Notes: a model not told the origin generated them from the sequence alone. A stretch of DNA of 48,536 bases from an uncultured archaeon (GCA_964442255.1 CAYTYC010000010.1:1-48536), one strand, 5' to 3'. Positions 1-48,536 are shown, numbered from the stretch's first letter. Made by a program: numbers and translations.

Positions 1-147
1 ATTAATGCCTTTTTTTCCTCCAAAAATTTTTTTGCGTCCCCGCTTTGCTTAAGCCCCCGGCAGGGCCGGGTTTGAGTTAAATTCCAGGCAAGCCGGCAGT
101 TACCCCCTTAAATTGTTTTGTGCACTGTTTTTGTTGGGTGGTTTTTT

Positions 148-1233
148 TTGCCTGAAAGAAAGCCGGGAATTGTTATCGGCAGCGTGCTTGAGGATTCAAT
201 AAAGGAAATAGTCGCGTGTCTGGATGCCGGAAAAAGGTGGCCTGCTTACCTGAAAACCAAGCAATTGGTGGATTCCCTGTTTCCCTTCTGCTGCAGTGAT
301 GAAAACGGCGAGCCATTCCAGCCGAAGGAAGGCGACCTGAAGCTCTTTAAGGAATTCAAAGACTTAACGGAACCCGAAGCCAAAAAAATGAAGAGGAGCT
401 GCAGGGTTCAAATAGACGTGGGCGGGCTTTTTGACGACTTGGAGGAAATCCGTTATCAAATGGAAAAAAAGAAGTATTCTGAAGCAAAGGAAAGCCTGGA
501 AGGAATTCTCGTGGAACTGGAAAAACTCGGCAGCCAGGCCCCGGGAAAAACCGGTTCAAAGTACGAATTGAAAGGGGAAGGCGAAGAACTGGCTTTAAAT
601 TCGGAAACCGGTGCAGGCAAACAAGGAGAAGATAAGCCAATGAAAGAAAGCAAAACAGGCGATTCTGGTTTGAGTGGCCCCACAATGGAAGATGTCGAGG
701 ACCTTTTTAAAGGAAAAACCGGTTTTAAGGACCGGGAAGAATTAATTGACGTCATTTACAAAGGAATCAAAAACCCGGGGGTGTTTGGCTATGACTTTGC
801 CGACATAAGGGGCATAATAACCAAAAACTCGGACTTTAAGCTCATTAAAACCTTTTTGAACGAAATACAGGAACACCAGGAAACCATTGACAGTTACTCC
901 GACGTCTTTTTTGTTTTCACCGGCGGACCCGACGACACACTGGGCTTCACTGAATCAATCATTGAAAAACACTTTTACAGGGCCGCAAATTGCATGTGCC
1001 TTGGCGGCATAGACCCAAACGCTGAAAGCGGAAACCCGAAACTGGAAATCATTCTTGCAAAAAAACGGAAAAAAGCGCAGCTGATGACAACATTCTCCGG
1101 AAACAGGAAAACCATTTCGGACTTCAATAAACTCCTGAAAGAATACAATTTGCAGGACAAAAAATTAACGGAATTCAGCGAATTGGACAAAGCGGTTTAC
1201 AGGGACATCAAAAAATTCGTGAAAATGATTTAA
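148..1233 (+). CDS. Hypothetical protein with an apparent FtsZ C-terminal-like domain (no tubulin signature motif)
   Basis: ORF 118..1233; TTG at 148 follows a GGGTGG SD-like site. Segments NPGVFGYDFADIRGII and FVFTGGPDDTLG...CLGGIDPN...LEIILA resemble the FtsZ T7 loop and C-domain. No GGGTG(S/T)G. Confidence 0.6.
   Translation: MPERKPGIVIGSVLEDSIKEIVACLDAGKRWPAYLKTKQLVDSLFPFCCSDENGEPFQPKEGDLKLFKEFKDLTEPEAKKMKRSCRVQIDVGGLFDDLEEIRYQMEKKKYSEAKESLEGILVELEKLGSQAPGKTGSKYELKGEGEELALNSETGAGKQGEDKPMKESKTGDSGLSGPTMEDVEDLFKGKTGFKDREELIDVIYKGIKNPGVFGYDFADIRGIITKNSDFKLIKTFLNEIQEHQETIDSYSDVFFVFTGGPDDTLGFTESIIEKHFYRAANCMCLGGIDPNAESGNPKLEIILAKKRKKAQLMTTFSGNRKTISDFNKLLKEYNLQDKKLTEFSELDKAVYRDIKKFVKMI
1192..1233 (+). 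repeat. Direct repeat A, copy 1 (42 bp; last 14 codons of the upstream ORF including TAA)
   Basis: gcggtttacagggacatcaaaaaattcgtgaaaatgatttaa is identical at 2249-2290. Confidence 0.97.
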
Positions 1234-1320
1234 GAAGGAGTTAACCCCCACAACTATGCTGCAAAACCATGCAAACGAAAACCATATATACGCTGAGTAT
1301 GCCAATATATACATACGCAC

Positions 1321-1338
1321 ATACGCATATATGCGTAT
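1321..1338. promoter_or_regulatory. Perfect 18-bp palindrome, putative autoregulatory operator of the TA pair
   Basis: atacgcatatatgcgtat equals its own reverse complement. It lies just upstream of the GGTGA SD and the ATG at 1357. Confidence 0.6.
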
Positions 1339-1356
1339 ATTCAAAAGGTGAAAAAA

Positions 1357-1506
1357 ATGGCAAAACCGATTGAACCGACGCCTGTTTTAACAAATGCTAA
1401 CGCGAAGGCGTTCTGGGAATGCATGGCAAACACAAAACATGATGAAAAAAAGGAATTAGAACTTGAAAAGAGTAGGGCCATTTATCGCCTCTTCTCTGAA
1501 AGATAA
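1357..1506 (+). CDS. Small putative antitoxin (49 aa) upstream of GNAT toxin
   Basis: Hand translation MAKPIEPTPVLTNANAKAFWECMANTKHDEKKELELEKSRAIYRLFSER, with a GGTGA SD. MAKPI-x-x-TP-x-L small proteins commonly precede GNAT toxins. Confidence 0.7.
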   Translation: MAKPIEPTPVLTNANAKAFWECMANTKHDEKKELELEKSRAIYRLFSER

Positions 1507-1519
1507 ACTTGTGATTTGA

Positions 1520-2149
1520 GTGCTGATTTTTGCAGACTCTGAAAAAGCATTCAACAAACTGTTAAAAGAACTTGAATGGATAGAAATTCAAAAGTTATCT
1601 GCTGAACACGGCTTGCTCGATTTTTGCTGCGGCACTGACGCAGAAGACGAAGAGTTAGGCAAATTCCTCAAAGAGGACTCTTTGAAACAACAAGAAGAAC
1701 ACGCCAATGTCACGTATGTCGTTGTTTTAAAGGGAAGCAAAAAAGCGATAGGTTATGTGACAATCTTAAACGACAAGCTAAAAGTCTCAAACAAAGAAAA
1801 AGGGGATATGCAGATTAAATCAAGATACAGCGAGTTCCCTGCAATCAAAATAGGAAGACTGGCAGTAGACAAAAACTACAAAAGAAAGAAGGTTGGAACA
1901 ACAATGCTTCGTTATATCCGGGGATTAGCCCTCACTACTGCTGAAAAAACTGGTTGCAGATTCCTTATCGTGGATTCTTACCCCAAGTCAATTGAATGGT
2001 ATTTAAAGAAAGGATTTACAGAAAATTTAATCCAGAACCAACGCACTATTGTTATCAGGGAAAACGCCAACGGGACACCAAGTGATGAAGAGAACCTGGA
2101 ACGTGAAACAATCAGCTTAAGGTATGACTTATTTAACCCAAAAAAATAG
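1520..2149 (+). CDS. GNAT acetyltransferase, AtaT/TacT-like toxin
   Basis: DFCCG..ELGKFLK, PAIKIGRLAVDKNYKRKKVGT and RFLIVDSYPKSIEWYLKKGF motifs. Confidence 0.85.
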   Translation: MLIFADSEKAFNKLLKELEWIEIQKLSAEHGLLDFCCGTDAEDEELGKFLKEDSLKQQEEHANVTYVVVLKGSKKAIGYVTILNDKLKVSNKEKGDMQIKSRYSEFPAIKIGRLAVDKNYKRKKVGTTMLRYIRGLALTTAEKTGCRFLIVDSYPKSIEWYLKKGFTENLIQNQRTIVIRENANGTPSDEENLERETISLRYDLFNPKK

Positions 2150-2248
2150 CGTTTTTATAATACTTATCATTTTGGCATTTTCTTTTTCCCTGTTTTTGCC
2201 TCTCAAAAATTTTTTTTTCACCCACACTCAGTTTAAACACCCAACAAG

Positions 2249-2290
2249 GCGGTTTACAGGGACATCAAAAAATTCGTGAAAATGATTTAA
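2249..2290 (+). repeat. Direct repeat A, copy 2 (42 bp)
   Basis: Identical to 1192-1233. Extends to 47 bp with one mismatch (acaaA vs acaaG). Confidence 0.97.
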
Positions 2291-2297
2291 AGGGGCT

Positions 2298-2795
2298 TTA
2301 GGCAATGAATTTTGTGAGGGGTTCAACGAACCTTCGAACTTGAACCCAGTCGCCGCAGGCTGCCCTTAAAGCAGCCAGGCCCTTGGGCTTTAAAACCTGC
2401 TTTTCGCTTAAGGCTTCAAAAAAATATCTGAAAAAGACGTGGACTTCAACTGACTCCAGCGTATGCAAGATTTGGGTTTCCCGGACAACACGCAAAACAT
2501 TCTTATGCTTTGCCTTATTAATTCCGGCAATTTTCAGGATTTCAGAAACAATCCGGGCATCCCTTCTATCAAACAATCTCGCTAAAGCAGGGTTTCCTTT
2601 AGCTTCACTGGTCAGATTTATTTCCTCTGTCCTCTCATGGCCAAGCCTTGCTTTTTCCCGGTTAAACCACTGCCTGACGAGCTCCTTTCTCCTTCCCACT
2701 TCAGCCAAATGATGAAGATGCTTGGGAATCCTTGGGTCAAGCGGTGGAATCCTGCTTCTCTTTCCCCCAGACAACAAATAAGTTTTTCCAGGCAT
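2298..2795 (-). CDS. Basic orphan hypothetical protein
   Basis: 165-aa ORF starting MPGK, R/K-rich, with a promoter-like leader upstream. Confidence 0.65.
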   Translation of the reverse strand: MPGKTYLLSGGKRSRIPPLDPRIPKHLHHLAEVGRRKELVRQWFNREKARLGHERTEEINLTSEAKGNPALARLFDRRDARIVSEILKIAGINKAKHKNVLRVVRETQILHTLESVEVHVFFRYFFEALSEKQVLKPKGLAALRAACGDWVQVRRFVEPLTKFIA

Positions 2796-3026
2796 ACAAA
2801 AACATTAGGCGTAAAGTGCTTAAAATTAGCTTGCCTCCAGCAGGGTTGCGGGCGAAACGGGCGGATCTGCCGCCAAACAAAGTGAGGCAACAGTACCGGC
2901 CCGTAAACTGGGCGTGACATTTACGAGCCCAAAAGGCGAACAGGCCTGCCCCCAAAGCAAAGGGGCAGGGCACCGGCGCCAACCGACAGCAGCTGTTCAT
3001 TCCTGAAGCTTGAGGGAGGCATCGGA

Positions 3027-3081
3027 GAAACTTTTGATAAAAGTTTCATCAAAACCTCGCCTTCGGCGGAACCGCAGGTTC
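3027..3081. repeat. Cluster of three short hairpins (REP/MITE-like)
   Basis: gaaactttt-gat-aaaagtttc (3027-3047), cgcc-ttc-ggcg (3058-3068), gaacc-gca-ggttc (3069-3081). Confidence 0.55.
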
Positions 3082-3175
3082 TGATAATGACAGGAAAACT
3101 GCCCTCTGGAAAGGGTTTTAAGGGTTAAAGGCGACGGGCAAGGAAAAAAAAGGGCTTTAAAAAAAGGTGTTTTTT

Positions 3176-3799
3176 TTAAGGCAAAAAGCAAACGGAAAGC
3201 GTTACAATCGCGTTATGGGTTGCGTGAGCGATTATTGGGGGCCATAAATTGTTTTTGCTTCCGATTCTTTTGTGGCCGACAAATAATAACCCTAAAGCAA
3301 ACCCTTGAAACACTTGGAAAGGAAGAAGGCCGTGAAGAAAACCGAAAAAGACTGCCTGAAAGAACAATAAGACAATAAAAGCCAGTGAAAACCATTCTTT
3401 TAGTCTTTCCTGATTGAGCCTTAGACACAATAAAACGCCGCCAAAAATCAGTCCCCTGAAGATGAATTCCTCCCAAACGGGATGCAAAAAAACGGTTGAA
3501 ACGATGGAATTCCCCCGCGGAGAAACAGGGGCAGGGGAAACAAGCAAAAAATAAAGGCAATAAAAAGCAAAAGAAAAAACAACTGAAACCAAGACTGCCC
3601 TCCAAGAAAGCGTTTTCAGTTTAAGGCCCCCAAGAAAACGCTGCAATTCCCTCCAACGCCTTCCCCCAGAACGCGCCAAAAAAAAGGCTTCCGCACGCCC
3701 CACAATTCCATCAAAAAAAAAGGCAAACAAAAAAATTCCCAAAACAAAAAAAAACGACAAAACAAAATCAAAACCAAAAAACAAAAACAGGCAGCCCAT
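3176..3799 (-). CDS. CPBP family (CAAX/Abi) intramembrane metalloprotease
   Basis: PVWEEFIFRG, FGFLH and HATHN motifs; hydrophobic. Start uncertain (ORF is open to 3913). Confidence 0.85.
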   Translation of the reverse strand: MGCLFLFFGFDFVLSFFFVLGIFLFAFFFDGIVGRAEAFFLARSGGRRWRELQRFLGGLKLKTLSWRAVLVSVVFSFAFYCLYFLLVSPAPVSPRGNSIVSTVFLHPVWEEFIFRGLIFGGVLLCLRLNQERLKEWFSLAFIVLLFFQAVFFGFLHGLLPFQVFQGFALGLLFVGHKRIGSKNNLWPPIIAHATHNAIVTLSVCFLP

Positions 3800-3919
3800 G
3801 AAAAAAAATACCCCCCAAAAAAGCCTTAAAACAGGTTCACCCCAAAAAATCACAGGAAAAACGCCCCTCAGAAAGAAATAAATTAAAGAAAAGAGTGATT
3901 TAAACGGGTGCATTTTTTC

Positions 3920-4588
3920 GTGGCTTACAGGATTTCACCTTCTTCGCTGAATTTGCTGGCAGAATGCCCAAAATGCTTTTGGCTGTATGTGGTGAAACGG
4001 GCAAAAAGGCCTAGTGGACCGTTTCCGTCGCTGCCAAGCGGAATGGACGCAATTTTGAAGAAACACTTTGATTCTTTTATGGAGAAAGGGGAGCTTCCAC
4101 CCGAATTAAGGGAAGAGGCGTGCGTTGAGGGCTGCAAATTGTTTGATGACAGGGAAAAGTTAAGGGAATGGAGAAACAACTGGAAAGGATTACAGTACAA
4201 GGATAATGAAACCGGAGTGGAATTGCATGGGGCAGTCGACAATATTCTCGTGAAACAAGGAAAACTCATTGTACTGGACTACAAGACCCGCGGGTATCCC
4301 TTAAAAGCCGATACACACAAGCACTACCAGCTTCAAATGGACTTATACAATTTTTTGCTCAAAAAAAACGGCCACAAAACCGAATCCCATGCCTTCCTAT
4401 TATTTTATTACCCAAACAAGGTCACAAAAACAGGGGAAGTTGAATTCGACACCAAACTCGTGAAAATGCCAGTACACCCAAAAAACGGGGAAAAAAAATT
4501 CAAAAAAGCAATAAACGTTTTAAAAGAAAAAAAGCCCCCAAAAAGCTCCAGAGAATGCGAGTACTGCAAATACAGGAACGGGGAATGA
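3920..4588 (+). CDS. PD-(D/E)XK nuclease, Cas4/AddB-like (solo)
   Basis: ISPSSL..CPKC, GAVDNIL..LIVLDYKT, QMDLY and C-terminal CEYC. No CRISPR repeats nearby. Confidence 0.85.
   Translation: MAYRISPSSLNLLAECPKCFWLYVVKRAKRPSGPFPSLPSGMDAILKKHFDSFMEKGELPPELREEACVEGCKLFDDREKLREWRNNWKGLQYKDNETGVELHGAVDNILVKQGKLIVLDYKTRGYPLKADTHKHYQLQMDLYNFLLKKNGHKTESHAFLLFYYPNKVTKTGEVEFDTKLVKMPVHPKNGEKKFKKAINVLKEKKPPKSSRECEYCKYRNGE
4538..4588 (+). repeat. Direct repeat B, copy 1 (51 bp; last 17 codons of the nuclease including TGA)
   Basis: ccaaaaagctccagagaatgcgagtactgcaaatacaggaacggggaatga is identical at 5551-5601. Confidence 0.97.
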
Positions 4589-4671
4589 GGGCCTGGCGAA
4601 AGGCTTTTATAGGATTAAATTTACATATATTTGTAAATATTTCTAAATATAGAAGATGTATGGTGGCTTCC

Positions 4672-4875
4672 ATGAAAAAGGCTGAAAAAACCGGTTACAT
4701 GCGGTTATTCAACAACCCAAAAATAGGGCCAAACGGGCACAGCAAAGAATTAATTGAAATAGCCACGGCTCCAAAAATGATGGAACTATACTCAAATGAA
4801 GGGGCAGCAAAATACTTCAAAAAAATGAGGCAAGAGTTCACAAAAAAAGGCTTCTACAAAGAATTAGTCGAATAA
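4672..4875 (+). CDS. Small hypothetical protein (67 aa), possible partner of the PIN protein
   Basis: ATG at 4672 after a GGTGG SD; AT-rich upstream region with inverted repeat atttaca...tgtaaat. Confidence 0.6.
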   Translation: MKKAEKTGYMRLFNNPKIGPNGHSKELIEIATAPKMMELYSNEGAAKYFKKMRQEFTKKGFYKELVE

Positions 4876-4881
4876 AAAGCC

Positions 4882-5490
4882 TCAAAAACCCTGTTTTCTC
4901 ATTTCCCCCAACAAGGACTCCAGTTCATCAATTGTCCACACTTCAGGCACCCTAATTCTTCGCCCCATCAAACGCCTCTTAATTTTCTTCTTTTTATTCA
5001 CAAAAATCCTTTTATTAAAGCTCACAAACAAGTCAATTCCCCTAAAAACAGCGACAGTGAAATGTGCTGCATCAGGTTCTGAAACACCCAACGACACCAA
5101 AAAATTAAAAAACCGCTTATTCTCCTTTAACGTATTCCTGGTGGCCCTTTCCCCAATAACTTTTGGAGAAAACTCCTCCGCAGCCTCCAAAATTTTTCTT
5201 TTCAAGCCCTCATTTCCCTTTTTAACCTGAAAAACAGGCCTAATCTCATACACATCAATATACGAAATAAAGGTTTCGCGCCCATATTTTTTCACAAACC
5301 ACAACAAGTTTTTGCCGCACCTTTTCTGCCTCTCGTAATCCGTTTTATAACCCAAAATAGCGGTGTCAAGATAAACCGTCCTCAACCTGTCAACAATACG
5401 AACAAACTTCTTCACAATTGGCCCCGGAATGCTCTTACTCTTTGCAGCCCTCTTCTTTGCCTTCTTTTTCCGGGTTTTACGCTTAGACAC
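4882..5490 (-). CDS. PIN-domain (VapC-like) ribonuclease with basic N-terminal extension
   Basis: VYLDTAIL, SYIDVYE and PDAAHFTVAVFRGIDLFVSFN acidic PIN pattern. Confidence 0.75.
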   Translation of the reverse strand: MSKRKTRKKKAKKRAAKSKSIPGPIVKKFVRIVDRLRTVYLDTAILGYKTDYERQKRCGKNLLWFVKKYGRETFISYIDVYEIRPVFQVKKGNEGLKRKILEAAEEFSPKVIGERATRNTLKENKRFFNFLVSLGVSEPDAAHFTVAVFRGIDLFVSFNKRIFVNKKKKIKRRLMGRRIRVPEVWTIDELESLLGEMRKQGF

Positions 5491-5550
5491 AACCCCACCA
5501 AATACGGATATAACACTCTACTGCTTAAAAAGAATTCCCTAAGGCATTCA

Positions 5551-5601
5551 CCAAAAAGCTCCAGAGAATGCGAGTACTGCAAATACAGGAACGGGGAATG
5601 A
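5551..5601 (+). repeat. Direct repeat B, copy 2 (51 bp)
   Basis: Identical to 4538-4588. Confidence 0.97.
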
Positions 5602-5632
5602 AAGGATTTGGAAGAGGTAAGATTTCCTTGAA

Positions 5633-6181
5633 TCAACGGCGGCGAAAAGGCTTGCTTAAAGGAAAAGATTTCGCGGTTTTTTTTGCGTAAACCCTGTTCT
5701 TTCTGTGCAGCTCTTCAACCGAGTACTCCTTTGCAGGGTCAATTCCCTGGCGTTCAAGAAAATCACGCATTTCAGTTGAACGCGAACCAGGCGAATGCCT
5801 GAACCCAAAACCAGGAAAAGTTTTTTTCAGCCTCAAAGAAATCGCCGCATTAATTGCCGCAGTCAAAGCAGGATGAGCCAAAACGCCGTGCTCCTTTGGA
5901 TTAAAAGGCCCGCCATAAGGAAAAAAACCCCTCAAATGAACCACCTTATTTTCTCCTTTCTCCACCAAAGAAGAAAAAACCCCAACCCGCTTCCCTGACT
6001 TAAAGCCCTTTGAAGCCATATAACGCTTTACAGGCGCATAAGCAATGAAAACCTCTCCCTTTTTTTTGTCCGCCTTTCCCCCAACCCTCACAAAAGCCCT
6101 GAAAAAATCCCGGTCCTCACCCCAAGGCAAAACCTCAAACTCAATGATAACGCCAAACCCTTCCCGCATTCGCCCGGCCAT
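5633..6181 (-). CDS. Basic orphan hypothetical protein
   Basis: 182-aa ORF; upstream leader resembles that of 2298..2795. Confidence 0.65.
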   Translation of the reverse strand: MAGRMREGFGVIIEFEVLPWGEDRDFFRAFVRVGGKADKKKGEVFIAYAPVKRYMASKGFKSGKRVGVFSSLVEKGENKVVHLRGFFPYGGPFNPKEHGVLAHPALTAAINAAISLRLKKTFPGFGFRHSPGSRSTEMRDFLERQGIDPAKEYSVEELHRKNRVYAKKTAKSFPLSKPFRRR

Positions 6182-6234
6182 ACAAAAAAAAATAGGCTTA
6201 AACTGGTTAAAATTAGTTTGCCTAAAAGAAAGGA

Positions 6235-6312
6235 AAAAGCGTTAAATACAGGAAAAGCGTTAAATACAGGAAAAGCGTTAAATACAGGAAAAGCGTTAAA
6301 TACAGGAAAAGC
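6235..6312 (+). repeat. 18-bp tandem repeat (4 full copies plus a partial), BRE/TATA-like unit
   Basis: aaaagcgttaaatacagg at 6235, 6253, 6271 and 6289, then aaaagc. Confidence 0.95.
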
Positions 6313-6339
6313 CTTTTTTTTCAGGAGGGCGAAAAAGGA

Positions 6340-6642
6340 ATGAGGCCACTAAACTGGTTAAGGAAAAAAACCGCAAAAGCAAAAACAAAAACGCCTGAAG
6401 GCATTAATTGGGCGGCGGCAGGGCTTCCGGAGGCAACCATAAAAAAACACAGGAAATTCATTGAAAGAAGTTCCAACGCAACGCCCGAAGCACTGGAAAG
6501 AATAGTTGAAGTCAATCTGGCGGCAGCAAAAGGAAAACCCGGGGAACCGCCAATAAAAGGCAGGGAAACGCTTTTGGCGCGGGCAGGAATCGCAAGGCTT
6601 ATGGCGGACTACAAAAGGCAAGACAAACACCAAAAAATTTAA
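6340..6642 (+). CDS. Basic orphan hypothetical protein
   Basis: 100-aa ORF directly downstream of the tandem promoter-like repeat. Confidence 0.6.
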   Translation: MRPLNWLRKKTAKAKTKTPEGINWAAAGLPEATIKKHRKFIERSSNATPEALERIVEVNLAAAKGKPGEPPIKGRETLLARAGIARLMADYKRQDKHQKI

Positions 6643-6705
6643 ACAAAAAAAAAAAAGATAACAGGAAAAGAATTAAATACCCCTTAAAACTTTAAGTTAA
6701 AGGCA

Positions 6706-7971
6706 ATGAAAAATCTTTTACTGGCCGGAGCAATTCTTGCCGCACTGCTTTCAAGCGGCTGTACAGGCGAAACGGGAATAGAGGAAAAAGTCAAAGAACT
6801 GCCGGAAGTGCAAAAATTCCTCAACGAAAACCCCGGTGCAGGGATTGAAACAGTTTACCTGGAAAAAAAAGTGGTGCAAAGCTCCATTGAATACCTGAAA
6901 AAACAATGCGGAACAGGGTTCAAAGAAGAAGACTACTGGTACGCTTCGGTTTCAAAAGGCGAAAAAAAGCTCGAGGTTTACTTCAACGAAGACGGAACAA
7001 AAGCCGAGTGCGTTGCGGAGCCGCTGAAAGAAGAAGACAACAGAAAACCGCCTTCCACGGAATGCGTTTCCGGGGACAATTACTGCCCGCCGGGATGCCA
7101 TGCAGGGACTGATGCGGACTGTGAAGGAAAAAACTGTTCCGAGTTAAGGGGAAAAGTCTGCGAACTTGGGTGCAGGACAGAAACATTTGAAGCAGCTGAC
7201 ACGGATGAATGCTGTTTGGGCGGATGTGAGAGAGAAAAAACCTGCAGGGAACTGGGAGGAAAAGAATGCAAAACAGGGGAAACCTGCACCGGCAAATTGA
7301 TTGACGCCCCGGACACGGAAAAATGCTGTGAAGGCGAATGCAAAAAAACACAGGACTTGGCTGTGCAGGGAAAAATTACGCTGGGCGGAGAGGAAAACAA
7401 ATGCGCGGGAAACAAATTGCATGTGACAATTTCCAGCCCGTCCGCAAGCAGCCTGGAAGCCGAATACGAAGTGAAGGCGGACGGAAGCACGATTAAAACA
7501 GGTTCACTCACGGTTTACCCGGGAACACGAAGCTACGCGGTTAATGCGGGAAGCCTTCAGGCATTAAACAAAAAAATAACAGTCACCCTGGACCCCGAAA
7601 ACAAAATTGAATCCGATGCAGACAAAACAAACAATTCCGTGGAAGAACAGTTTGCGTTTGAGGCAAAAGACTATTACGTGAAAAGCCTGGAATACACAAG
7701 CGCGTTCGGAGGAATAATAAGCTACGAAATAGAGGTGGACGAGTCAACCGCGGACTGTGCTCTCGCGGAAACAAACTTATACATAAACGGGGCGCTTTTC
7801 ACCGGGCCAAAAAACTGTTCCATGAACGCGGGGGAAGACGTGGTGCAAAGCTGCACGGCGGAAACCCCTGTGGAAGGGGGCAGCACATTAAAGGTTGAAG
7901 TGGACCCAAACAACAAAATAATGGAAACAAACGAAGCAAACAACGAATACATTAAAAACACGGAGGCGTAA
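6706..7971 (+). CDS. Cys-rich secreted lipoprotein with CARDB-like C-terminal domain(s)
   Basis: Lipobox LLSSGC; repeated C-x-EL-x-GK-x-C modules; VDPNNKIMETNEANN is a CARDB-type terminus. Confidence 0.75.
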   Translation: MKNLLLAGAILAALLSSGCTGETGIEEKVKELPEVQKFLNENPGAGIETVYLEKKVVQSSIEYLKKQCGTGFKEEDYWYASVSKGEKKLEVYFNEDGTKAECVAEPLKEEDNRKPPSTECVSGDNYCPPGCHAGTDADCEGKNCSELRGKVCELGCRTETFEAADTDECCLGGCEREKTCRELGGKECKTGETCTGKLIDAPDTEKCCEGECKKTQDLAVQGKITLGGEENKCAGNKLHVTISSPSASSLEAEYEVKADGSTIKTGSLTVYPGTRSYAVNAGSLQALNKKITVTLDPENKIESDADKTNNSVEEQFAFEAKDYYVKSLEYTSAFGGIISYEIEVDESTADCALAETNLYINGALFTGPKNCSMNAGEDVVQSCTAETPVEGGSTLKVEVDPNNKIMETNEANNEYIKNTEA

Positions 7972-7977
7972 AGAAAA

Positions 7978-8142
7978 ATGCCCGGAAAATATGGAGGGCA
8001 TACAAGAATCCTAAAAAAATGGGAAAAAGAAGAAGGAAAGCATCCATCGCCCCCCTGGAGAAATAAAGGAAAAAGAAGAAAAAAAACAAGAATGAAAGCA
8101 CACAGAAAAGGCGAACCCCCAAAATTCAAGGCCCACAACTAA
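7978..8142 (+). CDS. Small very basic hypothetical protein (54 aa)
   Basis: Hand translation MPGKYGGHTRILKKWEKEEGKHPSPPWRNKGKRRKKTRMKAHRKGEPPKFKAHN. Fills the gap between its neighbours. Confidence 0.45.
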   Translation: MPGKYGGHTRILKKWEKEEGKHPSPPWRNKGKRRKKTRMKAHRKGEPPKFKAHN

Positions 8143-8627
8143 ATTTTTCTCCGCATCTGCACCTTATAATCCATGAAACCCCATTTCCGGTAAATTGTTC
8201 TCGCACGCGCGTTGGAGTACTGGGCTGGAACAGTGACGTGCTCCACCCCATTTTCCCTGAACCATTTGAAGGCCTCGTCCTTGAGCATTGAACTGATTTT
8301 CTGCCCGCGAAAGCCTTCCCTGACAAACAAGTCGCTGATCATTCCCACCTTCTCCAATTCAAAAATGGGGACCTCCTTTAAAGAAAAAACAAGCATATAG
8401 CCGACAGGCTTTCCGGAATGCTCGGCCAAAAGCACTGCGCCTTCTTCGGACAATTTTTCCCTCAAAAAATCCCTGTATCCGTCCTCCGCGTTCGCCTTCT
8501 TTTTAATGTAAGGCTCAAGCTCCAAATTGCTCTCCAGAACAGCGGAATCCTGGAAGTCAACAAACTCCTTCCACATTTCCACAACAGACGGAATGTCCTC
8601 CAACCCGGCTTTTCTCACTTTTAACAT
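8139..8627 (-). CDS. GNAT family N-acetyltransferase
   Basis: ISDLFVREGFRGQKIS acetyl-CoA motif; NARARTIYRKWGF. Confidence 0.9.
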   Translation of the reverse strand: MLKVRKAGLEDIPSVVEMWKEFVDFQDSAVLESNLELEPYIKKKANAEDGYRDFLREKLSEEGAVLLAEHSGKPVGYMLVFSLKEVPIFELEKVGMISDLFVREGFRGQKISSMLKDEAFKWFRENGVEHVTVPAQYSNARARTIYRKWGFMDYKVQMRRKI

Positions 8628-8863
8628 GGCGACAGCTAAACCCCTTTTTGGTTTTGTTTTGCCGTCCCCAGGAAACTTTTTTTGGATTCCCGGGGGCTAG
8701 CGAATGATTCCAATCAGCCCCTTGAAAATATCAGGGAACCAGCACGGCCTGGGCATGTGCACAACACAAAAATAATTTGCTTTAAATTCCTTTTCATTCA
8801 TTTCAAAGGCCCTGCTGTCATAATTTATTTTATGCAAACAAATATTTAAATAAAGCGGTCAAA

Positions 8864-9244
8864 TCACGGGAAAATTTCAAGGAGCTCAAAGAAAAGATTT
8901 CCTCTTTCATCCTGCCCGACAGCCAGCCTCACTGTAACCGTTTCCCCTCTTTCAAAGGGATGGCACTGCATTTCGCATTCATTTCCTGAACAGCCCACGG
9001 ATTTTCCCTCAAAATTGCCCTGAAAGTAAACGCCTTGCTCAACCGATTCAGTGAAACCCAGGCCGGAGGAACAGGCATTGCAGCACGGGTCAGAGGGAGG
9101 GCACGCGATTTCCGTGCACATTGTGCCAAAAGAGCCGATTTTGCCTGTTACAGTTGGCGGGCCTACACAAAAACAGGGATTCCGGGGGACCGGGCAGCCG
9201 CAAGAAAAAAAAATAGGTAAGAAGGCACAAAGGCTTTGCTTCAT
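8864..9244 (-). CDS. Small Cys-rich exported hypothetical protein
   Basis: CTEIACPPSDPCCNAC and GCSGNECEMQCHP motifs. N-terminus uncertain. Confidence 0.55.
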   Translation of the reverse strand: MKQSLCAFLPIFFSCGCPVPRNPCFCVGPPTVTGKIGSFGTMCTEIACPPSDPCCNACSSGLGFTESVEQGVYFQGNFEGKSVGCSGNECEMQCHPFERGETVTVRLAVGQDERGNLFFELLEIFP

Positions 9245-9465
9245 TCCTCTTTGATTTCATTGATTTCCTTGATTGCAATCTTCATTAAACGCTTTTTGCC
9301 GTGCGCGGTGGAATACTCCATCATTATTCCGCTGTCCACGACCGCCTCCACTTTTCCCCTCATTTGGTTCACAAAATCCGGGCGTTCAGAGTTCTTCCAG
9401 TTCACGCGCACCTTCTTTCCCTCAAACCCATACATCTCGCTTCGATTCATTTTTTTCGCCTCCAA
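9241..9465 (-). CDS. Small hypothetical protein, possible Sm/SH3-like beta fold
   Basis: GKKVRVNW..RGKVEAVVDSGIMM..IAIKEINEIK pattern; its stop overlaps the next start. Confidence 0.55.
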   Translation of the reverse strand: MEAKKMNRSEMYGFEGKKVRVNWKNSERPDFVNQMRGKVEAVVDSGIMMEYSTAHGKKRLMKIAIKEINEIKEE

Positions 9466-9553
9466 TTCAAAAGGATTGCCAATAAAAAAAATGGTGCAAA
9501 AAATTTAAAAGAAAATTCAAAACAGAATTTTACGGCAAACAACGAAAAAAAAA

Positions 9554-12517
9554 TCATTGAACCCTTGTTTTTGGCGGACTCTTCAACGGTTCGGAAGGGC
9601 AGCCCTCGTTCACCAGCCCGTTGCAGTTGTCATCCAACCCGTTTCCGCACACCTCATTTTGCCCCGGGTTTACACGCGGATTGGAGTCGTCGCAGTCAAG
9701 GGACGGATTGAAAGGGCAGTTTGGGTTCAGGAAAGAACTGTAGGAATCGCCGTCAAAGTCAAGGCAAACGCCGTCCGGAAAGCCGTCCACGCCGTCGCCT
9801 GTTCCGGGAATTTCACAGGCAAAAGGAAACAAGGAATTCAAAGAAAAATCGTCCCAAAAATTTCCTTGCACTCCATTATCCCATTTGTTTCCGTTCAAGC
9901 CTTCACCCGAAAAAGAGCCCTCGTACGCATTAGTGGGATTGGAGTAAAAGTTGTTTCCCCAAAGGAAATTCAGGGGAGAATACCAAAGGTAAGCGCCCCG
10001 GTAAAAGTTTCCATACGCATTGTTTCCTGTCAAAAGGTTGCCTGAACTGTAGTAAAGGTAAAGCCCGCTGTTGCATTCCGTGACATTGTTTCCGGAAACA
10101 TTGTTGTCGTCAGCAAACTGCAAAGAAATGCAGTAATAGCCAAAGTTTGAAACATTGTTGTCCTCCACGCGGTTGTTGTAAGAGAAAAGCCCCAAAGAAA
10201 TCCCTGAATTTGAGCCGCTGGAAACATTGTTTGAAAGAAAAGAGTTTCCAGTTCCCGCATCCAAATCAATTCCCCTTGCAAAGCCGTTCACGTCACAGTT
10301 CCGCACGGTTGTTCCGCTGCGGTGGTCCAAAAGAATTCCCGTTGAGCCCGCTCCAAGGCCGTCAATCAAGCGCCCACCGCAGTCCAAGAAAATTCCGTTC
10401 GCGTCCAAAACCAGGCCGTTTCCTTCCGCGCAAAACAAGTCCTTGTACAAAACCGTGTTCCGGGTTAAGGAACCGCCGCACCTTACCGCGTAATCCAAGG
10501 GGGCGAAGTCAATTCCGTTTCCCGGGCCGTGAACTTCATAACCGGTTGGGTAACCCGGGTTGAAGGAAAAATCAGGCCAAAAATTTCCAATTGCCCCGGA
10601 ATTCCAGTCGTTTTCGTTGGAGTAAGAGTCCTCAAAGGCTGTGACGCCGTTTCCCGTGAAATCGTTGTCAGAGAAAAGGTTTCCGGAGGAAGATGAAAGG
10701 TAGGCGCCGTAAAAGGAATTGGAAAGGAAATCGTTTTCCAGCAATTGGTTTCCGGAACTCGAGTAAAGGAGCAAGCCTTCAAGGGAATTGCCCAGTGAAA
10801 TGTTTTGGAAAAGGGCGTTCCCGGAGCCGTAATTCAGGCGAAACCCGCGGGAAGAATCAAGGGAAAGGTTTCCGGTTAAATTGTTTCCTGAAACTGAGTG
10901 CAAAAGAAAGCCTTCATTCAGGTTTCCCAGCGCATTGTTGTCTGAAACAGTGTTGTAGTTTGAGCTGGAATGGAATTCAATCCCTGTTTCATTGGATTCC
11001 GCAATGTTTTCCTTCAAAGTGTTTTCACTGCTTTCCCAAAGGAAAATTCCGGAACCAGAATTATTGGAGCAGGAATTCCCGCTTATTTCGTTTAAGGCGC
11101 TTTCCCAAAGGAAAATTCCGTTTGAATTTCCGTACACGTTGTTGCCCTGCACAAAGTTTCCGGAGCCGTAATCCAGTCCGATTCCATCGTGGAAGCCGGT
11201 CACATTGCAGTTGCGCAGGGTAACGCCTTCCCTGCGGTTCAAATAAATTCCCTTATAATAGCCGGAACCGTTTCCGGAAATTGTTCTCCAAACGCAGTCA
11301 ATTGTAATGTTGTTTGCGTCAATTATAAGGCCGTTTTCAGGGCAGTCTTCAAGGGAATTGAAAATGGTCGCGTTTTCCGTTAAACGCTGGCCGCAGTAAA
11401 CCTGTGCCAGGGGATGAAAGTCCACTCCGCTTCCTCCCCCCGGAATTTCATATTGGGCAGGGTAACCCGGGTTCAGGGAAAAGTCGTCCCAATAGTTTCC
11501 GTAAACCCCGTAATTCCAGTCATTTAAGCCGTTTTCCTCGTAAGCATTCACGGCGTTTCCCGTGAAATTGTTGTCCCAGAAAAGGTAGCCTGAGCCCGAG
11601 GAATAAATTCCGTAAAGGGAGTTGAATGCAACCCGGTTTTTTCTTGCAGCCGTTCCGCCGGAATCGTTGAGAACCCGGATGCCGTACCCGTTTTCAAAGG
11701 AAAAGTTGCCGGTCAAATTGTTGTCCTCGGAATAGGAAAGAAGAATGCCTGTGCCGTTTCCGGAGACATTATTGTCAAACACGTTTGATTTGTCCGTGTT
11801 GTGCAAGTAAATGCCCGCCTGCGGGCTTCCCTGCACCAAATTTGAGAAAATGTTTGCCTGCCACCCGTTCCTGTACTCAATTCCGCTAAAATTCGCGTTT
11901 CCGGTTACTTTGTTTCCTGAAATTGTGAGATAGTTTCCGTTTACCCCTATTCCCCTGCCGCTGGAATTAATTGACGTGTTTCCGCTTACAATTCCGCGGT
12001 TGGAATAGCCGCAAATTCCGGATTTAAGGGTGTTTTGGGTTGTGTTGGAGAAAACATTCTGGTCGCTTCCAGACAAGTAAATCCCGCAGCCGTTGGAGTC
12101 AAAAACATTGTTTCCCGAGATTTCCCCGGGACCTTCATTTGAATGGATTCCATAAGAAGAGGTGCTGAAGGAGTTGTTGTCCATTATGAGAGTGCCTGTG
12201 CCGGACTGCGAGTAAATTCCGTAATAAAATTCCCGCACCTCGCAGTTTTTTACCGTTGAATAGTCCGCGTCAAGGAGGTGGATTCCTTTTCCAATAAAAT
12301 TTCCGTCAATTGAATGGGAATTGCAGTCAAGCGCAATGGAAGGCGAATTGATTGTCAAGGCGGTGCCGTTGCAGTCCGCAAGGTCATACCACATCAGGTG
12401 ACTTTCAGTTAAAGTGTCGCCGCATTCGCATTGCACTGTGCCGCCGCAGTCGGCTGCGGAAGAAAAAGGCGCAAGCAATGCGAACGCCAAAAACGCCAAA
12501 AAAAGGCTTTTTTTCAC
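9554..12517 (-). CDS. Secreted NosD/right-handed parallel beta-helix surface protein with three repeated modules and a C-terminal Cys/Asp metal-binding motif
   Basis: Signal peptide; many GI-x-L..S-x-N repeats; three GN(Y/F)W(D/P)DFS..IPG/HG-x-G-x-G-x-D-x-x-P module ends; DCDDSNPRVNPGQNEVCGNGLDDNCNG. Confidence 0.88.
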   Translation of the reverse strand: MKKSLFLAFLAFALLAPFSSAADCGGTVQCECGDTLTESHLMWYDLADCNGTALTINSPSIALDCNSHSIDGNFIGKGIHLLDADYSTVKNCEVREFYYGIYSQSGTGTLIMDNNSFSTSSYGIHSNEGPGEISGNNVFDSNGCGIYLSGSDQNVFSNTTQNTLKSGICGYSNRGIVSGNTSINSSGRGIGVNGNYLTISGNKVTGNANFSGIEYRNGWQANIFSNLVQGSPQAGIYLHNTDKSNVFDNNVSGNGTGILLSYSEDNNLTGNFSFENGYGIRVLNDSGGTAARKNRVAFNSLYGIYSSGSGYLFWDNNFTGNAVNAYEENGLNDWNYGVYGNYWDDFSLNPGYPAQYEIPGGGSGVDFHPLAQVYCGQRLTENATIFNSLEDCPENGLIIDANNITIDCVWRTISGNGSGYYKGIYLNRREGVTLRNCNVTGFHDGIGLDYGSGNFVQGNNVYGNSNGIFLWESALNEISGNSCSNNSGSGIFLWESSENTLKENIAESNETGIEFHSSSNYNTVSDNNALGNLNEGFLLHSVSGNNLTGNLSLDSSRGFRLNYGSGNALFQNISLGNSLEGLLLYSSSGNQLLENDFLSNSFYGAYLSSSSGNLFSDNDFTGNGVTAFEDSYSNENDWNSGAIGNFWPDFSFNPGYPTGYEVHGPGNGIDFAPLDYAVRCGGSLTRNTVLYKDLFCAEGNGLVLDANGIFLDCGGRLIDGLGAGSTGILLDHRSGTTVRNCDVNGFARGIDLDAGTGNSFLSNNVSSGSNSGISLGLFSYNNRVEDNNVSNFGYYCISLQFADDNNVSGNNVTECNSGLYLYYSSGNLLTGNNAYGNFYRGAYLWYSPLNFLWGNNFYSNPTNAYEGSFSGEGLNGNKWDNGVQGNFWDDFSLNSLFPFACEIPGTGDGVDGFPDGVCLDFDGDSYSSFLNPNCPFNPSLDCDDSNPRVNPGQNEVCGNGLDDNCNGLVNEGCPSEPLKSPPKTRVQ

Positions 12518-12579
12518 TCAATCCCCCCAGTCCTGAAAAAATTTTGGGAAAAAAGGGTTAAAAAGTGGACTGAAAAAAA

Positions 12580-12822
12580 TCAGTTCCTGTGCTTTTTTTT
12601 GCACTGGTTCATGGCACAGTTGCTGAAATACAGTTTGCACATGGGCTTTCCATTGCTTCTGACAAGATGCAAACAGTCCTGCCAGGAAACGTCTTCGCGC
12701 TCTTTTTTCAGCTCTTCATCGGTGCCGATTTCAATTAAGTTGGGGACCGGAACGGAAGGGTCCGCGCGCTTCAAAACAGGGGTGTTCTTCTTCGCTTCAT
12801 TAACCAAATGAGTTAAGCCCAT
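12580..12822 (-). CDS. Small hypothetical protein with four Cys (possible metal binding)
   Basis: 80-aa ORF with C-x11-C-x6-C-x4-C; TATA-like tttatat upstream. Confidence 0.55.
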   Translation of the reverse strand: MGLTHLVNEAKKNTPVLKRADPSVPVPNLIEIGTDEELKKEREDVSWQDCLHLVRSNGKPMCKLYFSNCAMNQCKKKHRN

Positions 12823-13064
12823 GAGGAAGACCGTTATAAAATAAACTAAAGTAATATAAAAAGCTTACGGTTAAAGCGTGAATTCACCGGTTTTTTTAGA
12901 ACAAAAAAAAACCATTTTTCAGGGAAAAAAAAATTAAAACAAAAAAAATGCGGCCGGATTCTTGGAAAGAAAAAAAAATTCTGGCGAACCTGCTTTTTTT
13001 CCGCCCGCGAAAAAAAAAGAAAACCATAGCTTAATATAGTGGATAGAATTTAATCCATACCGGA

Positions 13065-13856
13065 ATGCCAAAAAAGAAAACGCCTTTGGAAAAAGGACTG
13101 GACGACTTCGGGGAAGAAACAGGGGGGATAGGCGGGGGCCTGGAAAAAAAAGGAAAACAAATGAATGGATGGTTTGACCGCACGTTCGGGGTTCTTGGGC
13201 CGTTTCTTTCAAGCCTGTTCGGGGCAGTTCTGCTGGCGGTTTTTGTTTGGGTTCTGGAATACATGAATTTAAGGATGGAAAGCCTTTTCGCCTCAAATCT
13301 TGCCTCTTTTATTGCGGAAAATTTTGCGCTCTTCTTTTTGTTTTTCCTTTTCTCAAACTACGCCTCATTCATTGAAAGGCGCGCAAAGGAAGCATGCCGG
13401 CTCTTCAAGCCCGCGGTTACCTCGGCAAAAATCGTCATTTTTCTCTGGGTGACTGCAAACGCGTTCCTTTTGCTTGGAAAATCAATTTACATTCCCGTGG
13501 TTTCAATGCTCTCAGCCCACACATTGAACAGCTTGTGGGCAATTTTCGTGCTGCTGGCAGGACTGGGGTACATTATTTTAATTTTTAAAGGATTAACTGA
13601 ACAAAACTGGAGGGAAACAAACATGGCTTTGGAAAAAAAAGACGAAAAAATGAAAAAACTTTACCGCTCCGGAAAAAACAAGCTTCTTGGAGGGGTGTGC
13701 GGAGGAATCGGAGAATACCTGAACGTTGACCCGGTGATAATCAGGATTGTGTGGATTGTGGTAACCCTGGTTACGCTGGGCGTTGGCGGAATCCTCGCGT
13801 ACATCATCGCATGGATAATCATCCCCAAAAACCCGAAGCACGCCTGGAAGGAATGA
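13065..13856 (+). CDS. Membrane protein with C-terminal PspC domain
   Basis: KKLYRSGKNKLLGGVCGGIGEYLNVDPVIIRIVW...YIIAWIIIP is a PspC signature; N-terminal TM helices. Confidence 0.88.
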   Translation: MPKKKTPLEKGLDDFGEETGGIGGGLEKKGKQMNGWFDRTFGVLGPFLSSLFGAVLLAVFVWVLEYMNLRMESLFASNLASFIAENFALFFLFFLFSNYASFIERRAKEACRLFKPAVTSAKIVIFLWVTANAFLLLGKSIYIPVVSMLSAHTLNSLWAIFVLLAGLGYIILIFKGLTEQNWRETNMALEKKDEKMKKLYRSGKNKLLGGVCGGIGEYLNVDPVIIRIVWIVVTLVTLGVGGILAYIIAWIIIPKNPKHAWKE

Positions 13857-13860
13857 ACCG

Positions 13861-14133
13861 TTAAGGGCAGGGAATGCTGACTTCTTCCAGCTTCCCTTCA
13901 ACCCAGCCTTTATTGCGGCACCCGAAGCCTGACGGAATTCCAAAACAGCCGTAATGTCTGCCGCCAACCATTGGAACAAAGCCCTTAAAAGTCTTCAGAC
14001 CAATGCAAGTGCAATCCAGGTACTTTATTCCTTCTCCAATTCCTGTCCCGTAATTTCCACAATGCTTTGGATAAAAAAATACAGCCAAAGAAAAAATGAA
14101 AAAAACCATAACAGCCAAACGAATTCCATCCAC
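13861..14133 (-). CDS. Small exported Cys-containing hypothetical protein
   Basis: N-terminal hydrophobic helix, then YPKHCG..CTCIG..CFGIP. Confidence 0.55.
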   Translation of the reverse strand: MDGIRLAVMVFFIFSLAVFFYPKHCGNYGTGIGEGIKYLDCTCIGLKTFKGFVPMVGGRHYGCFGIPSGFGCRNKGWVEGKLEEVSIPCP

Positions 14134-14215
14134 CTCGCAGGGATTAAGGGCATTTTAAAGGCCTTTGTAAAACACATATTTAAATATGCGCACGTATGTG
14201 TGTGTATAGGTAATT

Positions 14216-14452
14216 GTGTTGGGCGAAGTAACCACCATACGCATTGAAAGCAAGGTAAAAGATGCGCCTGAAGAACTCAAAAACCATGAAAGGGAAAGCT
14301 TCAACAACGTGATAGAGCGTCTGGTGAATATGGCAAAGGAAGAAGATGAAATAAGTGAAGGCGAAATAAAGCAGATTGAGGAATCCCTTGAAGACATCAA
14401 AAAAGAAAGAGTTCTCCCCCTAAAAGAAGCAGAAAAAAAATGGGGAATATGA
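14216..14452 (+). CDS. Putative antitoxin (archaeal RelB-type)
   Basis: TTIRIESKVKD..RESFNNVIERL..IEESLEDIKKERVLPLKEAEKKWGI; abuts a RelE-like gene. Confidence 0.75.
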   Translation: MLGEVTTIRIESKVKDAPEELKNHERESFNNVIERLVNMAKEEDEISEGEIKQIEESLEDIKKERVLPLKEAEKKWGI

Positions 14453-14726
14453 TTGTTTGAAATACTTATCACCAAAAACTTTGCCAAACAGCTGAAAAAA
14501 CTCCAAAAACATGAACTGGAAAATAAAACAGAAACTCCAGGTTTCAGTGCATGAACCAATGCTTTACTTTGAACGGCTGAAAAGTAACAATTTATTCAGG
14601 CTCAGGGCAGGCAACTTCAGGGTGATTTTATACATTAATTTCAGGGAGAAAGAAATCCAGCCGTTAAGTGCCGGGCTGAAGAAAAACATTTATAAGAAAA
14701 TAAAGAGCAAGAGAATAAGGGAATAA
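14453..14726 (+). pseudogene. RelE/ParE family toxin, frameshifted
   Basis: The frame from TTG 14453 (LFEILITKNFAKQLKKLQKHELE) stops at 14554. The C-terminal half (FRLRAGNFRVILYI..LKKNIYK) is in the +1 frame; the shift is near ggaaaataaaa at ~14520. Confidence 0.8.
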
Positions 14727-14727
14727 A

Positions 14728-16227
14728 ATGAAAAAATTCGTTAAGGGCATGAAGCTGAAGGCGCTGGACATTGAAGCAGGCGAATTCATTGCAATCATGC
14801 GCCCAAAGGACGCGCGCGAACTGGGGCTGATTGCGTTGGACAGGGTTGAAATCAAAAACCCTGAAAACGGGAAAAGCATTGTGTGCGTCCTGGACTTAAC
14901 CGACTCAATGGTGAAAGAAAACTGGATCGGGGTTTTCGGGGACGTAACAAAAAAAATCAAGGCAAAAAACAGGCAAAAAGTGGAGGTAAGCGCCTCCCCG
15001 CAACCGGAAACCGTTTCCTTTATCCGCAAAAAAATTGACGGAAAAGAATTGAACTCACAGGAAATAAGGGAAATAGTGGAGGACGTGGCGGAAAACCGGC
15101 TCAGCACAATAGAGGAAAGCGCGTTCATGAGCGCGGTTTACATCCGCGGCTTCACGCTCAACGAAACGGTTGCAATGGGAAAGGCGTTGCTTGCAAACGG
15201 GCAAAAAATTTCGCTGGCAGAAAAAGGAATTGTGGACAAGCACAGCATTGGCGGAATAAACGGAAGGGCGACAATGATTATCGTGCCGATTGCGGCCGCC
15301 GCGGGATTGTTTGTGCCGAAAACATCTTCCAGAAGCATTACTTCAGCGGGCGGAACAGCCGACGCAATGGAAGTGCTTGCGCCGGTTAACTTAAGCCTCA
15401 GGCAAATCAAAAAAATCACGAAAAAAATTGGGGGCGTAATTGCATGGGGCGGGGCGCTGGACCTTGCGCCGGTTGACGACGAAATAATCAAAATAGAGCA
15501 CCCGCTTTCCCTGAACCCCAAAGGGCAAATAATTGCCTCAGTGCTCGCGAAAAAGGCTTCAGTGGGGTCAAAGGTTTTGGTGGTGGACATTCCAATCGGC
15601 CCCGGAGTGAAAGTGAAAAGCCAGAGGGAAGGAAATGAAATGGCGAAAAGGTTCAGGGAAGCGGGAAAAAAAATGGGAATAAAAGTGAAAGTAATTTTGA
15701 CTGACGCAAGAAAGCCTTCAGGCCCGGCATTCGGTCCGGCGCTTGAGGCAAGGCACGTGATGGAAATACTGGAGGGAAAAGTGTTCGACAATTTGGCGGA
15801 AAAAAGCTGCAGGCTTGCGGGGGAAATGCTGGAATTAAGCGGAAAAGCAAGGAAAGGGAAAGGATACGGAAAAGCAAAGGAAATCCTGGAAAACGGGAAG
15901 GCGCTGGAAAAAATGCGGGAAATCATTAAGGCACAGGGAGGAAAAATTTTTTCCTCAAAAAAAGTGATGCTCTCAAAAAAGAGGAAAAAAATTAAAAGCA
16001 AAAAGGAAGGCAAAGTGAAAGGAATGGATTTGGAGGCGCTAAGGAAAACCGCGAGAATGGCTGGCGCTCCGGCAGACAAAAAAGCGGGGATAATGCTTAA
16101 AGTGAAGCCGGAAAAAAAAGTGAAAAAAGGCTCGGTTCTCCTTGAAATTCACGCGGAAAACGAAAGAAAACTGGGTTTGGCGGAAAAATTTTTCCGGAAC
16201 AGCAATGCAATCAGAATATCGCGTTAA
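14728..16227 (+). CDS. deoA: AMP phosphorylase (thymidine phosphorylase family)
   Basis: VDKHSIGG, PKTSSRSITSAGGTADAMEVL, LDLAPVDD and VDIPIGPG, plus the archaeal N-terminal extension. Confidence 0.93.
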   Translation: MKKFVKGMKLKALDIEAGEFIAIMRPKDARELGLIALDRVEIKNPENGKSIVCVLDLTDSMVKENWIGVFGDVTKKIKAKNRQKVEVSASPQPETVSFIRKKIDGKELNSQEIREIVEDVAENRLSTIEESAFMSAVYIRGFTLNETVAMGKALLANGQKISLAEKGIVDKHSIGGINGRATMIIVPIAAAAGLFVPKTSSRSITSAGGTADAMEVLAPVNLSLRQIKKITKKIGGVIAWGGALDLAPVDDEIIKIEHPLSLNPKGQIIASVLAKKASVGSKVLVVDIPIGPGVKVKSQREGNEMAKRFREAGKKMGIKVKVILTDARKPSGPAFGPALEARHVMEILEGKVFDNLAEKSCRLAGEMLELSGKARKGKGYGKAKEILENGKALEKMREIIKAQGGKIFSSKKVMLSKKRKKIKSKKEGKVKGMDLEALRKTARMAGAPADKKAGIMLKVKPEKKVKKGSVLLEIHAENERKLGLAEKFFRNSNAIRISR

Positions 16228-17014
16228 ACGCGTCCACAAAATCCTTTACCCCAATCTGGCACACTTTTTCACCATTTATTTTGAGCCCGGGAAGGGAAAC
16301 CTTTTTCCGGGAAATAAAGGGAAGCGCCATCTTGAACGCGTTGGAAAAAGACTTGTTCCGGAAACGGAAAACCTGCCTCAAAAAAAGCCAGAAAAGCCTT
16401 TCATTTTTTGCCGTCCCAAAACGCTTTTTTTTGGTGAAAGAAATAATTTGGGAGGCCGATTTTGGCATTGGAAAAAAGCTGTCAGGGGAAACCGGGCCCA
16501 AAGTTTGGGGCTCGCAAAAGTAATTGGTTAAAACGGAGAGTGCGTTATAGTTTTTGAATCCCGGCTCAGCGGAAAGCTTTTCACAGAATTCCAGCTGGAA
16601 CACCAGCACCGTTTTGTCAAAGTCAAGGAACAAAATTTTTTCCACAATGGAGTGGGAGAGGTTGTATGGGGGAAGGGAAACAATTTTATTGAATTCCGGC
16701 ATTTCGTTTCCGGAAAGGTTCAGGAAGTCGGCGTTTTGCACGGAAAACTTTTCAGACAAAATTTCATTTCGCAGCAGGTTGAAAAATTTTTCGTCTTTTT
16801 CAACCGCGTTAACCCTGCATTTTTCCAGCATTGCCTTGGTCAAAAACCCTGTTCCGGGCCCGATTTCAAGAACAGTGTCAGAGGAATTCAATTTGGCGGC
16901 TTCCACAAGCCCTTCAATCAGCTCTTTGCTTACCACAAAATGCTGGGCAAGCTTTTTGTTTGGCCTGAACCTGTATTCAGCCATCAACGAACCGAGTTTC
17001 TTGGATAAATCCAT
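16211..17014 (-). CDS. rsmA: 16S rRNA m6,2A dimethyltransferase RsmA/KsgA/Dim1
   Basis: KKLAQHF, VLEIGPGTGFLT, VSLPPYNLS and FFPMPK; conserved archaeal gene context. Confidence 0.93.
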   Translation of the reverse strand: MDLSKKLGSLMAEYRFRPNKKLAQHFVVSKELIEGLVEAAKLNSSDTVLEIGPGTGFLTKAMLEKCRVNAVEKDEKFFNLLRNEILSEKFSVQNADFLNLSGNEMPEFNKIVSLPPYNLSHSIVEKILFLDFDKTVLVFQLEFCEKLSAEPGFKNYNALSVLTNYFCEPQTLGPVSPDSFFPMPKSASQIISFTKKKRFGTAKNERLFWLFLRQVFRFRNKSFSNAFKMALPFISRKKVSLPGLKINGEKVCQIGVKDFVDAFNAIF

Positions 17015-17028
17015 TGGAAACAGCGCCT

Positions 17029-17589
17029 TTAAAAGCGTTCCCTTTCCCTTGTGGGGGGGCGGGCGAAAAGGAAGTGCCTTTGGGTTTCGTCCTCCAGTTC
17101 CAGCAAAACCCTTTTAACAAGCGTTTTAACCGGGTCGGGCATGAGCTTCACCCTTTTCTCCAAATCCTCAAAAGACTGGAAAGGCCCTTTCCTTCTTTCA
17201 TTCAATACGGCGGTCATGTGCTTTTTTCCGAGCCCCGGCAAAAGCTCAAGCTGGTGCCTTTTGATTGTGATTGAGCGCGCGTTGTTGAAGAAGTCAATAA
17301 ATTTTTGGGAGTCCTCCTGAATCACTTTTTCTATTGCCCTGCTTATTTCGGAAACAGAGTTTGCGGTAAGCTCCCTGAATGAAATTCTTCTCTTAATGTA
17401 TTCAACCTTGTCGCGTTCCTCTTTTCCCACATAAATTTTTTCAAGCGCCTTGAGCTGGCCTTTGGGGATTATTTCCAGCAAAGTGAAAAACTGCGTGCCC
17501 ATTATCTGTGCAAGGGGCTCTGACTTGAAGGAACTGCTCCTGCCGGTTGGCAGGTAATCCAAAACAAGCGCGTAGTCTTCGTTCGGCAT
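17029..17589 (-). CDS. DUF655 RNA-binding HhH protein
   Basis: ALVLDYLP..FTLLE..HQLELLPGLGKK..GPFQSFEDL; lies between rpo4 and rsmA. Confidence 0.9.
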   Translation of the reverse strand: MPNEDYALVLDYLPTGRSSSFKSEPLAQIMGTQFFTLLEIIPKGQLKALEKIYVGKEERDKVEYIKRRISFRELTANSVSEISRAIEKVIQEDSQKFIDFFNNARSITIKRHQLELLPGLGKKHMTAVLNERRKGPFQSFEDLEKRVKLMPDPVKTLVKRVLLELEDETQRHFLFARPPTRERERF

Positions 17590-17614
17590 TTAGTTTCCCC
17601 CACTTTTCAGAGCC

Positions 17615-17965
17615 TCATTTCTTTTTTTCCTTTGGAGCGAATTTTTCGGTTAACTTCAAAATTTTTTCCATTGTTTCCTCACTCAAAGAGCTTCCCTTGG
17701 GCAAAGCAAGCTGGATTATTTCCCTTCTCCGGGGAAGAAGGTCAACCATTTTCACCGCAATTTCTTCCGTTACTCCGTCAAGCTTTTGGAGCTCTTCAAA
17801 AAGCTTTTCATATTTTGCGGGAGTGAGCTTTGAGAACTTGTCCGCATACTTGAGCGTAAGCTCCTGCTCGTAGCCCAGCTCGGCCTCTTTTCCGCGTTCT
17901 TTCAGAATTTTCCTTACCTTGAAAACGGGAACAAACTTTTTTTCCATTATTTTTTCTTCCCTCAT
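17615..17965 (-). CDS. rpoF: RNA polymerase subunit Rpo4 (F)
   Basis: ELGYEQELTLKYADKFSKL..IAVKMVDLLP; gene context. Confidence 0.88.
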   Translation of the reverse strand: MREEKIMEKKFVPVFKVRKILKERGKEAELGYEQELTLKYADKFSKLTPAKYEKLFEELQKLDGVTEEIAVKMVDLLPRRREIIQLALPKGSSLSEETMEKILKLTEKFAPKEKKK

Positions 17966-17977
17966 TTTTTTTTCACC

Positions 17978-18265
17978 TTAAGCTGCCTTTGATAAATGAG
18001 CGGGGTGAACCAGAAAGCTTTTCTGTTTTCCGCCGTCTTTCAGTAAAATTTCGTAAACCTTTCCCTGCATTCCCTTTACTTTCACGGTTTTGCCTTGAAT
18101 TCTTTTAGGCGGAATTCCGCTGTGCACCGAGCTGTCCACCTGAACGTGCACGGAGTCTTTTTCCTTGAAGGTGCCCAAAAGCTTGTTTACCGTGGCTTTG
18201 GGGCCTTTTTTCCTGAACTTTTTGCGGGTTTTTCCTCGCTTTCCCCTGGCTTTCTTGCTTGGCAT
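17978..18265 (-). CDS. rpl21e: 50S ribosomal protein L21e
   Basis: MPSKKARGKRGKTRKKF..DSSVHSGIPPKRIQGKT..VHPAHL. Confidence 0.93.
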   Translation of the reverse strand: MPSKKARGKRGKTRKKFRKKGPKATVNKLLGTFKEKDSVHVQVDSSVHSGIPPKRIQGKTVKVKGMQGKVYEILLKDGGKQKSFLVHPAHLSKAA

Positions 18266-18411
18266 ATTGTTTACTCCTATAAATACCCAAATCAAATCCC
18301 GGCAATACTACTAATTCATCCAAAGAAAGGCTTAAAAAAGGCTATTTTGGCGGAAAAATAAAATGCAAAGGTATTTATTCCCGCGGAAACCCAGATAATA
18401 CTTGACTTAAT

Positions 18412-19086
18412 ATGCCAACAAAGAGGCTTCCAAAAACACTTGTTGAAAGGCTAGAAAAAACGATGTCCGGCAGAGGCATAAAAAATTTTTATGGAGCCAT
18501 GAAAAAAATGGAGAATGTTGATTACAGGCGTGACCTGTTAACCCTTTCTGATGGGCCTTCGCTGCACTGGCCAGGTGAAAAGGTAAGGGCAATGAATGTT
18601 TCAAAAAACTACCCTAAAATCGGCAAAGTTGTGCTGAAAAGGTCGCACTACAAAGATGATTTAGCTGAACGAGGGCTTGAACCGGACACTCTTAATGAGA
18701 TTGAAAGGGTAATAAAAACGGTGAGGAGACACAACCGCCAGCCATACGCAGACAGACGGGCATATGTCATGCTTGAACCGAAAGCCTATGAAGTTGGCGG
18801 AGGAATCATTGCAATGCACAAAACAGACAAACCAGTTGTTGCCGAAATCATTTGCAAAGACGGAAAATTCCAAACCAAGCGCGGAAACCAGTATTTGGAG
18901 AGGCTACGGAAGAGGCACGGCTTTAAGCTTGTTAACAGAAGGCGGCTCAGAACGGCAGTTGATTTAGCCGAACGCCATACACGTGAAATCCTGAAACACA
19001 GTTCCCTGGACGAGCACACGCTTCTCCTGCTGGGGGTAAACAAAAAAGGGCAATTTGTCTTCATGCCCTTGATAGACATATTCTAG
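18412..19086 (+). CDS. Basic orphan hypothetical protein
   Basis: 224-aa ORF (MPTKRLPK...) between rpl21e and tbp. Confidence 0.7.
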   Translation: MPTKRLPKTLVERLEKTMSGRGIKNFYGAMKKMENVDYRRDLLTLSDGPSLHWPGEKVRAMNVSKNYPKIGKVVLKRSHYKDDLAERGLEPDTLNEIERVIKTVRRHNRQPYADRRAYVMLEPKAYEVGGGIIAMHKTDKPVVAEIICKDGKFQTKRGNQYLERLRKRHGFKLVNRRRLRTAVDLAERHTREILKHSSLDEHTLLLLGVNKKGQFVFMPLIDIF

Positions 19087-19130
19087 GAAAAAAAAAGGCT
19101 AAGCCGGATTAAAAACATAACCGCAAAGTA

Positions 19131-19203
19131 GGTGCAAAGACCCCAATAAATGTGCAGAGCCCCGAATTAATGTGCAAAAGGCAATTAATGTGCAAAGCCG
19201 GGG
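19131..19203 (+). repeat. Four imperfect direct repeats (core GTGCA, spacing 20/20/18 bp) upstream of the tbp promoter
   Basis: gtgca at 19132, 19152, 19172 and 19190; consensus aat(t/a)aatgtgca(a/g)a. Confidence 0.75.
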
Positions 19204-19206
19204 AAC

Positions 19207-19222
19207 CGAAACTCTTTATATA
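19207..19222 (+). promoter_or_regulatory. BRE/TATA promoter of tbp
   Basis: cgaaactc-tttatata upstream of the GGTGA SD and the TTG start at 19304. Confidence 0.6.
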
Positions 19223-19303
19223 TCCCTTTTTAAATCTTTTTAAACCACTAATTTGTTTACCTGAAACAGTTAATTTTTGGGCAGTTTGAGTTGGGGTGAT
19301 GGA

Positions 19304-20032
19304 TTGAATTACCAGATCGTGAACTTGGTTGCATCCGCGAACTTGAATGCAACACTTGACTTGTATAATTTGGCGATAACAATTCCAAACATTGAGTACG
19401 AACCCGAACAGTTTCCGGGCGCAATCTTAAAGCTCCAGGAACCCAAGGTTTCAATGCTTTTATTCAAGAACGGGAAAGTGATTTGCTCCGGGGCAAGCAG
19501 CGAAAAAGAAATTTCAGTCGGAATAATGAAGGCATCCAAGCTGATTCACGGGGTGCAAAAATCGGTTAAAGTGCTGAAAAAAGTGGAATACAATGTAGTG
19601 AATTTGGTGGCAACCGCTTCATTAAACCAGACACTGGACTTGTTCCAAACCGCTTTGGCGCTGGACAACGTGGAATACGAACCCGAACAGTTTCCGGGCG
19701 CAATCTTAAGGATTGACGACCCAAAACTCACCCTGCTGCTGTTCAAAAACGGAAAAGTAATCTGTGCTGGGGCAAAAAAAGAAGAGTTTTTGAGGAAAGG
19801 GCTGAAAAGGGCGCAGGAACTAATTAATTCAATCAAAAAAAAGCGTTCCCCGGAAATTTCGCCGAGAAAAATTTTTTTGGAGGAAGCAAAGGCGCAAAGG
19901 AAAGCTGAAGCAAAGAAAAAGCCAGCAAAAAAGGCTTCTCCAAAAAAGAAAGCGAAAACCAAGCCAAAAGCCAAAGCCAAAAAAAAGCCTGCAAAAAAAG
20001 CGAAAACCGCAAAAAAAAAGAAGAAAAAGTAA
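19304..20032 (+). CDS. tbp: TATA-box binding protein with Lys/Ala-rich C-terminal tail
   Basis: Two repeats of NLVA..YEPEQFPGAIL..LLFKNGKVIC-GA; TTG start after GGGGTGA. Confidence 0.95.
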   Translation: MNYQIVNLVASANLNATLDLYNLAITIPNIEYEPEQFPGAILKLQEPKVSMLLFKNGKVICSGASSEKEISVGIMKASKLIHGVQKSVKVLKKVEYNVVNLVATASLNQTLDLFQTALALDNVEYEPEQFPGAILRIDDPKLTLLLFKNGKVICAGAKKEEFLRKGLKRAQELINSIKKKRSPEISPRKIFLEEAKAQRKAEAKKKPAKKASPKKKAKTKPKAKAKKKPAKKAKTAKKKKKK

Positions 20033-20045
20033 TTCCTTTGAACGC

Positions 20046-20300
20046 CTAACCGTGCCTTATTTTCAGGCACAAAATTGAAAGCGCAAGAATTAACCCTACG
20101 GCATTCATTGCCGCAACCGGGCCGTTTTGGATTATCAATGCGTAAGCTATCCAAAGGCTTAGGCCTGCAATGTAAATGATGTACCTACAGAGTGAAAGGT
20201 CTTTGGTTGACCTTGTCTTCCAGCTCTTAATAGTCTGCGGAAGCAGGGAAATTACCACAAGAATTCCCGCAAGGTATCCAAACAAGCCAATGTAAAGCAT
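20046..20300 (-). CDS. SemiSWEET/PQ-loop transporter
   Basis: LLPQTIKSWKTRSTKDLS..LWIAYA..N; three TM helices. Confidence 0.9.
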   Translation of the reverse strand: MLYIGLFGYLAGILVVISLLPQTIKSWKTRSTKDLSLCRYIIYIAGLSLWIAYALIIQNGPVAAMNAVGLILALSILCLKIRHG

Positions 20301-20399
20301 TCAATAAGGGTTGGTTGTTTTTGTGTAAAAATCTTACTGGAAACTCCAAAAAAAGCCCAAGAGAAAGAAATAAAAACCCTGGGAGACACAATTAGTATT

Positions 20400-20516
20400 G
20401 ATTAGCGGCCACAGCGAAGGGGAAACACCCGGTCCCATCCCGAACCCGGAAGTTAAGCCCTTCAGCGATTAAGGCTGTACTGTTCTCTGAACGGGGCCCC
20501 TTGGACGCTGCTAATC
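20400..20516 (+). rRNA. rrf: 5S rRNA (stand-alone)
   Basis: Terminal helix gattagcggc/gctgctaatc; conserved cacccggtcccatcccgaacccggaagttaagc; T-tract downstream. Confidence 0.95.
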
Positions 20517-20820
20517 ACTTTTTATGCTGTTCCCTGTAACCGGCCTTGTTTTGCCCCATTCAAGGCAAAATACGTTTTTGGGACTGCGGTTTTCCTGATT
20601 TTTCCTTACCCCAAGCTTTTTGATTAAATTTTTTCAACATTTATTATTGGCAGTTCTTTTTTTATTTTTCCTGCATATTTTTCCCGTGCAATCCTCTATT
20701 AATCCGGGAGTTGCAACTTTGCGTTAATCAATAGTTTTTGATACGAATAGTACGGACTAAACGGGACTAATGAAAGCCTTAAATAGCTGAAAACACGTAC
20801 TGTCTTTAGGGGTTAAGCTT

Positions 20821-21468
20821 ATGGGCTTCAACAGCAGACGAGTGATTTTGGCTTCTTTAAGAGAAAGCCAAGGCTTGGTGAAAGGAAAACAACACAGTTA
20901 CTTTCACGTCCCTTTTATCTTTGAAGTAATGGACGGAAACGGCACGGAACGTTTTAAGCGTATAAACGAATTGTGTAACCTTAGAAATCCAGCCGCTTTT
21001 AGTTCCAAGTTTGCAGGGAGGGACAGGGACGCCAGGAGTGCGGCAACTAATTTCTCCAGGTTCAGTCATTCTTTGAGTACACGTTTGGCGGCCGGGCTGA
21101 AAATGACTGCAAGAGAACAGTCTGCAACAGTGCGTTTCCTGAAAACTTTTTCCAACACGACACCCCCCCGGCCTTTTTCGCTTCCAGATTGGAGGGAAAA
21201 AGGCAACCTTAACGCAAACGATTTAGCAGTGTTTGAAAACGCGTTAGGAAGACTGGTTCAAGGAATTGGAAGCAAAGCGAAAACGCAAAAAATTCTGCGC
21301 CAAATAGATGTCAGAATGGAAAGCCTCCACCGGGTTTGGCTTGATACGGGGAAAGGAAGAACAGAACGAAACGAAACAATCAGGGAGGCAGTGCACTTAG
21401 TTTCTTTCTCCATTCAACAAAGGCGAGCCATCATAAAAGGAGCTTTAGCCAAACTGGGTTCAGGATGA
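20821..21468 (+). CDS. Basic orphan hypothetical protein
   Basis: 215-aa ORF with gaaagccttaaata BRE/TATA upstream. Confidence 0.7.
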   Translation: MGFNSRRVILASLRESQGLVKGKQHSYFHVPFIFEVMDGNGTERFKRINELCNLRNPAAFSSKFAGRDRDARSAATNFSRFSHSLSTRLAAGLKMTAREQSATVRFLKTFSNTTPPRPFSLPDWREKGNLNANDLAVFENALGRLVQGIGSKAKTQKILRQIDVRMESLHRVWLDTGKGRTERNETIREAVHLVSFSIQQRRAIIKGALAKLGSG

Positions 21469-21547
21469 GCCTAAAAACTTCCTTTTAAAGGCAGGCAACG
21501 CCAATTAATATAATTGCGCCAATCACAAGAACAATAGCCTTTAGGCA

Positions 21548-21664
21548 CTACATTCCCCCATTATTTTTCCCCAAATACTTTAAGTGCTTTTGGATTACTC
21601 TCCCGTTTATTCTCACGGATTCTACTTTGTATCGGTATTCGTGTCCATTGAATTTTTTGCTCAC
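21548..21664 (-). pseudogene. Short ORF/remnant resembling the N-terminal beta-hairpin of IS1634-type transposases and some archaeal Fic proteins
   Basis: Hand translation VSKKFNGHEYRYKVESVRINGRVIQKHLKYLGKNNGGM*. Confidence 0.55.
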
Positions 21665-21692
21665 AGTTTTTCTTTAAGGTCTGCCGCTAGCT

Positions 21693-21729
21693 GTTCACTC
21701 TAAAGTGAACGGTTCACTATTTAGTGAAC
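21693..21729. promoter_or_regulatory. Two tandem 18-bp palindromic operators
   Basis: gttcact-ctaa-agtgaac (21693-21710) and gttcact-attt-agtgaac (21712-21729), next to a tttttaaat TATA-like box. Confidence 0.7.
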
Positions 21730-21764
21730 AAAGTTTTTAAATCCCATGGCAACCAATTTTCAGC

Positions 21765-22523
21765 CTATAAACTGTTCCAATAAGCCGCGGCTTCCTTCAC
21801 TTTGCCTTTATGCTCCAACAGGTATTCAATCGTCGCTTTTCCAGCATATTTCTGTGCAGTTAATTTTGACTTTATTTCCCCCCAGTTGATTATGCCTGTG
21901 CCCATTGGCTGATGCTTCAGCCATTCACCTGTTTTTCTGTCTTTTGCAACGTCAGAGAAATGAAGGTGTTTCAGCTTGTTTCCGCTCAGTTCAATAAATT
22001 TTATTATTGAAGCAGTATGCTTCTTTTCATCACTTACCGGCAAATGCGTTGTATCCAAGCACAAGCCAAAGTTCTTGAATTCTTTCAGGCCATGCAAAAA
22101 GGCCGGGACAGTTTCTGGTTCCCTCAAGTTTGCATTTTTTCTTGCCATGTTTTCAATAGTGAAAGTGATTTCCTCTGGAATTTTTTCCAAGACATATTTT
22201 ATCGAATTCTTGGTTTCCTCTCTTCTGCCATACAGACAGTGCATGTTTACCACTTTTGGCTCGAAGACAGCATTCATCTTGTGAATTACGTTTACCAGCT
22301 TCTGTGTTTCAGCAAAACTCTTGTTAATGAAATAGCTTGGCAAGTGCACCGCGTAAATTTGCATTCCTGTTTGTTTTGCTTTTCTTTTAATTTGGTTAAC
22401 CATTTTGTCGTCTGTCGGCAAGCAGTCAAACCAGAACAATACTTCACACTCCCGGAACACATCACAAAGCTTCGCCATTTCTTCCGGATGCTTTGCATTT
22501 ATTTCAGGAATCAAGTCCATCAA
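21765..22523 (-). CDS. Sugar phosphate isomerase/epimerase (AP endonuclease 2 TIM barrel)
   Basis: AVHLP, TIENM, LCLDTTH, HLHFSD, HQPMGTGIINW and ATIEY. Confidence 0.88.
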   Translation of the reverse strand: MMDLIPEINAKHPEEMAKLCDVFRECEVLFWFDCLPTDDKMVNQIKRKAKQTGMQIYAVHLPSYFINKSFAETQKLVNVIHKMNAVFEPKVVNMHCLYGRREETKNSIKYVLEKIPEEITFTIENMARKNANLREPETVPAFLHGLKEFKNFGLCLDTTHLPVSDEKKHTASIIKFIELSGNKLKHLHFSDVAKDRKTGEWLKHQPMGTGIINWGEIKSKLTAQKYAGKATIEYLLEHKGKVKEAAAYWNSL

Positions 22524-22618
22524 ACCACCTTAACTGAGGGTTGTTCTAAGCCACGGTGAAAAGGCTTTCAGCACGAAGTGCTGGTTTTCCCAAGGCTTTT
22601 TTCGGAAGGAAAAAGGTT

Positions 22619-23008
22619 TCAGTGACAATTTTTTCCAGACCCATGCTGTTTCCGTTTTTTCTTTTTTATGTGTTTTTTGAATTCTTTATCCAGTGCATTA
22701 ACTTTATAGTGGAGAAATCTCTTGAGCAGCGTCCACTCGTATTCATTGCGTGTTTTGCCTTTGTATCTGTCATAGCATTTTTTATCCAGCTCTTTTGGCG
22801 CTTCCTCAAGCCTCATCAGTCTTCCTTCCCACCACACAAGAACATTTACGTTTCCGTTATGCAGTTCAAGCGGTGTGTTCCAGCCCAAGAACCTTTTTTC
22901 TTCTTTATAGGGGGACAACTGGTCCAGTTTATTTAATTCCTTTTTTGCCATCCTGCCTAGCGACTTTCCAAAGTCATTGTGTTTCAGGTAGAATGTTGTT
23001 GTGCCCAT
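22619..23008 (-). CDS. Hypothetical protein
   Basis: 129-aa ORF with a GGGTGA SD upstream; co-oriented with the ATPase. Confidence 0.6.
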   Translation of the reverse strand: MGTTTFYLKHNDFGKSLGRMAKKELNKLDQLSPYKEEKRFLGWNTPLELHNGNVNVLVWWEGRLMRLEEAPKELDKKCYDRYKGKTRNEYEWTLLKRFLHYKVNALDKEFKKHIKKKKRKQHGSGKNCH

Positions 23009-23031
23009 TTGGCTTCACCCACTCCTTTTTT

Positions 23032-24357
23032 TTAGAAAAATTTTCTTTTAACGAATTCCCTGACTGGCAGCATTGCCAGGAAAAGGGAAACCGGCATGAT
23101 GTATATGTTTCCCTTTACGTCAAATGTTTCTTTTGTTAAGAGAAAACCTGTGTCAAACTTGTTGAGTTTTAAGTAGTCGCCCGCGGAAATGTTTTTTTGC
23201 CATTTTACTTCTACGCCGATTGTTTTTTTGTTTAGCCTGAATACAAAGTCCACTTCTCTTTTTCCGTCATTGAAGAAGTTTGCTTTGGTCAGCCTGTTTA
23301 AGTGCTCTGCCACCACGCTCTCCACTTTGCATGCAATATCCATGCTTGCGGTCGCCCATTTTTCCCCTATTTTAATGAGTAAAGGATCCCTGAAGTAGAG
23401 CTTTTTCTCTTTTTTATGCTGTACTTTAAAAGGATTTAAAGACGCTTTTTCAACCAAATTCAATACCAGCAGTTCTTCAAGCATTTCTGCGTAATCAATT
23501 ACTGTGTTGTGTGAGCTGACGCTTGTTTCCTTCCTTATCGAGTCAAATGACAGCTGTGAACACTTTTTTCTTATTATTGCTGCCAGGATTTCTTTTGCAG
23601 TAGTCGGGTTTCTTTCCGCTTTTATGATGTCTCCTTCAATCCACCGCATATACCTTTCCAGCAATATCTCTGTTACGCCCTCGTTTATCGTGCTCAGGAA
23701 ACCGCCTGTGTTTAGGTAGTTGTGTAAAAGCCTGTTGAGTGAAACTGTTTTTGTTAATTCTTCTTTCAGCACTTTTGTGTCTATTTTTTTCAGGTTAATT
23801 GAAGGCAGTTTTTTTCCAAGCAGTTCACAATATGTTTTGAAAGAAGCCGGCAGAAAAAAGTATTCTTTTCCTTCAATTCCCCTGCCAGGCAGTGTTTCTG
23901 CCCCTTTCCATAAATCCAATGCACTGGAACCGGAAACAATTAGGGCATCTTCTTTTTTGATGTCCCCCCTGTCCAACAGAATTTTTATCAGTGACTGCCA
24001 TTCCCCTATCCCAGTGATTTCGTCAAGCAAGATTGTTTTTTTTCCATCAGATGCAAGCTCTTCAAGATATGTTTCAATTACCTCGTATGCCTGTTCCTTT
24101 GCTTTGACCATGTCAAAAGAATAATAAAACACGCTTTTGCTCTCTCTTTTTTTAAGCAATTCCCGAATCATTAGTTTCATTAAGGTAGTTTTTCCAACCT
24201 GCCTGGGGCCCCTTATCGCATACGTTCCTCCTTCGATTGAGAATTGAGGGTAATACTTTATTTTTTTAGCCTCAAATTCCCTCACATGCTTGTCTTCCTC
24301 AATCGCTTCCTTTGCTTCCCACCAAGGGTTAAAGCGGATTAATTCAGCGTGCTCCAT
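23032..24357 (-). CDS. AAA+ ATPase with DUF4143 / C-terminal nuclease-like domain
   Basis: NPWW, GPRQVGKTT (Walker A), ILLDEI (Walker B), SGSSA, GGF, KKLYFRDP and EVDFV..VEVKW. Confidence 0.92.
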   Translation of the reverse strand: MEHAELIRFNPWWEAKEAIEEDKHVREFEAKKIKYYPQFSIEGGTYAIRGPRQVGKTTLMKLMIRELLKKRESKSVFYYSFDMVKAKEQAYEVIETYLEELASDGKKTILLDEITGIGEWQSLIKILLDRGDIKKEDALIVSGSSALDLWKGAETLPGRGIEGKEYFFLPASFKTYCELLGKKLPSINLKKIDTKVLKEELTKTVSLNRLLHNYLNTGGFLSTINEGVTEILLERYMRWIEGDIIKAERNPTTAKEILAAIIRKKCSQLSFDSIRKETSVSSHNTVIDYAEMLEELLVLNLVEKASLNPFKVQHKKEKKLYFRDPLLIKIGEKWATASMDIACKVESVVAEHLNRLTKANFFNDGKREVDFVFRLNKKTIGVEVKWQKNISAGDYLKLNKFDTGFLLTKETFDVKGNIYIMPVSLFLAMLPVREFVKRKFF

Positions 24358-24390
24358 GCTGATATTGTAATGACAACACTTTTATAAATA

Positions 24391-24412
24391 TATTGTCAGT
24401 GCACTGACAATA
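24391..24412. promoter_or_regulatory. Perfect 22-bp palindrome at the ATPase promoter
   Basis: tattgtcagtgcactgacaata, adjacent to tttataaa. Confidence 0.7.
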
Positions 24413-24517
24413 AAATTCGCTGGAATAGGGCCTGCAGTTGCGGGCATTCAACCTATAATCGATTCTACGTTAAGTGGGGCTGGCCCAAAATTTAAAAAAC
24501 CCTTCTCGGGCACTTGC

Positions 24518-24531
24518 GACGCTGCTAATCA
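24518..24531 (+). repeat. Copy of the 5S rRNA 3' end (att-like repeat C2)
   Basis: gacgctgctaatca is identical to 20504-20517; upstream cgggcacttgc is loosely similar to cggggccccttg. Confidence 0.8.
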
Positions 24532-24720
24532 AAATTTTTGTTAAAAACCATGCAGGCAACGTAAAAATAAAGCAGGCTAAGACAGCGAAATTTTGAAGCC
24601 AATTTTTTCTATACGGGGCATCGCCTGTTTTTCTGCAAATTGCGTGTTTTTTAAGGGTTTTGCAGCTGTTTTTGTTCTGCAAACAATATGTTTTTATATT
24701 GTAAACACAATGTTTTTGTT

Positions 24721-25260
24721 ATGCTCGCGGCAAAACTGTTTTCCTCCAATGAAAGGATTAGGGTGGTTGAACTGCTTTTGTATCAGCCGGAAAAGGAGTT
24801 GAAGGTCAGGAAAATCTCAAGAGCCGCCGGCGTTAGCCCGGCACTTGTTTCAGGCACCATAGCAATCCTTAAGGCACACGGAATAGTTAAAGGCGGAATG
24901 GCAGACTGCCTTCACCCGGCGGCAAAAGCCATGAAAATAATGCTTAACACTGAAAAAATTGAATCAATGAAACTGGTTCAGAAGGCAAAAGCCCTGTTCA
25001 AAAACTGCAAGGGCATTGGCCTGTATGGAAGCTGGGCAAACGGCACAAACAGCAAAGACAGCGATTTGGATTTGTGGATAAAGGCAGGCGGGGAAAGCGA
25101 TGAAAAAATAGCCGAATTTAGGAGAATCTTTAAGCGCCTTGGCCTGGAAGCAAATGTTATTGTGCTGACGGAAAAGAGGCTTAAGGAGTTAAAAGAAAAA
25201 GACTTTGTGTTCTATTGTTCTTTGCACAATTCTTTTGTATTGTGGGGGGAAGGCCCGTGA
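24721..25260 (+). CDS. HTH + minimal nucleotidyltransferase (MNT antitoxin)
   Basis: N-terminal HTH (VRKISRAAGVSPALVS); LYGSWANG..DSDLDL. Confidence 0.88.
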   Translation: MLAAKLFSSNERIRVVELLLYQPEKELKVRKISRAAGVSPALVSGTIAILKAHGIVKGGMADCLHPAAKAMKIMLNTEKIESMKLVQKAKALFKNCKGIGLYGSWANGTNSKDSDLDLWIKAGGESDEKIAEFRRIFKRLGLEANVIVLTEKRLKELKEKDFVFYCSLHNSFVLWGEGP

Positions 25261-25673
25261 TTGGCTTCAAAGAATGCGTTGAAAAAGGGCTTTTGAGAAG
25301 AATACCGCCTTCAAGAGAAAAAGCAGTTCAAAGCATTGGAAAGGCAAAACAGCTTCTTGAAGAAGCAAAAGCAAGCCTTGAAGAAGGCAGAGTAAACTCA
25401 ACAATAATCGTTGCCTACCTTGCCATTTTTCATGCCGCAAGGGCAATGCTTTTCAAAGACGGCTACAGGGAAAAAAGCCACGAGTGCACAATACGCTTCC
25501 TGGAAGAAAAACACCCTGAAATAAACCTCAAAAAAACAGAATCTTTGGAAAAATACAAAAGCGAAAGAAGCCATACCCAGTACGATGTAACCTACAGCCC
25601 AAATGAAGAACAAGCAGAAAAAATGGTAAAATTCACGGAAAAATTCATTCAAACCATGGAAAAGCTTGTATGA
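25257..25673 (+). CDS. HEPN-domain protein (MNT-HEPN TA toxin)
   Basis: AYLAIFHAARAML..GYREKSH..ERSHTQY; GTG start overlaps the MNT stop. Confidence 0.88.
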   Translation: MIGFKECVEKGLLRRIPPSREKAVQSIGKAKQLLEEAKASLEEGRVNSTIIVAYLAIFHAARAMLFKDGYREKSHECTIRFLEEKHPEINLKKTESLEKYKSERSHTQYDVTYSPNEEQAEKMVKFTEKFIQTMEKLV

Positions 25674-25710
25674 AAAACCCGACAACACATTGGGCGATTA
25701 GCTTGCCCAA

Positions 25711-25727
25711 ACGCTGCCAATCACTTT
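25711..25727 (+). repeat. Second downstream copy of the 5S rRNA 3' end (att-like repeat C3)
   Basis: acgctgccaatcacttt vs acgctgctaatcacttt at 20505-20521 (16/17 identical). Confidence 0.75.
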
Positions 25728-25926
25728 ATTTCTCTTTCTTCCAAACCAGTTTTCCGTTGATTATTGTGTGGCTGACTTCGTTTCCGTAGCACTGGTAAAC
25801 CAGGTTAAAGAAAGGGTCCCTGAAAGGAACCTGGTTTGGGTTGCCTGTTTCAATTAGAATTAAATCGGCTTTTTTTCCTTCCTCAATTGAGCCAAGTTTG
25901 TTTTCCATTCCAATGCATTTGGCGGC
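25726..25926 (-). pseudogene. C-terminal fragment of an amidohydrolase (MtaD/guanine deaminase-like)
   Basis: AAKCIGMENKLGSIEEGKKADLILI..LVYQ..VSHTIINGKLV; no N-terminal part present. Confidence 0.8.
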
Positions 25927-25929
25927 AAA

Positions 25930-26133
25930 ACAACGCAGTACAGGTTTGTGGGCAGGGAATTCTTTAACCCCACCGCAACGCACATTGCCGGCAACACCAT
26001 CTGCATAATCATCTGGTCAGCGCCGATAATAGGGATAATAATTGAAAACCGGGAAGTGGCGGACGCTTACAGGAAATACTTTAATTTGCTGTGGAAAATT
26101 GCGGAAAAAAGGCCGTGGAAAAGGAATGTTTAG
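25930..26133 (+). pseudogene. C-terminal fragment of a TrmB-like regulator
   Basis: TQYRFVGREFFNPTATHIAGNTICIIIW..IIIENREVADAYRKYFNLLWKIA; no HTH or N-terminus. Confidence 0.7.
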
Positions 26134-26193
26134 GGGGCGCAACAGCATTAAAAGACTTTTTTTGGAAGAATCAATTAAGTTCGGTGCAGGAAA

Positions 26194-27108
26194 ATGGGAA
26201 GAATTGTTTTGTACGGGTTTCACCTGTTTTTGGCTGGCGCGGCGCTGTACGGAGTAGCGGCGGCGGAATGGGCGCTGGGATTCTTTGACCGGCAAATTTT
26301 TTTCACCGCAACCGCATTGTTCGGAATAGCGCTTCTTTCCCTGGTTATTGATTTGGGGCTTCCCGCGCTCTTTTTTCCGCCTGACAGGAAACTCAGGGTT
26401 GAGCCCATAAACCCGCAAAAGGTCAGCGTGGGAATGACCGCATACAACGATGAAAAAGCAATAGGAAACGCGGTAAAAGACTTTAAAGAACAGAAAAGCG
26501 TTGTCGGGGTGACAGTAATAGACAACAACTGCAAAGACAACACAGCGGAAGAGGCAAAAAAAGCCGGGGCAAGGGTTGCAAAGGAAACAGTCCAGGGTTA
26601 TGGCGCTGCAAGCATGCGCGCCCTGAAAGAGGCAAGAAAAAAAGGAAACATTGTGTGTTTGGTGGAAGGAGACGGAACCTTTTCCGCAAGGGATTTAAGC
26701 AAGCTGCTTGCGTACCTTGAAAACGTTGACATGGTTCTCGGCACAAGGACAACCGCGGAAATAGTGGAAAAGGATTCACAGGTAACGCTTTTCATGCGGT
26801 ACGGGAATTTGTTCATGGCAAAACTGATTCAGCTGAGGTACTGGGACAAATTAAGGCTCACGGATGTCGGGTGCACTTACCGGCTGATAAGGCCTGAGGC
26901 ACTGGACAAAATAATGCCGCAGCTCAAGGTCACAGGCCACCACTTTTCCCCGCACATGGTTTTAACCGCGCTCAAAAACAATTTGAAAATAATTGAGGTG
27001 CCGGTTACCTTCAAAAAAAGGGTCGGGGAAAGCAAAGGCGTGGGGTCAAGCAAAACAAAGGGCCTGATTACGGGAATGCGGATGTGGAAAATGATCCTCC
27101 TCCACTAG
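26194..27108 (+). CDS. GT2 glycosyltransferase, polyprenol-phosphate sugar synthase-like, with two N-terminal TM helices
   Basis: VGMTAYNDE, IDNNCKD, QGYGAA, EGDGT, TDVGCTYR and IIEVPVTFKKRVGESK. Confidence 0.88.
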   Translation: MGRIVLYGFHLFLAGAALYGVAAAEWALGFFDRQIFFTATALFGIALLSLVIDLGLPALFFPPDRKLRVEPINPQKVSVGMTAYNDEKAIGNAVKDFKEQKSVVGVTVIDNNCKDNTAEEAKKAGARVAKETVQGYGAASMRALKEARKKGNIVCLVEGDGTFSARDLSKLLAYLENVDMVLGTRTTAEIVEKDSQVTLFMRYGNLFMAKLIQLRYWDKLRLTDVGCTYRLIRPEALDKIMPQLKVTGHHFSPHMVLTALKNNLKIIEVPVTFKKRVGESKGVGSSKTKGLITGMRMWKMILLH

Positions 27109-28850
27109 CGCCTGAAAAAAATGAAAAGAAAGCCACCCAAAGAAACCAAGGAAATAATTATTGCAATCCAGTCAACCGCGGTTGGAAGGTATTTGAGTTC
27201 AAGTGTGGCCGGCTTACCTGAAAAAACCTTCATTCCATGCAAGTGCTTTTCCACAGGCACTTCCTTTCCGTCGAGGAAGGCCTTCCACCCCGGAAAATAA
27301 TTCACTTTAATGAAGGCCTCGCCAGAGGAAACCTTTGCTTTAATGTAAGTGTTTTCGTATTGCAGCAGTTCCGCGTTTTCAATTAAAGGAGCGTTTTCAG
27401 GCAAAACAAACAAGGCGGGAATTTTTCCGGGTTCCGAAACCGGAAGAAAGCCGCATCCGGAAAGGTAAGCGGAAGCGCCTTCGCTTAAGGAAACCCAGTG
27501 CGTTGTGGATGTGAGGGCAGCGCCTTCCCTGAACTCTTCACAGCCCAAACCCATGGAAACAAGTTTCCGGAATTCAAATCCTTCGCTTAAAGCATAGGCG
27601 TTATAGCCCCAGCCCAAAAGACTGCTTAAATCGTATTTCAGGGAAGAATAAGCGGAAATTATGGGGTCATAGGGAAAAACCTCAAAACGGGTTTTATGCG
27701 GGATTTGCGTTAAAAGGGCGTCAACTTCACTGAAATCCTTTACGCCCCCAAAAGAATAACTGGAAAAACGCGGCTCCTGAAGGAAGTACTGGGAATTTAT
27801 TTTCGGGACAAAAAAAACCGCAAGGAGGAGGAAAGCCGCGGCAAGCGCAAGCGAGTAAGCCGCGGTTTTTTCGCTGAAAACTTTTCGGCGGAAAAGAAAC
27901 ATTCCGGAAAGCAGGAGAACAAAAACGAAGAAAACGTGGAAGCTGTGCGCAAAAGGCTTTTCAATCAGGGGAAGGAAGGGGAAAAAGGTTTGAAGGCAGG
28001 ATAAGGCAAGGGCAAGGGCAAGCAGGCGAAAAATTCTTTCGGAAAAAGGAATGCGCTTCAGCAGGAAGAATGCGAAAACCAGGAGAAGCAAGGCAACAAA
28101 AAAATAGTTTGAGGCCATTATTCCCGCGCTCACCAACTCCAGGCCTGCCTGCGTTGAAACAACGGAAAAGGGAAGGAAAGCGAAAAAGGGAAGAACCCAA
28201 AAAGAGGTTAAGCCTGCGGAAAGCAATCCAACCGAGAAAAGTTTTTTGAGTTCCGGAAGGCTTTTCACCATCACAAGAAAGGCCGGAGCGAGAAAAAAGA
28301 GGGTTGCGGTGTGGCTTAATGCGACAAAGGAAATCGCGAGGCTGGAGAGGAGAAAGTATTTTCTGGAAAAGCCTTTTTCCTCAAGGAATTTATAGAAAAA
28401 AACGAATGCAAACAGGAAAGCAAACCAGGCAAAGAATTCATAGTAGCGGGCAAAAAACTTGAATGTTATCGGGTTCAATGCAAACACAAGGCCCGCGGTT
28501 AGGGAATAGCGCTTGTTCAGCCTGAACAGGTTTCCTATTGGAATGAATGCAAGCGGAACCAGGAGGCGGAGCACGAAAATGCTTAAAGTCAGGGGAAGGG
28601 TGAAGGCACCGAAGCCAAGGAACTTGAAGAAAAGAGGAAGGAAAGAGGGAAGAAAGCCGTCAAAGGTTGAAACCGGCACGCCAAGCAAAAGGTTTTTGCT
28701 CCAGCCCTCAAAGGCGTAATTGTATCTCAGCGCATACCCTGCGTAATCAAATCCCAAATCGTCAAAGAACTGCGTGGAAAAGGCGCTGAAAACAAGGAGA
28801 AGATAGCCGGCAACAATCACCGCATTCAATAAATCGTTTTTTGAAGGCAT
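27105..28850 (-). CDS. Multi-pass membrane protein, GT-C/YfhO-like
   Basis: Many TM helices, LTSFWVLPF, C-terminal VNYFPGWKAFLDG. Start probably ATG 28850 (ORF open to 28928). Confidence 0.75.
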   Translation of the reverse strand: MPSKNDLLNAVIVAGYLLLVFSAFSTQFFDDLGFDYAGYALRYNYAFEGWSKNLLLGVPVSTFDGFLPSFLPLFFKFLGFGAFTLPLTLSIFVLRLLVPLAFIPIGNLFRLNKRYSLTAGLVFALNPITFKFFARYYEFFAWFAFLFAFVFFYKFLEEKGFSRKYFLLSSLAISFVALSHTATLFFLAPAFLVMVKSLPELKKLFSVGLLSAGLTSFWVLPFFAFLPFSVVSTQAGLELVSAGIMASNYFFVALLLLVFAFFLLKRIPFSERIFRLLALALALSCLQTFFPFLPLIEKPFAHSFHVFFVFVLLLSGMFLFRRKVFSEKTAAYSLALAAAFLLLAVFFVPKINSQYFLQEPRFSSYSFGGVKDFSEVDALLTQIPHKTRFEVFPYDPIISAYSSLKYDLSSLLGWGYNAYALSEGFEFRKLVSMGLGCEEFREGAALTSTTHWVSLSEGASAYLSGCGFLPVSEPGKIPALFVLPENAPLIENAELLQYENTYIKAKVSSGEAFIKVNYFPGWKAFLDGKEVPVEKHLHGMKVFSGKPATLELKYLPTAVDWIAIIISLVSLGGFLFIFFRR

Positions 28851-29127
28851 TTTCCGGTAAAATAAGGGGGCGCAGAGGTTAAATAAATGTTCCGCACCTG
28901 TGAAAAAGGTTTGGATGCTGAACACCAAAAATATTTAATTCAGGAACGGCTTACTGTTAAAGGTTTTTCGGGTGTCAGTGGAGGGCAACCGAAACAGGCG
29001 CTGAAAAACCAATTTCACCCCTTTTCCTGTTTTATTGTGCTTTCTTTGCGGAAACAATGCTTTTTTCACAAGCCTTTAAATTGGTTTGCCTGAAGATTAT
29101 ATAGTTAATTTTCGGATAGGGAAGGGC

Positions 29128-31038
29128 ATGGAATTCAACCTGGAAAAATGCAGGGAAAGGCTGAAAAGCCGGGAAACGCTTTTGCTGCTCGTCATATTTC
29201 TTCTCGCGTTCGGGGTAAGGGCGCACGTGATGTCCTACGAGTACATGTTCGGGTTTGACTCGTACTTTCACGCCAGAATCGTAAGCTACGTGATACAGGA
29301 CGGGGCGGTGCCGGAAGTCGATCCCCTCGCATACTATTACAAGCCGGAGGGGGCAAGCATCGGAAACATAACCCCTGTGTTCTGGTACGGCACGGCACTG
29401 ATATACAATATTTTCACCCTGGGAACGGGATACGACAAGGAAGTGTGGATTGGCTTCGTGAAAATTTTGCCCGCATTGTTCGGGGCATTGATTGCGGTGG
29501 CAATGTATTTTTTCATGAAAGAAGCATACGGAAGAAAGGCCGGGTATGTTGCGGCACTGGTTGCGGCGGTTGTGCCGGCCTTCGTGTACAGGACAATGGC
29601 GGGGTTTTTTGAGGAAGACTCCCTCGGATTTCTGTGGCTCATAATGGGGTTCTATTTTTTCGTTAAAGCGGTTAAGCCAATGGAATTCAACAGGGAAACG
29701 GCAGCCAATGCGCTGATTGCCGCCTTCTTTTTCGTGGTGATGGCGTGGACCTGGGGAATGTTTTTGCTTGTGCCCATAGTGCTGGTCTCGTACTTCACAC
29801 TTAATTTGGCGATGATGGCGCTAAAAAAATTCAAGGCAAAAGAAATCAAGGCGTTTGCCGCGGTTTTTGCGGTGATGTTTGTTGTTTTTGCGGTTGGCGC
29901 GACACTAAAAGACCAGGGGGAATGGGCTTACCGTTCCTATGAATACGTTTCAAACTACCTTCCGGTAAGCGGGGAAAACATTGAAAGATACCAAAGCAAG
30001 GGTCCGGGAATTCTGGCGCAAACGGTGGGGGAAGAAAACCTTGGGGCAGATTATTTCGGAAACAAGTACAATGCGCTCATATTCTTTCCGGCTGCGGCAC
30101 TGCTTTTGATTCCGTTGAGGGTGATGCGGAAAAAAGACGTTGTCAGCCTGATGGTTTTCTTTTACATTGCGGTAACGCTTTTCATGGCAATAAGCAAGCT
30201 CAAATTCACTTACACTTTTGGTTTGCCTATTGCCGCCGCGGCGGGAATGGTCACGGTTGAATTCATGGAATTCAGCAAAGGACGGGGGGGACTGGAAAAA
30301 AAGCTCGTGCTCTTCGGATTGGGTTTTCTTCTGCTTGCAGGCGTTGCGTCGGGAAGCTTTTTCATGTCACAGCAGAAGCCAAACATAGAGGAAAACAACG
30401 GATGGAAGGACGCGCTGAAATGGATGAAGGAAAACACCCCGGAAGACGCAAGCTTCCTGAACTGGTGGGATGAAGGGCACTGGATTACATTTTTGGGGGA
30501 AAGAAAGGCGGCACTGGACAACAGGAACTTTGATTACCAGGCGGACAGGGAAGTGGGGGCATTCATGATAGCGGAAGACGAAAACAAGGCAGGGGAACTC
30601 CTGGAAAAATTCCATCCGGACTACATTATACTGGATTCTTCAAGCCTGACGCAAATGCAGTCCTTCGCGGTTTACGCGTTTGAAAGCGTTGACCCAAGCA
30701 ACACCAGCCTCCAGGGATACGCCGGGTTTGCGTTCGGGTGCGGAATACAGCAAAACCCGCTGACCATGGAAAAAAAGGTGGCGTGCGGAGGCAACACGTT
30801 CACGGAAGAAGAGTATGTGGCATTGCCAAGCACGTGGAAGCCAATGCCAAACGCAAACTTCAATCCCCAGGTGCCTGCATACATGTACCGGGGAGAATAC
30901 GAAACGGTGCTGTACATTTTAAGCCCGAAGTCAAACAAAACCATGCTGGCAAGAATCTGGTTCAATGACCCCGCGCTGGAGGGCTTCATGGAAGTGTACG
31001 GGCAAAAAGGGGTCAAAATCTTTAAGGCGGGGCAGTAA
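29128..31038 (+). CDS. aglB: Oligosaccharyltransferase AglB (STT3 family)
   Basis: FDSYFHAR, RTMAGFFEED, TVGEE and WWDEGHWI (WWDxG motif). Confidence 0.93.
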   Translation: MEFNLEKCRERLKSRETLLLLVIFLLAFGVRAHVMSYEYMFGFDSYFHARIVSYVIQDGAVPEVDPLAYYYKPEGASIGNITPVFWYGTALIYNIFTLGTGYDKEVWIGFVKILPALFGALIAVAMYFFMKEAYGRKAGYVAALVAAVVPAFVYRTMAGFFEEDSLGFLWLIMGFYFFVKAVKPMEFNRETAANALIAAFFFVVMAWTWGMFLLVPIVLVSYFTLNLAMMALKKFKAKEIKAFAAVFAVMFVVFAVGATLKDQGEWAYRSYEYVSNYLPVSGENIERYQSKGPGILAQTVGEENLGADYFGNKYNALIFFPAAALLLIPLRVMRKKDVVSLMVFFYIAVTLFMAISKLKFTYTFGLPIAAAAGMVTVEFMEFSKGRGGLEKKLVLFGLGFLLLAGVASGSFFMSQQKPNIEENNGWKDALKWMKENTPEDASFLNWWDEGHWITFLGERKAALDNRNFDYQADREVGAFMIAEDENKAGELLEKFHPDYIILDSSSLTQMQSFAVYAFESVDPSNTSLQGYAGFAFGCGIQQNPLTMEKKVACGGNTFTEEEYVALPSTWKPMPNANFNPQVPAYMYRGEYETVLYILSPKSNKTMLARIWFNDPALEGFMEVYGQKGVKIFKAGQ

Positions 31039-31054
31039 AAAAACGGTTGATTGA

Positions 31055-32050
31055 ATGGCTGAACTGCTTGCTGTTTCACTGGCCGTAATTGTTTCCAGCG
31101 CATTAACCGCCTACTTCATTACCCCGGCAATCATCCGAAGAATGAACAAGCGCGGGCTGGTGGGCAGGGACATGAACAAGGCGGAAAAGCCTGAGGTGGC
31201 GGAACTTGGCGGAATTTCAGTGCTGTTCGCCTTAAGCATCGGGCTCACCACGGCGATTTTTGCGCACACTTATCTGGGTTTTTCAATGAACCTTACGGCA
31301 GTTCTTGCGGCGTTTCTTACAGTGGTGTTAATCGGATTTCTGGGAATAGTGGACGATTTAATCGGGTGGAAGAAAGGAATAAGGCAGTACCAGCACGCGC
31401 TGTTTCCCTTGTTTGCGGCCCTTCCCTTAATGGCTTTAAAAGTTGGGGAAACGACAATGAATTTTCCCTTTGTGGGGGACATTCATTTGGGGATTCTTTA
31501 CTCGCTTTTGGTTGTGCCCATAGGGGTTACGGGGGCGGCGAACGCATTTAACATGCTTGCGGGCTTCAACGGCCTGGAGGCGGGGATGGGCGCAATAATT
31601 ACGGGAACAATTGCGGCAATCGCATTTATGGCCGGAAGCTTTGAAGCAATGATTTTGATGCTTGCGATTTTTGGCGCCTTGCTTGCGTTCCTGAAATTCA
31701 ACTGGTTTCCTGCAAAAATTTTTCCCGGGGATTCCCTTACTTTAATGATTGGGGCGTCCATTGCCGCGGCGGTTATAATTGGAAACATGGAAAAAATCGG
31801 GGTAATGCTTTTGGCGCTTTACTTTGTGGAGCTGGGCTTCAAGGCAAAACACAAGTTCCAGTCCGAATGCTACGGAATTCCGCAGGAAGACGGAACCCTG
31901 CAGGCAGACCCAAGAGGGGGCTCATTGACGCAGTGGATTATGCGGAGGGGAAGCTTCACGGAAAAACAGGTGGTTGCAAGGCTTCTTTTGGCCCAGGGGG
32001 CCATTTCATTAATTGTCTTTTTATTGTTTTACTTCAAATTATTTATCTGA
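31055..32050 (+). CDS. aglH: UDP-GlcNAc:dolichyl-phosphate GlcNAc-1-P transferase (AglH/Alg7, MraY-like family)
   Basis: GRDMNK, ELGG, GIVDD, NAFNMLAGFNGLEAG and FNWFPAKIFPGDS. Confidence 0.9.
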   Translation: MAELLAVSLAVIVSSALTAYFITPAIIRRMNKRGLVGRDMNKAEKPEVAELGGISVLFALSIGLTTAIFAHTYLGFSMNLTAVLAAFLTVVLIGFLGIVDDLIGWKKGIRQYQHALFPLFAALPLMALKVGETTMNFPFVGDIHLGILYSLLVVPIGVTGAANAFNMLAGFNGLEAGMGAIITGTIAAIAFMAGSFEAMILMLAIFGALLAFLKFNWFPAKIFPGDSLTLMIGASIAAAVIIGNMEKIGVMLLALYFVELGFKAKHKFQSECYGIPQEDGTLQADPRGGSLTQWIMRRGSFTEKQVVARLLLAQGAISLIVFLLFYFKLFI

Positions 32051-32065
32051 AGCCGGGCGAAATCC

Positions 32066-32512
32066 ATGAAGGTCTGTCTTGTCTGTTCAGCGGGGGGGCA
32101 TCTTTCCGAGCTAATGCAGCTAAAAAAATTTTATTCTGGCTACGAACACTTTTACCTCACATTCAGGAGGCCGGATTCAGAGGGACTGGCTGAAAAAGAA
32201 AATGTTTTTTTTGTTTCCGACCCGGCAAGAAACCCGCTGAAATTTGTGTTGAATTTTTTTCAGTCACTGAAAATTTTTTTGACGGAAAAGCCGGATGTAA
32301 TTATTTCAACCGGGGCAGGGGTTGCGCTGGGCGAGATTTTTACCGCAAAGCTGTTCAGGAAAAAAATTGTGTTCGTTGAATCGTTCTGCAGAATCAGTTC
32401 CCCGAGCGTTACGGCAAGAATTGTTTACCCTTTCGCGGACCTGTTTTTTGTGCAATGGAAACAGAATTTAAGGTTTTTTCCGAAGGCAATTTACGCGGGG
32501 TCGGTTTTTTGA
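32066..32512 (+). CDS. Alg14/PssD-like GlcNAc transferase N-terminal subunit
   Basis: CSAGGHLSEL, ISTGAGVA, VFVESFCR..PSVT and FFVQW. Confidence 0.9.
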   Translation: MKVCLVCSAGGHLSELMQLKKFYSGYEHFYLTFRRPDSEGLAEKENVFFVSDPARNPLKFVLNFFQSLKIFLTEKPDVIISTGAGVALGEIFTAKLFRKKIVFVESFCRISSPSVTARIVYPFADLFFVQWKQNLRFFPKAIYAGSVF

Positions 32513-33018
32513 GGAAACTCTTTGTCACGGTTGGAACGCACAGGCAGCAGTTCAACAGGCTGCTGGAGGCGGTGGATAAATTGAAGGGAAACGGGAAACT
32601 GAAGTTCGGGGTTTTTGCGCAGAGCGGCCACTGCACATACAAGCCGAAAAACTTTGAGGCAGGGGATTTTTTGCCTGACGAAGAGTATTTCTCGCGCCTC
32701 GGGGGCTGTTCTTTGGTGATAAGCCATGCGGGGGCAGGGACAATAATCAATGCGCTGAAGCACGGAAAGCCGCTGGTGATTGTTCCGAGGCTGAAGAAGT
32801 ACGGCGAGCACACAAACGACCACCAGAAGGACATCGCAAAGGCAATGGAAGAAGAAGGCAGGGCTGTCGCGGCCGGGGATTTGCGGGAATTGGGGAAAAA
32901 GATTGAGGAAGCGCTTGCAAGGCCGCCTGTGAAGGGAAGCGGAGCCGAGGGGATGGGGAAAACGATAGCGGAATTTCTCCTCAAGCAGGAAAAAATGCTA
33001 TGCAGGAAAAAATTTTAA
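32509..33018 (+). CDS. Alg13/PssE-like GT28 C-terminal subunit
   Basis: FVTVGT..QFNRLL, VISHAGAGTI and VPRLKKYGEHTNDHQ; TTG start overlaps the previous stop. Confidence 0.9.
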   Translation: MRKLFVTVGTHRQQFNRLLEAVDKLKGNGKLKFGVFAQSGHCTYKPKNFEAGDFLPDEEYFSRLGGCSLVISHAGAGTIINALKHGKPLVIVPRLKKYGEHTNDHQKDIAKAMEEEGRAVAAGDLRELGKKIEEALARPPVKGSGAEGMGKTIAEFLLKQEKMLCRKKF

Positions 33019-33108
33019 AAAATCAGGCAGAACATTGATTAATCCTTCCGCTACAAACTTGCTTGCCAGCATCCATCCCTCAAACAGGGCAAATTATCTT
33101 ACCAACTT

Positions 33109-34101
33109 CTATGACCGCATATCAGCTTTCGCAATTTTACATAAGCCATTTGTGCTTTCCTTGAATTTGGCAATACTTTCCTCTTTTTCTGGTTTCCTGA
33201 AGATGTATAAGTTTTCGTGTGCCAGAAGCAAAAAATTATTTTTTATTGACATGCCTTTCCAAAGGGGGGCTGTTTTAGTATTGTGCTGTGCTTTGATAAC
33301 ATTTTCTTTTAGTATGAAACCAATATCCATAAATGCCTGCAGCGTTCTCGCCGAGATTGGAACCTGGTGCTTATGCCTTCTCGTGTCTCCAATTAAAATA
33401 GCACAATATTTTCCTGGCTTTAGCACTCTCCAGAACTCTTTTGCCACTCTCTTTATTTCTTCTGTAAATTCTTCTATTGAATGAACTTTAGACAAGTCCC
33501 CAGCTTGCTTATGGTTTGAGTTTTTGGTGTAAGAGATTATGCTGGCATAAGGCGGGTGCGTTGCAATTAAATCAACGCTTTCGTCCTTTATCAGGTTTAG
33601 GTTTCTAGCGTCCCCGACATAAGTTTTCTGCGCGGCTTTTGAAAGATTTTGATTAAGAGAGCTGAAGTTAAGCCGATCTCTTGCCAGAATCAATGCTTCT
33701 TTATTTATGTCAACCGCAATGCCATTTCTTCCTGTCAGCTTGCATTCTAATAATGTTGTGCCACTGCCAACAAAAGCATCCAGAACAGCGTCCCCTTCTT
33801 TAGAATATCTCAATATGAGATTCCTTGCCACCTGTGGGGCCCAATTGCCCCTGTACTTTGCATTCAAATAATGTGTTGCCCAGTTCCCCCTTTTTGGAAA
33901 ACTCCAAACAGTATTTGTTTCCAGCTCAAAATCTTTTGGTTGCAATTCTGTTATACCCCACGGTTTTCCTATCTCGAGTTCAGTATCTTCGATAACTATT
34001 TTTTTGGTTTTTTTGACAAACTCAAGATAATCTGTTTGGGTTAGCTCCTGCATTGTAATTAATGATTCTTGAGTTTTCGGCACTAATTTTTGTTCCAGCA
34101 T
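33109..34101 (-). CDS. N4/N6 DNA methyltransferase
   Basis: Motif I DAFVGSGTT, motif IV THPPY, RVLKPGKYCAILIGD. Confidence 0.88.
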   Translation of the reverse strand: MLEQKLVPKTQESLITMQELTQTDYLEFVKKTKKIVIEDTELEIGKPWGITELQPKDFELETNTVWSFPKRGNWATHYLNAKYRGNWAPQVARNLILRYSKEGDAVLDAFVGSGTTLLECKLTGRNGIAVDINKEALILARDRLNFSSLNQNLSKAAQKTYVGDARNLNLIKDESVDLIATHPPYASIISYTKNSNHKQAGDLSKVHSIEEFTEEIKRVAKEFWRVLKPGKYCAILIGDTRRHKHQVPISARTLQAFMDIGFILKENVIKAQHNTKTAPLWKGMSIKNNFLLLAHENLYIFRKPEKEESIAKFKESTNGLCKIAKADMRS

Positions 34102-34105
34102 GCCA

Positions 34106-34255
34106 TCAATCCTGCTTTTTGTGGTTATTCTGGGCCCATCCCTTCATCAAACTATTAAGCTTTGTTGATACTTTAATATCCATTTTTTCACAGAGCTTCT
34201 TGAATTCTTCAAGGGTTTCCGCATCAACAGTGATTGTTATTGGAACTTTCCCCAC
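34106..34255 (-). CDS. Ribbon-helix-helix (CopG/Arc-like) regulator (49 aa)
   Basis: Hand translation MGKVPITITVDAETLEEFKKLCEKMDIKVSTKLNSLMKGWAQNNHKKQD; AGGTGG SD; co-oriented with the MTase. Confidence 0.75.
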   Translation of the reverse strand: MGKVPITITVDAETLEEFKKLCEKMDIKVSTKLNSLMKGWAQNNHKKQD

Positions 34256-34336
34256 AAAACCACCTAAAAATATTTACTTCTATGTATTTATATTTATTTT
34301 GTTGGTGTTATAAGTTTTTCACTGCCGATTTTTTGC

Positions 34337-34810
34337 ATGAAACATATTTTATACACTACTAACGAAGGAGCCCAAATTTTTTGCCTCCCTGGAAAAAAGA
34401 AACAATCCAAATACGATTTTATTGTCAAATACCAAGAACCAAGCAAAAGGGAGAGAACCCCAAAACATATTCACCTGATTGTCGAAATGTATGTAAAGTA
34501 TGCGCACAACCCGCAATTAGCCATGAAACTAAGGGACTATTTTTTATCTATTTTTGATTCAATTAAGCCAGTTACTGCATATCCCCCAAAATTGCAAATT
34601 TTTGATAAACGCAAGATAAAGGGATTTGAAGATTTAAATAAGGTCGGAGAATTCTCAGCAGAATTTTTAATGGTTGCAACAGAACTCATACTAATTCAAG
34701 AAAAAACCAATTACCCCCAAGGCTCTCTGACAAGGAAACTCTATGCAGACTTCGGGGTTAAAGACAGATTTGCAGTAATAAGCCAAGCAACGCAGACAAG
34801 GTTTGGATAA
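34337..34810 (+). CDS. Hypothetical protein divergent from the MTase operon (candidate restriction component)
   Basis: 157-aa ORF with DFIVKY, RTPKHIH and ELILIQEKTNYP segments; no motif I can assign. Confidence 0.7.
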   Translation: MKHILYTTNEGAQIFCLPGKKKQSKYDFIVKYQEPSKRERTPKHIHLIVEMYVKYAHNPQLAMKLRDYFLSIFDSIKPVTAYPPKLQIFDKRKIKGFEDLNKVGEFSAEFLMVATELILIQEKTNYPQGSLTRKLYADFGVKDRFAVISQATQTRFG

Positions 34811-35014
34811 TTTTGCCAGTTTTTCCTTTCATTCATTTCTTTTCTTATGTTCTTCACATTTTTCATGATATCCGACTTTTCTTTTTCATTTAAACTGCGG
34901 CGGCTGAAGCCCGCCGGGTTTTTGCTCCCGTAAACAGCCTGCGAAAACCCCGATTCATCCGCCCATTGAAACAGGCGGGGTTCCCGGAAAGGGTTTCCAA
35001 TATTCTATGGCATC

Positions 35015-35114
35015 NNNNNNNNNNNNNNNNNNNNNNNNNNNNNNNNNNNNNNNNNNNNNNNNNNNNNNNNNNNNNNNNNNNNNNNNNNNNNNNNNNNNNN
35101 NNNNNNNNNNNNNN
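35015..35114. other. Scaffold gap (100 N) with identical 35-bp flanks
   Basis: 34980-35014 equals 35115-35149. Confidence 0.95.
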
Positions 35115-35215
35115 GTTCCCGGAAAGGGTTTCCAATATTCTATGGCATCCGCCATAGCCAGCGGAGCATTACCTGGAAGCTCTATCTTAAAAAAAAACTC
35201 CTGCAACGGAGAGAC

Positions 35216-36274
35216 TTAATCCATGTAGCCTGTCCTTATGCAGTTGTCGCAAACGGTTTTACCTGAAGGTTTTCTGCTTGCGACAGCCTTTCTTGCGGCA
35301 ACGTATTTTTCGTTGTTCCAGATTCTTTTGAATCCCCCTTTGAAGGCGTTGCCGAAGTCCTCTTTTTCAAAGTAGACGCCGCAGCACGGGCTGACCGAGC
35401 CGTTTGCGTTCACAACAGAAACAAGCCAAAGGTAATAGCAGTATTTCCGCAAAAGCTTTCTGCGCTTTTCGGAGTAATCATAGCGGCTCAGCTTTTCATC
35501 CGAGGGAAGCCAGAAAGCGGTTTCCTCAATCCTTTTCCTGTCCTCCTCGTAGATTTCCTTTGCGAGGTCCCCGCGCACACAGCCCACAACAACCCTGTCA
35601 ACGCCGAGCTCTTTCCTTTTTTCCTCAAGGAGCGGAATTTCCTTTTCGTTGTGCTTCATTGCAAGGAACTGCCAGACAATCGCAGGGGTTTTGGAGCCCA
35701 GCCTTTTTCTTGCGCCGGAAACCAGCCTGAAGTTTTTGAACACCGTGTCAATTCTGCCTTTCTTCCTGTATTTTTCGTATACCTCCTGCGTGATTCCATC
35801 GGCGGAAACATACAATTGGTCAAGGCCGCTTTTCACGAGCGCTTCGGCCTGTTTTTCGTTCAGGGGAACGTTTAGGTTGGAGTTCACGCTTGTGCGGATC
35901 CTTTTTTTGTGCGCATAGTTTATTATTTCAATGAGTTCCCTGTTCAGGAATGGCTCGCCCCAGTTGTTTAAGTCTATTTCATAAAGAAAGGGGTGCATTT
36001 CGCCAACAATTCTTTTAAATTCGCGGAGAGGCATCGTGGTCTGCGTTCTTCCCTTTTTTCTCTGCCCAATGGGGCAAAGCGGGCATTGCAGGATGCAGAC
36101 GCTGCTCGGGTCAACGGTGAGCTTCAGGGGATAGCCAAAGACACGGGGGTTGTGCAGGACAAACGCCTGAAAGAAAATTGCCAGCGCGTTGAAGAATTTG
36201 GTGAAACCGAAGTATTTGGTGAAAATGAAGCGGTTAATTGAGCGCCTGAACTGGAAAAAATAATAGGAAAGCAT
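35216..36274 (-). CDS. Radical SAM protein with SPASM/twitch domain
   Basis: CILQCPLC, NWGEPFLN, SADG, CYYLW..GSVSPCC..CDNC. Start uncertain (ORF open to 36361). Confidence 0.92.
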   Translation of the reverse strand: MLSYYFFQFRRSINRFIFTKYFGFTKFFNALAIFFQAFVLHNPRVFGYPLKLTVDPSSVCILQCPLCPIGQRKKGRTQTTMPLREFKRIVGEMHPFLYEIDLNNWGEPFLNRELIEIINYAHKKRIRTSVNSNLNVPLNEKQAEALVKSGLDQLYVSADGITQEVYEKYRKKGRIDTVFKNFRLVSGARKRLGSKTPAIVWQFLAMKHNEKEIPLLEEKRKELGVDRVVVGCVRGDLAKEIYEEDRKRIEETAFWLPSDEKLSRYDYSEKRRKLLRKYCYYLWLVSVVNANGSVSPCCGVYFEKEDFGNAFKGGFKRIWNNEKYVAARKAVASRKPSGKTVCDNCIRTGYMD

Positions 36275-36409
36275 GGAAGAAAACCGTTTGCCCTTGGAAT
36301 AATCTTTGGGTTGTGTCAATATTTTAAAGCAATGCCCCTCTTTAACAGCTTTTTGGTACAAAAGTGAAACAAGAAGGAATAAAATAGTGTTGCGGGTTTT
36401 CTTTTTTTA

Positions 36410-37573
36410 ATGAAAATTTTTTTCATAACCCACACCTATTCGCTTAAGAGCGGGGGAGGAAGCGAGGTGTTTGTGTCCGCATACTTAAGGGAACTCCGGA
36501 AACGCGGGCACGAGGTCGCGGTTTTCGCGCCCGGAAGCGCCAGGTACCCGGAGGAAGAAAAAAGGCTGGGAATAAAGGCGTTTTATGCGCCTGTGTTCGG
36601 GCACCACGCGCTCCACAAATTCCAGTACACGCTTTTTTCGCTTAAGGCCGCGTTTCACGCCAGAAAATTCCGGCCGGACGTGGTTCACGCGCAGAACGAC
36701 GCCTTTCCCGGAATCATCGGGTGCGCCGTGAAAAAGCTTGCGGGAAGGCCGCTGGTGCTCGGACTGGAGGGGTTAAGCGAAAAGACCGCAAGCCTGAACT
36801 CAAAAGCCGTTTTTCTTGTGAACCGGCTTTTTCTGCCTTTGGTTTGCTTTGACAGGATTGTTTCCTGGAGCGAGTTCGTTAAGGAAAGGTTTCTGCTCAA
36901 ATGGGGGATTCCTGAAAAAAAAATAGCCGTGGTTCCCGGGGGAATTGACACGGAAAGGTTCAAGAACGCGAATCCGGAAAGGTTCAGGAAAAAGTTCGGA
37001 AAAAATTTTTTTGTTTCAGTTAAGCCATTGAACCAGACGAATTCAAAGGCGCTTTCATTTGTGGTTAAGGCAATGGAAACCGCAGTGAAAAGGCATCCGG
37101 AGTACAGGTATGTTATCGCCGGGGGCGGGAAAGGAAAAAAGGGGCTGGAGGCGCTGGTTAAAAAACTGGGGCTGGAAAAAAACGTTTTGTTTGCGGGATG
37201 GGTTGACGCGGAAGAATTGCCGGAATTTTATGCGGCAGCGGATTTCGCGGTTCATTCATTTATTTTCAGGGCATCAACAAGCGTTTCACTCATTGAAAGC
37301 ATGGCAGCGGGAAAGGCGGTCGTGGCAACGGAAAGCGGGGAAGTGAAGAACGCGTTAAAGGGCTCCGGGCTTTTGGTTGAGGCGGAAAACCCCGAAAGCA
37401 TTGCCCGGGGACTGGTGAAGCTGATGGAAAGCCCTTCGCTTAGAAAGAAACTGGGGGAAAAGGCGAAAAAAGTTGCGGAAAAAAATTACTCCATTCAGGC
37501 GGTTGCGGAAAGTTTTGAAGAAATTTACCGGGGGCTTGCGGAAAAAGGAAAAAAACGCAAAGAATGCCTTTAA
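36410..37573 (+). CDS. GT4 glycosyltransferase
   Basis: GGGSE, PGGIDTERF and LIESMAAGKAVVAT. Confidence 0.9.
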   Translation: MKIFFITHTYSLKSGGGSEVFVSAYLRELRKRGHEVAVFAPGSARYPEEEKRLGIKAFYAPVFGHHALHKFQYTLFSLKAAFHARKFRPDVVHAQNDAFPGIIGCAVKKLAGRPLVLGLEGLSEKTASLNSKAVFLVNRLFLPLVCFDRIVSWSEFVKERFLLKWGIPEKKIAVVPGGIDTERFKNANPERFRKKFGKNFFVSVKPLNQTNSKALSFVVKAMETAVKRHPEYRYVIAGGGKGKKGLEALVKKLGLEKNVLFAGWVDAEELPEFYAAADFAVHSFIFRASTSVSLIESMAAGKAVVATESGEVKNALKGSGLLVEAENPESIARGLVKLMESPSLRKKLGEKAKKVAEKNYSIQAVAESFEEIYRGLAEKGKKRKECL

Positions 37574-37600
37574 AATGTTTTTCAGAATTAATTGGTGACT

Positions 37601-38608
37601 ATGGCTGGAAAGGCGGTTGTGACGGGCGGAGCAGGGTTCATGGGCAGCCATGTGGCTGAACAGCTCCTCAAAAAAGGGTTTGAGGTGACTGTTATGGACA
37701 ACCTTGCCGGCGGATTTGAGGAAAACGTTCCGGAAGGCGCGGAATTCGTTAAAGGCGATTTAAGGGACAGGAAGGAATGCGCAAAGGCGGTTGAGGGGGC
37801 GGAAATAGTTTTCCACCTTGCGGCGCACGCCGCGGAAATCCAGTCCATTTTTACCCCGATTTACAACACTGACGCAAACAACATGGCGTTCATGAATCTG
37901 GCGGTTGAAAGCATTAACCGCGGAGTAAAGACAATTGTTTACACCTCCACGATGGCCGTGTACGGGGAACAGGAAAAAATGCCTTACACTGAAAAACAGC
38001 TTCCCGAACCAGAGGACATTTACGGAATAAACAAGTACGCGATTGAAAAGTATTTGCAGGTATTCCATGAAGTTTACGGGTTGGAGTACGCGGTTATAAG
38101 GCCGCACAATGTTTACGGCCCGAGGCAGAACATGAGCGACCCATACCGAAATGTTTTGGCCATTTGGTGCAACCGCATACTCAAAGGAAAGCCCCCAATA
38201 GTTTACGGAAACGGAAACCAGAGGAGAAGCTTCACCTACATTGAGGACTGCGCGCCCTGGATTATTGAGGCGGGGCTGAACAAAAAATGCTTCGGGGAAG
38301 CGTTCAACATTGGCTCGGAGGAGCCTGTCACCTTGAACAGGGCGGCTGAAACGGTTTTGAAGGCAATGGGAAAAGAGGCGCTTGGAGTTGAGCACGCGGA
38401 GGCAAGGCCGCAGGAGGTAAGCGAGGCGTTCAGCTCAAGCGAAAAGGCAAGGAAAATAATGGGATACGAAAGCAGGTTTCCGCTGGAAAAAGGGGTTAAG
38501 CTGATGGCGGACTGGGCGAAAGAAAAAGGGCCCGTGGAGCCGGCTTACTGGGAAAAAATGGAGATAAGCAAAAACGTTTTTGACACGTGGGCAAACAAGA
38601 AAATTTAG
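37601..38608 (+). CDS. NAD-dependent epimerase/dehydratase
   Basis: TGGAGFMGS, YGINK, RPHNVYGP and RSFTYIED. Confidence 0.92.
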   Translation: MAGKAVVTGGAGFMGSHVAEQLLKKGFEVTVMDNLAGGFEENVPEGAEFVKGDLRDRKECAKAVEGAEIVFHLAAHAAEIQSIFTPIYNTDANNMAFMNLAVESINRGVKTIVYTSTMAVYGEQEKMPYTEKQLPEPEDIYGINKYAIEKYLQVFHEVYGLEYAVIRPHNVYGPRQNMSDPYRNVLAIWCNRILKGKPPIVYGNGNQRRSFTYIEDCAPWIIEAGLNKKCFGEAFNIGSEEPVTLNRAAETVLKAMGKEALGVEHAEARPQEVSEAFSSSEKARKIMGYESRFPLEKGVKLMADWAKEKGPVEPAYWEKMEISKNVFDTWANKKI

Positions 38609-38671
38609 CCCAAAAAAAAATTACGGAAAAAAAAAAACAGTTCAGGAAAAAAAAATTCTTGTGGTTTTTTT

Positions 38672-39556
38672 ATGGCGCAGCCGAAAGCAAGCATTGTAAT
38701 CGCCTCATACAACAGCGCCCCGACGCTGAAGAAAACACTGAAAGGAATGCTTGCGCTGGATTATCCCCCGGGATTTGAGGTTCTGGTTGTAGACGACGGA
38801 AGCACGGACGGAACAAAGGAAATGCTGGAAAAAGGGTTCGGGAAAGAAAAAAAAATCCGCGTCTTCCACAATCCGCATGGAGGGGTCTGCAAAGCCAGGA
38901 ATACGGGAATTAAGAACGCGGCCAACCCGATCATTGTGATAATGGACCACGACTGCATTCCGGAGAAAGGCTGGCTCAGGGGCCTGGTGAAAGGGTTTGA
39001 TTCGGAAAAGGTTGGCGTGGTAAGCAGCTTTGATTCCTTCGGGGGAGGCACCTCCACCGCATTCAGGAAAAGCGTTTTGGGCCGGCTCGGCGGATTTGAT
39101 GAACGGTTTTACTATTACCGCGAGGACACGGATTTGGTGTTCAGGGTGATTGAAGCGGGGTATGGGGTTAAAAGGGTTAAGGCAAAATTTTTCCACGACC
39201 ACAAAATGGTTAAGCCCTCGGGATTCCTGAACCTGCTGAAGCACGCGTGGCAGAGAATACTTTACCACAAAAACGACGTATTGCTTTACAAAAAGCACCC
39301 AAAGCTGGGAAAAGAGTTTTTGGGGGTGAAATTCGGGTTCATTGTAAGCCCGGCAAAGGATTTCGGGGTTGCGACAAACCGCTGGGCCGGGCCGGGAAAA
39401 AAATTTGCGTTAAGCTCTCCCAGGGGAATTACGTACATTGAAAACAAGGGGCTTGCGCACTCGCTGGCAATATTCTTAACAGGGGTTGCGTACATGGCTT
39501 CACTAAAGGTTGTGAGGCTTTACGGAAGCGTTAAGTTCGGAAAACTGTTGGTTTAG
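38672..39556 (+). CDS. GT2 glycosyltransferase
   Basis: SIVIASYN, VVDDGSTD, ARNTG, DHD and GGFDERF..EDTDL. Confidence 0.92.
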   Translation: MAQPKASIVIASYNSAPTLKKTLKGMLALDYPPGFEVLVVDDGSTDGTKEMLEKGFGKEKKIRVFHNPHGGVCKARNTGIKNAANPIIVIMDHDCIPEKGWLRGLVKGFDSEKVGVVSSFDSFGGGTSTAFRKSVLGRLGGFDERFYYYREDTDLVFRVIEAGYGVKRVKAKFFHDHKMVKPSGFLNLLKHAWQRILYHKNDVLLYKKHPKLGKEFLGVKFGFIVSPAKDFGVATNRWAGPGKKFALSSPRGITYIENKGLAHSLAIFLTGVAYMASLKVVRLYGSVKFGKLLV

Positions 39557-39566
39557 GTGAAAAAAA

Positions 39567-40496
39567 GTGAAAGGGCCCTGGAAAGGAAAAAATGTTCTCG
39601 TGACAGGCGCCGGGGGCTTTATTGGGGGAAGGCTAAGCGAAAAGCTGAAGGAAAAGGGCGCAAATGTTGTGGGGCTTGAAAAAAAGAACGCAAAAGGTAA
39701 GGGAATCAAATGGGTTAAGGCGGACATAGTGAAGGCGGAGGAAATCAGGGAAGCGCTTGAAGGAAAAGAAATCGGCTGCTGTTTTCATCTCGCCGCGCAG
39801 GCGAACGTCGGGGAGGCTGGGGAAGACCCCTCAAAGGCGTTTGAAGTGAACGTAACCGGCACGGTAAATGTTTTGGAGGCAATGCTTGAAAAAAAGGCGG
39901 AAGGGGTTGTGATGGCGTCAAGCGGAAAAGTTTACGGGGAAAAAAGCGGGAAAATCTTCAGGGAAAACTCCGAACTCAACCCCTCCACTGCATACGGTGC
40001 AAGCAAGGCGGCGGCCGACGAAATAGGAAGGAATTACTCGCGCTTTTACCCGCTGGCGGTTGCGGTGGTGAGAAGCGCAAACGTTTTCGGCCCCGGGGAC
40101 AAGAATTACTCGAGGTTTGTTCCGAACATAATTTCAAGGGCAAGCAAAGGAAAGGGGCCAAGGCTTGCGGGAAACGGGAAACAGGAAAAGGATTTTGTTT
40201 TCATTGACGACGTGGCGGAGGCATACATTTTGTTAATGGAAAACATTTCAGGCGAAAAGGCAAGGGGGCAGGCATTCAATGTTGCCTCCGGAAAGCCCGT
40301 GAGCCTGAACGAAATTGGGGAAAAAATCCTTTCAATCATGGAAAAAAACCTGACGCCCGAGTACGGGGAAGGCGGAACCGAAGGCGGGCAAAAGTTCTGC
40401 ATTGAAAAAATCCGGAAAGCCGTTGGATGGAAGCCCCGATACAGCCTTGAAGAGGGGCTGAAGAAAACAATTGAATGGTATTCCCGTAATTCCTGA
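39567..40496 (+). CDS. NAD-dependent NDP-sugar epimerase/4,6-dehydratase
   Basis: TGAGGFIG, HLAAQA, YGASK and NVFGPGD. Confidence 0.9.
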   Translation: MKGPWKGKNVLVTGAGGFIGGRLSEKLKEKGANVVGLEKKNAKGKGIKWVKADIVKAEEIREALEGKEIGCCFHLAAQANVGEAGEDPSKAFEVNVTGTVNVLEAMLEKKAEGVVMASSGKVYGEKSGKIFRENSELNPSTAYGASKAAADEIGRNYSRFYPLAVAVVRSANVFGPGDKNYSRFVPNIISRASKGKGPRLAGNGKQEKDFVFIDDVAEAYILLMENISGEKARGQAFNVASGKPVSLNEIGEKILSIMEKNLTPEYGEGGTEGGQKFCIEKIRKAVGWKPRYSLEEGLKKTIEWYSRNS

Positions 40497-40601
40497 AGCG
40501 CATTGTTTGGCTTTTGTACCAAAAGGGATTAAAAAAAACCCTCCGTTTCCATTAATATGTTTATTAATACTTGTTTGGACTAAAGTTTCTGGGGAAATTA
40601 A

Positions 40602-41558
40602 ATGAAATTGCTTGTTACAGGCGGCTGCGGATTCATTGGATGCAATTTCATTAAAATGCTTCTCGCGGAAGGAAAGCACGAAGTAGTGAATCTGGACAAG
40701 CTGACTTACGCGGGAAGAAAAGAGAATCTTGCGGAAGCCGAGGGAAACAAAAACTATTCCTTTGTGAAAGGGGACATCTGCAGCAAAGAAGACGCGCTAA
40801 AGGCAATGGAAGGCGCGGAGGGAGTGGTTAACTTTGCGGCGGAAAGCCACGTTGACCGCTCAATCGCGGGCTCGGACGAATTCATTCGCACAAACATTTT
40901 CGGGGTTCACAACCTCCTGGAATGCGCAAGGGAAACCGGGGTTAAAAGGTTTCTTCAGGTCGGCACAGATGAAGTGTACGGGAGTGTGGAAAAAGGGGAA
41001 AGCACGGAAGAATCGCTGCTGAAGCCAAGGAACCCTTATTCGGCGAGCAAGGCCGCAGCGGATTTGCTTGCTCAAAGCTATTGCTTTACGCACGGAATGG
41101 ACGTTGTTGTAACGAGGAGCTCCAACAATTTCGGGCCAAACCAGTTTCCGGAGAAAGTGGTTCCGCTTTTCATCACAAACATTTTGCGGGAAAAAAAGGT
41201 GCCGTTGTACGGGGACGGGCTGAATGAAAGGGACTGGCTTTATGTGGGGGACAACTGCAATGGAATAATGAAGGTTTTGGAGAAGGGAAGGAAAGGGGAA
41301 ATCTACAACATTGGCGCAGGAAATTTGGTGAAGAATGCGGAGCTGACGAAAAAAATACTGGGGTTGTCGGGTAAAGGCGAGGAAATGATTGAGTATGTGG
41401 AGGACAGGCCCGGGCACGACAGGAGATACAGCATGAGCTCAAAAAAAATAAGTGAAGAGCTTGGATGGAGTCCGGAGAAAGGCTTTGGGGAAGGGTTAAA
41501 GGAAACGGTTGAATGGTACACGGAAAACAGGGAATGGTGGCAGGCATTAGTGAAATGA
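40602..41558 (+). CDS. rfbB: dTDP-glucose 4,6-dehydratase
   Basis: TGGCGFIG, DKLTYAG, AAESHVDRS, TDEVYG, PYSASKA and DRPGHDRRY. Confidence 0.95.
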   Translation: MKLLVTGGCGFIGCNFIKMLLAEGKHEVVNLDKLTYAGRKENLAEAEGNKNYSFVKGDICSKEDALKAMEGAEGVVNFAAESHVDRSIAGSDEFIRTNIFGVHNLLECARETGVKRFLQVGTDEVYGSVEKGESTEESLLKPRNPYSASKAAADLLAQSYCFTHGMDVVVTRSSNNFGPNQFPEKVVPLFITNILREKKVPLYGDGLNERDWLYVGDNCNGIMKVLEKGRKGEIYNIGAGNLVKNAELTKKILGLSGKGEEMIEYVEDRPGHDRRYSMSSKKISEELGWSPEKGFGEGLKETVEWYTENREWWQALVK

Positions 41559-42328
41559 AGGAAATTTTCGGGGTGGCGAAAAAGGCCGCGCTTGAAGCGG
41601 GAAAGATTATAGGCGAAGGCGCGGAAAAAGGCTTCAGGGTGATGCGGAAAAGCGAACTCGAGCTTGTAACGGAAATGGATTTGGCCACGGAAAAAAAAGT
41701 GGTTGAAATAGTGAAGGAAAGTTTTCCGGAGCATTCAATTGTAGCGGAAGAGTCCGGGGAAAGCCGGGGAAAAGGGCCGGTTTGGGTCATTGACCCGATT
41801 GACGGAACCCACAATTTTATCAGGGGGGTGCCGTTTTACTCCGTCGCAATTGCGGTGAGGGAAAAATGGGAAACAAAAATAGGGGTTGTTTACGACGCAT
41901 TCCACAAAGACTTGTTCACCGCAGTCAGGGGAAAAGGCGCGGAAATGAACGGAAAAAAAATAAGGGTTTCAAAGGTGAAAGATTTTGAGGAAGCGTTTTT
42001 TGCAACAGGCTTCAGTTACAACACGGACGAAGACTTTCACAGGGACTTGGAAGCAATTTTCAGGGTGGCAAACAGGGCAAAAGGGCTGAGGAGGCTGGGG
42101 TGCGCGTCCCTGGACTTCTGTTACCTTGCGGCCGGAAAATTTGACTGCTTTTGGGAGCACGGATTAAAGGAATGGGACATTGCCGCGGGCGCGCTAATGG
42201 TTGAGGAGGCAGGGGGAAAGGTGACAAACCTTGAGGGAAAAAAATGGGTGAAAAGCGTTAATGTTGCGGCATCCAACGGCCTGCTTCACGCGGAAATGCT
42301 TAAGAGGCTCGGGGAAGTGAAAAAGTGA
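41555..42328 (+). CDS. suhB: Inositol monophosphatase family protein
   Basis: AEES, WVIDPIDGTHNF and WDIAAGALMVEEAGG. Confidence 0.9.
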   Translation: MKEIFGVAKKAALEAGKIIGEGAEKGFRVMRKSELELVTEMDLATEKKVVEIVKESFPEHSIVAEESGESRGKGPVWVIDPIDGTHNFIRGVPFYSVAIAVREKWETKIGVVYDAFHKDLFTAVRGKGAEMNGKKIRVSKVKDFEEAFFATGFSYNTDEDFHRDLEAIFRVANRAKGLRRLGCASLDFCYLAAGKFDCFWEHGLKEWDIAAGALMVEEAGGKVTNLEGKKWVKSVNVAASNGLLHAEMLKRLGEVKK

Positions 42329-43065
42329 AGGGAATAATCCTTGCGGGGGGAACCGGCTCAAGGCTTTTTCCTTTGACAAAAGCATGCAACAAGCACCTGC
42401 TTCCCGTCTACAGCAAGCCAATGATTTACTATCCGGTTGAGGCGCTTAAAAGCGCCGGCATAAAGGACATAATGGTTGTCACCGGAACCTACCATGCAGG
42501 GGACATTTTTTCCTTGCTTGGAAGCGGAAAAGATTTCGGCGCAAGGTTCACTTACCGGGTTCAGGACGAGGCCGGGGGAATTCCTTCGGCAATCGCCCTG
42601 GCGGAAGGCTTTGTGGGAAAAGACAAATTCATTTCAATCAACGGCGACAACATAATCTTTGAGTCCCTGAAAGGGTTTGCGGAAGAATTCCGGAAAGGCA
42701 GGGAAGAGGCAAGAATAATGCTTTACGGGGGAACAAAAGAAGAGGCAAAAAAAAGCGGGGTCGCGGTAATGGACGGGGACAAGGTGAAAGAGCTGGTGGA
42801 AAAGCCAGCGGAACCGCCTTCAACCCTGATTTCGGTGGGAATCTACATGTACACCCCGGGGGTGTTTGAAATAATCCGCAAATTAAAGCCAAGCAGGCGC
42901 GGTGAAACGGAGATAACGGAAGTGAACGGGGAATACCTCAAACGGGGGACTTTAAAGGCGAGCAGGCTGAAAGGAAAGTGGCTGGATGCAGGCGATTTTG
43001 AGGACTTGCTGCACGCGAACATTGAAACAAAAAAATTGAATGACAAAGGGGAATTCAGGTTATGA
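42325..43065 (+). CDS. rfbA: Glucose-1-phosphate thymidylyltransferase (short form)
   Basis: GIILAGGTGSRLFPLT..KHLLPVYSKPMIYYP, SRRGETEITE and WLDAG. Confidence 0.9.
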   Translation: MKGIILAGGTGSRLFPLTKACNKHLLPVYSKPMIYYPVEALKSAGIKDIMVVTGTYHAGDIFSLLGSGKDFGARFTYRVQDEAGGIPSAIALAEGFVGKDKFISINGDNIIFESLKGFAEEFRKGREEARIMLYGGTKEEAKKSGVAVMDGDKVKELVEKPAEPPSTLISVGIYMYTPGVFEIIRKLKPSRRGETEITEVNGEYLKRGTLKASRLKGKWLDAGDFEDLLHANIETKKLNDKGEFRL

Positions 43066-44495
43066 GGATACTGGTTTTAAATCCCCCTTTCCACAGGAAG
43101 TTTTCGCGCTCTTCGCGCTCTCCCGCCGTTACAAAGGGAGGCACACTCTACTACCCCCTCTGGCTTGCGTATGCAACAGGCGCACTGGAAAAGGCGGGGC
43201 ATGAAGTGAAACTTGTGGATGCCCCGGCGGAAGACTTGGGCAGGGGGAAGGTTTTGGGGATTGTGAAGGAATTCAGGCCGGAGATGGCCGTGCTGGACAC
43301 AAGCACGCCAAGCATTTACAATGATGTTAAGGTTTTGGAGGCAGTGAAAAAAGAGTGCGGCTGCTTTGGAATTCTTGTGGGAACGCATGCGAGCGCATTG
43401 CCGGAGGAAACGCTGAAATTAAGTGAAGCGGTTGACGCGGTTGCAGTGAGGGAATACGATTACACTTTAAGGGAGCTCGCGGAAGAGCTTGGGAAAGGAA
43501 AGCCGGATTTAGGCAAAGTAAAGGGAATTGCGTTCAGGGAAGGCAACCAAATAACCAGGAATCCCCCGCGCGGGCCGATAAAGGATTTGGATGAACTGCC
43601 TTTTGTGAGCGCGGTGTACAAAAGGCATTTGAACTACAAAAACTATTTTTACAGCGCAAACCTGTGGCCTGAGGTGACAATTGTAACGGGAAGGGGATGC
43701 CCCTTCAATTGCAGGTTCTGCAACTGGGTCCACAACCTAAACACGGGCGCTTACAGGAAGCGAAGCGTAGGGAAAGTGATTGAAGAGTTCAGGTTCATTG
43801 AAAAAAATTTTCCGGACGCAAAAGAGGTTTTCCTGGAGGACGACACCTTTACCGCGGACCATGAACGGGTCAAGGAGTTCTGCAGGAAAAAAGTTGAGGC
43901 CGGAATCAGGGTAAAGTGGAGCTGCAACGCGCGCGCGGACGTTCCGCAGGAAGTTCTGGCGAAAATGAAGAAGGCGGGCTGCAGGCTGATGTGCGTCGGC
44001 TTTGAAAGCGCCTCCCAGGAAATTTTAAACGGGGCGGGAAAGGGAACGACAATTGAAAGGATTGAAAAATTCATGGAGGACTCAAAAAAGGCCGGAATTC
44101 TGGTGCACGGGTGCTTTATGGTGGGAAACATTGGGGAAACAAGGGAAACCGCGAAAAAAACAATTGAGATGGCGAAAAGGCTTAACCCGGATACAGCGCA
44201 ATTTTTTCCGATAATGGTTTACCCGGGAACGGGAAGCTACGAATACTTCAGGGAAAAAGGCTGGCTTACCACGCAGGATTACGGAAAATGGGTGGACTGC
44301 GGAGGAGAACACAACTGCATGGTTTCAACGCCCGGGTTAAGCGGCAGGGAAGCGGTTGAATTGTGCAACAAGGCAAGGAAAGAGTTTTACCTGCGCCCGG
44401 GATACATTCTCTCAAAGGCCGTGCAGATTTTAAGGCAGCCGCAGGAAGCGAGGAGAATAGTGAGAAGCGCCCTGACTCTCGCAAAACACATTTAA
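43062..44495 (+). CDS. B12-binding domain radical SAM protein (HpnJ-like)
   Basis: YPLWLAY, TSTPS, GRGCPFNCRFC, EDDTFT and GFESASQ. Confidence 0.92.
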   Translation: MRILVLNPPFHRKFSRSSRSPAVTKGGTLYYPLWLAYATGALEKAGHEVKLVDAPAEDLGRGKVLGIVKEFRPEMAVLDTSTPSIYNDVKVLEAVKKECGCFGILVGTHASALPEETLKLSEAVDAVAVREYDYTLRELAEELGKGKPDLGKVKGIAFREGNQITRNPPRGPIKDLDELPFVSAVYKRHLNYKNYFYSANLWPEVTIVTGRGCPFNCRFCNWVHNLNTGAYRKRSVGKVIEEFRFIEKNFPDAKEVFLEDDTFTADHERVKEFCRKKVEAGIRVKWSCNARADVPQEVLAKMKKAGCRLMCVGFESASQEILNGAGKGTTIERIEKFMEDSKKAGILVHGCFMVGNIGETRETAKKTIEMAKRLNPDTAQFFPIMVYPGTGSYEYFREKGWLTTQDYGKWVDCGGEHNCMVSTPGLSGREAVELCNKARKEFYLRPGYILSKAVQILRQPQEARRIVRSALTLAKHI

Positions 44496-44517
44496 GGGGT
44501 TAAAGGAGTGCATCAAA

Positions 44518-45492
44518 ATGCCGGCAAGCGTAATAATCCCAGCATACAACGCGGAAAAAACCATTGGGGAATGCCTTGAGGCGCTTGAAGGGCAGAGCGT
44601 TAAGCCGAAGGAAATCATTGTGGTGGATGACGGAAGCACGGACAAAACGGCTGAAATCGTTTCAGGGTTTTCGGGGGCCAGGCTGCTGAAAAAAAGCCAT
44701 GGGGGGCCGGCAAAGGCAAGGAATTTTGGGGCAAGAAAGGCGTCGGGGGATTTGCTGGTTTTCACTGACTCCGACTGCGTTCCGGAAAAAAACTGGCTCA
44801 AGGAAATGATTGCCCCCTTTAGGGATTCAAAGGTTGTGGGGGCGCAGGGCGCGTACAAAACAAAACAAGGGGGCTTGACTGCACGGTTTGTGCAGGCGGA
44901 AATCGAAGAGCGGTACGCCAGAATGCGGAAAGCCGAAAGCATTGATTTCATCGGCTCTTACTCTGCAGCGTACAGGAAAAAAGTTTTTTTGAAGTTCGGC
45001 GGGTTTGATGAAGGCTTTCCTTCCGCTTCAGGGGAGGACCCGGAGCTGAGCTTCAAGCTAAGCGAAAAAAAAATGGAAATGGTTTTCAGTCCGGATGCGG
45101 TTGTTTTCCATTTGCATCCGGAAAGCCCGTGGAAATACTTTAAGGTGAAGTTTTTCCGCGCGTACTGGAGAGTGTCGCTTTACCGGAAACACAAGAAAAA
45201 GGCGGTGAAGGACTCTTACACCCCCCAGCTTTTGAAGGGGCAGATTGGGCTGCTTTACCTCGCCTTTTTTTCATTAATCGGGATTTTTGCGTTCCCGGAA
45301 AACTACCTTTTTTCTGCGGCGGTTTTATGCTCCGCAATAATTTTGTTTTTGCTGAGCCTGCTTCCGTTCACAGCCAATGCACTGGGAAAAGATTTCGCTT
45401 TAGGCATCGCGGCACCTTTCTTCCTGGTTTTGCGGAGCAAGGCGTTTGCATTGGGTCTGCTTGCGGGAATGGCTCGGGGGCTTTTGAAATGA
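44518..45492 (+). CDS. GT2 glycosyltransferase with C-terminal TM helices
   Basis: SVIIPAYN, DDGSTD, FTDSDC and GEDPEL. Confidence 0.92.
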   Translation: MPASVIIPAYNAEKTIGECLEALEGQSVKPKEIIVVDDGSTDKTAEIVSGFSGARLLKKSHGGPAKARNFGARKASGDLLVFTDSDCVPEKNWLKEMIAPFRDSKVVGAQGAYKTKQGGLTARFVQAEIEERYARMRKAESIDFIGSYSAAYRKKVFLKFGGFDEGFPSASGEDPELSFKLSEKKMEMVFSPDAVVFHLHPESPWKYFKVKFFRAYWRVSLYRKHKKKAVKDSYTPQLLKGQIGLLYLAFFSLIGIFAFPENYLFSAAVLCSAIILFLLSLLPFTANALGKDFALGIAAPFFLVLRSKAFALGLLAGMARGLLK

Positions 45493-46586
45493 AAATCCTT
45501 TATTTGGTCAACCATTTTTATCCCTGCCTCGGGGGCGTGGAAAAGGTTGCGCTTGAGCTGGCAAAAGGGATGGGGAAAAGAGGGCACGAGGTAAAGGTTG
45601 TGTGCCTGAACAAATGCTGGAGGGAAGGAAAAAAGCTGAAGGAAAATGAAAACGTGGAAGGAATTGAAGTGAAAAGAATTCCGTTCCTGAACCTAAGGTA
45701 TTACAAGGTTGCGCCCGGGTTTTGGGGCGAACTGAAATGGGCGGATTTGGTGCACGTGCACGGAACAAATTTTTTCTCCGATTACGCGCTTTTCACGAAA
45801 TTTTTGCACAAAAAAAAAATTGTCGTGTCAACGCACGGGGGAATATTCCACACAAAAAAAGTTTCCGCCCTCAAAAAAATTTATTTCAACGTGTGCGCAA
45901 GGCTTCTTTTGAAGGCGGCGGACAGGGTTGCGGCGGACAGCGAAAACGATTGCAGAATTTTTTCCGGAATCGTTCCGAAAAAGAAAATGGTTCTGGCGGG
46001 GAACGGGGTGGAAGTTGAAAAGTTTTTTTCGCTTAAAACAAAGAAAATCCCGGGAAGGTTTTTGGCCGCGGGAAGGGTTTCAATGAACAAAAGAATTGAC
46101 AGGCTTCTGGAAGCCTTCGGGCTGCTTAAAAAAGATTTTTCCCTGCACATTGCGGGACCGGATTTTGACGGGCTGGAGAAAGGGCTTAAGGAAAAGGCCG
46201 CGGAACAGGGAATTTCCGGGAAAACACGATTCTTAGGCAAAATAAGCGAAGAACGGCTTTTGGATGAATTCGGGGCCGCAGAATTCTTTGTTTCTGCTTC
46301 GGAATTCGAGGGCTTCGGGGTGAGTGTTATAGAGGCAATGGCTTCCGGCGCAATCCCTGTTGTGAACAATATTCCCGCCTTCAGGGAGCTTGTGAAGGAA
46401 GGGGAAAACGGCTTTCTGGCCGATTTTTCGGATGCGGAAAAGGCGGCGGAAAAAATCTGGAAAATAATGGAATTGAACGGAAAAGAAAAGGAAAGGATAA
46501 TTGGGAACGGAAAGAAATTCTCCGAAAGGTTCGGGTGGAAAAAAAAGGCAGAAGAGTTTGAAGAAATTTACGGGGGATTGAAGTGA
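45489..46586 (+). CDS. GT4 glycosyltransferase
   Basis: MKILYL..GGVE, STHGG and EGFGVSVIEAMASG. Confidence 0.92.
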   Translation: MKILYLVNHFYPCLGGVEKVALELAKGMGKRGHEVKVVCLNKCWREGKKLKENENVEGIEVKRIPFLNLRYYKVAPGFWGELKWADLVHVHGTNFFSDYALFTKFLHKKKIVVSTHGGIFHTKKVSALKKIYFNVCARLLLKAADRVAADSENDCRIFSGIVPKKKMVLAGNGVEVEKFFSLKTKKIPGRFLAAGRVSMNKRIDRLLEAFGLLKKDFSLHIAGPDFDGLEKGLKEKAAEQGISGKTRFLGKISEERLLDEFGAAEFFVSASEFEGFGVSVIEAMASGAIPVVNNIPAFRELVKEGENGFLADFSDAEKAAEKIWKIMELNGKEKERIIGNGKKFSERFGWKKKAEEFEEIYGGLK

Positions 46587-47680
46587 GCATAGCTCTGGTG
46601 AATGACTTCAACCCGCAAATTGGGGCAGGAAAGTACGCGTTTAAATTGTTTGAAGAGCTGATAAAGAAAACAGATGTTGAAATGGTTTTTTTGGAGGCCG
46701 AAAAGCTTTCCTATTCCGGCACCGGAAAAGTGAATGTGCTGAAGGGAGTTGATTTTCCTTTCCTTAAGCGCACACTGAACAACCTTTACGTTTTTCCCGG
46801 AAAGGTTCCGGAAAAATTTGAATTGTTCCACTGCACAAACCAGTTTTTGGGCCGGGTGTGCGGAAAAAGAAAGCCCTGCATTATAACCTGCCTGGATTTG
46901 ATAACGCTGTTAAGGCCGAAGGACTACGGGAGGGTGTTGAGCCATTTTTTGAACAGGTCCATGAAAGAAATGGATAAAGCGGAGAAAATTCTCGCAATCT
47001 CGGAGCACACAAAACAGGACATGGTGAAACACTTCGGGATAGACGAAAGGAAAGTGCATGTGACTTATCTTGGGGCTGATGAAAAAACATTCAAGCCGAG
47101 GGAAAAGGAAAATGCGAGGAAAGCGTTGGGGCTTCCTTTGGGCAAGAGGATTGTTTTAAGTGTTGGCGCTGACGAGCCGAGAAAAAACCTTGGGACGGTT
47201 TACAGGGCTTTTCCGGAAGTGCTGAAAGAGTTTCCGGAGACAGTTTTTTTGCGGGTGGGAAGGAAAAGCGGGGAATCAAAGAAATTAATTGAGGGGCTTG
47301 GGCTGGAAAAGAATGTCATGCATTTGAATGGATTGGATGAGGAAAAAATTGCGCTCGCGTACAATTCAGCTGATTTGCTGGTTTTTCCCTCAACGTATGA
47401 GGGATTCGGGCTGCCTGTGCTGGAGGCAATGGCTTCCGGAATCCCGGTGCTGGCGGCAAACGCCTCAAGCGTTCCCGAGATAACCGGAAAAGCCGCCCCG
47501 CTTCTTGGCCCTTTTTCGGAAAAGGAATGGGCTGAAGAAATTAAAAGGATTCTGGGAACAGAATCTTTAAGGAAAAAACTTGTTTCCCGCGGGCTGGAGC
47601 AAAGCAAAAAGTTTTCATGGAAGAGGTGCGCGGAAGAAACCCTAAAGGTTTACGAAGATGTTTTGGGTGGAAAAAAATGA
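46583..47680 (+). CDS. GT4 glycosyltransferase (mannosyltransferase-like)
   Basis: ISEHTK, EPRKNL and FPSTYEGFGLPVLEAMASG. Confidence 0.92.
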   Translation: MSIALVNDFNPQIGAGKYAFKLFEELIKKTDVEMVFLEAEKLSYSGTGKVNVLKGVDFPFLKRTLNNLYVFPGKVPEKFELFHCTNQFLGRVCGKRKPCIITCLDLITLLRPKDYGRVLSHFLNRSMKEMDKAEKILAISEHTKQDMVKHFGIDERKVHVTYLGADEKTFKPREKENARKALGLPLGKRIVLSVGADEPRKNLGTVYRAFPEVLKEFPETVFLRVGRKSGESKKLIEGLGLEKNVMHLNGLDEEKIALAYNSADLLVFPSTYEGFGLPVLEAMASGIPVLAANASSVPEITGKAAPLLGPFSEKEWAEEIKRILGTESLRKKLVSRGLEQSKKFSWKRCAEETLKVYEDVLGGKK

Positions 47681-48536
47681 GGCTTTGCGCAATTATTCCA
47701 GCCCTCAACGAAGAAGACTCAATAGGGGAACTGCTGGATTCCCTTAATGCGGACAGTTTCAGGGACAGGGAAATAATCGTTGTGGACGACGGCTCTTCGG
47801 ACAGGACCGTTAAAATAGCGGAAAAAAAGGGCGCAAAGGTTTTGGTGAACAGCCCTGGAAGAAAGGGGCCTTCCTTTGGGTGGAACCGGGCGGCAAAGGA
47901 AACAAACGCTGAAATACTGCTTTTTTTGGGCGCGGATTTTCTCATTGAGGACAAGTCCTTCATCAAAAAGGCAATGAATGCATTTGAGGACAAGAATGTT
48001 GTTGCGGTTTCCACGAAATTCAAAACAATTCAGGACAACTGGCTTGAGAAGGCGCTTACGGAAAGGGAAGGCGTTTCAATGGAGCCGAGGTTTGTGCGGA
48101 GAAAGGATTTCCTTGCGTTGGGCGGGTTTCCGCTTATAGGCTTCGGGGAAGACCAGATTCTGGTGGAGCGGCTCGCAGAGTACTGCGAAAAAAAGGGGCT
48201 TAGGCAGGTTACGCTTCAGGACGCATACTTTTCCGGGCACGGGGTGCATTCACTGAAGGAAATGTACAGGCAGGGTTATTGGTACGGGAAAACCGCAAAC
48301 CTCTACCTTTCGCTGACAAAAAAGGGCGTGAGGGCTTTTTTCAGCGTTTATCTCCGTGTTTTGCACTTTCTTTCCATTGCCTCCAGTCCATTGGTTTTTG
48401 TGAACCCGTTTTTTGCCGTTCTTTTAATGCCCTTCATTTTGTTTTTCGCGGGAATTGCCTTGAATTCCGCAAAAAGAAAAAGCATTTACCCTGCGCTGAG
48501 GGTTTTCACGTTTGTTTTGTTCGGCTTTGCAATGTT
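47677..48536 (+). CDS. GT2 glycosyltransferase, truncated by window end
   Basis: Hand translation MRLCAIIPALNEEDSIG..IIVVDDGSSDRT; no stop before the window edge. Confidence 0.88.
   Translation, partial: MRLCAIIPALNEEDSIGELLDSLNADSFRDREIIVVDDGSSDRTVKIAEKKGAKVLVNSPGRKGPSFGWNRAAKETNAEILLFLGADFLIEDKSFIKKAMNAFEDKNVVAVSTKFKTIQDNWLEKALTEREGVSMEPRFVRRKDFLALGGFPLIGFGEDQILVERLAEYCEKKGLRQVTLQDAYFSGHGVHSLKEMYRQGYWYGKTANLYLSLTKKGVRAFFSVYLRVLHFLSIASSPLVFVNPFFAVLLMPFILFFAGIALNSAKRKSIYPALRVFTFVLFGFAM

Follow-up and report, generated by a model that had tools for sequence, protein, structure and literature searches.

Small cassettes, mostly of toxin-antitoxin or candidate defense genes, lie between duplicated gene ends in an uncultured archaeon and its relatives

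Several known processes leave two copies of a gene end around inserted DNA. Tyrosine-integrase islands have their attL and attR sites within the 3' ends of genes for tRNA, tmRNA, or proteins; derivatives that lack the integrase are known as cis-mobilizable elements. For archaeal att sites, repeat lengths of 42–51 nt are typical. In Campbell-type insertion-duplication, the insert ends up with a copy of the region of homology on either side, and the target gene stays intact if the homology reaches its end; this product usually comes from the laboratory, where the homology has hundreds of bases. The minimal mobile elements (MMEs) of Neisseria are exchanged by a double crossover in the flanking genes, which leaves no duplication.

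The closest known phenomenon is the "insertion with long target duplication" of bacterial restriction-modification (R-M) genes. In the portions of Furuta, Abe and Kobayashi (2010; PMC2853133) that describe this class, the repeats are from 46–47 to about 400 nt long and unique in sequence, no mobility gene is present, and the cargo is of the addiction type. The repeat (tens to hundreds of bases) is single in the empty genome and often overlaps the 3' end of a gene. That account proposes the fill-in of a staggered double-strand break and hypothesizes a cycle of release and reinvasion; in the screen as described there, no archaeal case passed.

We analyzed a stretch of 48,536 nt ("the window") from an uncultured archaeon whose whole assembly has 1.28 Mb. 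Blocks of accessory genes in the window lie between the end of a resident gene and a second copy of that gene end (Table 1). An earlier note on this DNA had placed the repeats at 1192/2249, 4538/5551, and, for the end of the 5S rRNA gene, 20504/24518/25711, and every one of them is where it had said. Repeat 1 is exact over 42 nt, starting at 1192; repeat 2 has sharp ends and no diverged extension. Both stop exactly at the stop codon of the target gene, which the note had also claimed. The product of target gene 1 had no match to a known family in Pfam and NCBIfam searches, and homologues of target gene 2 (56–64% identity) are found in 4 of 40 relatives. The 5S end, GACGCTGCTAATCA, is at 20504–20517 and recurs exactly at 24518–24531. 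The third copy has the C variant GCCAATCA, which is the native 5S end in two other genomes (G002 and G177). The 13-mer at the 5S end has three matches in the window, versus 0.02 expected from 100 shuffles.

Table 1. Gene ends, their extra copies, and the cassettes between them, in window coordinates.
Feature	Coordinates	Strand	Details
Target gene 1 (ORF)	118..1233	+	371 aa; last 47 nt duplicated downstream; from the ORF list
Repeat 1, gene-proximal copy	1187..1233	+	46/47 nt identical to 2244-2290; right end is the TAA of ORF 118-1233
Cassette A	1234..2243	+	52-aa ORF (1348-1506); GNAT acetyltransferase (1520-2149; Pfam GNAT families)
Repeat 1, distal copy	2244..2290	+	Single mismatch close to the left end
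Convergent gene after repeat 1 distal copy	2298-2795	-	7 nt gap
Target gene 2	3908..4588	+	226 aa; PD-(D/E)XK (Cas4-like) nuclease-family protein; Pfam PDDEXK_1, E 7.7e-18
Repeat 2, gene-proximal copy	4538..4588	+	51/51 nt identical to 5551-5601; right end is the TGA of ORF 3908-4588
Cassette B	4589..5550		67-aa ORF (4672-4875, +); 202-aa ORF (4882-5490, -); G+C 39.3%
Repeat 2, distal copy	5551..5601	+	51/51 to the proximal copy
Convergent ORF after repeat 2 distal copy	5633-6181	-	31 nt gap
5S rRNA gene	20401..20516	+	Target of two tandem insertions; Rfam RF00001, 77.5 bits
5S block 1	20518..24517		215-aa ORF (+); xylose-isomerase-like TIM barrel (21765-22523, -); 129-aa ORF (-); AAA_14-DUF4143 ATPase (23032-24357, -); Pfam
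5S 3' end, second copy	24508..24531	+	14 nt exact; 23 nt match the 5S profile, positions 95-117 (nhmmer)
5S block 2	24532..25710	+	MNT-type nucleotidyltransferase with wHTH (24688-25260); HEPN protein (25215-25673); Pfam NTP_transf_2, HEPN
5S 3' end, third copy	25711..25727	+	16/17 nt
Amidohydrolase C-terminal fragment abutting third 5S copy	25726-25983	-	Convergent; Pfam Amidohydro_1, positions 294-345 of 345 only

The genome is a scaffolded metagenome-assembled genome with N gaps, so strain variants or collapsed repeats might have been joined in tandem. However, Logan contigs cover 1204–2290 (cassette A, with zero differences) and 4559–5580 (cassette B). These contigs were built with k = 31, too short to reveal an empty site when the repeat has 42–51 nt. 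In independent contigs assembled from two runs, the cassette and the two junctions are recovered for repeats 1 and 2 with no change in sequence, and the depth matches that of the flanks (7.67 for the cassette versus 7.5). Circles, empty sites, and excision products did not appear among them. Both of the runs that hold the window belong to a single study and are possibly the source sample, but the layout at the 5S end is also found in 13 other assemblies. We consider an artifact extremely improbable.

The position of these repeats is not random. Across the whole assembly, we identified local direct repeats (25–150 nt, at least 85% identity, 0.5–20 kb apart) and counted those whose end coincides exactly with the stop codon of an ORF (100 aa or more), with 2,000 random shifts as the null. 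This happened for 3 of the 33 repeats, while the random-shift mean was 0.062 and none of the 2,000 shifts reached three: gene-end repeats are enriched genome-wide, as the earlier note had expected. The third case is on contig C8, where the distal copy is a 48-nt fragment and the cassette includes a gap of 100 Ns. The two copies on C8 have five differences, all in the left 21 nt; four of these are at third codon positions, which is a small base for an argument (chance about 0.045). For the protein-gene cases, we found no strain-level relative (the best homologues have 60–64% amino acid identity), and hence no true empty site.

The duplication scheme is not specific to 3' ends. In another genome (G024), the first 30 codons of a PD-(D/E)XK homologue, along with 23 nt upstream, are duplicated (91/114 identical) and enclose the gene for a 548-aa nucleotidyltransferase. 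Also, in G101 and G170, relatives of the MNT-HEPN pair lie between repeats of quite another kind (a 22–24-nt tRNA-like end and a 28-mer), so the flanking copy is no fixed property of the cargo family.

The cassettes have a foreign character, with a G+C content of 38–41.6% versus 43–47% in the flanks. For instance, cassette A has 38.0% G+C (0.380, versus 0.443 and 0.460 on its two sides), and 5S block 1 has 40.9%. This agrees with the earlier claim that the blocks were inserted, as do same-family relatives that have ordinary genes directly after the 5S gene. The claim that the blocks have similar periods is not meaningful: in relatives, 5S cassettes span 0.57–5.9 kb.

Most of the note's cargo calls also stood, as Pfam supports the GNAT, MNT, and HEPN proteins, the AAA_14-DUF4143 ATPase, and the xylose-isomerase-like TIM barrel. 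The call of PIN for the ORF at 4882–5490 has no HMM support, and no protein of cassette B matched any HMM; this protein is possibly PIN-like, with a language-model lead (0.92) as the sole basis. The gene pair of cassette B (60% amino acid identity) is also found in 1 of 214 other genomes (G084), at a different place. Cassette A may encode a toxin-antitoxin-like pair. The ATPase of 5S block 1 matches the PADLOC candidate defense family PDC-S01 (E = 2.4e-36), and the pair in 5S block 2 corresponds to PDC-M05A/B. Across the window and the relatives, the toxin-antitoxin or defense cargo includes HicA, HicB-like, AbiEii, Fic, PIN, NYN, HEPN, and MNT proteins by Pfam, and PDC-S01 and PDC-M05 by PADLOC. 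Other cargo includes RNR, ArgG, a methyltransferase, and a TIM barrel. The cargo (GNAT, MNT-HEPN, DUF4143 ATPase, NYN, Fic, HicAB, AbiE, and others) is not of the restriction-modification type.

The 3' end of 5S rRNA is a recurrent insertion point. We searched 215 genomes for the 5S-end motif, which is carried by 77 of them. In 14 of the 77, there are at least two same-strand copies on one contig, with the extra copies 0.7–5.9 kb downstream; as a control, the reversed pattern gave 20 scattered matches. NYN, Fic, HicAB, AbiE, PIN, MNT-HEPN, and other genes lie between the copies. All 17 of the fetched loci with a 5S match have one 5S gene each, and in all 19 of the relatives' loci with DNA upstream of the 5S gene, the order of TBP and 5S is kept. 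For three of the 14 arrays (in G005, G012, and G024), the contig lacks the 5S gene because the array begins at the 5S 3' end or within it. The extra copies are fragments of the 5S 3' end, 14–31 nt long, with variable left ends; the copy in G089 is a diverged fragment of 31 nt, and some copies bear variants that are native to other lineages. Throughout the order, the final 13 nt of 5S rRNA are conserved. Five genomes of the same family have ordinary genes directly after the 5S gene. Where same-family genomes have a single 5S-end copy and then ordinary genes, the downstream genes differ, so these are not empty sites in the strict sense.

Between genomes, a cassette together with its site has 83–91% nucleotide identity, versus 70–80% for the neighboring TBP gene. 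For instance, a Fic cassette and its site are 86% identical between G120 and G128 (75% for TBP), and the place of this cassette differs: first in one of the two arrays, second in the other. Further cassettes have identities of 83% (families f23 and f5) and 87–91% (f1 and f17).

The cassettes do not carry a recombinase. Integrase and resolvase models had no match among the 51 ORFs of the window that we scanned, consistent with the earlier claim that the window has no integrase, and Phage_integrase and Resolvase had no match among 30 cassette ORFs from the relatives' loci or 29 of the window ORFs. None of the 14 arrays has an integrase in or beside it. The claim that cassettes without their own recombinase recur also held up, with 5S arrays in 14 genomes. 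In the whole assembly (G000), there is one tyrosine recombinase, which is Xer-like, on contig C3; one TnpB-like gene, on C21; and no serine recombinase, reverse transcriptase, or Cas1. Across the 14 genomes, four have one tyrosine recombinase (G000, G122, G123, and G127, with only the conserved Xer-like gene), one has none that we detected (G128), and nine have 2–7. Reading the cassette ends in the window and the relatives, we saw no inverted ends, and a helix-I-like inverted repeat is present at some cassette ends only. A transposon, insertion sequence, or casposon does not fit, with duplications that vary from 13 to 51 nt, no Cas1, and a TnpB-like gene only elsewhere. Nor does an integron, as no tyrosine recombinase is near any array and the site at the cassette end is a linear copy of the 5S end. 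The shared core of the two copies is part of the target gene's 3' end, as in an att site, but an integrative element with its own tyrosine integrase does not fit the 14 arrays without an integrase.

To explain these observations, we propose, with a probability of roughly 45%, that the cassettes bring along a copy of their target's 3' end and enter through a single crossover, as in Campbell-type recombination. The cassettes would be horizontally acquired units of about 0.6–6 kb, mostly with toxin-antitoxin or candidate defense genes. A circular or ends-in form of the cassette would recombine once with the resident gene end, and either the host's machinery for homologous recombination or a trans-acting enzyme would perform the crossover. 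The resident gene would be left intact to its stop codon or RNA end, and the resulting order would be gene, cargo, second gene-end copy, and original downstream DNA. Recombination between the two copies could free the cassette again. The cassettes may be mobile today. Because the last 13 nt of 5S are so conserved, 5S-end cassettes could enter many lineages and pile up as arrays, while protein-gene-end cassettes would stay local.

Campbell-type insertion predicts exactly the layout that we see, although the homology is 13–51 nt here, unlike in the laboratory, and the circular donor is hypothetical. Judging from sequence comparisons, the extra copy would belong to the cassette: the variable left ends, the C variant, the G089 copy, and the differences on C8 count in favor. 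Similarly, the cassette probably moves as a unit, given that the cassette and its site are more similar than TBP. Three results agree with the earlier note, which preferred homology with relatives to a dedicated integrase: there are second copies that resemble foreign alleles, four of the 14 genomes have a single Xer-like gene and one has none detected, and in another genome the 5' end of a PD-(D/E)XK homologue is duplicated around a cargo gene. On the other hand, 13–17 nt is short for homologous recombination, and the proposal does not explain why the first cassette starts exactly after the stop codon.

We also considered that a viral, plasmid, or chromosomal integrase might recognize the 5S 3' end (and, separately, other gene ends), with the cassettes as non-autonomous passengers that carry only an attachment site, like cis-mobilizable elements or satellites. 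As in tyrosine-integrase islands, the order is gene end, cargo, and second gene end; identity stops at the gene end; and there are tandem arrays at one site. The earlier note had described the targets as unrelated to each other. This is correct for the protein genes but not for 5S, where one conserved site, with a 13-nt core, is reused in 14 genomes, and this keeps a site-specific enzyme in trans in play. The changeable order of cassettes, as at integrase hot spots and in integron arrays, points the same way, as do the repeats of 42–51 nt, which fit archaeal att sites, and the nine genomes with 2–7 tyrosine recombinases. However, the conserved Xer-like enzyme is the only tyrosine recombinase, if any, in five of the 14 genomes, our archaeon also lacks a serine recombinase, Cas1, and reverse transcriptase, and no array holds an integrase. 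Several unrelated targets are used within one genome, and the three unrelated protein-gene sites would each need their own specificity. The left ends of the 5S fragments are variable. And although at least 118 viral contigs contain the 5S 14-mer, neither a 5S gene nor a longer piece of 5S is present in the 80 that we fetched, and all of their matches look like chance. Overall, an integrase in trans seems unlikely.

Alternatively, the repeat could be made at insertion, such as by the fill-in of a staggered double-strand break on either side of captured DNA. The layout and repeat lengths match the published class as described (PMC2853133), with small units, addiction-type cargo, and no transposase or integrase. 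Our inserts (0.57–5.9 kb, without an integrase or resolvase match in the cassette ORFs) fall under the 20 kb without a linked mobility gene that is stated there. The protein-gene repeats (47, 51, and 48 nt) exceed the 30 bp stated there, but the 5S repeats (13–31 nt) do not. Given this class and the scars of integrases (attL/attR), the earlier label of "candidate new gene-acquisition system" was too strong. Repeat 2, which is perfect and sharp-ended (51/51), would fit duplication at insertion equally well, and the repeats around one cargo family differ among three genomes. But compared to the R-M insertions as that paper presents them, the cargo here is toxin-antitoxin or candidate defense genes, the repeat stops precisely at a stop codon or RNA end, many genomes share one site (the 5S end), where arrays form, and the distal copy sometimes resembles a foreign allele instead of a fresh duplicate. 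Duplication at insertion does not predict foreign-lineage variants in distal copies, mismatches confined to the left part, or a cassette and site that move as a unit between families, and it gives no reason for a right boundary exactly at the stop codon in three of three cases. This origin seems quite unlikely. Distinctly improbable, in our view, is the earlier note's second model, in which DNA from a relative entered through two events: a homologous crossover within the target gene, and an illegitimate joint some dozens of bases upstream of the stop codon in the recipient. The end product would be indistinguishable from a Campbell insertion, the copies on C8 look like two alleles, and gene starts as well as ends are duplicated. 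However, the joint would have to fall repeatedly in the last 14–50 nt of the target, and the model leaves unexplained why genomes of different families, whose downstream DNA is unrelated, have the same cassette-plus-site unit at the 5S end.

The cassettes resemble those of integron arrays and Neisseria MMEs: they are promoter-plus-gene units without a mobility gene, with cargo enriched in toxin-antitoxin and defense genes, which are swapped and reordered at a conserved chromosomal place. Unlike in integrons, we found no IntI-like integrase and no attC-type hairpin, and unlike in MMEs, the gene end is duplicated. We tentatively suggest, as a possibility on which we would not bet, that the 5S 3' end and the ends of genes that abut a convergent neighbor are integron-like docking points without a dedicated recombinase in this archaeal order. 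Defense cassettes (a promoter and a gene) might use an address of 13–50 nt and circulate, stack, and reshuffle by host recombination alone. If so, ultra-small genomes would have a general way to gain genes without a recombinase.

The genome that holds the window (G000, a metagenome-assembled genome) is 1.28 Mb in 51 contigs and 93.8% complete, and the window carries the archaeal markers TBP, L21e, Rpb4, DUF655, KsgA, and AglB/STT3. The earlier note's repeats are present where it had placed them, and the two that copy protein-gene ends (repeats 1 and 2) do stop at the stop codon. The window contains three matches to the 5S rRNA end, versus 0.02 expected. A genome-wide scan identified a third protein-gene case, on contig C8, where an RFC-like gene has its final 48 nt repeated past a 1-kb cassette. 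The whole assembly has 33 local direct repeats, three of which terminate precisely at the stop codon of an ORF that is 100 amino acids or longer. With randomly shifted positions, the mean was 0.062, and three was reached in 0 of 2000 trials. At all four sites, a convergent gene ends 0–31 nt past the distal copy (the second copy, beyond the cargo), so the empty state would be a tail-to-tail junction with nearly no spacer. The 10-mer TTCGTGAAAA near the stop is common to repeat 1 and the C8 repeat, whose target genes are unrelated; this sharing may be chance.

Coordinates of repeats, cassettes, and neighboring features (in the window unless another contig or locus is named)
Feature	Location	Description
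Repeat 1	1187-1233, 2244-2290	46/47 nt identical; ends at stop codon of a long ORF
Shared 10-mer	1216-1233; C8 26776-26790	Near the stop in repeat 1 and the C8 repeat
Cassette A	1234-2243	GNAT acetyltransferase and small upstream ORF
G+C-rich stretch	2800-3175	Non-coding, between two minus-strand genes
PD-(D/E)XK gene	3908-4588	Target of repeat 2
Repeat 2	4538-4588, 5551-5601	51/51 nt identical; ends at stop codon
Cassette B	4589-5550	67-aa ORF and 202-aa ORF (PIN lead only for the latter)
Short tandem repeat	6235-6324	18-nt unit, five head-to-tail (four exact, last partial), upstream of 100-aa ORF 6340-6642
5S rRNA gene	20401-20516
5S block 1	20518-24517	TIM-barrel protein, two unknown ORFs, AAA_14-DUF4143 ATPase matching PADLOC candidate PDC-S01
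5S-end copy 2	from 24518	Final 13-14 nt of 5S
5S block 2	24532-25710	MNT-HEPN pair; matches PDC-M05
Complementary stretch with 5S-end copy	25695-25724; L033 (G024:C52) ~1860-1900
5S-end copy 3	25711-25727	Final 13-14 nt of 5S, one mismatch
Amidohydrolase remnant	25726-25983 (-)	Last 85 residues (profile positions 294-345 of 345); adjoins 5S array
Glycan-biosynthesis cluster	26194-48023	AglB/STT3, many glycosyltransferases, epimerases, radical SAM enzymes
N6/N4 DNA methylase	33109-34101	Lone, within glycan cluster
~114-nt repeat, examples	C8 6150-6262, 13021-13131, 15349-15461	GC-rich hairpin
Duplicated post-5S element	L029 (G123) 2205-2300, 3816-3910; also L030 (G127)
Duplicated gene start	L010 (G024:C40) 5355-5468, 7281-7394	91/114 nt identical
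tRNA-like 3' end	L184 (G101:C1) 102-123, 1457-1480, 2976-2999	Three copies, 22-24 nt

The cassettes have lower G+C (38–41.6%) than their flanks (43–47%) and look foreign. Cassettes A and B are real, not assembly products: k=31 contigs assembled independently from two runs of a single study contain the two cassettes with both of their junctions, at the same depth as the flanks. (The read-derived data are Logan k=31 contigs from three runs of that study, and no join that skips a cassette was reported among them; as repeats 1 and 2 are longer than k, empty sites or circles are invisible in them.) As for the cargo proposed in the earlier note, the GNAT protein, the ATPase/isomerase block, and the MNT-HEPN pair hold up, while the PIN protein of cassette B is only a lead. 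A homologue of cassette B in the related genome G084 is similar only in its coding parts (~69% nucleotide identity), with no repeat seen beside it to mark the ends of the cassette in that genome.

Logan contigs break at the G+C-rich stretch between cassettes A and B, where their summed depth is ~4x that of the flanks; no Rfam family or tRNA is called there, and it is probably a multi-copy element. Elsewhere in G000, the ~114-nt repeat is dispersed on contigs C1, C8, C13, C14, and C35. A second dispersed repeat, of ~200 nt, lies at the ends of C5, C6, C8, C11, C23, C24, C28, C40, C41, and C43, and probably causes assembly breaks. We considered that C41, C43, and C47 might be circular cassettes, and rejected this because their terminal repeats are members of a dispersed family present at the ends of many contigs.

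The 3' end of the 5S gene is a hot spot common to related genomes. Of the 215 genomes of the phylum that we searched, 77 have the 14-mer of the 5S end with no more than one mismatch. In 14 of these, two to four copies lie on the same strand of one contig, 0.7–5.9 kb apart; a control search with the reversed pattern gave 20 scattered matches. We retrieved 17 loci in which 5S is matched, each with one 5S gene; three of the 14 arrays (G005, G012, and G024) begin within the 5S 3' end or right at it, with the 5S gene itself off the contig. Compared with a profile that we made from these 5S genes, the extra copies are pieces of the 3' end, 14–31 nt long, whose left ends vary. The upstream order TBP–5S is kept in all 19 relatives' loci that include this DNA. 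In five same-family genomes, each with one copy, ordinary genes lie immediately 3' of 5S; in one same-family genome, the HicAB cassette lies at a contig end. The DNA between copies encodes NYN, Fic/DOC, HicAB, AbiEi/AbiEii, PIN, GNAT, methyltransferase, and nucleotidyltransferase-pair proteins, and two long inserts at the 5S end encode ribonucleotide reductase, or argininosuccinate synthase plus others.

In several genomes, 5S is followed by an element of ~75–87 nt that is duplicated along with the 5S end and perhaps represents a conserved trailer of stable-RNA genes. A short complementary stretch precedes some of the 5S-end copies that cassettes carry, and the two together mimic helix I of 5S rRNA. 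We also considered a viral attP for the 5S end. At least 118 viral contigs contain the 14-mer, but in the 80 that we fetched we found neither a 5S gene nor a longer piece of one, so we attribute these matches to chance.

The simplest account of all the cases is a single crossover, to which we assign a probability of roughly 45%. Incoming DNA would bear a short copy of a gene end and would recombine once with the resident gene end, leaving the gene intact and the homology duplicated. This account fits the protein genes, 5S, the variable lengths of the fragments, the foreign-looking distal copies, the arrays, and a duplicated gene start (described below). The distal copy seems to be part of the cassette. 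Copy 3 of the 5S end in the window has ...GCCAATCA, which is the native 5S end in the relatives G002 and G177, not in G000; the extra copy in G089 is a diverged 5S fragment of 31 nt. In the C8 distal copy, all five differences are in the left 21 nt and four of the five are at third codon positions, which weakly suggests, from these five differences only, a fragment of a functional allele from elsewhere. Between G120 and G128, the Fic cassette and its site are 86% identical (TBP, 75%; both pairwise), and the cassette's position in the array differs. Two further cassette families are 83% and 87–91% identical (pairwise) between genomes of different families; over all these comparisons, TBP identity is 70–80%. 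On the other hand, repeat 2 is perfect, without any extension, which counts against a cassette-borne distal copy. If the duplication were instead produced upon insertion, the distal copy would be made at the site; we think this is rather unlikely. Insertion with long target duplication is known from reports on several bacteria, and the screen in that work retained no archaeal case (PMC2853133).

At the 5S site, a site-specific enzyme might act in trans, which we consider unlikely, if slightly less so. Nine of the 14 genomes with 5S arrays have 2–7 tyrosine recombinases, four have only the conserved one, and in one none was detected. G000 has a single tyrosine recombinase, which is Xer-like and lies outside the window, on C3 (62333-62818); it also has one TnpB-like gene, and we found no serine recombinase, reverse transcriptase, or Cas1 in the assembly. 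No ORF of the cassettes matches an integrase or resolvase model. Finally, one homologous crossover plus one illegitimate crossover could bring in the cargo; this seems improbable to us. None of these models, including the single crossover, accounts for the exact stop-codon boundary of the proximal copy (the target gene's own end) in 3/3 cases.

Other results cut the other way. Homologues of the MNT-HEPN cargo are found in 12 of the 215 genomes, and elsewhere they are never at the 5S end. In G101, a tRNA-like 3' end is present three times and delimits two cassettes, one with HicB/HicA and others and one with MNT-HEPN; in G170, the MNT-HEPN pair is flanked by two copies of an unrelated 28-mer. 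Because these flanking repeats differ, the address is not fixed for the cargo family. At the end of each G101 cassette is an ORF of ~145 amino acids; these ORFs are paralogous and seen in G101 only. We rejected the 147-aa ORF beside the repeat copies as a hidden mobility gene, as it belongs to no family and is confined to G101. The 22-nt string of G101 is also duplicated in the closed genome G023 (at 392650 and 394177), and no tRNA is called at the repeat sites of either genome.

We also scanned the first 400 kb of G023 (1.24 Mb). Of 15 local direct repeats, none cleanly has the exact stop-codon pattern, so the clean protein-gene cases of this analysis are those of G000. One gene-end duplicate (552 nt, 90% identity) keeps its frame open and could be a paralogous domain. 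Two others resemble tRNA 3' ends, with no tRNA called by ARAGORN or Rfam. For the PD-(D/E)XK gene, the best matches among 40 relatives are homologues in four of them, at 56–64% amino-acid identity; in metagenome contigs the best identity is 60%. We found no strain-level empty site among these relatives and contigs. In G024, the PD-(D/E)XK homologue has its 5' end, not its 3' end, duplicated, and between the two copies lies a cargo gene (548 aa, DUF6036 nucleotidyltransferase-HTH). The duplicated start comprises the first 30 codons and 23 nt upstream. In the same genome, the homologue's stop is 10 nt away from the end of a gene for a MazF-like toxin.

DPANN archaea have tiny, tightly packed genomes with few recognizable mobile-element genes, so how they gain defense and toxin-antitoxin genes is poorly understood. 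We found nothing in the literature on integration at the 5S end or on such cassettes in these archaea. The 5S-end motif with a second copy within a few kb offers a handle for finding such cassettes in metagenomes, and with them the variable defense repertoire. Should host recombination be enough by itself, these cassettes would be an archaeal counterpart of, and provide a testable mechanism for, the "long target duplication" puzzle of bacterial restriction-modification systems. And if a short gene-end copy is all that docking takes, then cargo would be added at tail-to-tail junctions with both genes unbroken, and a conserved RNA end would become a hot spot common to families.
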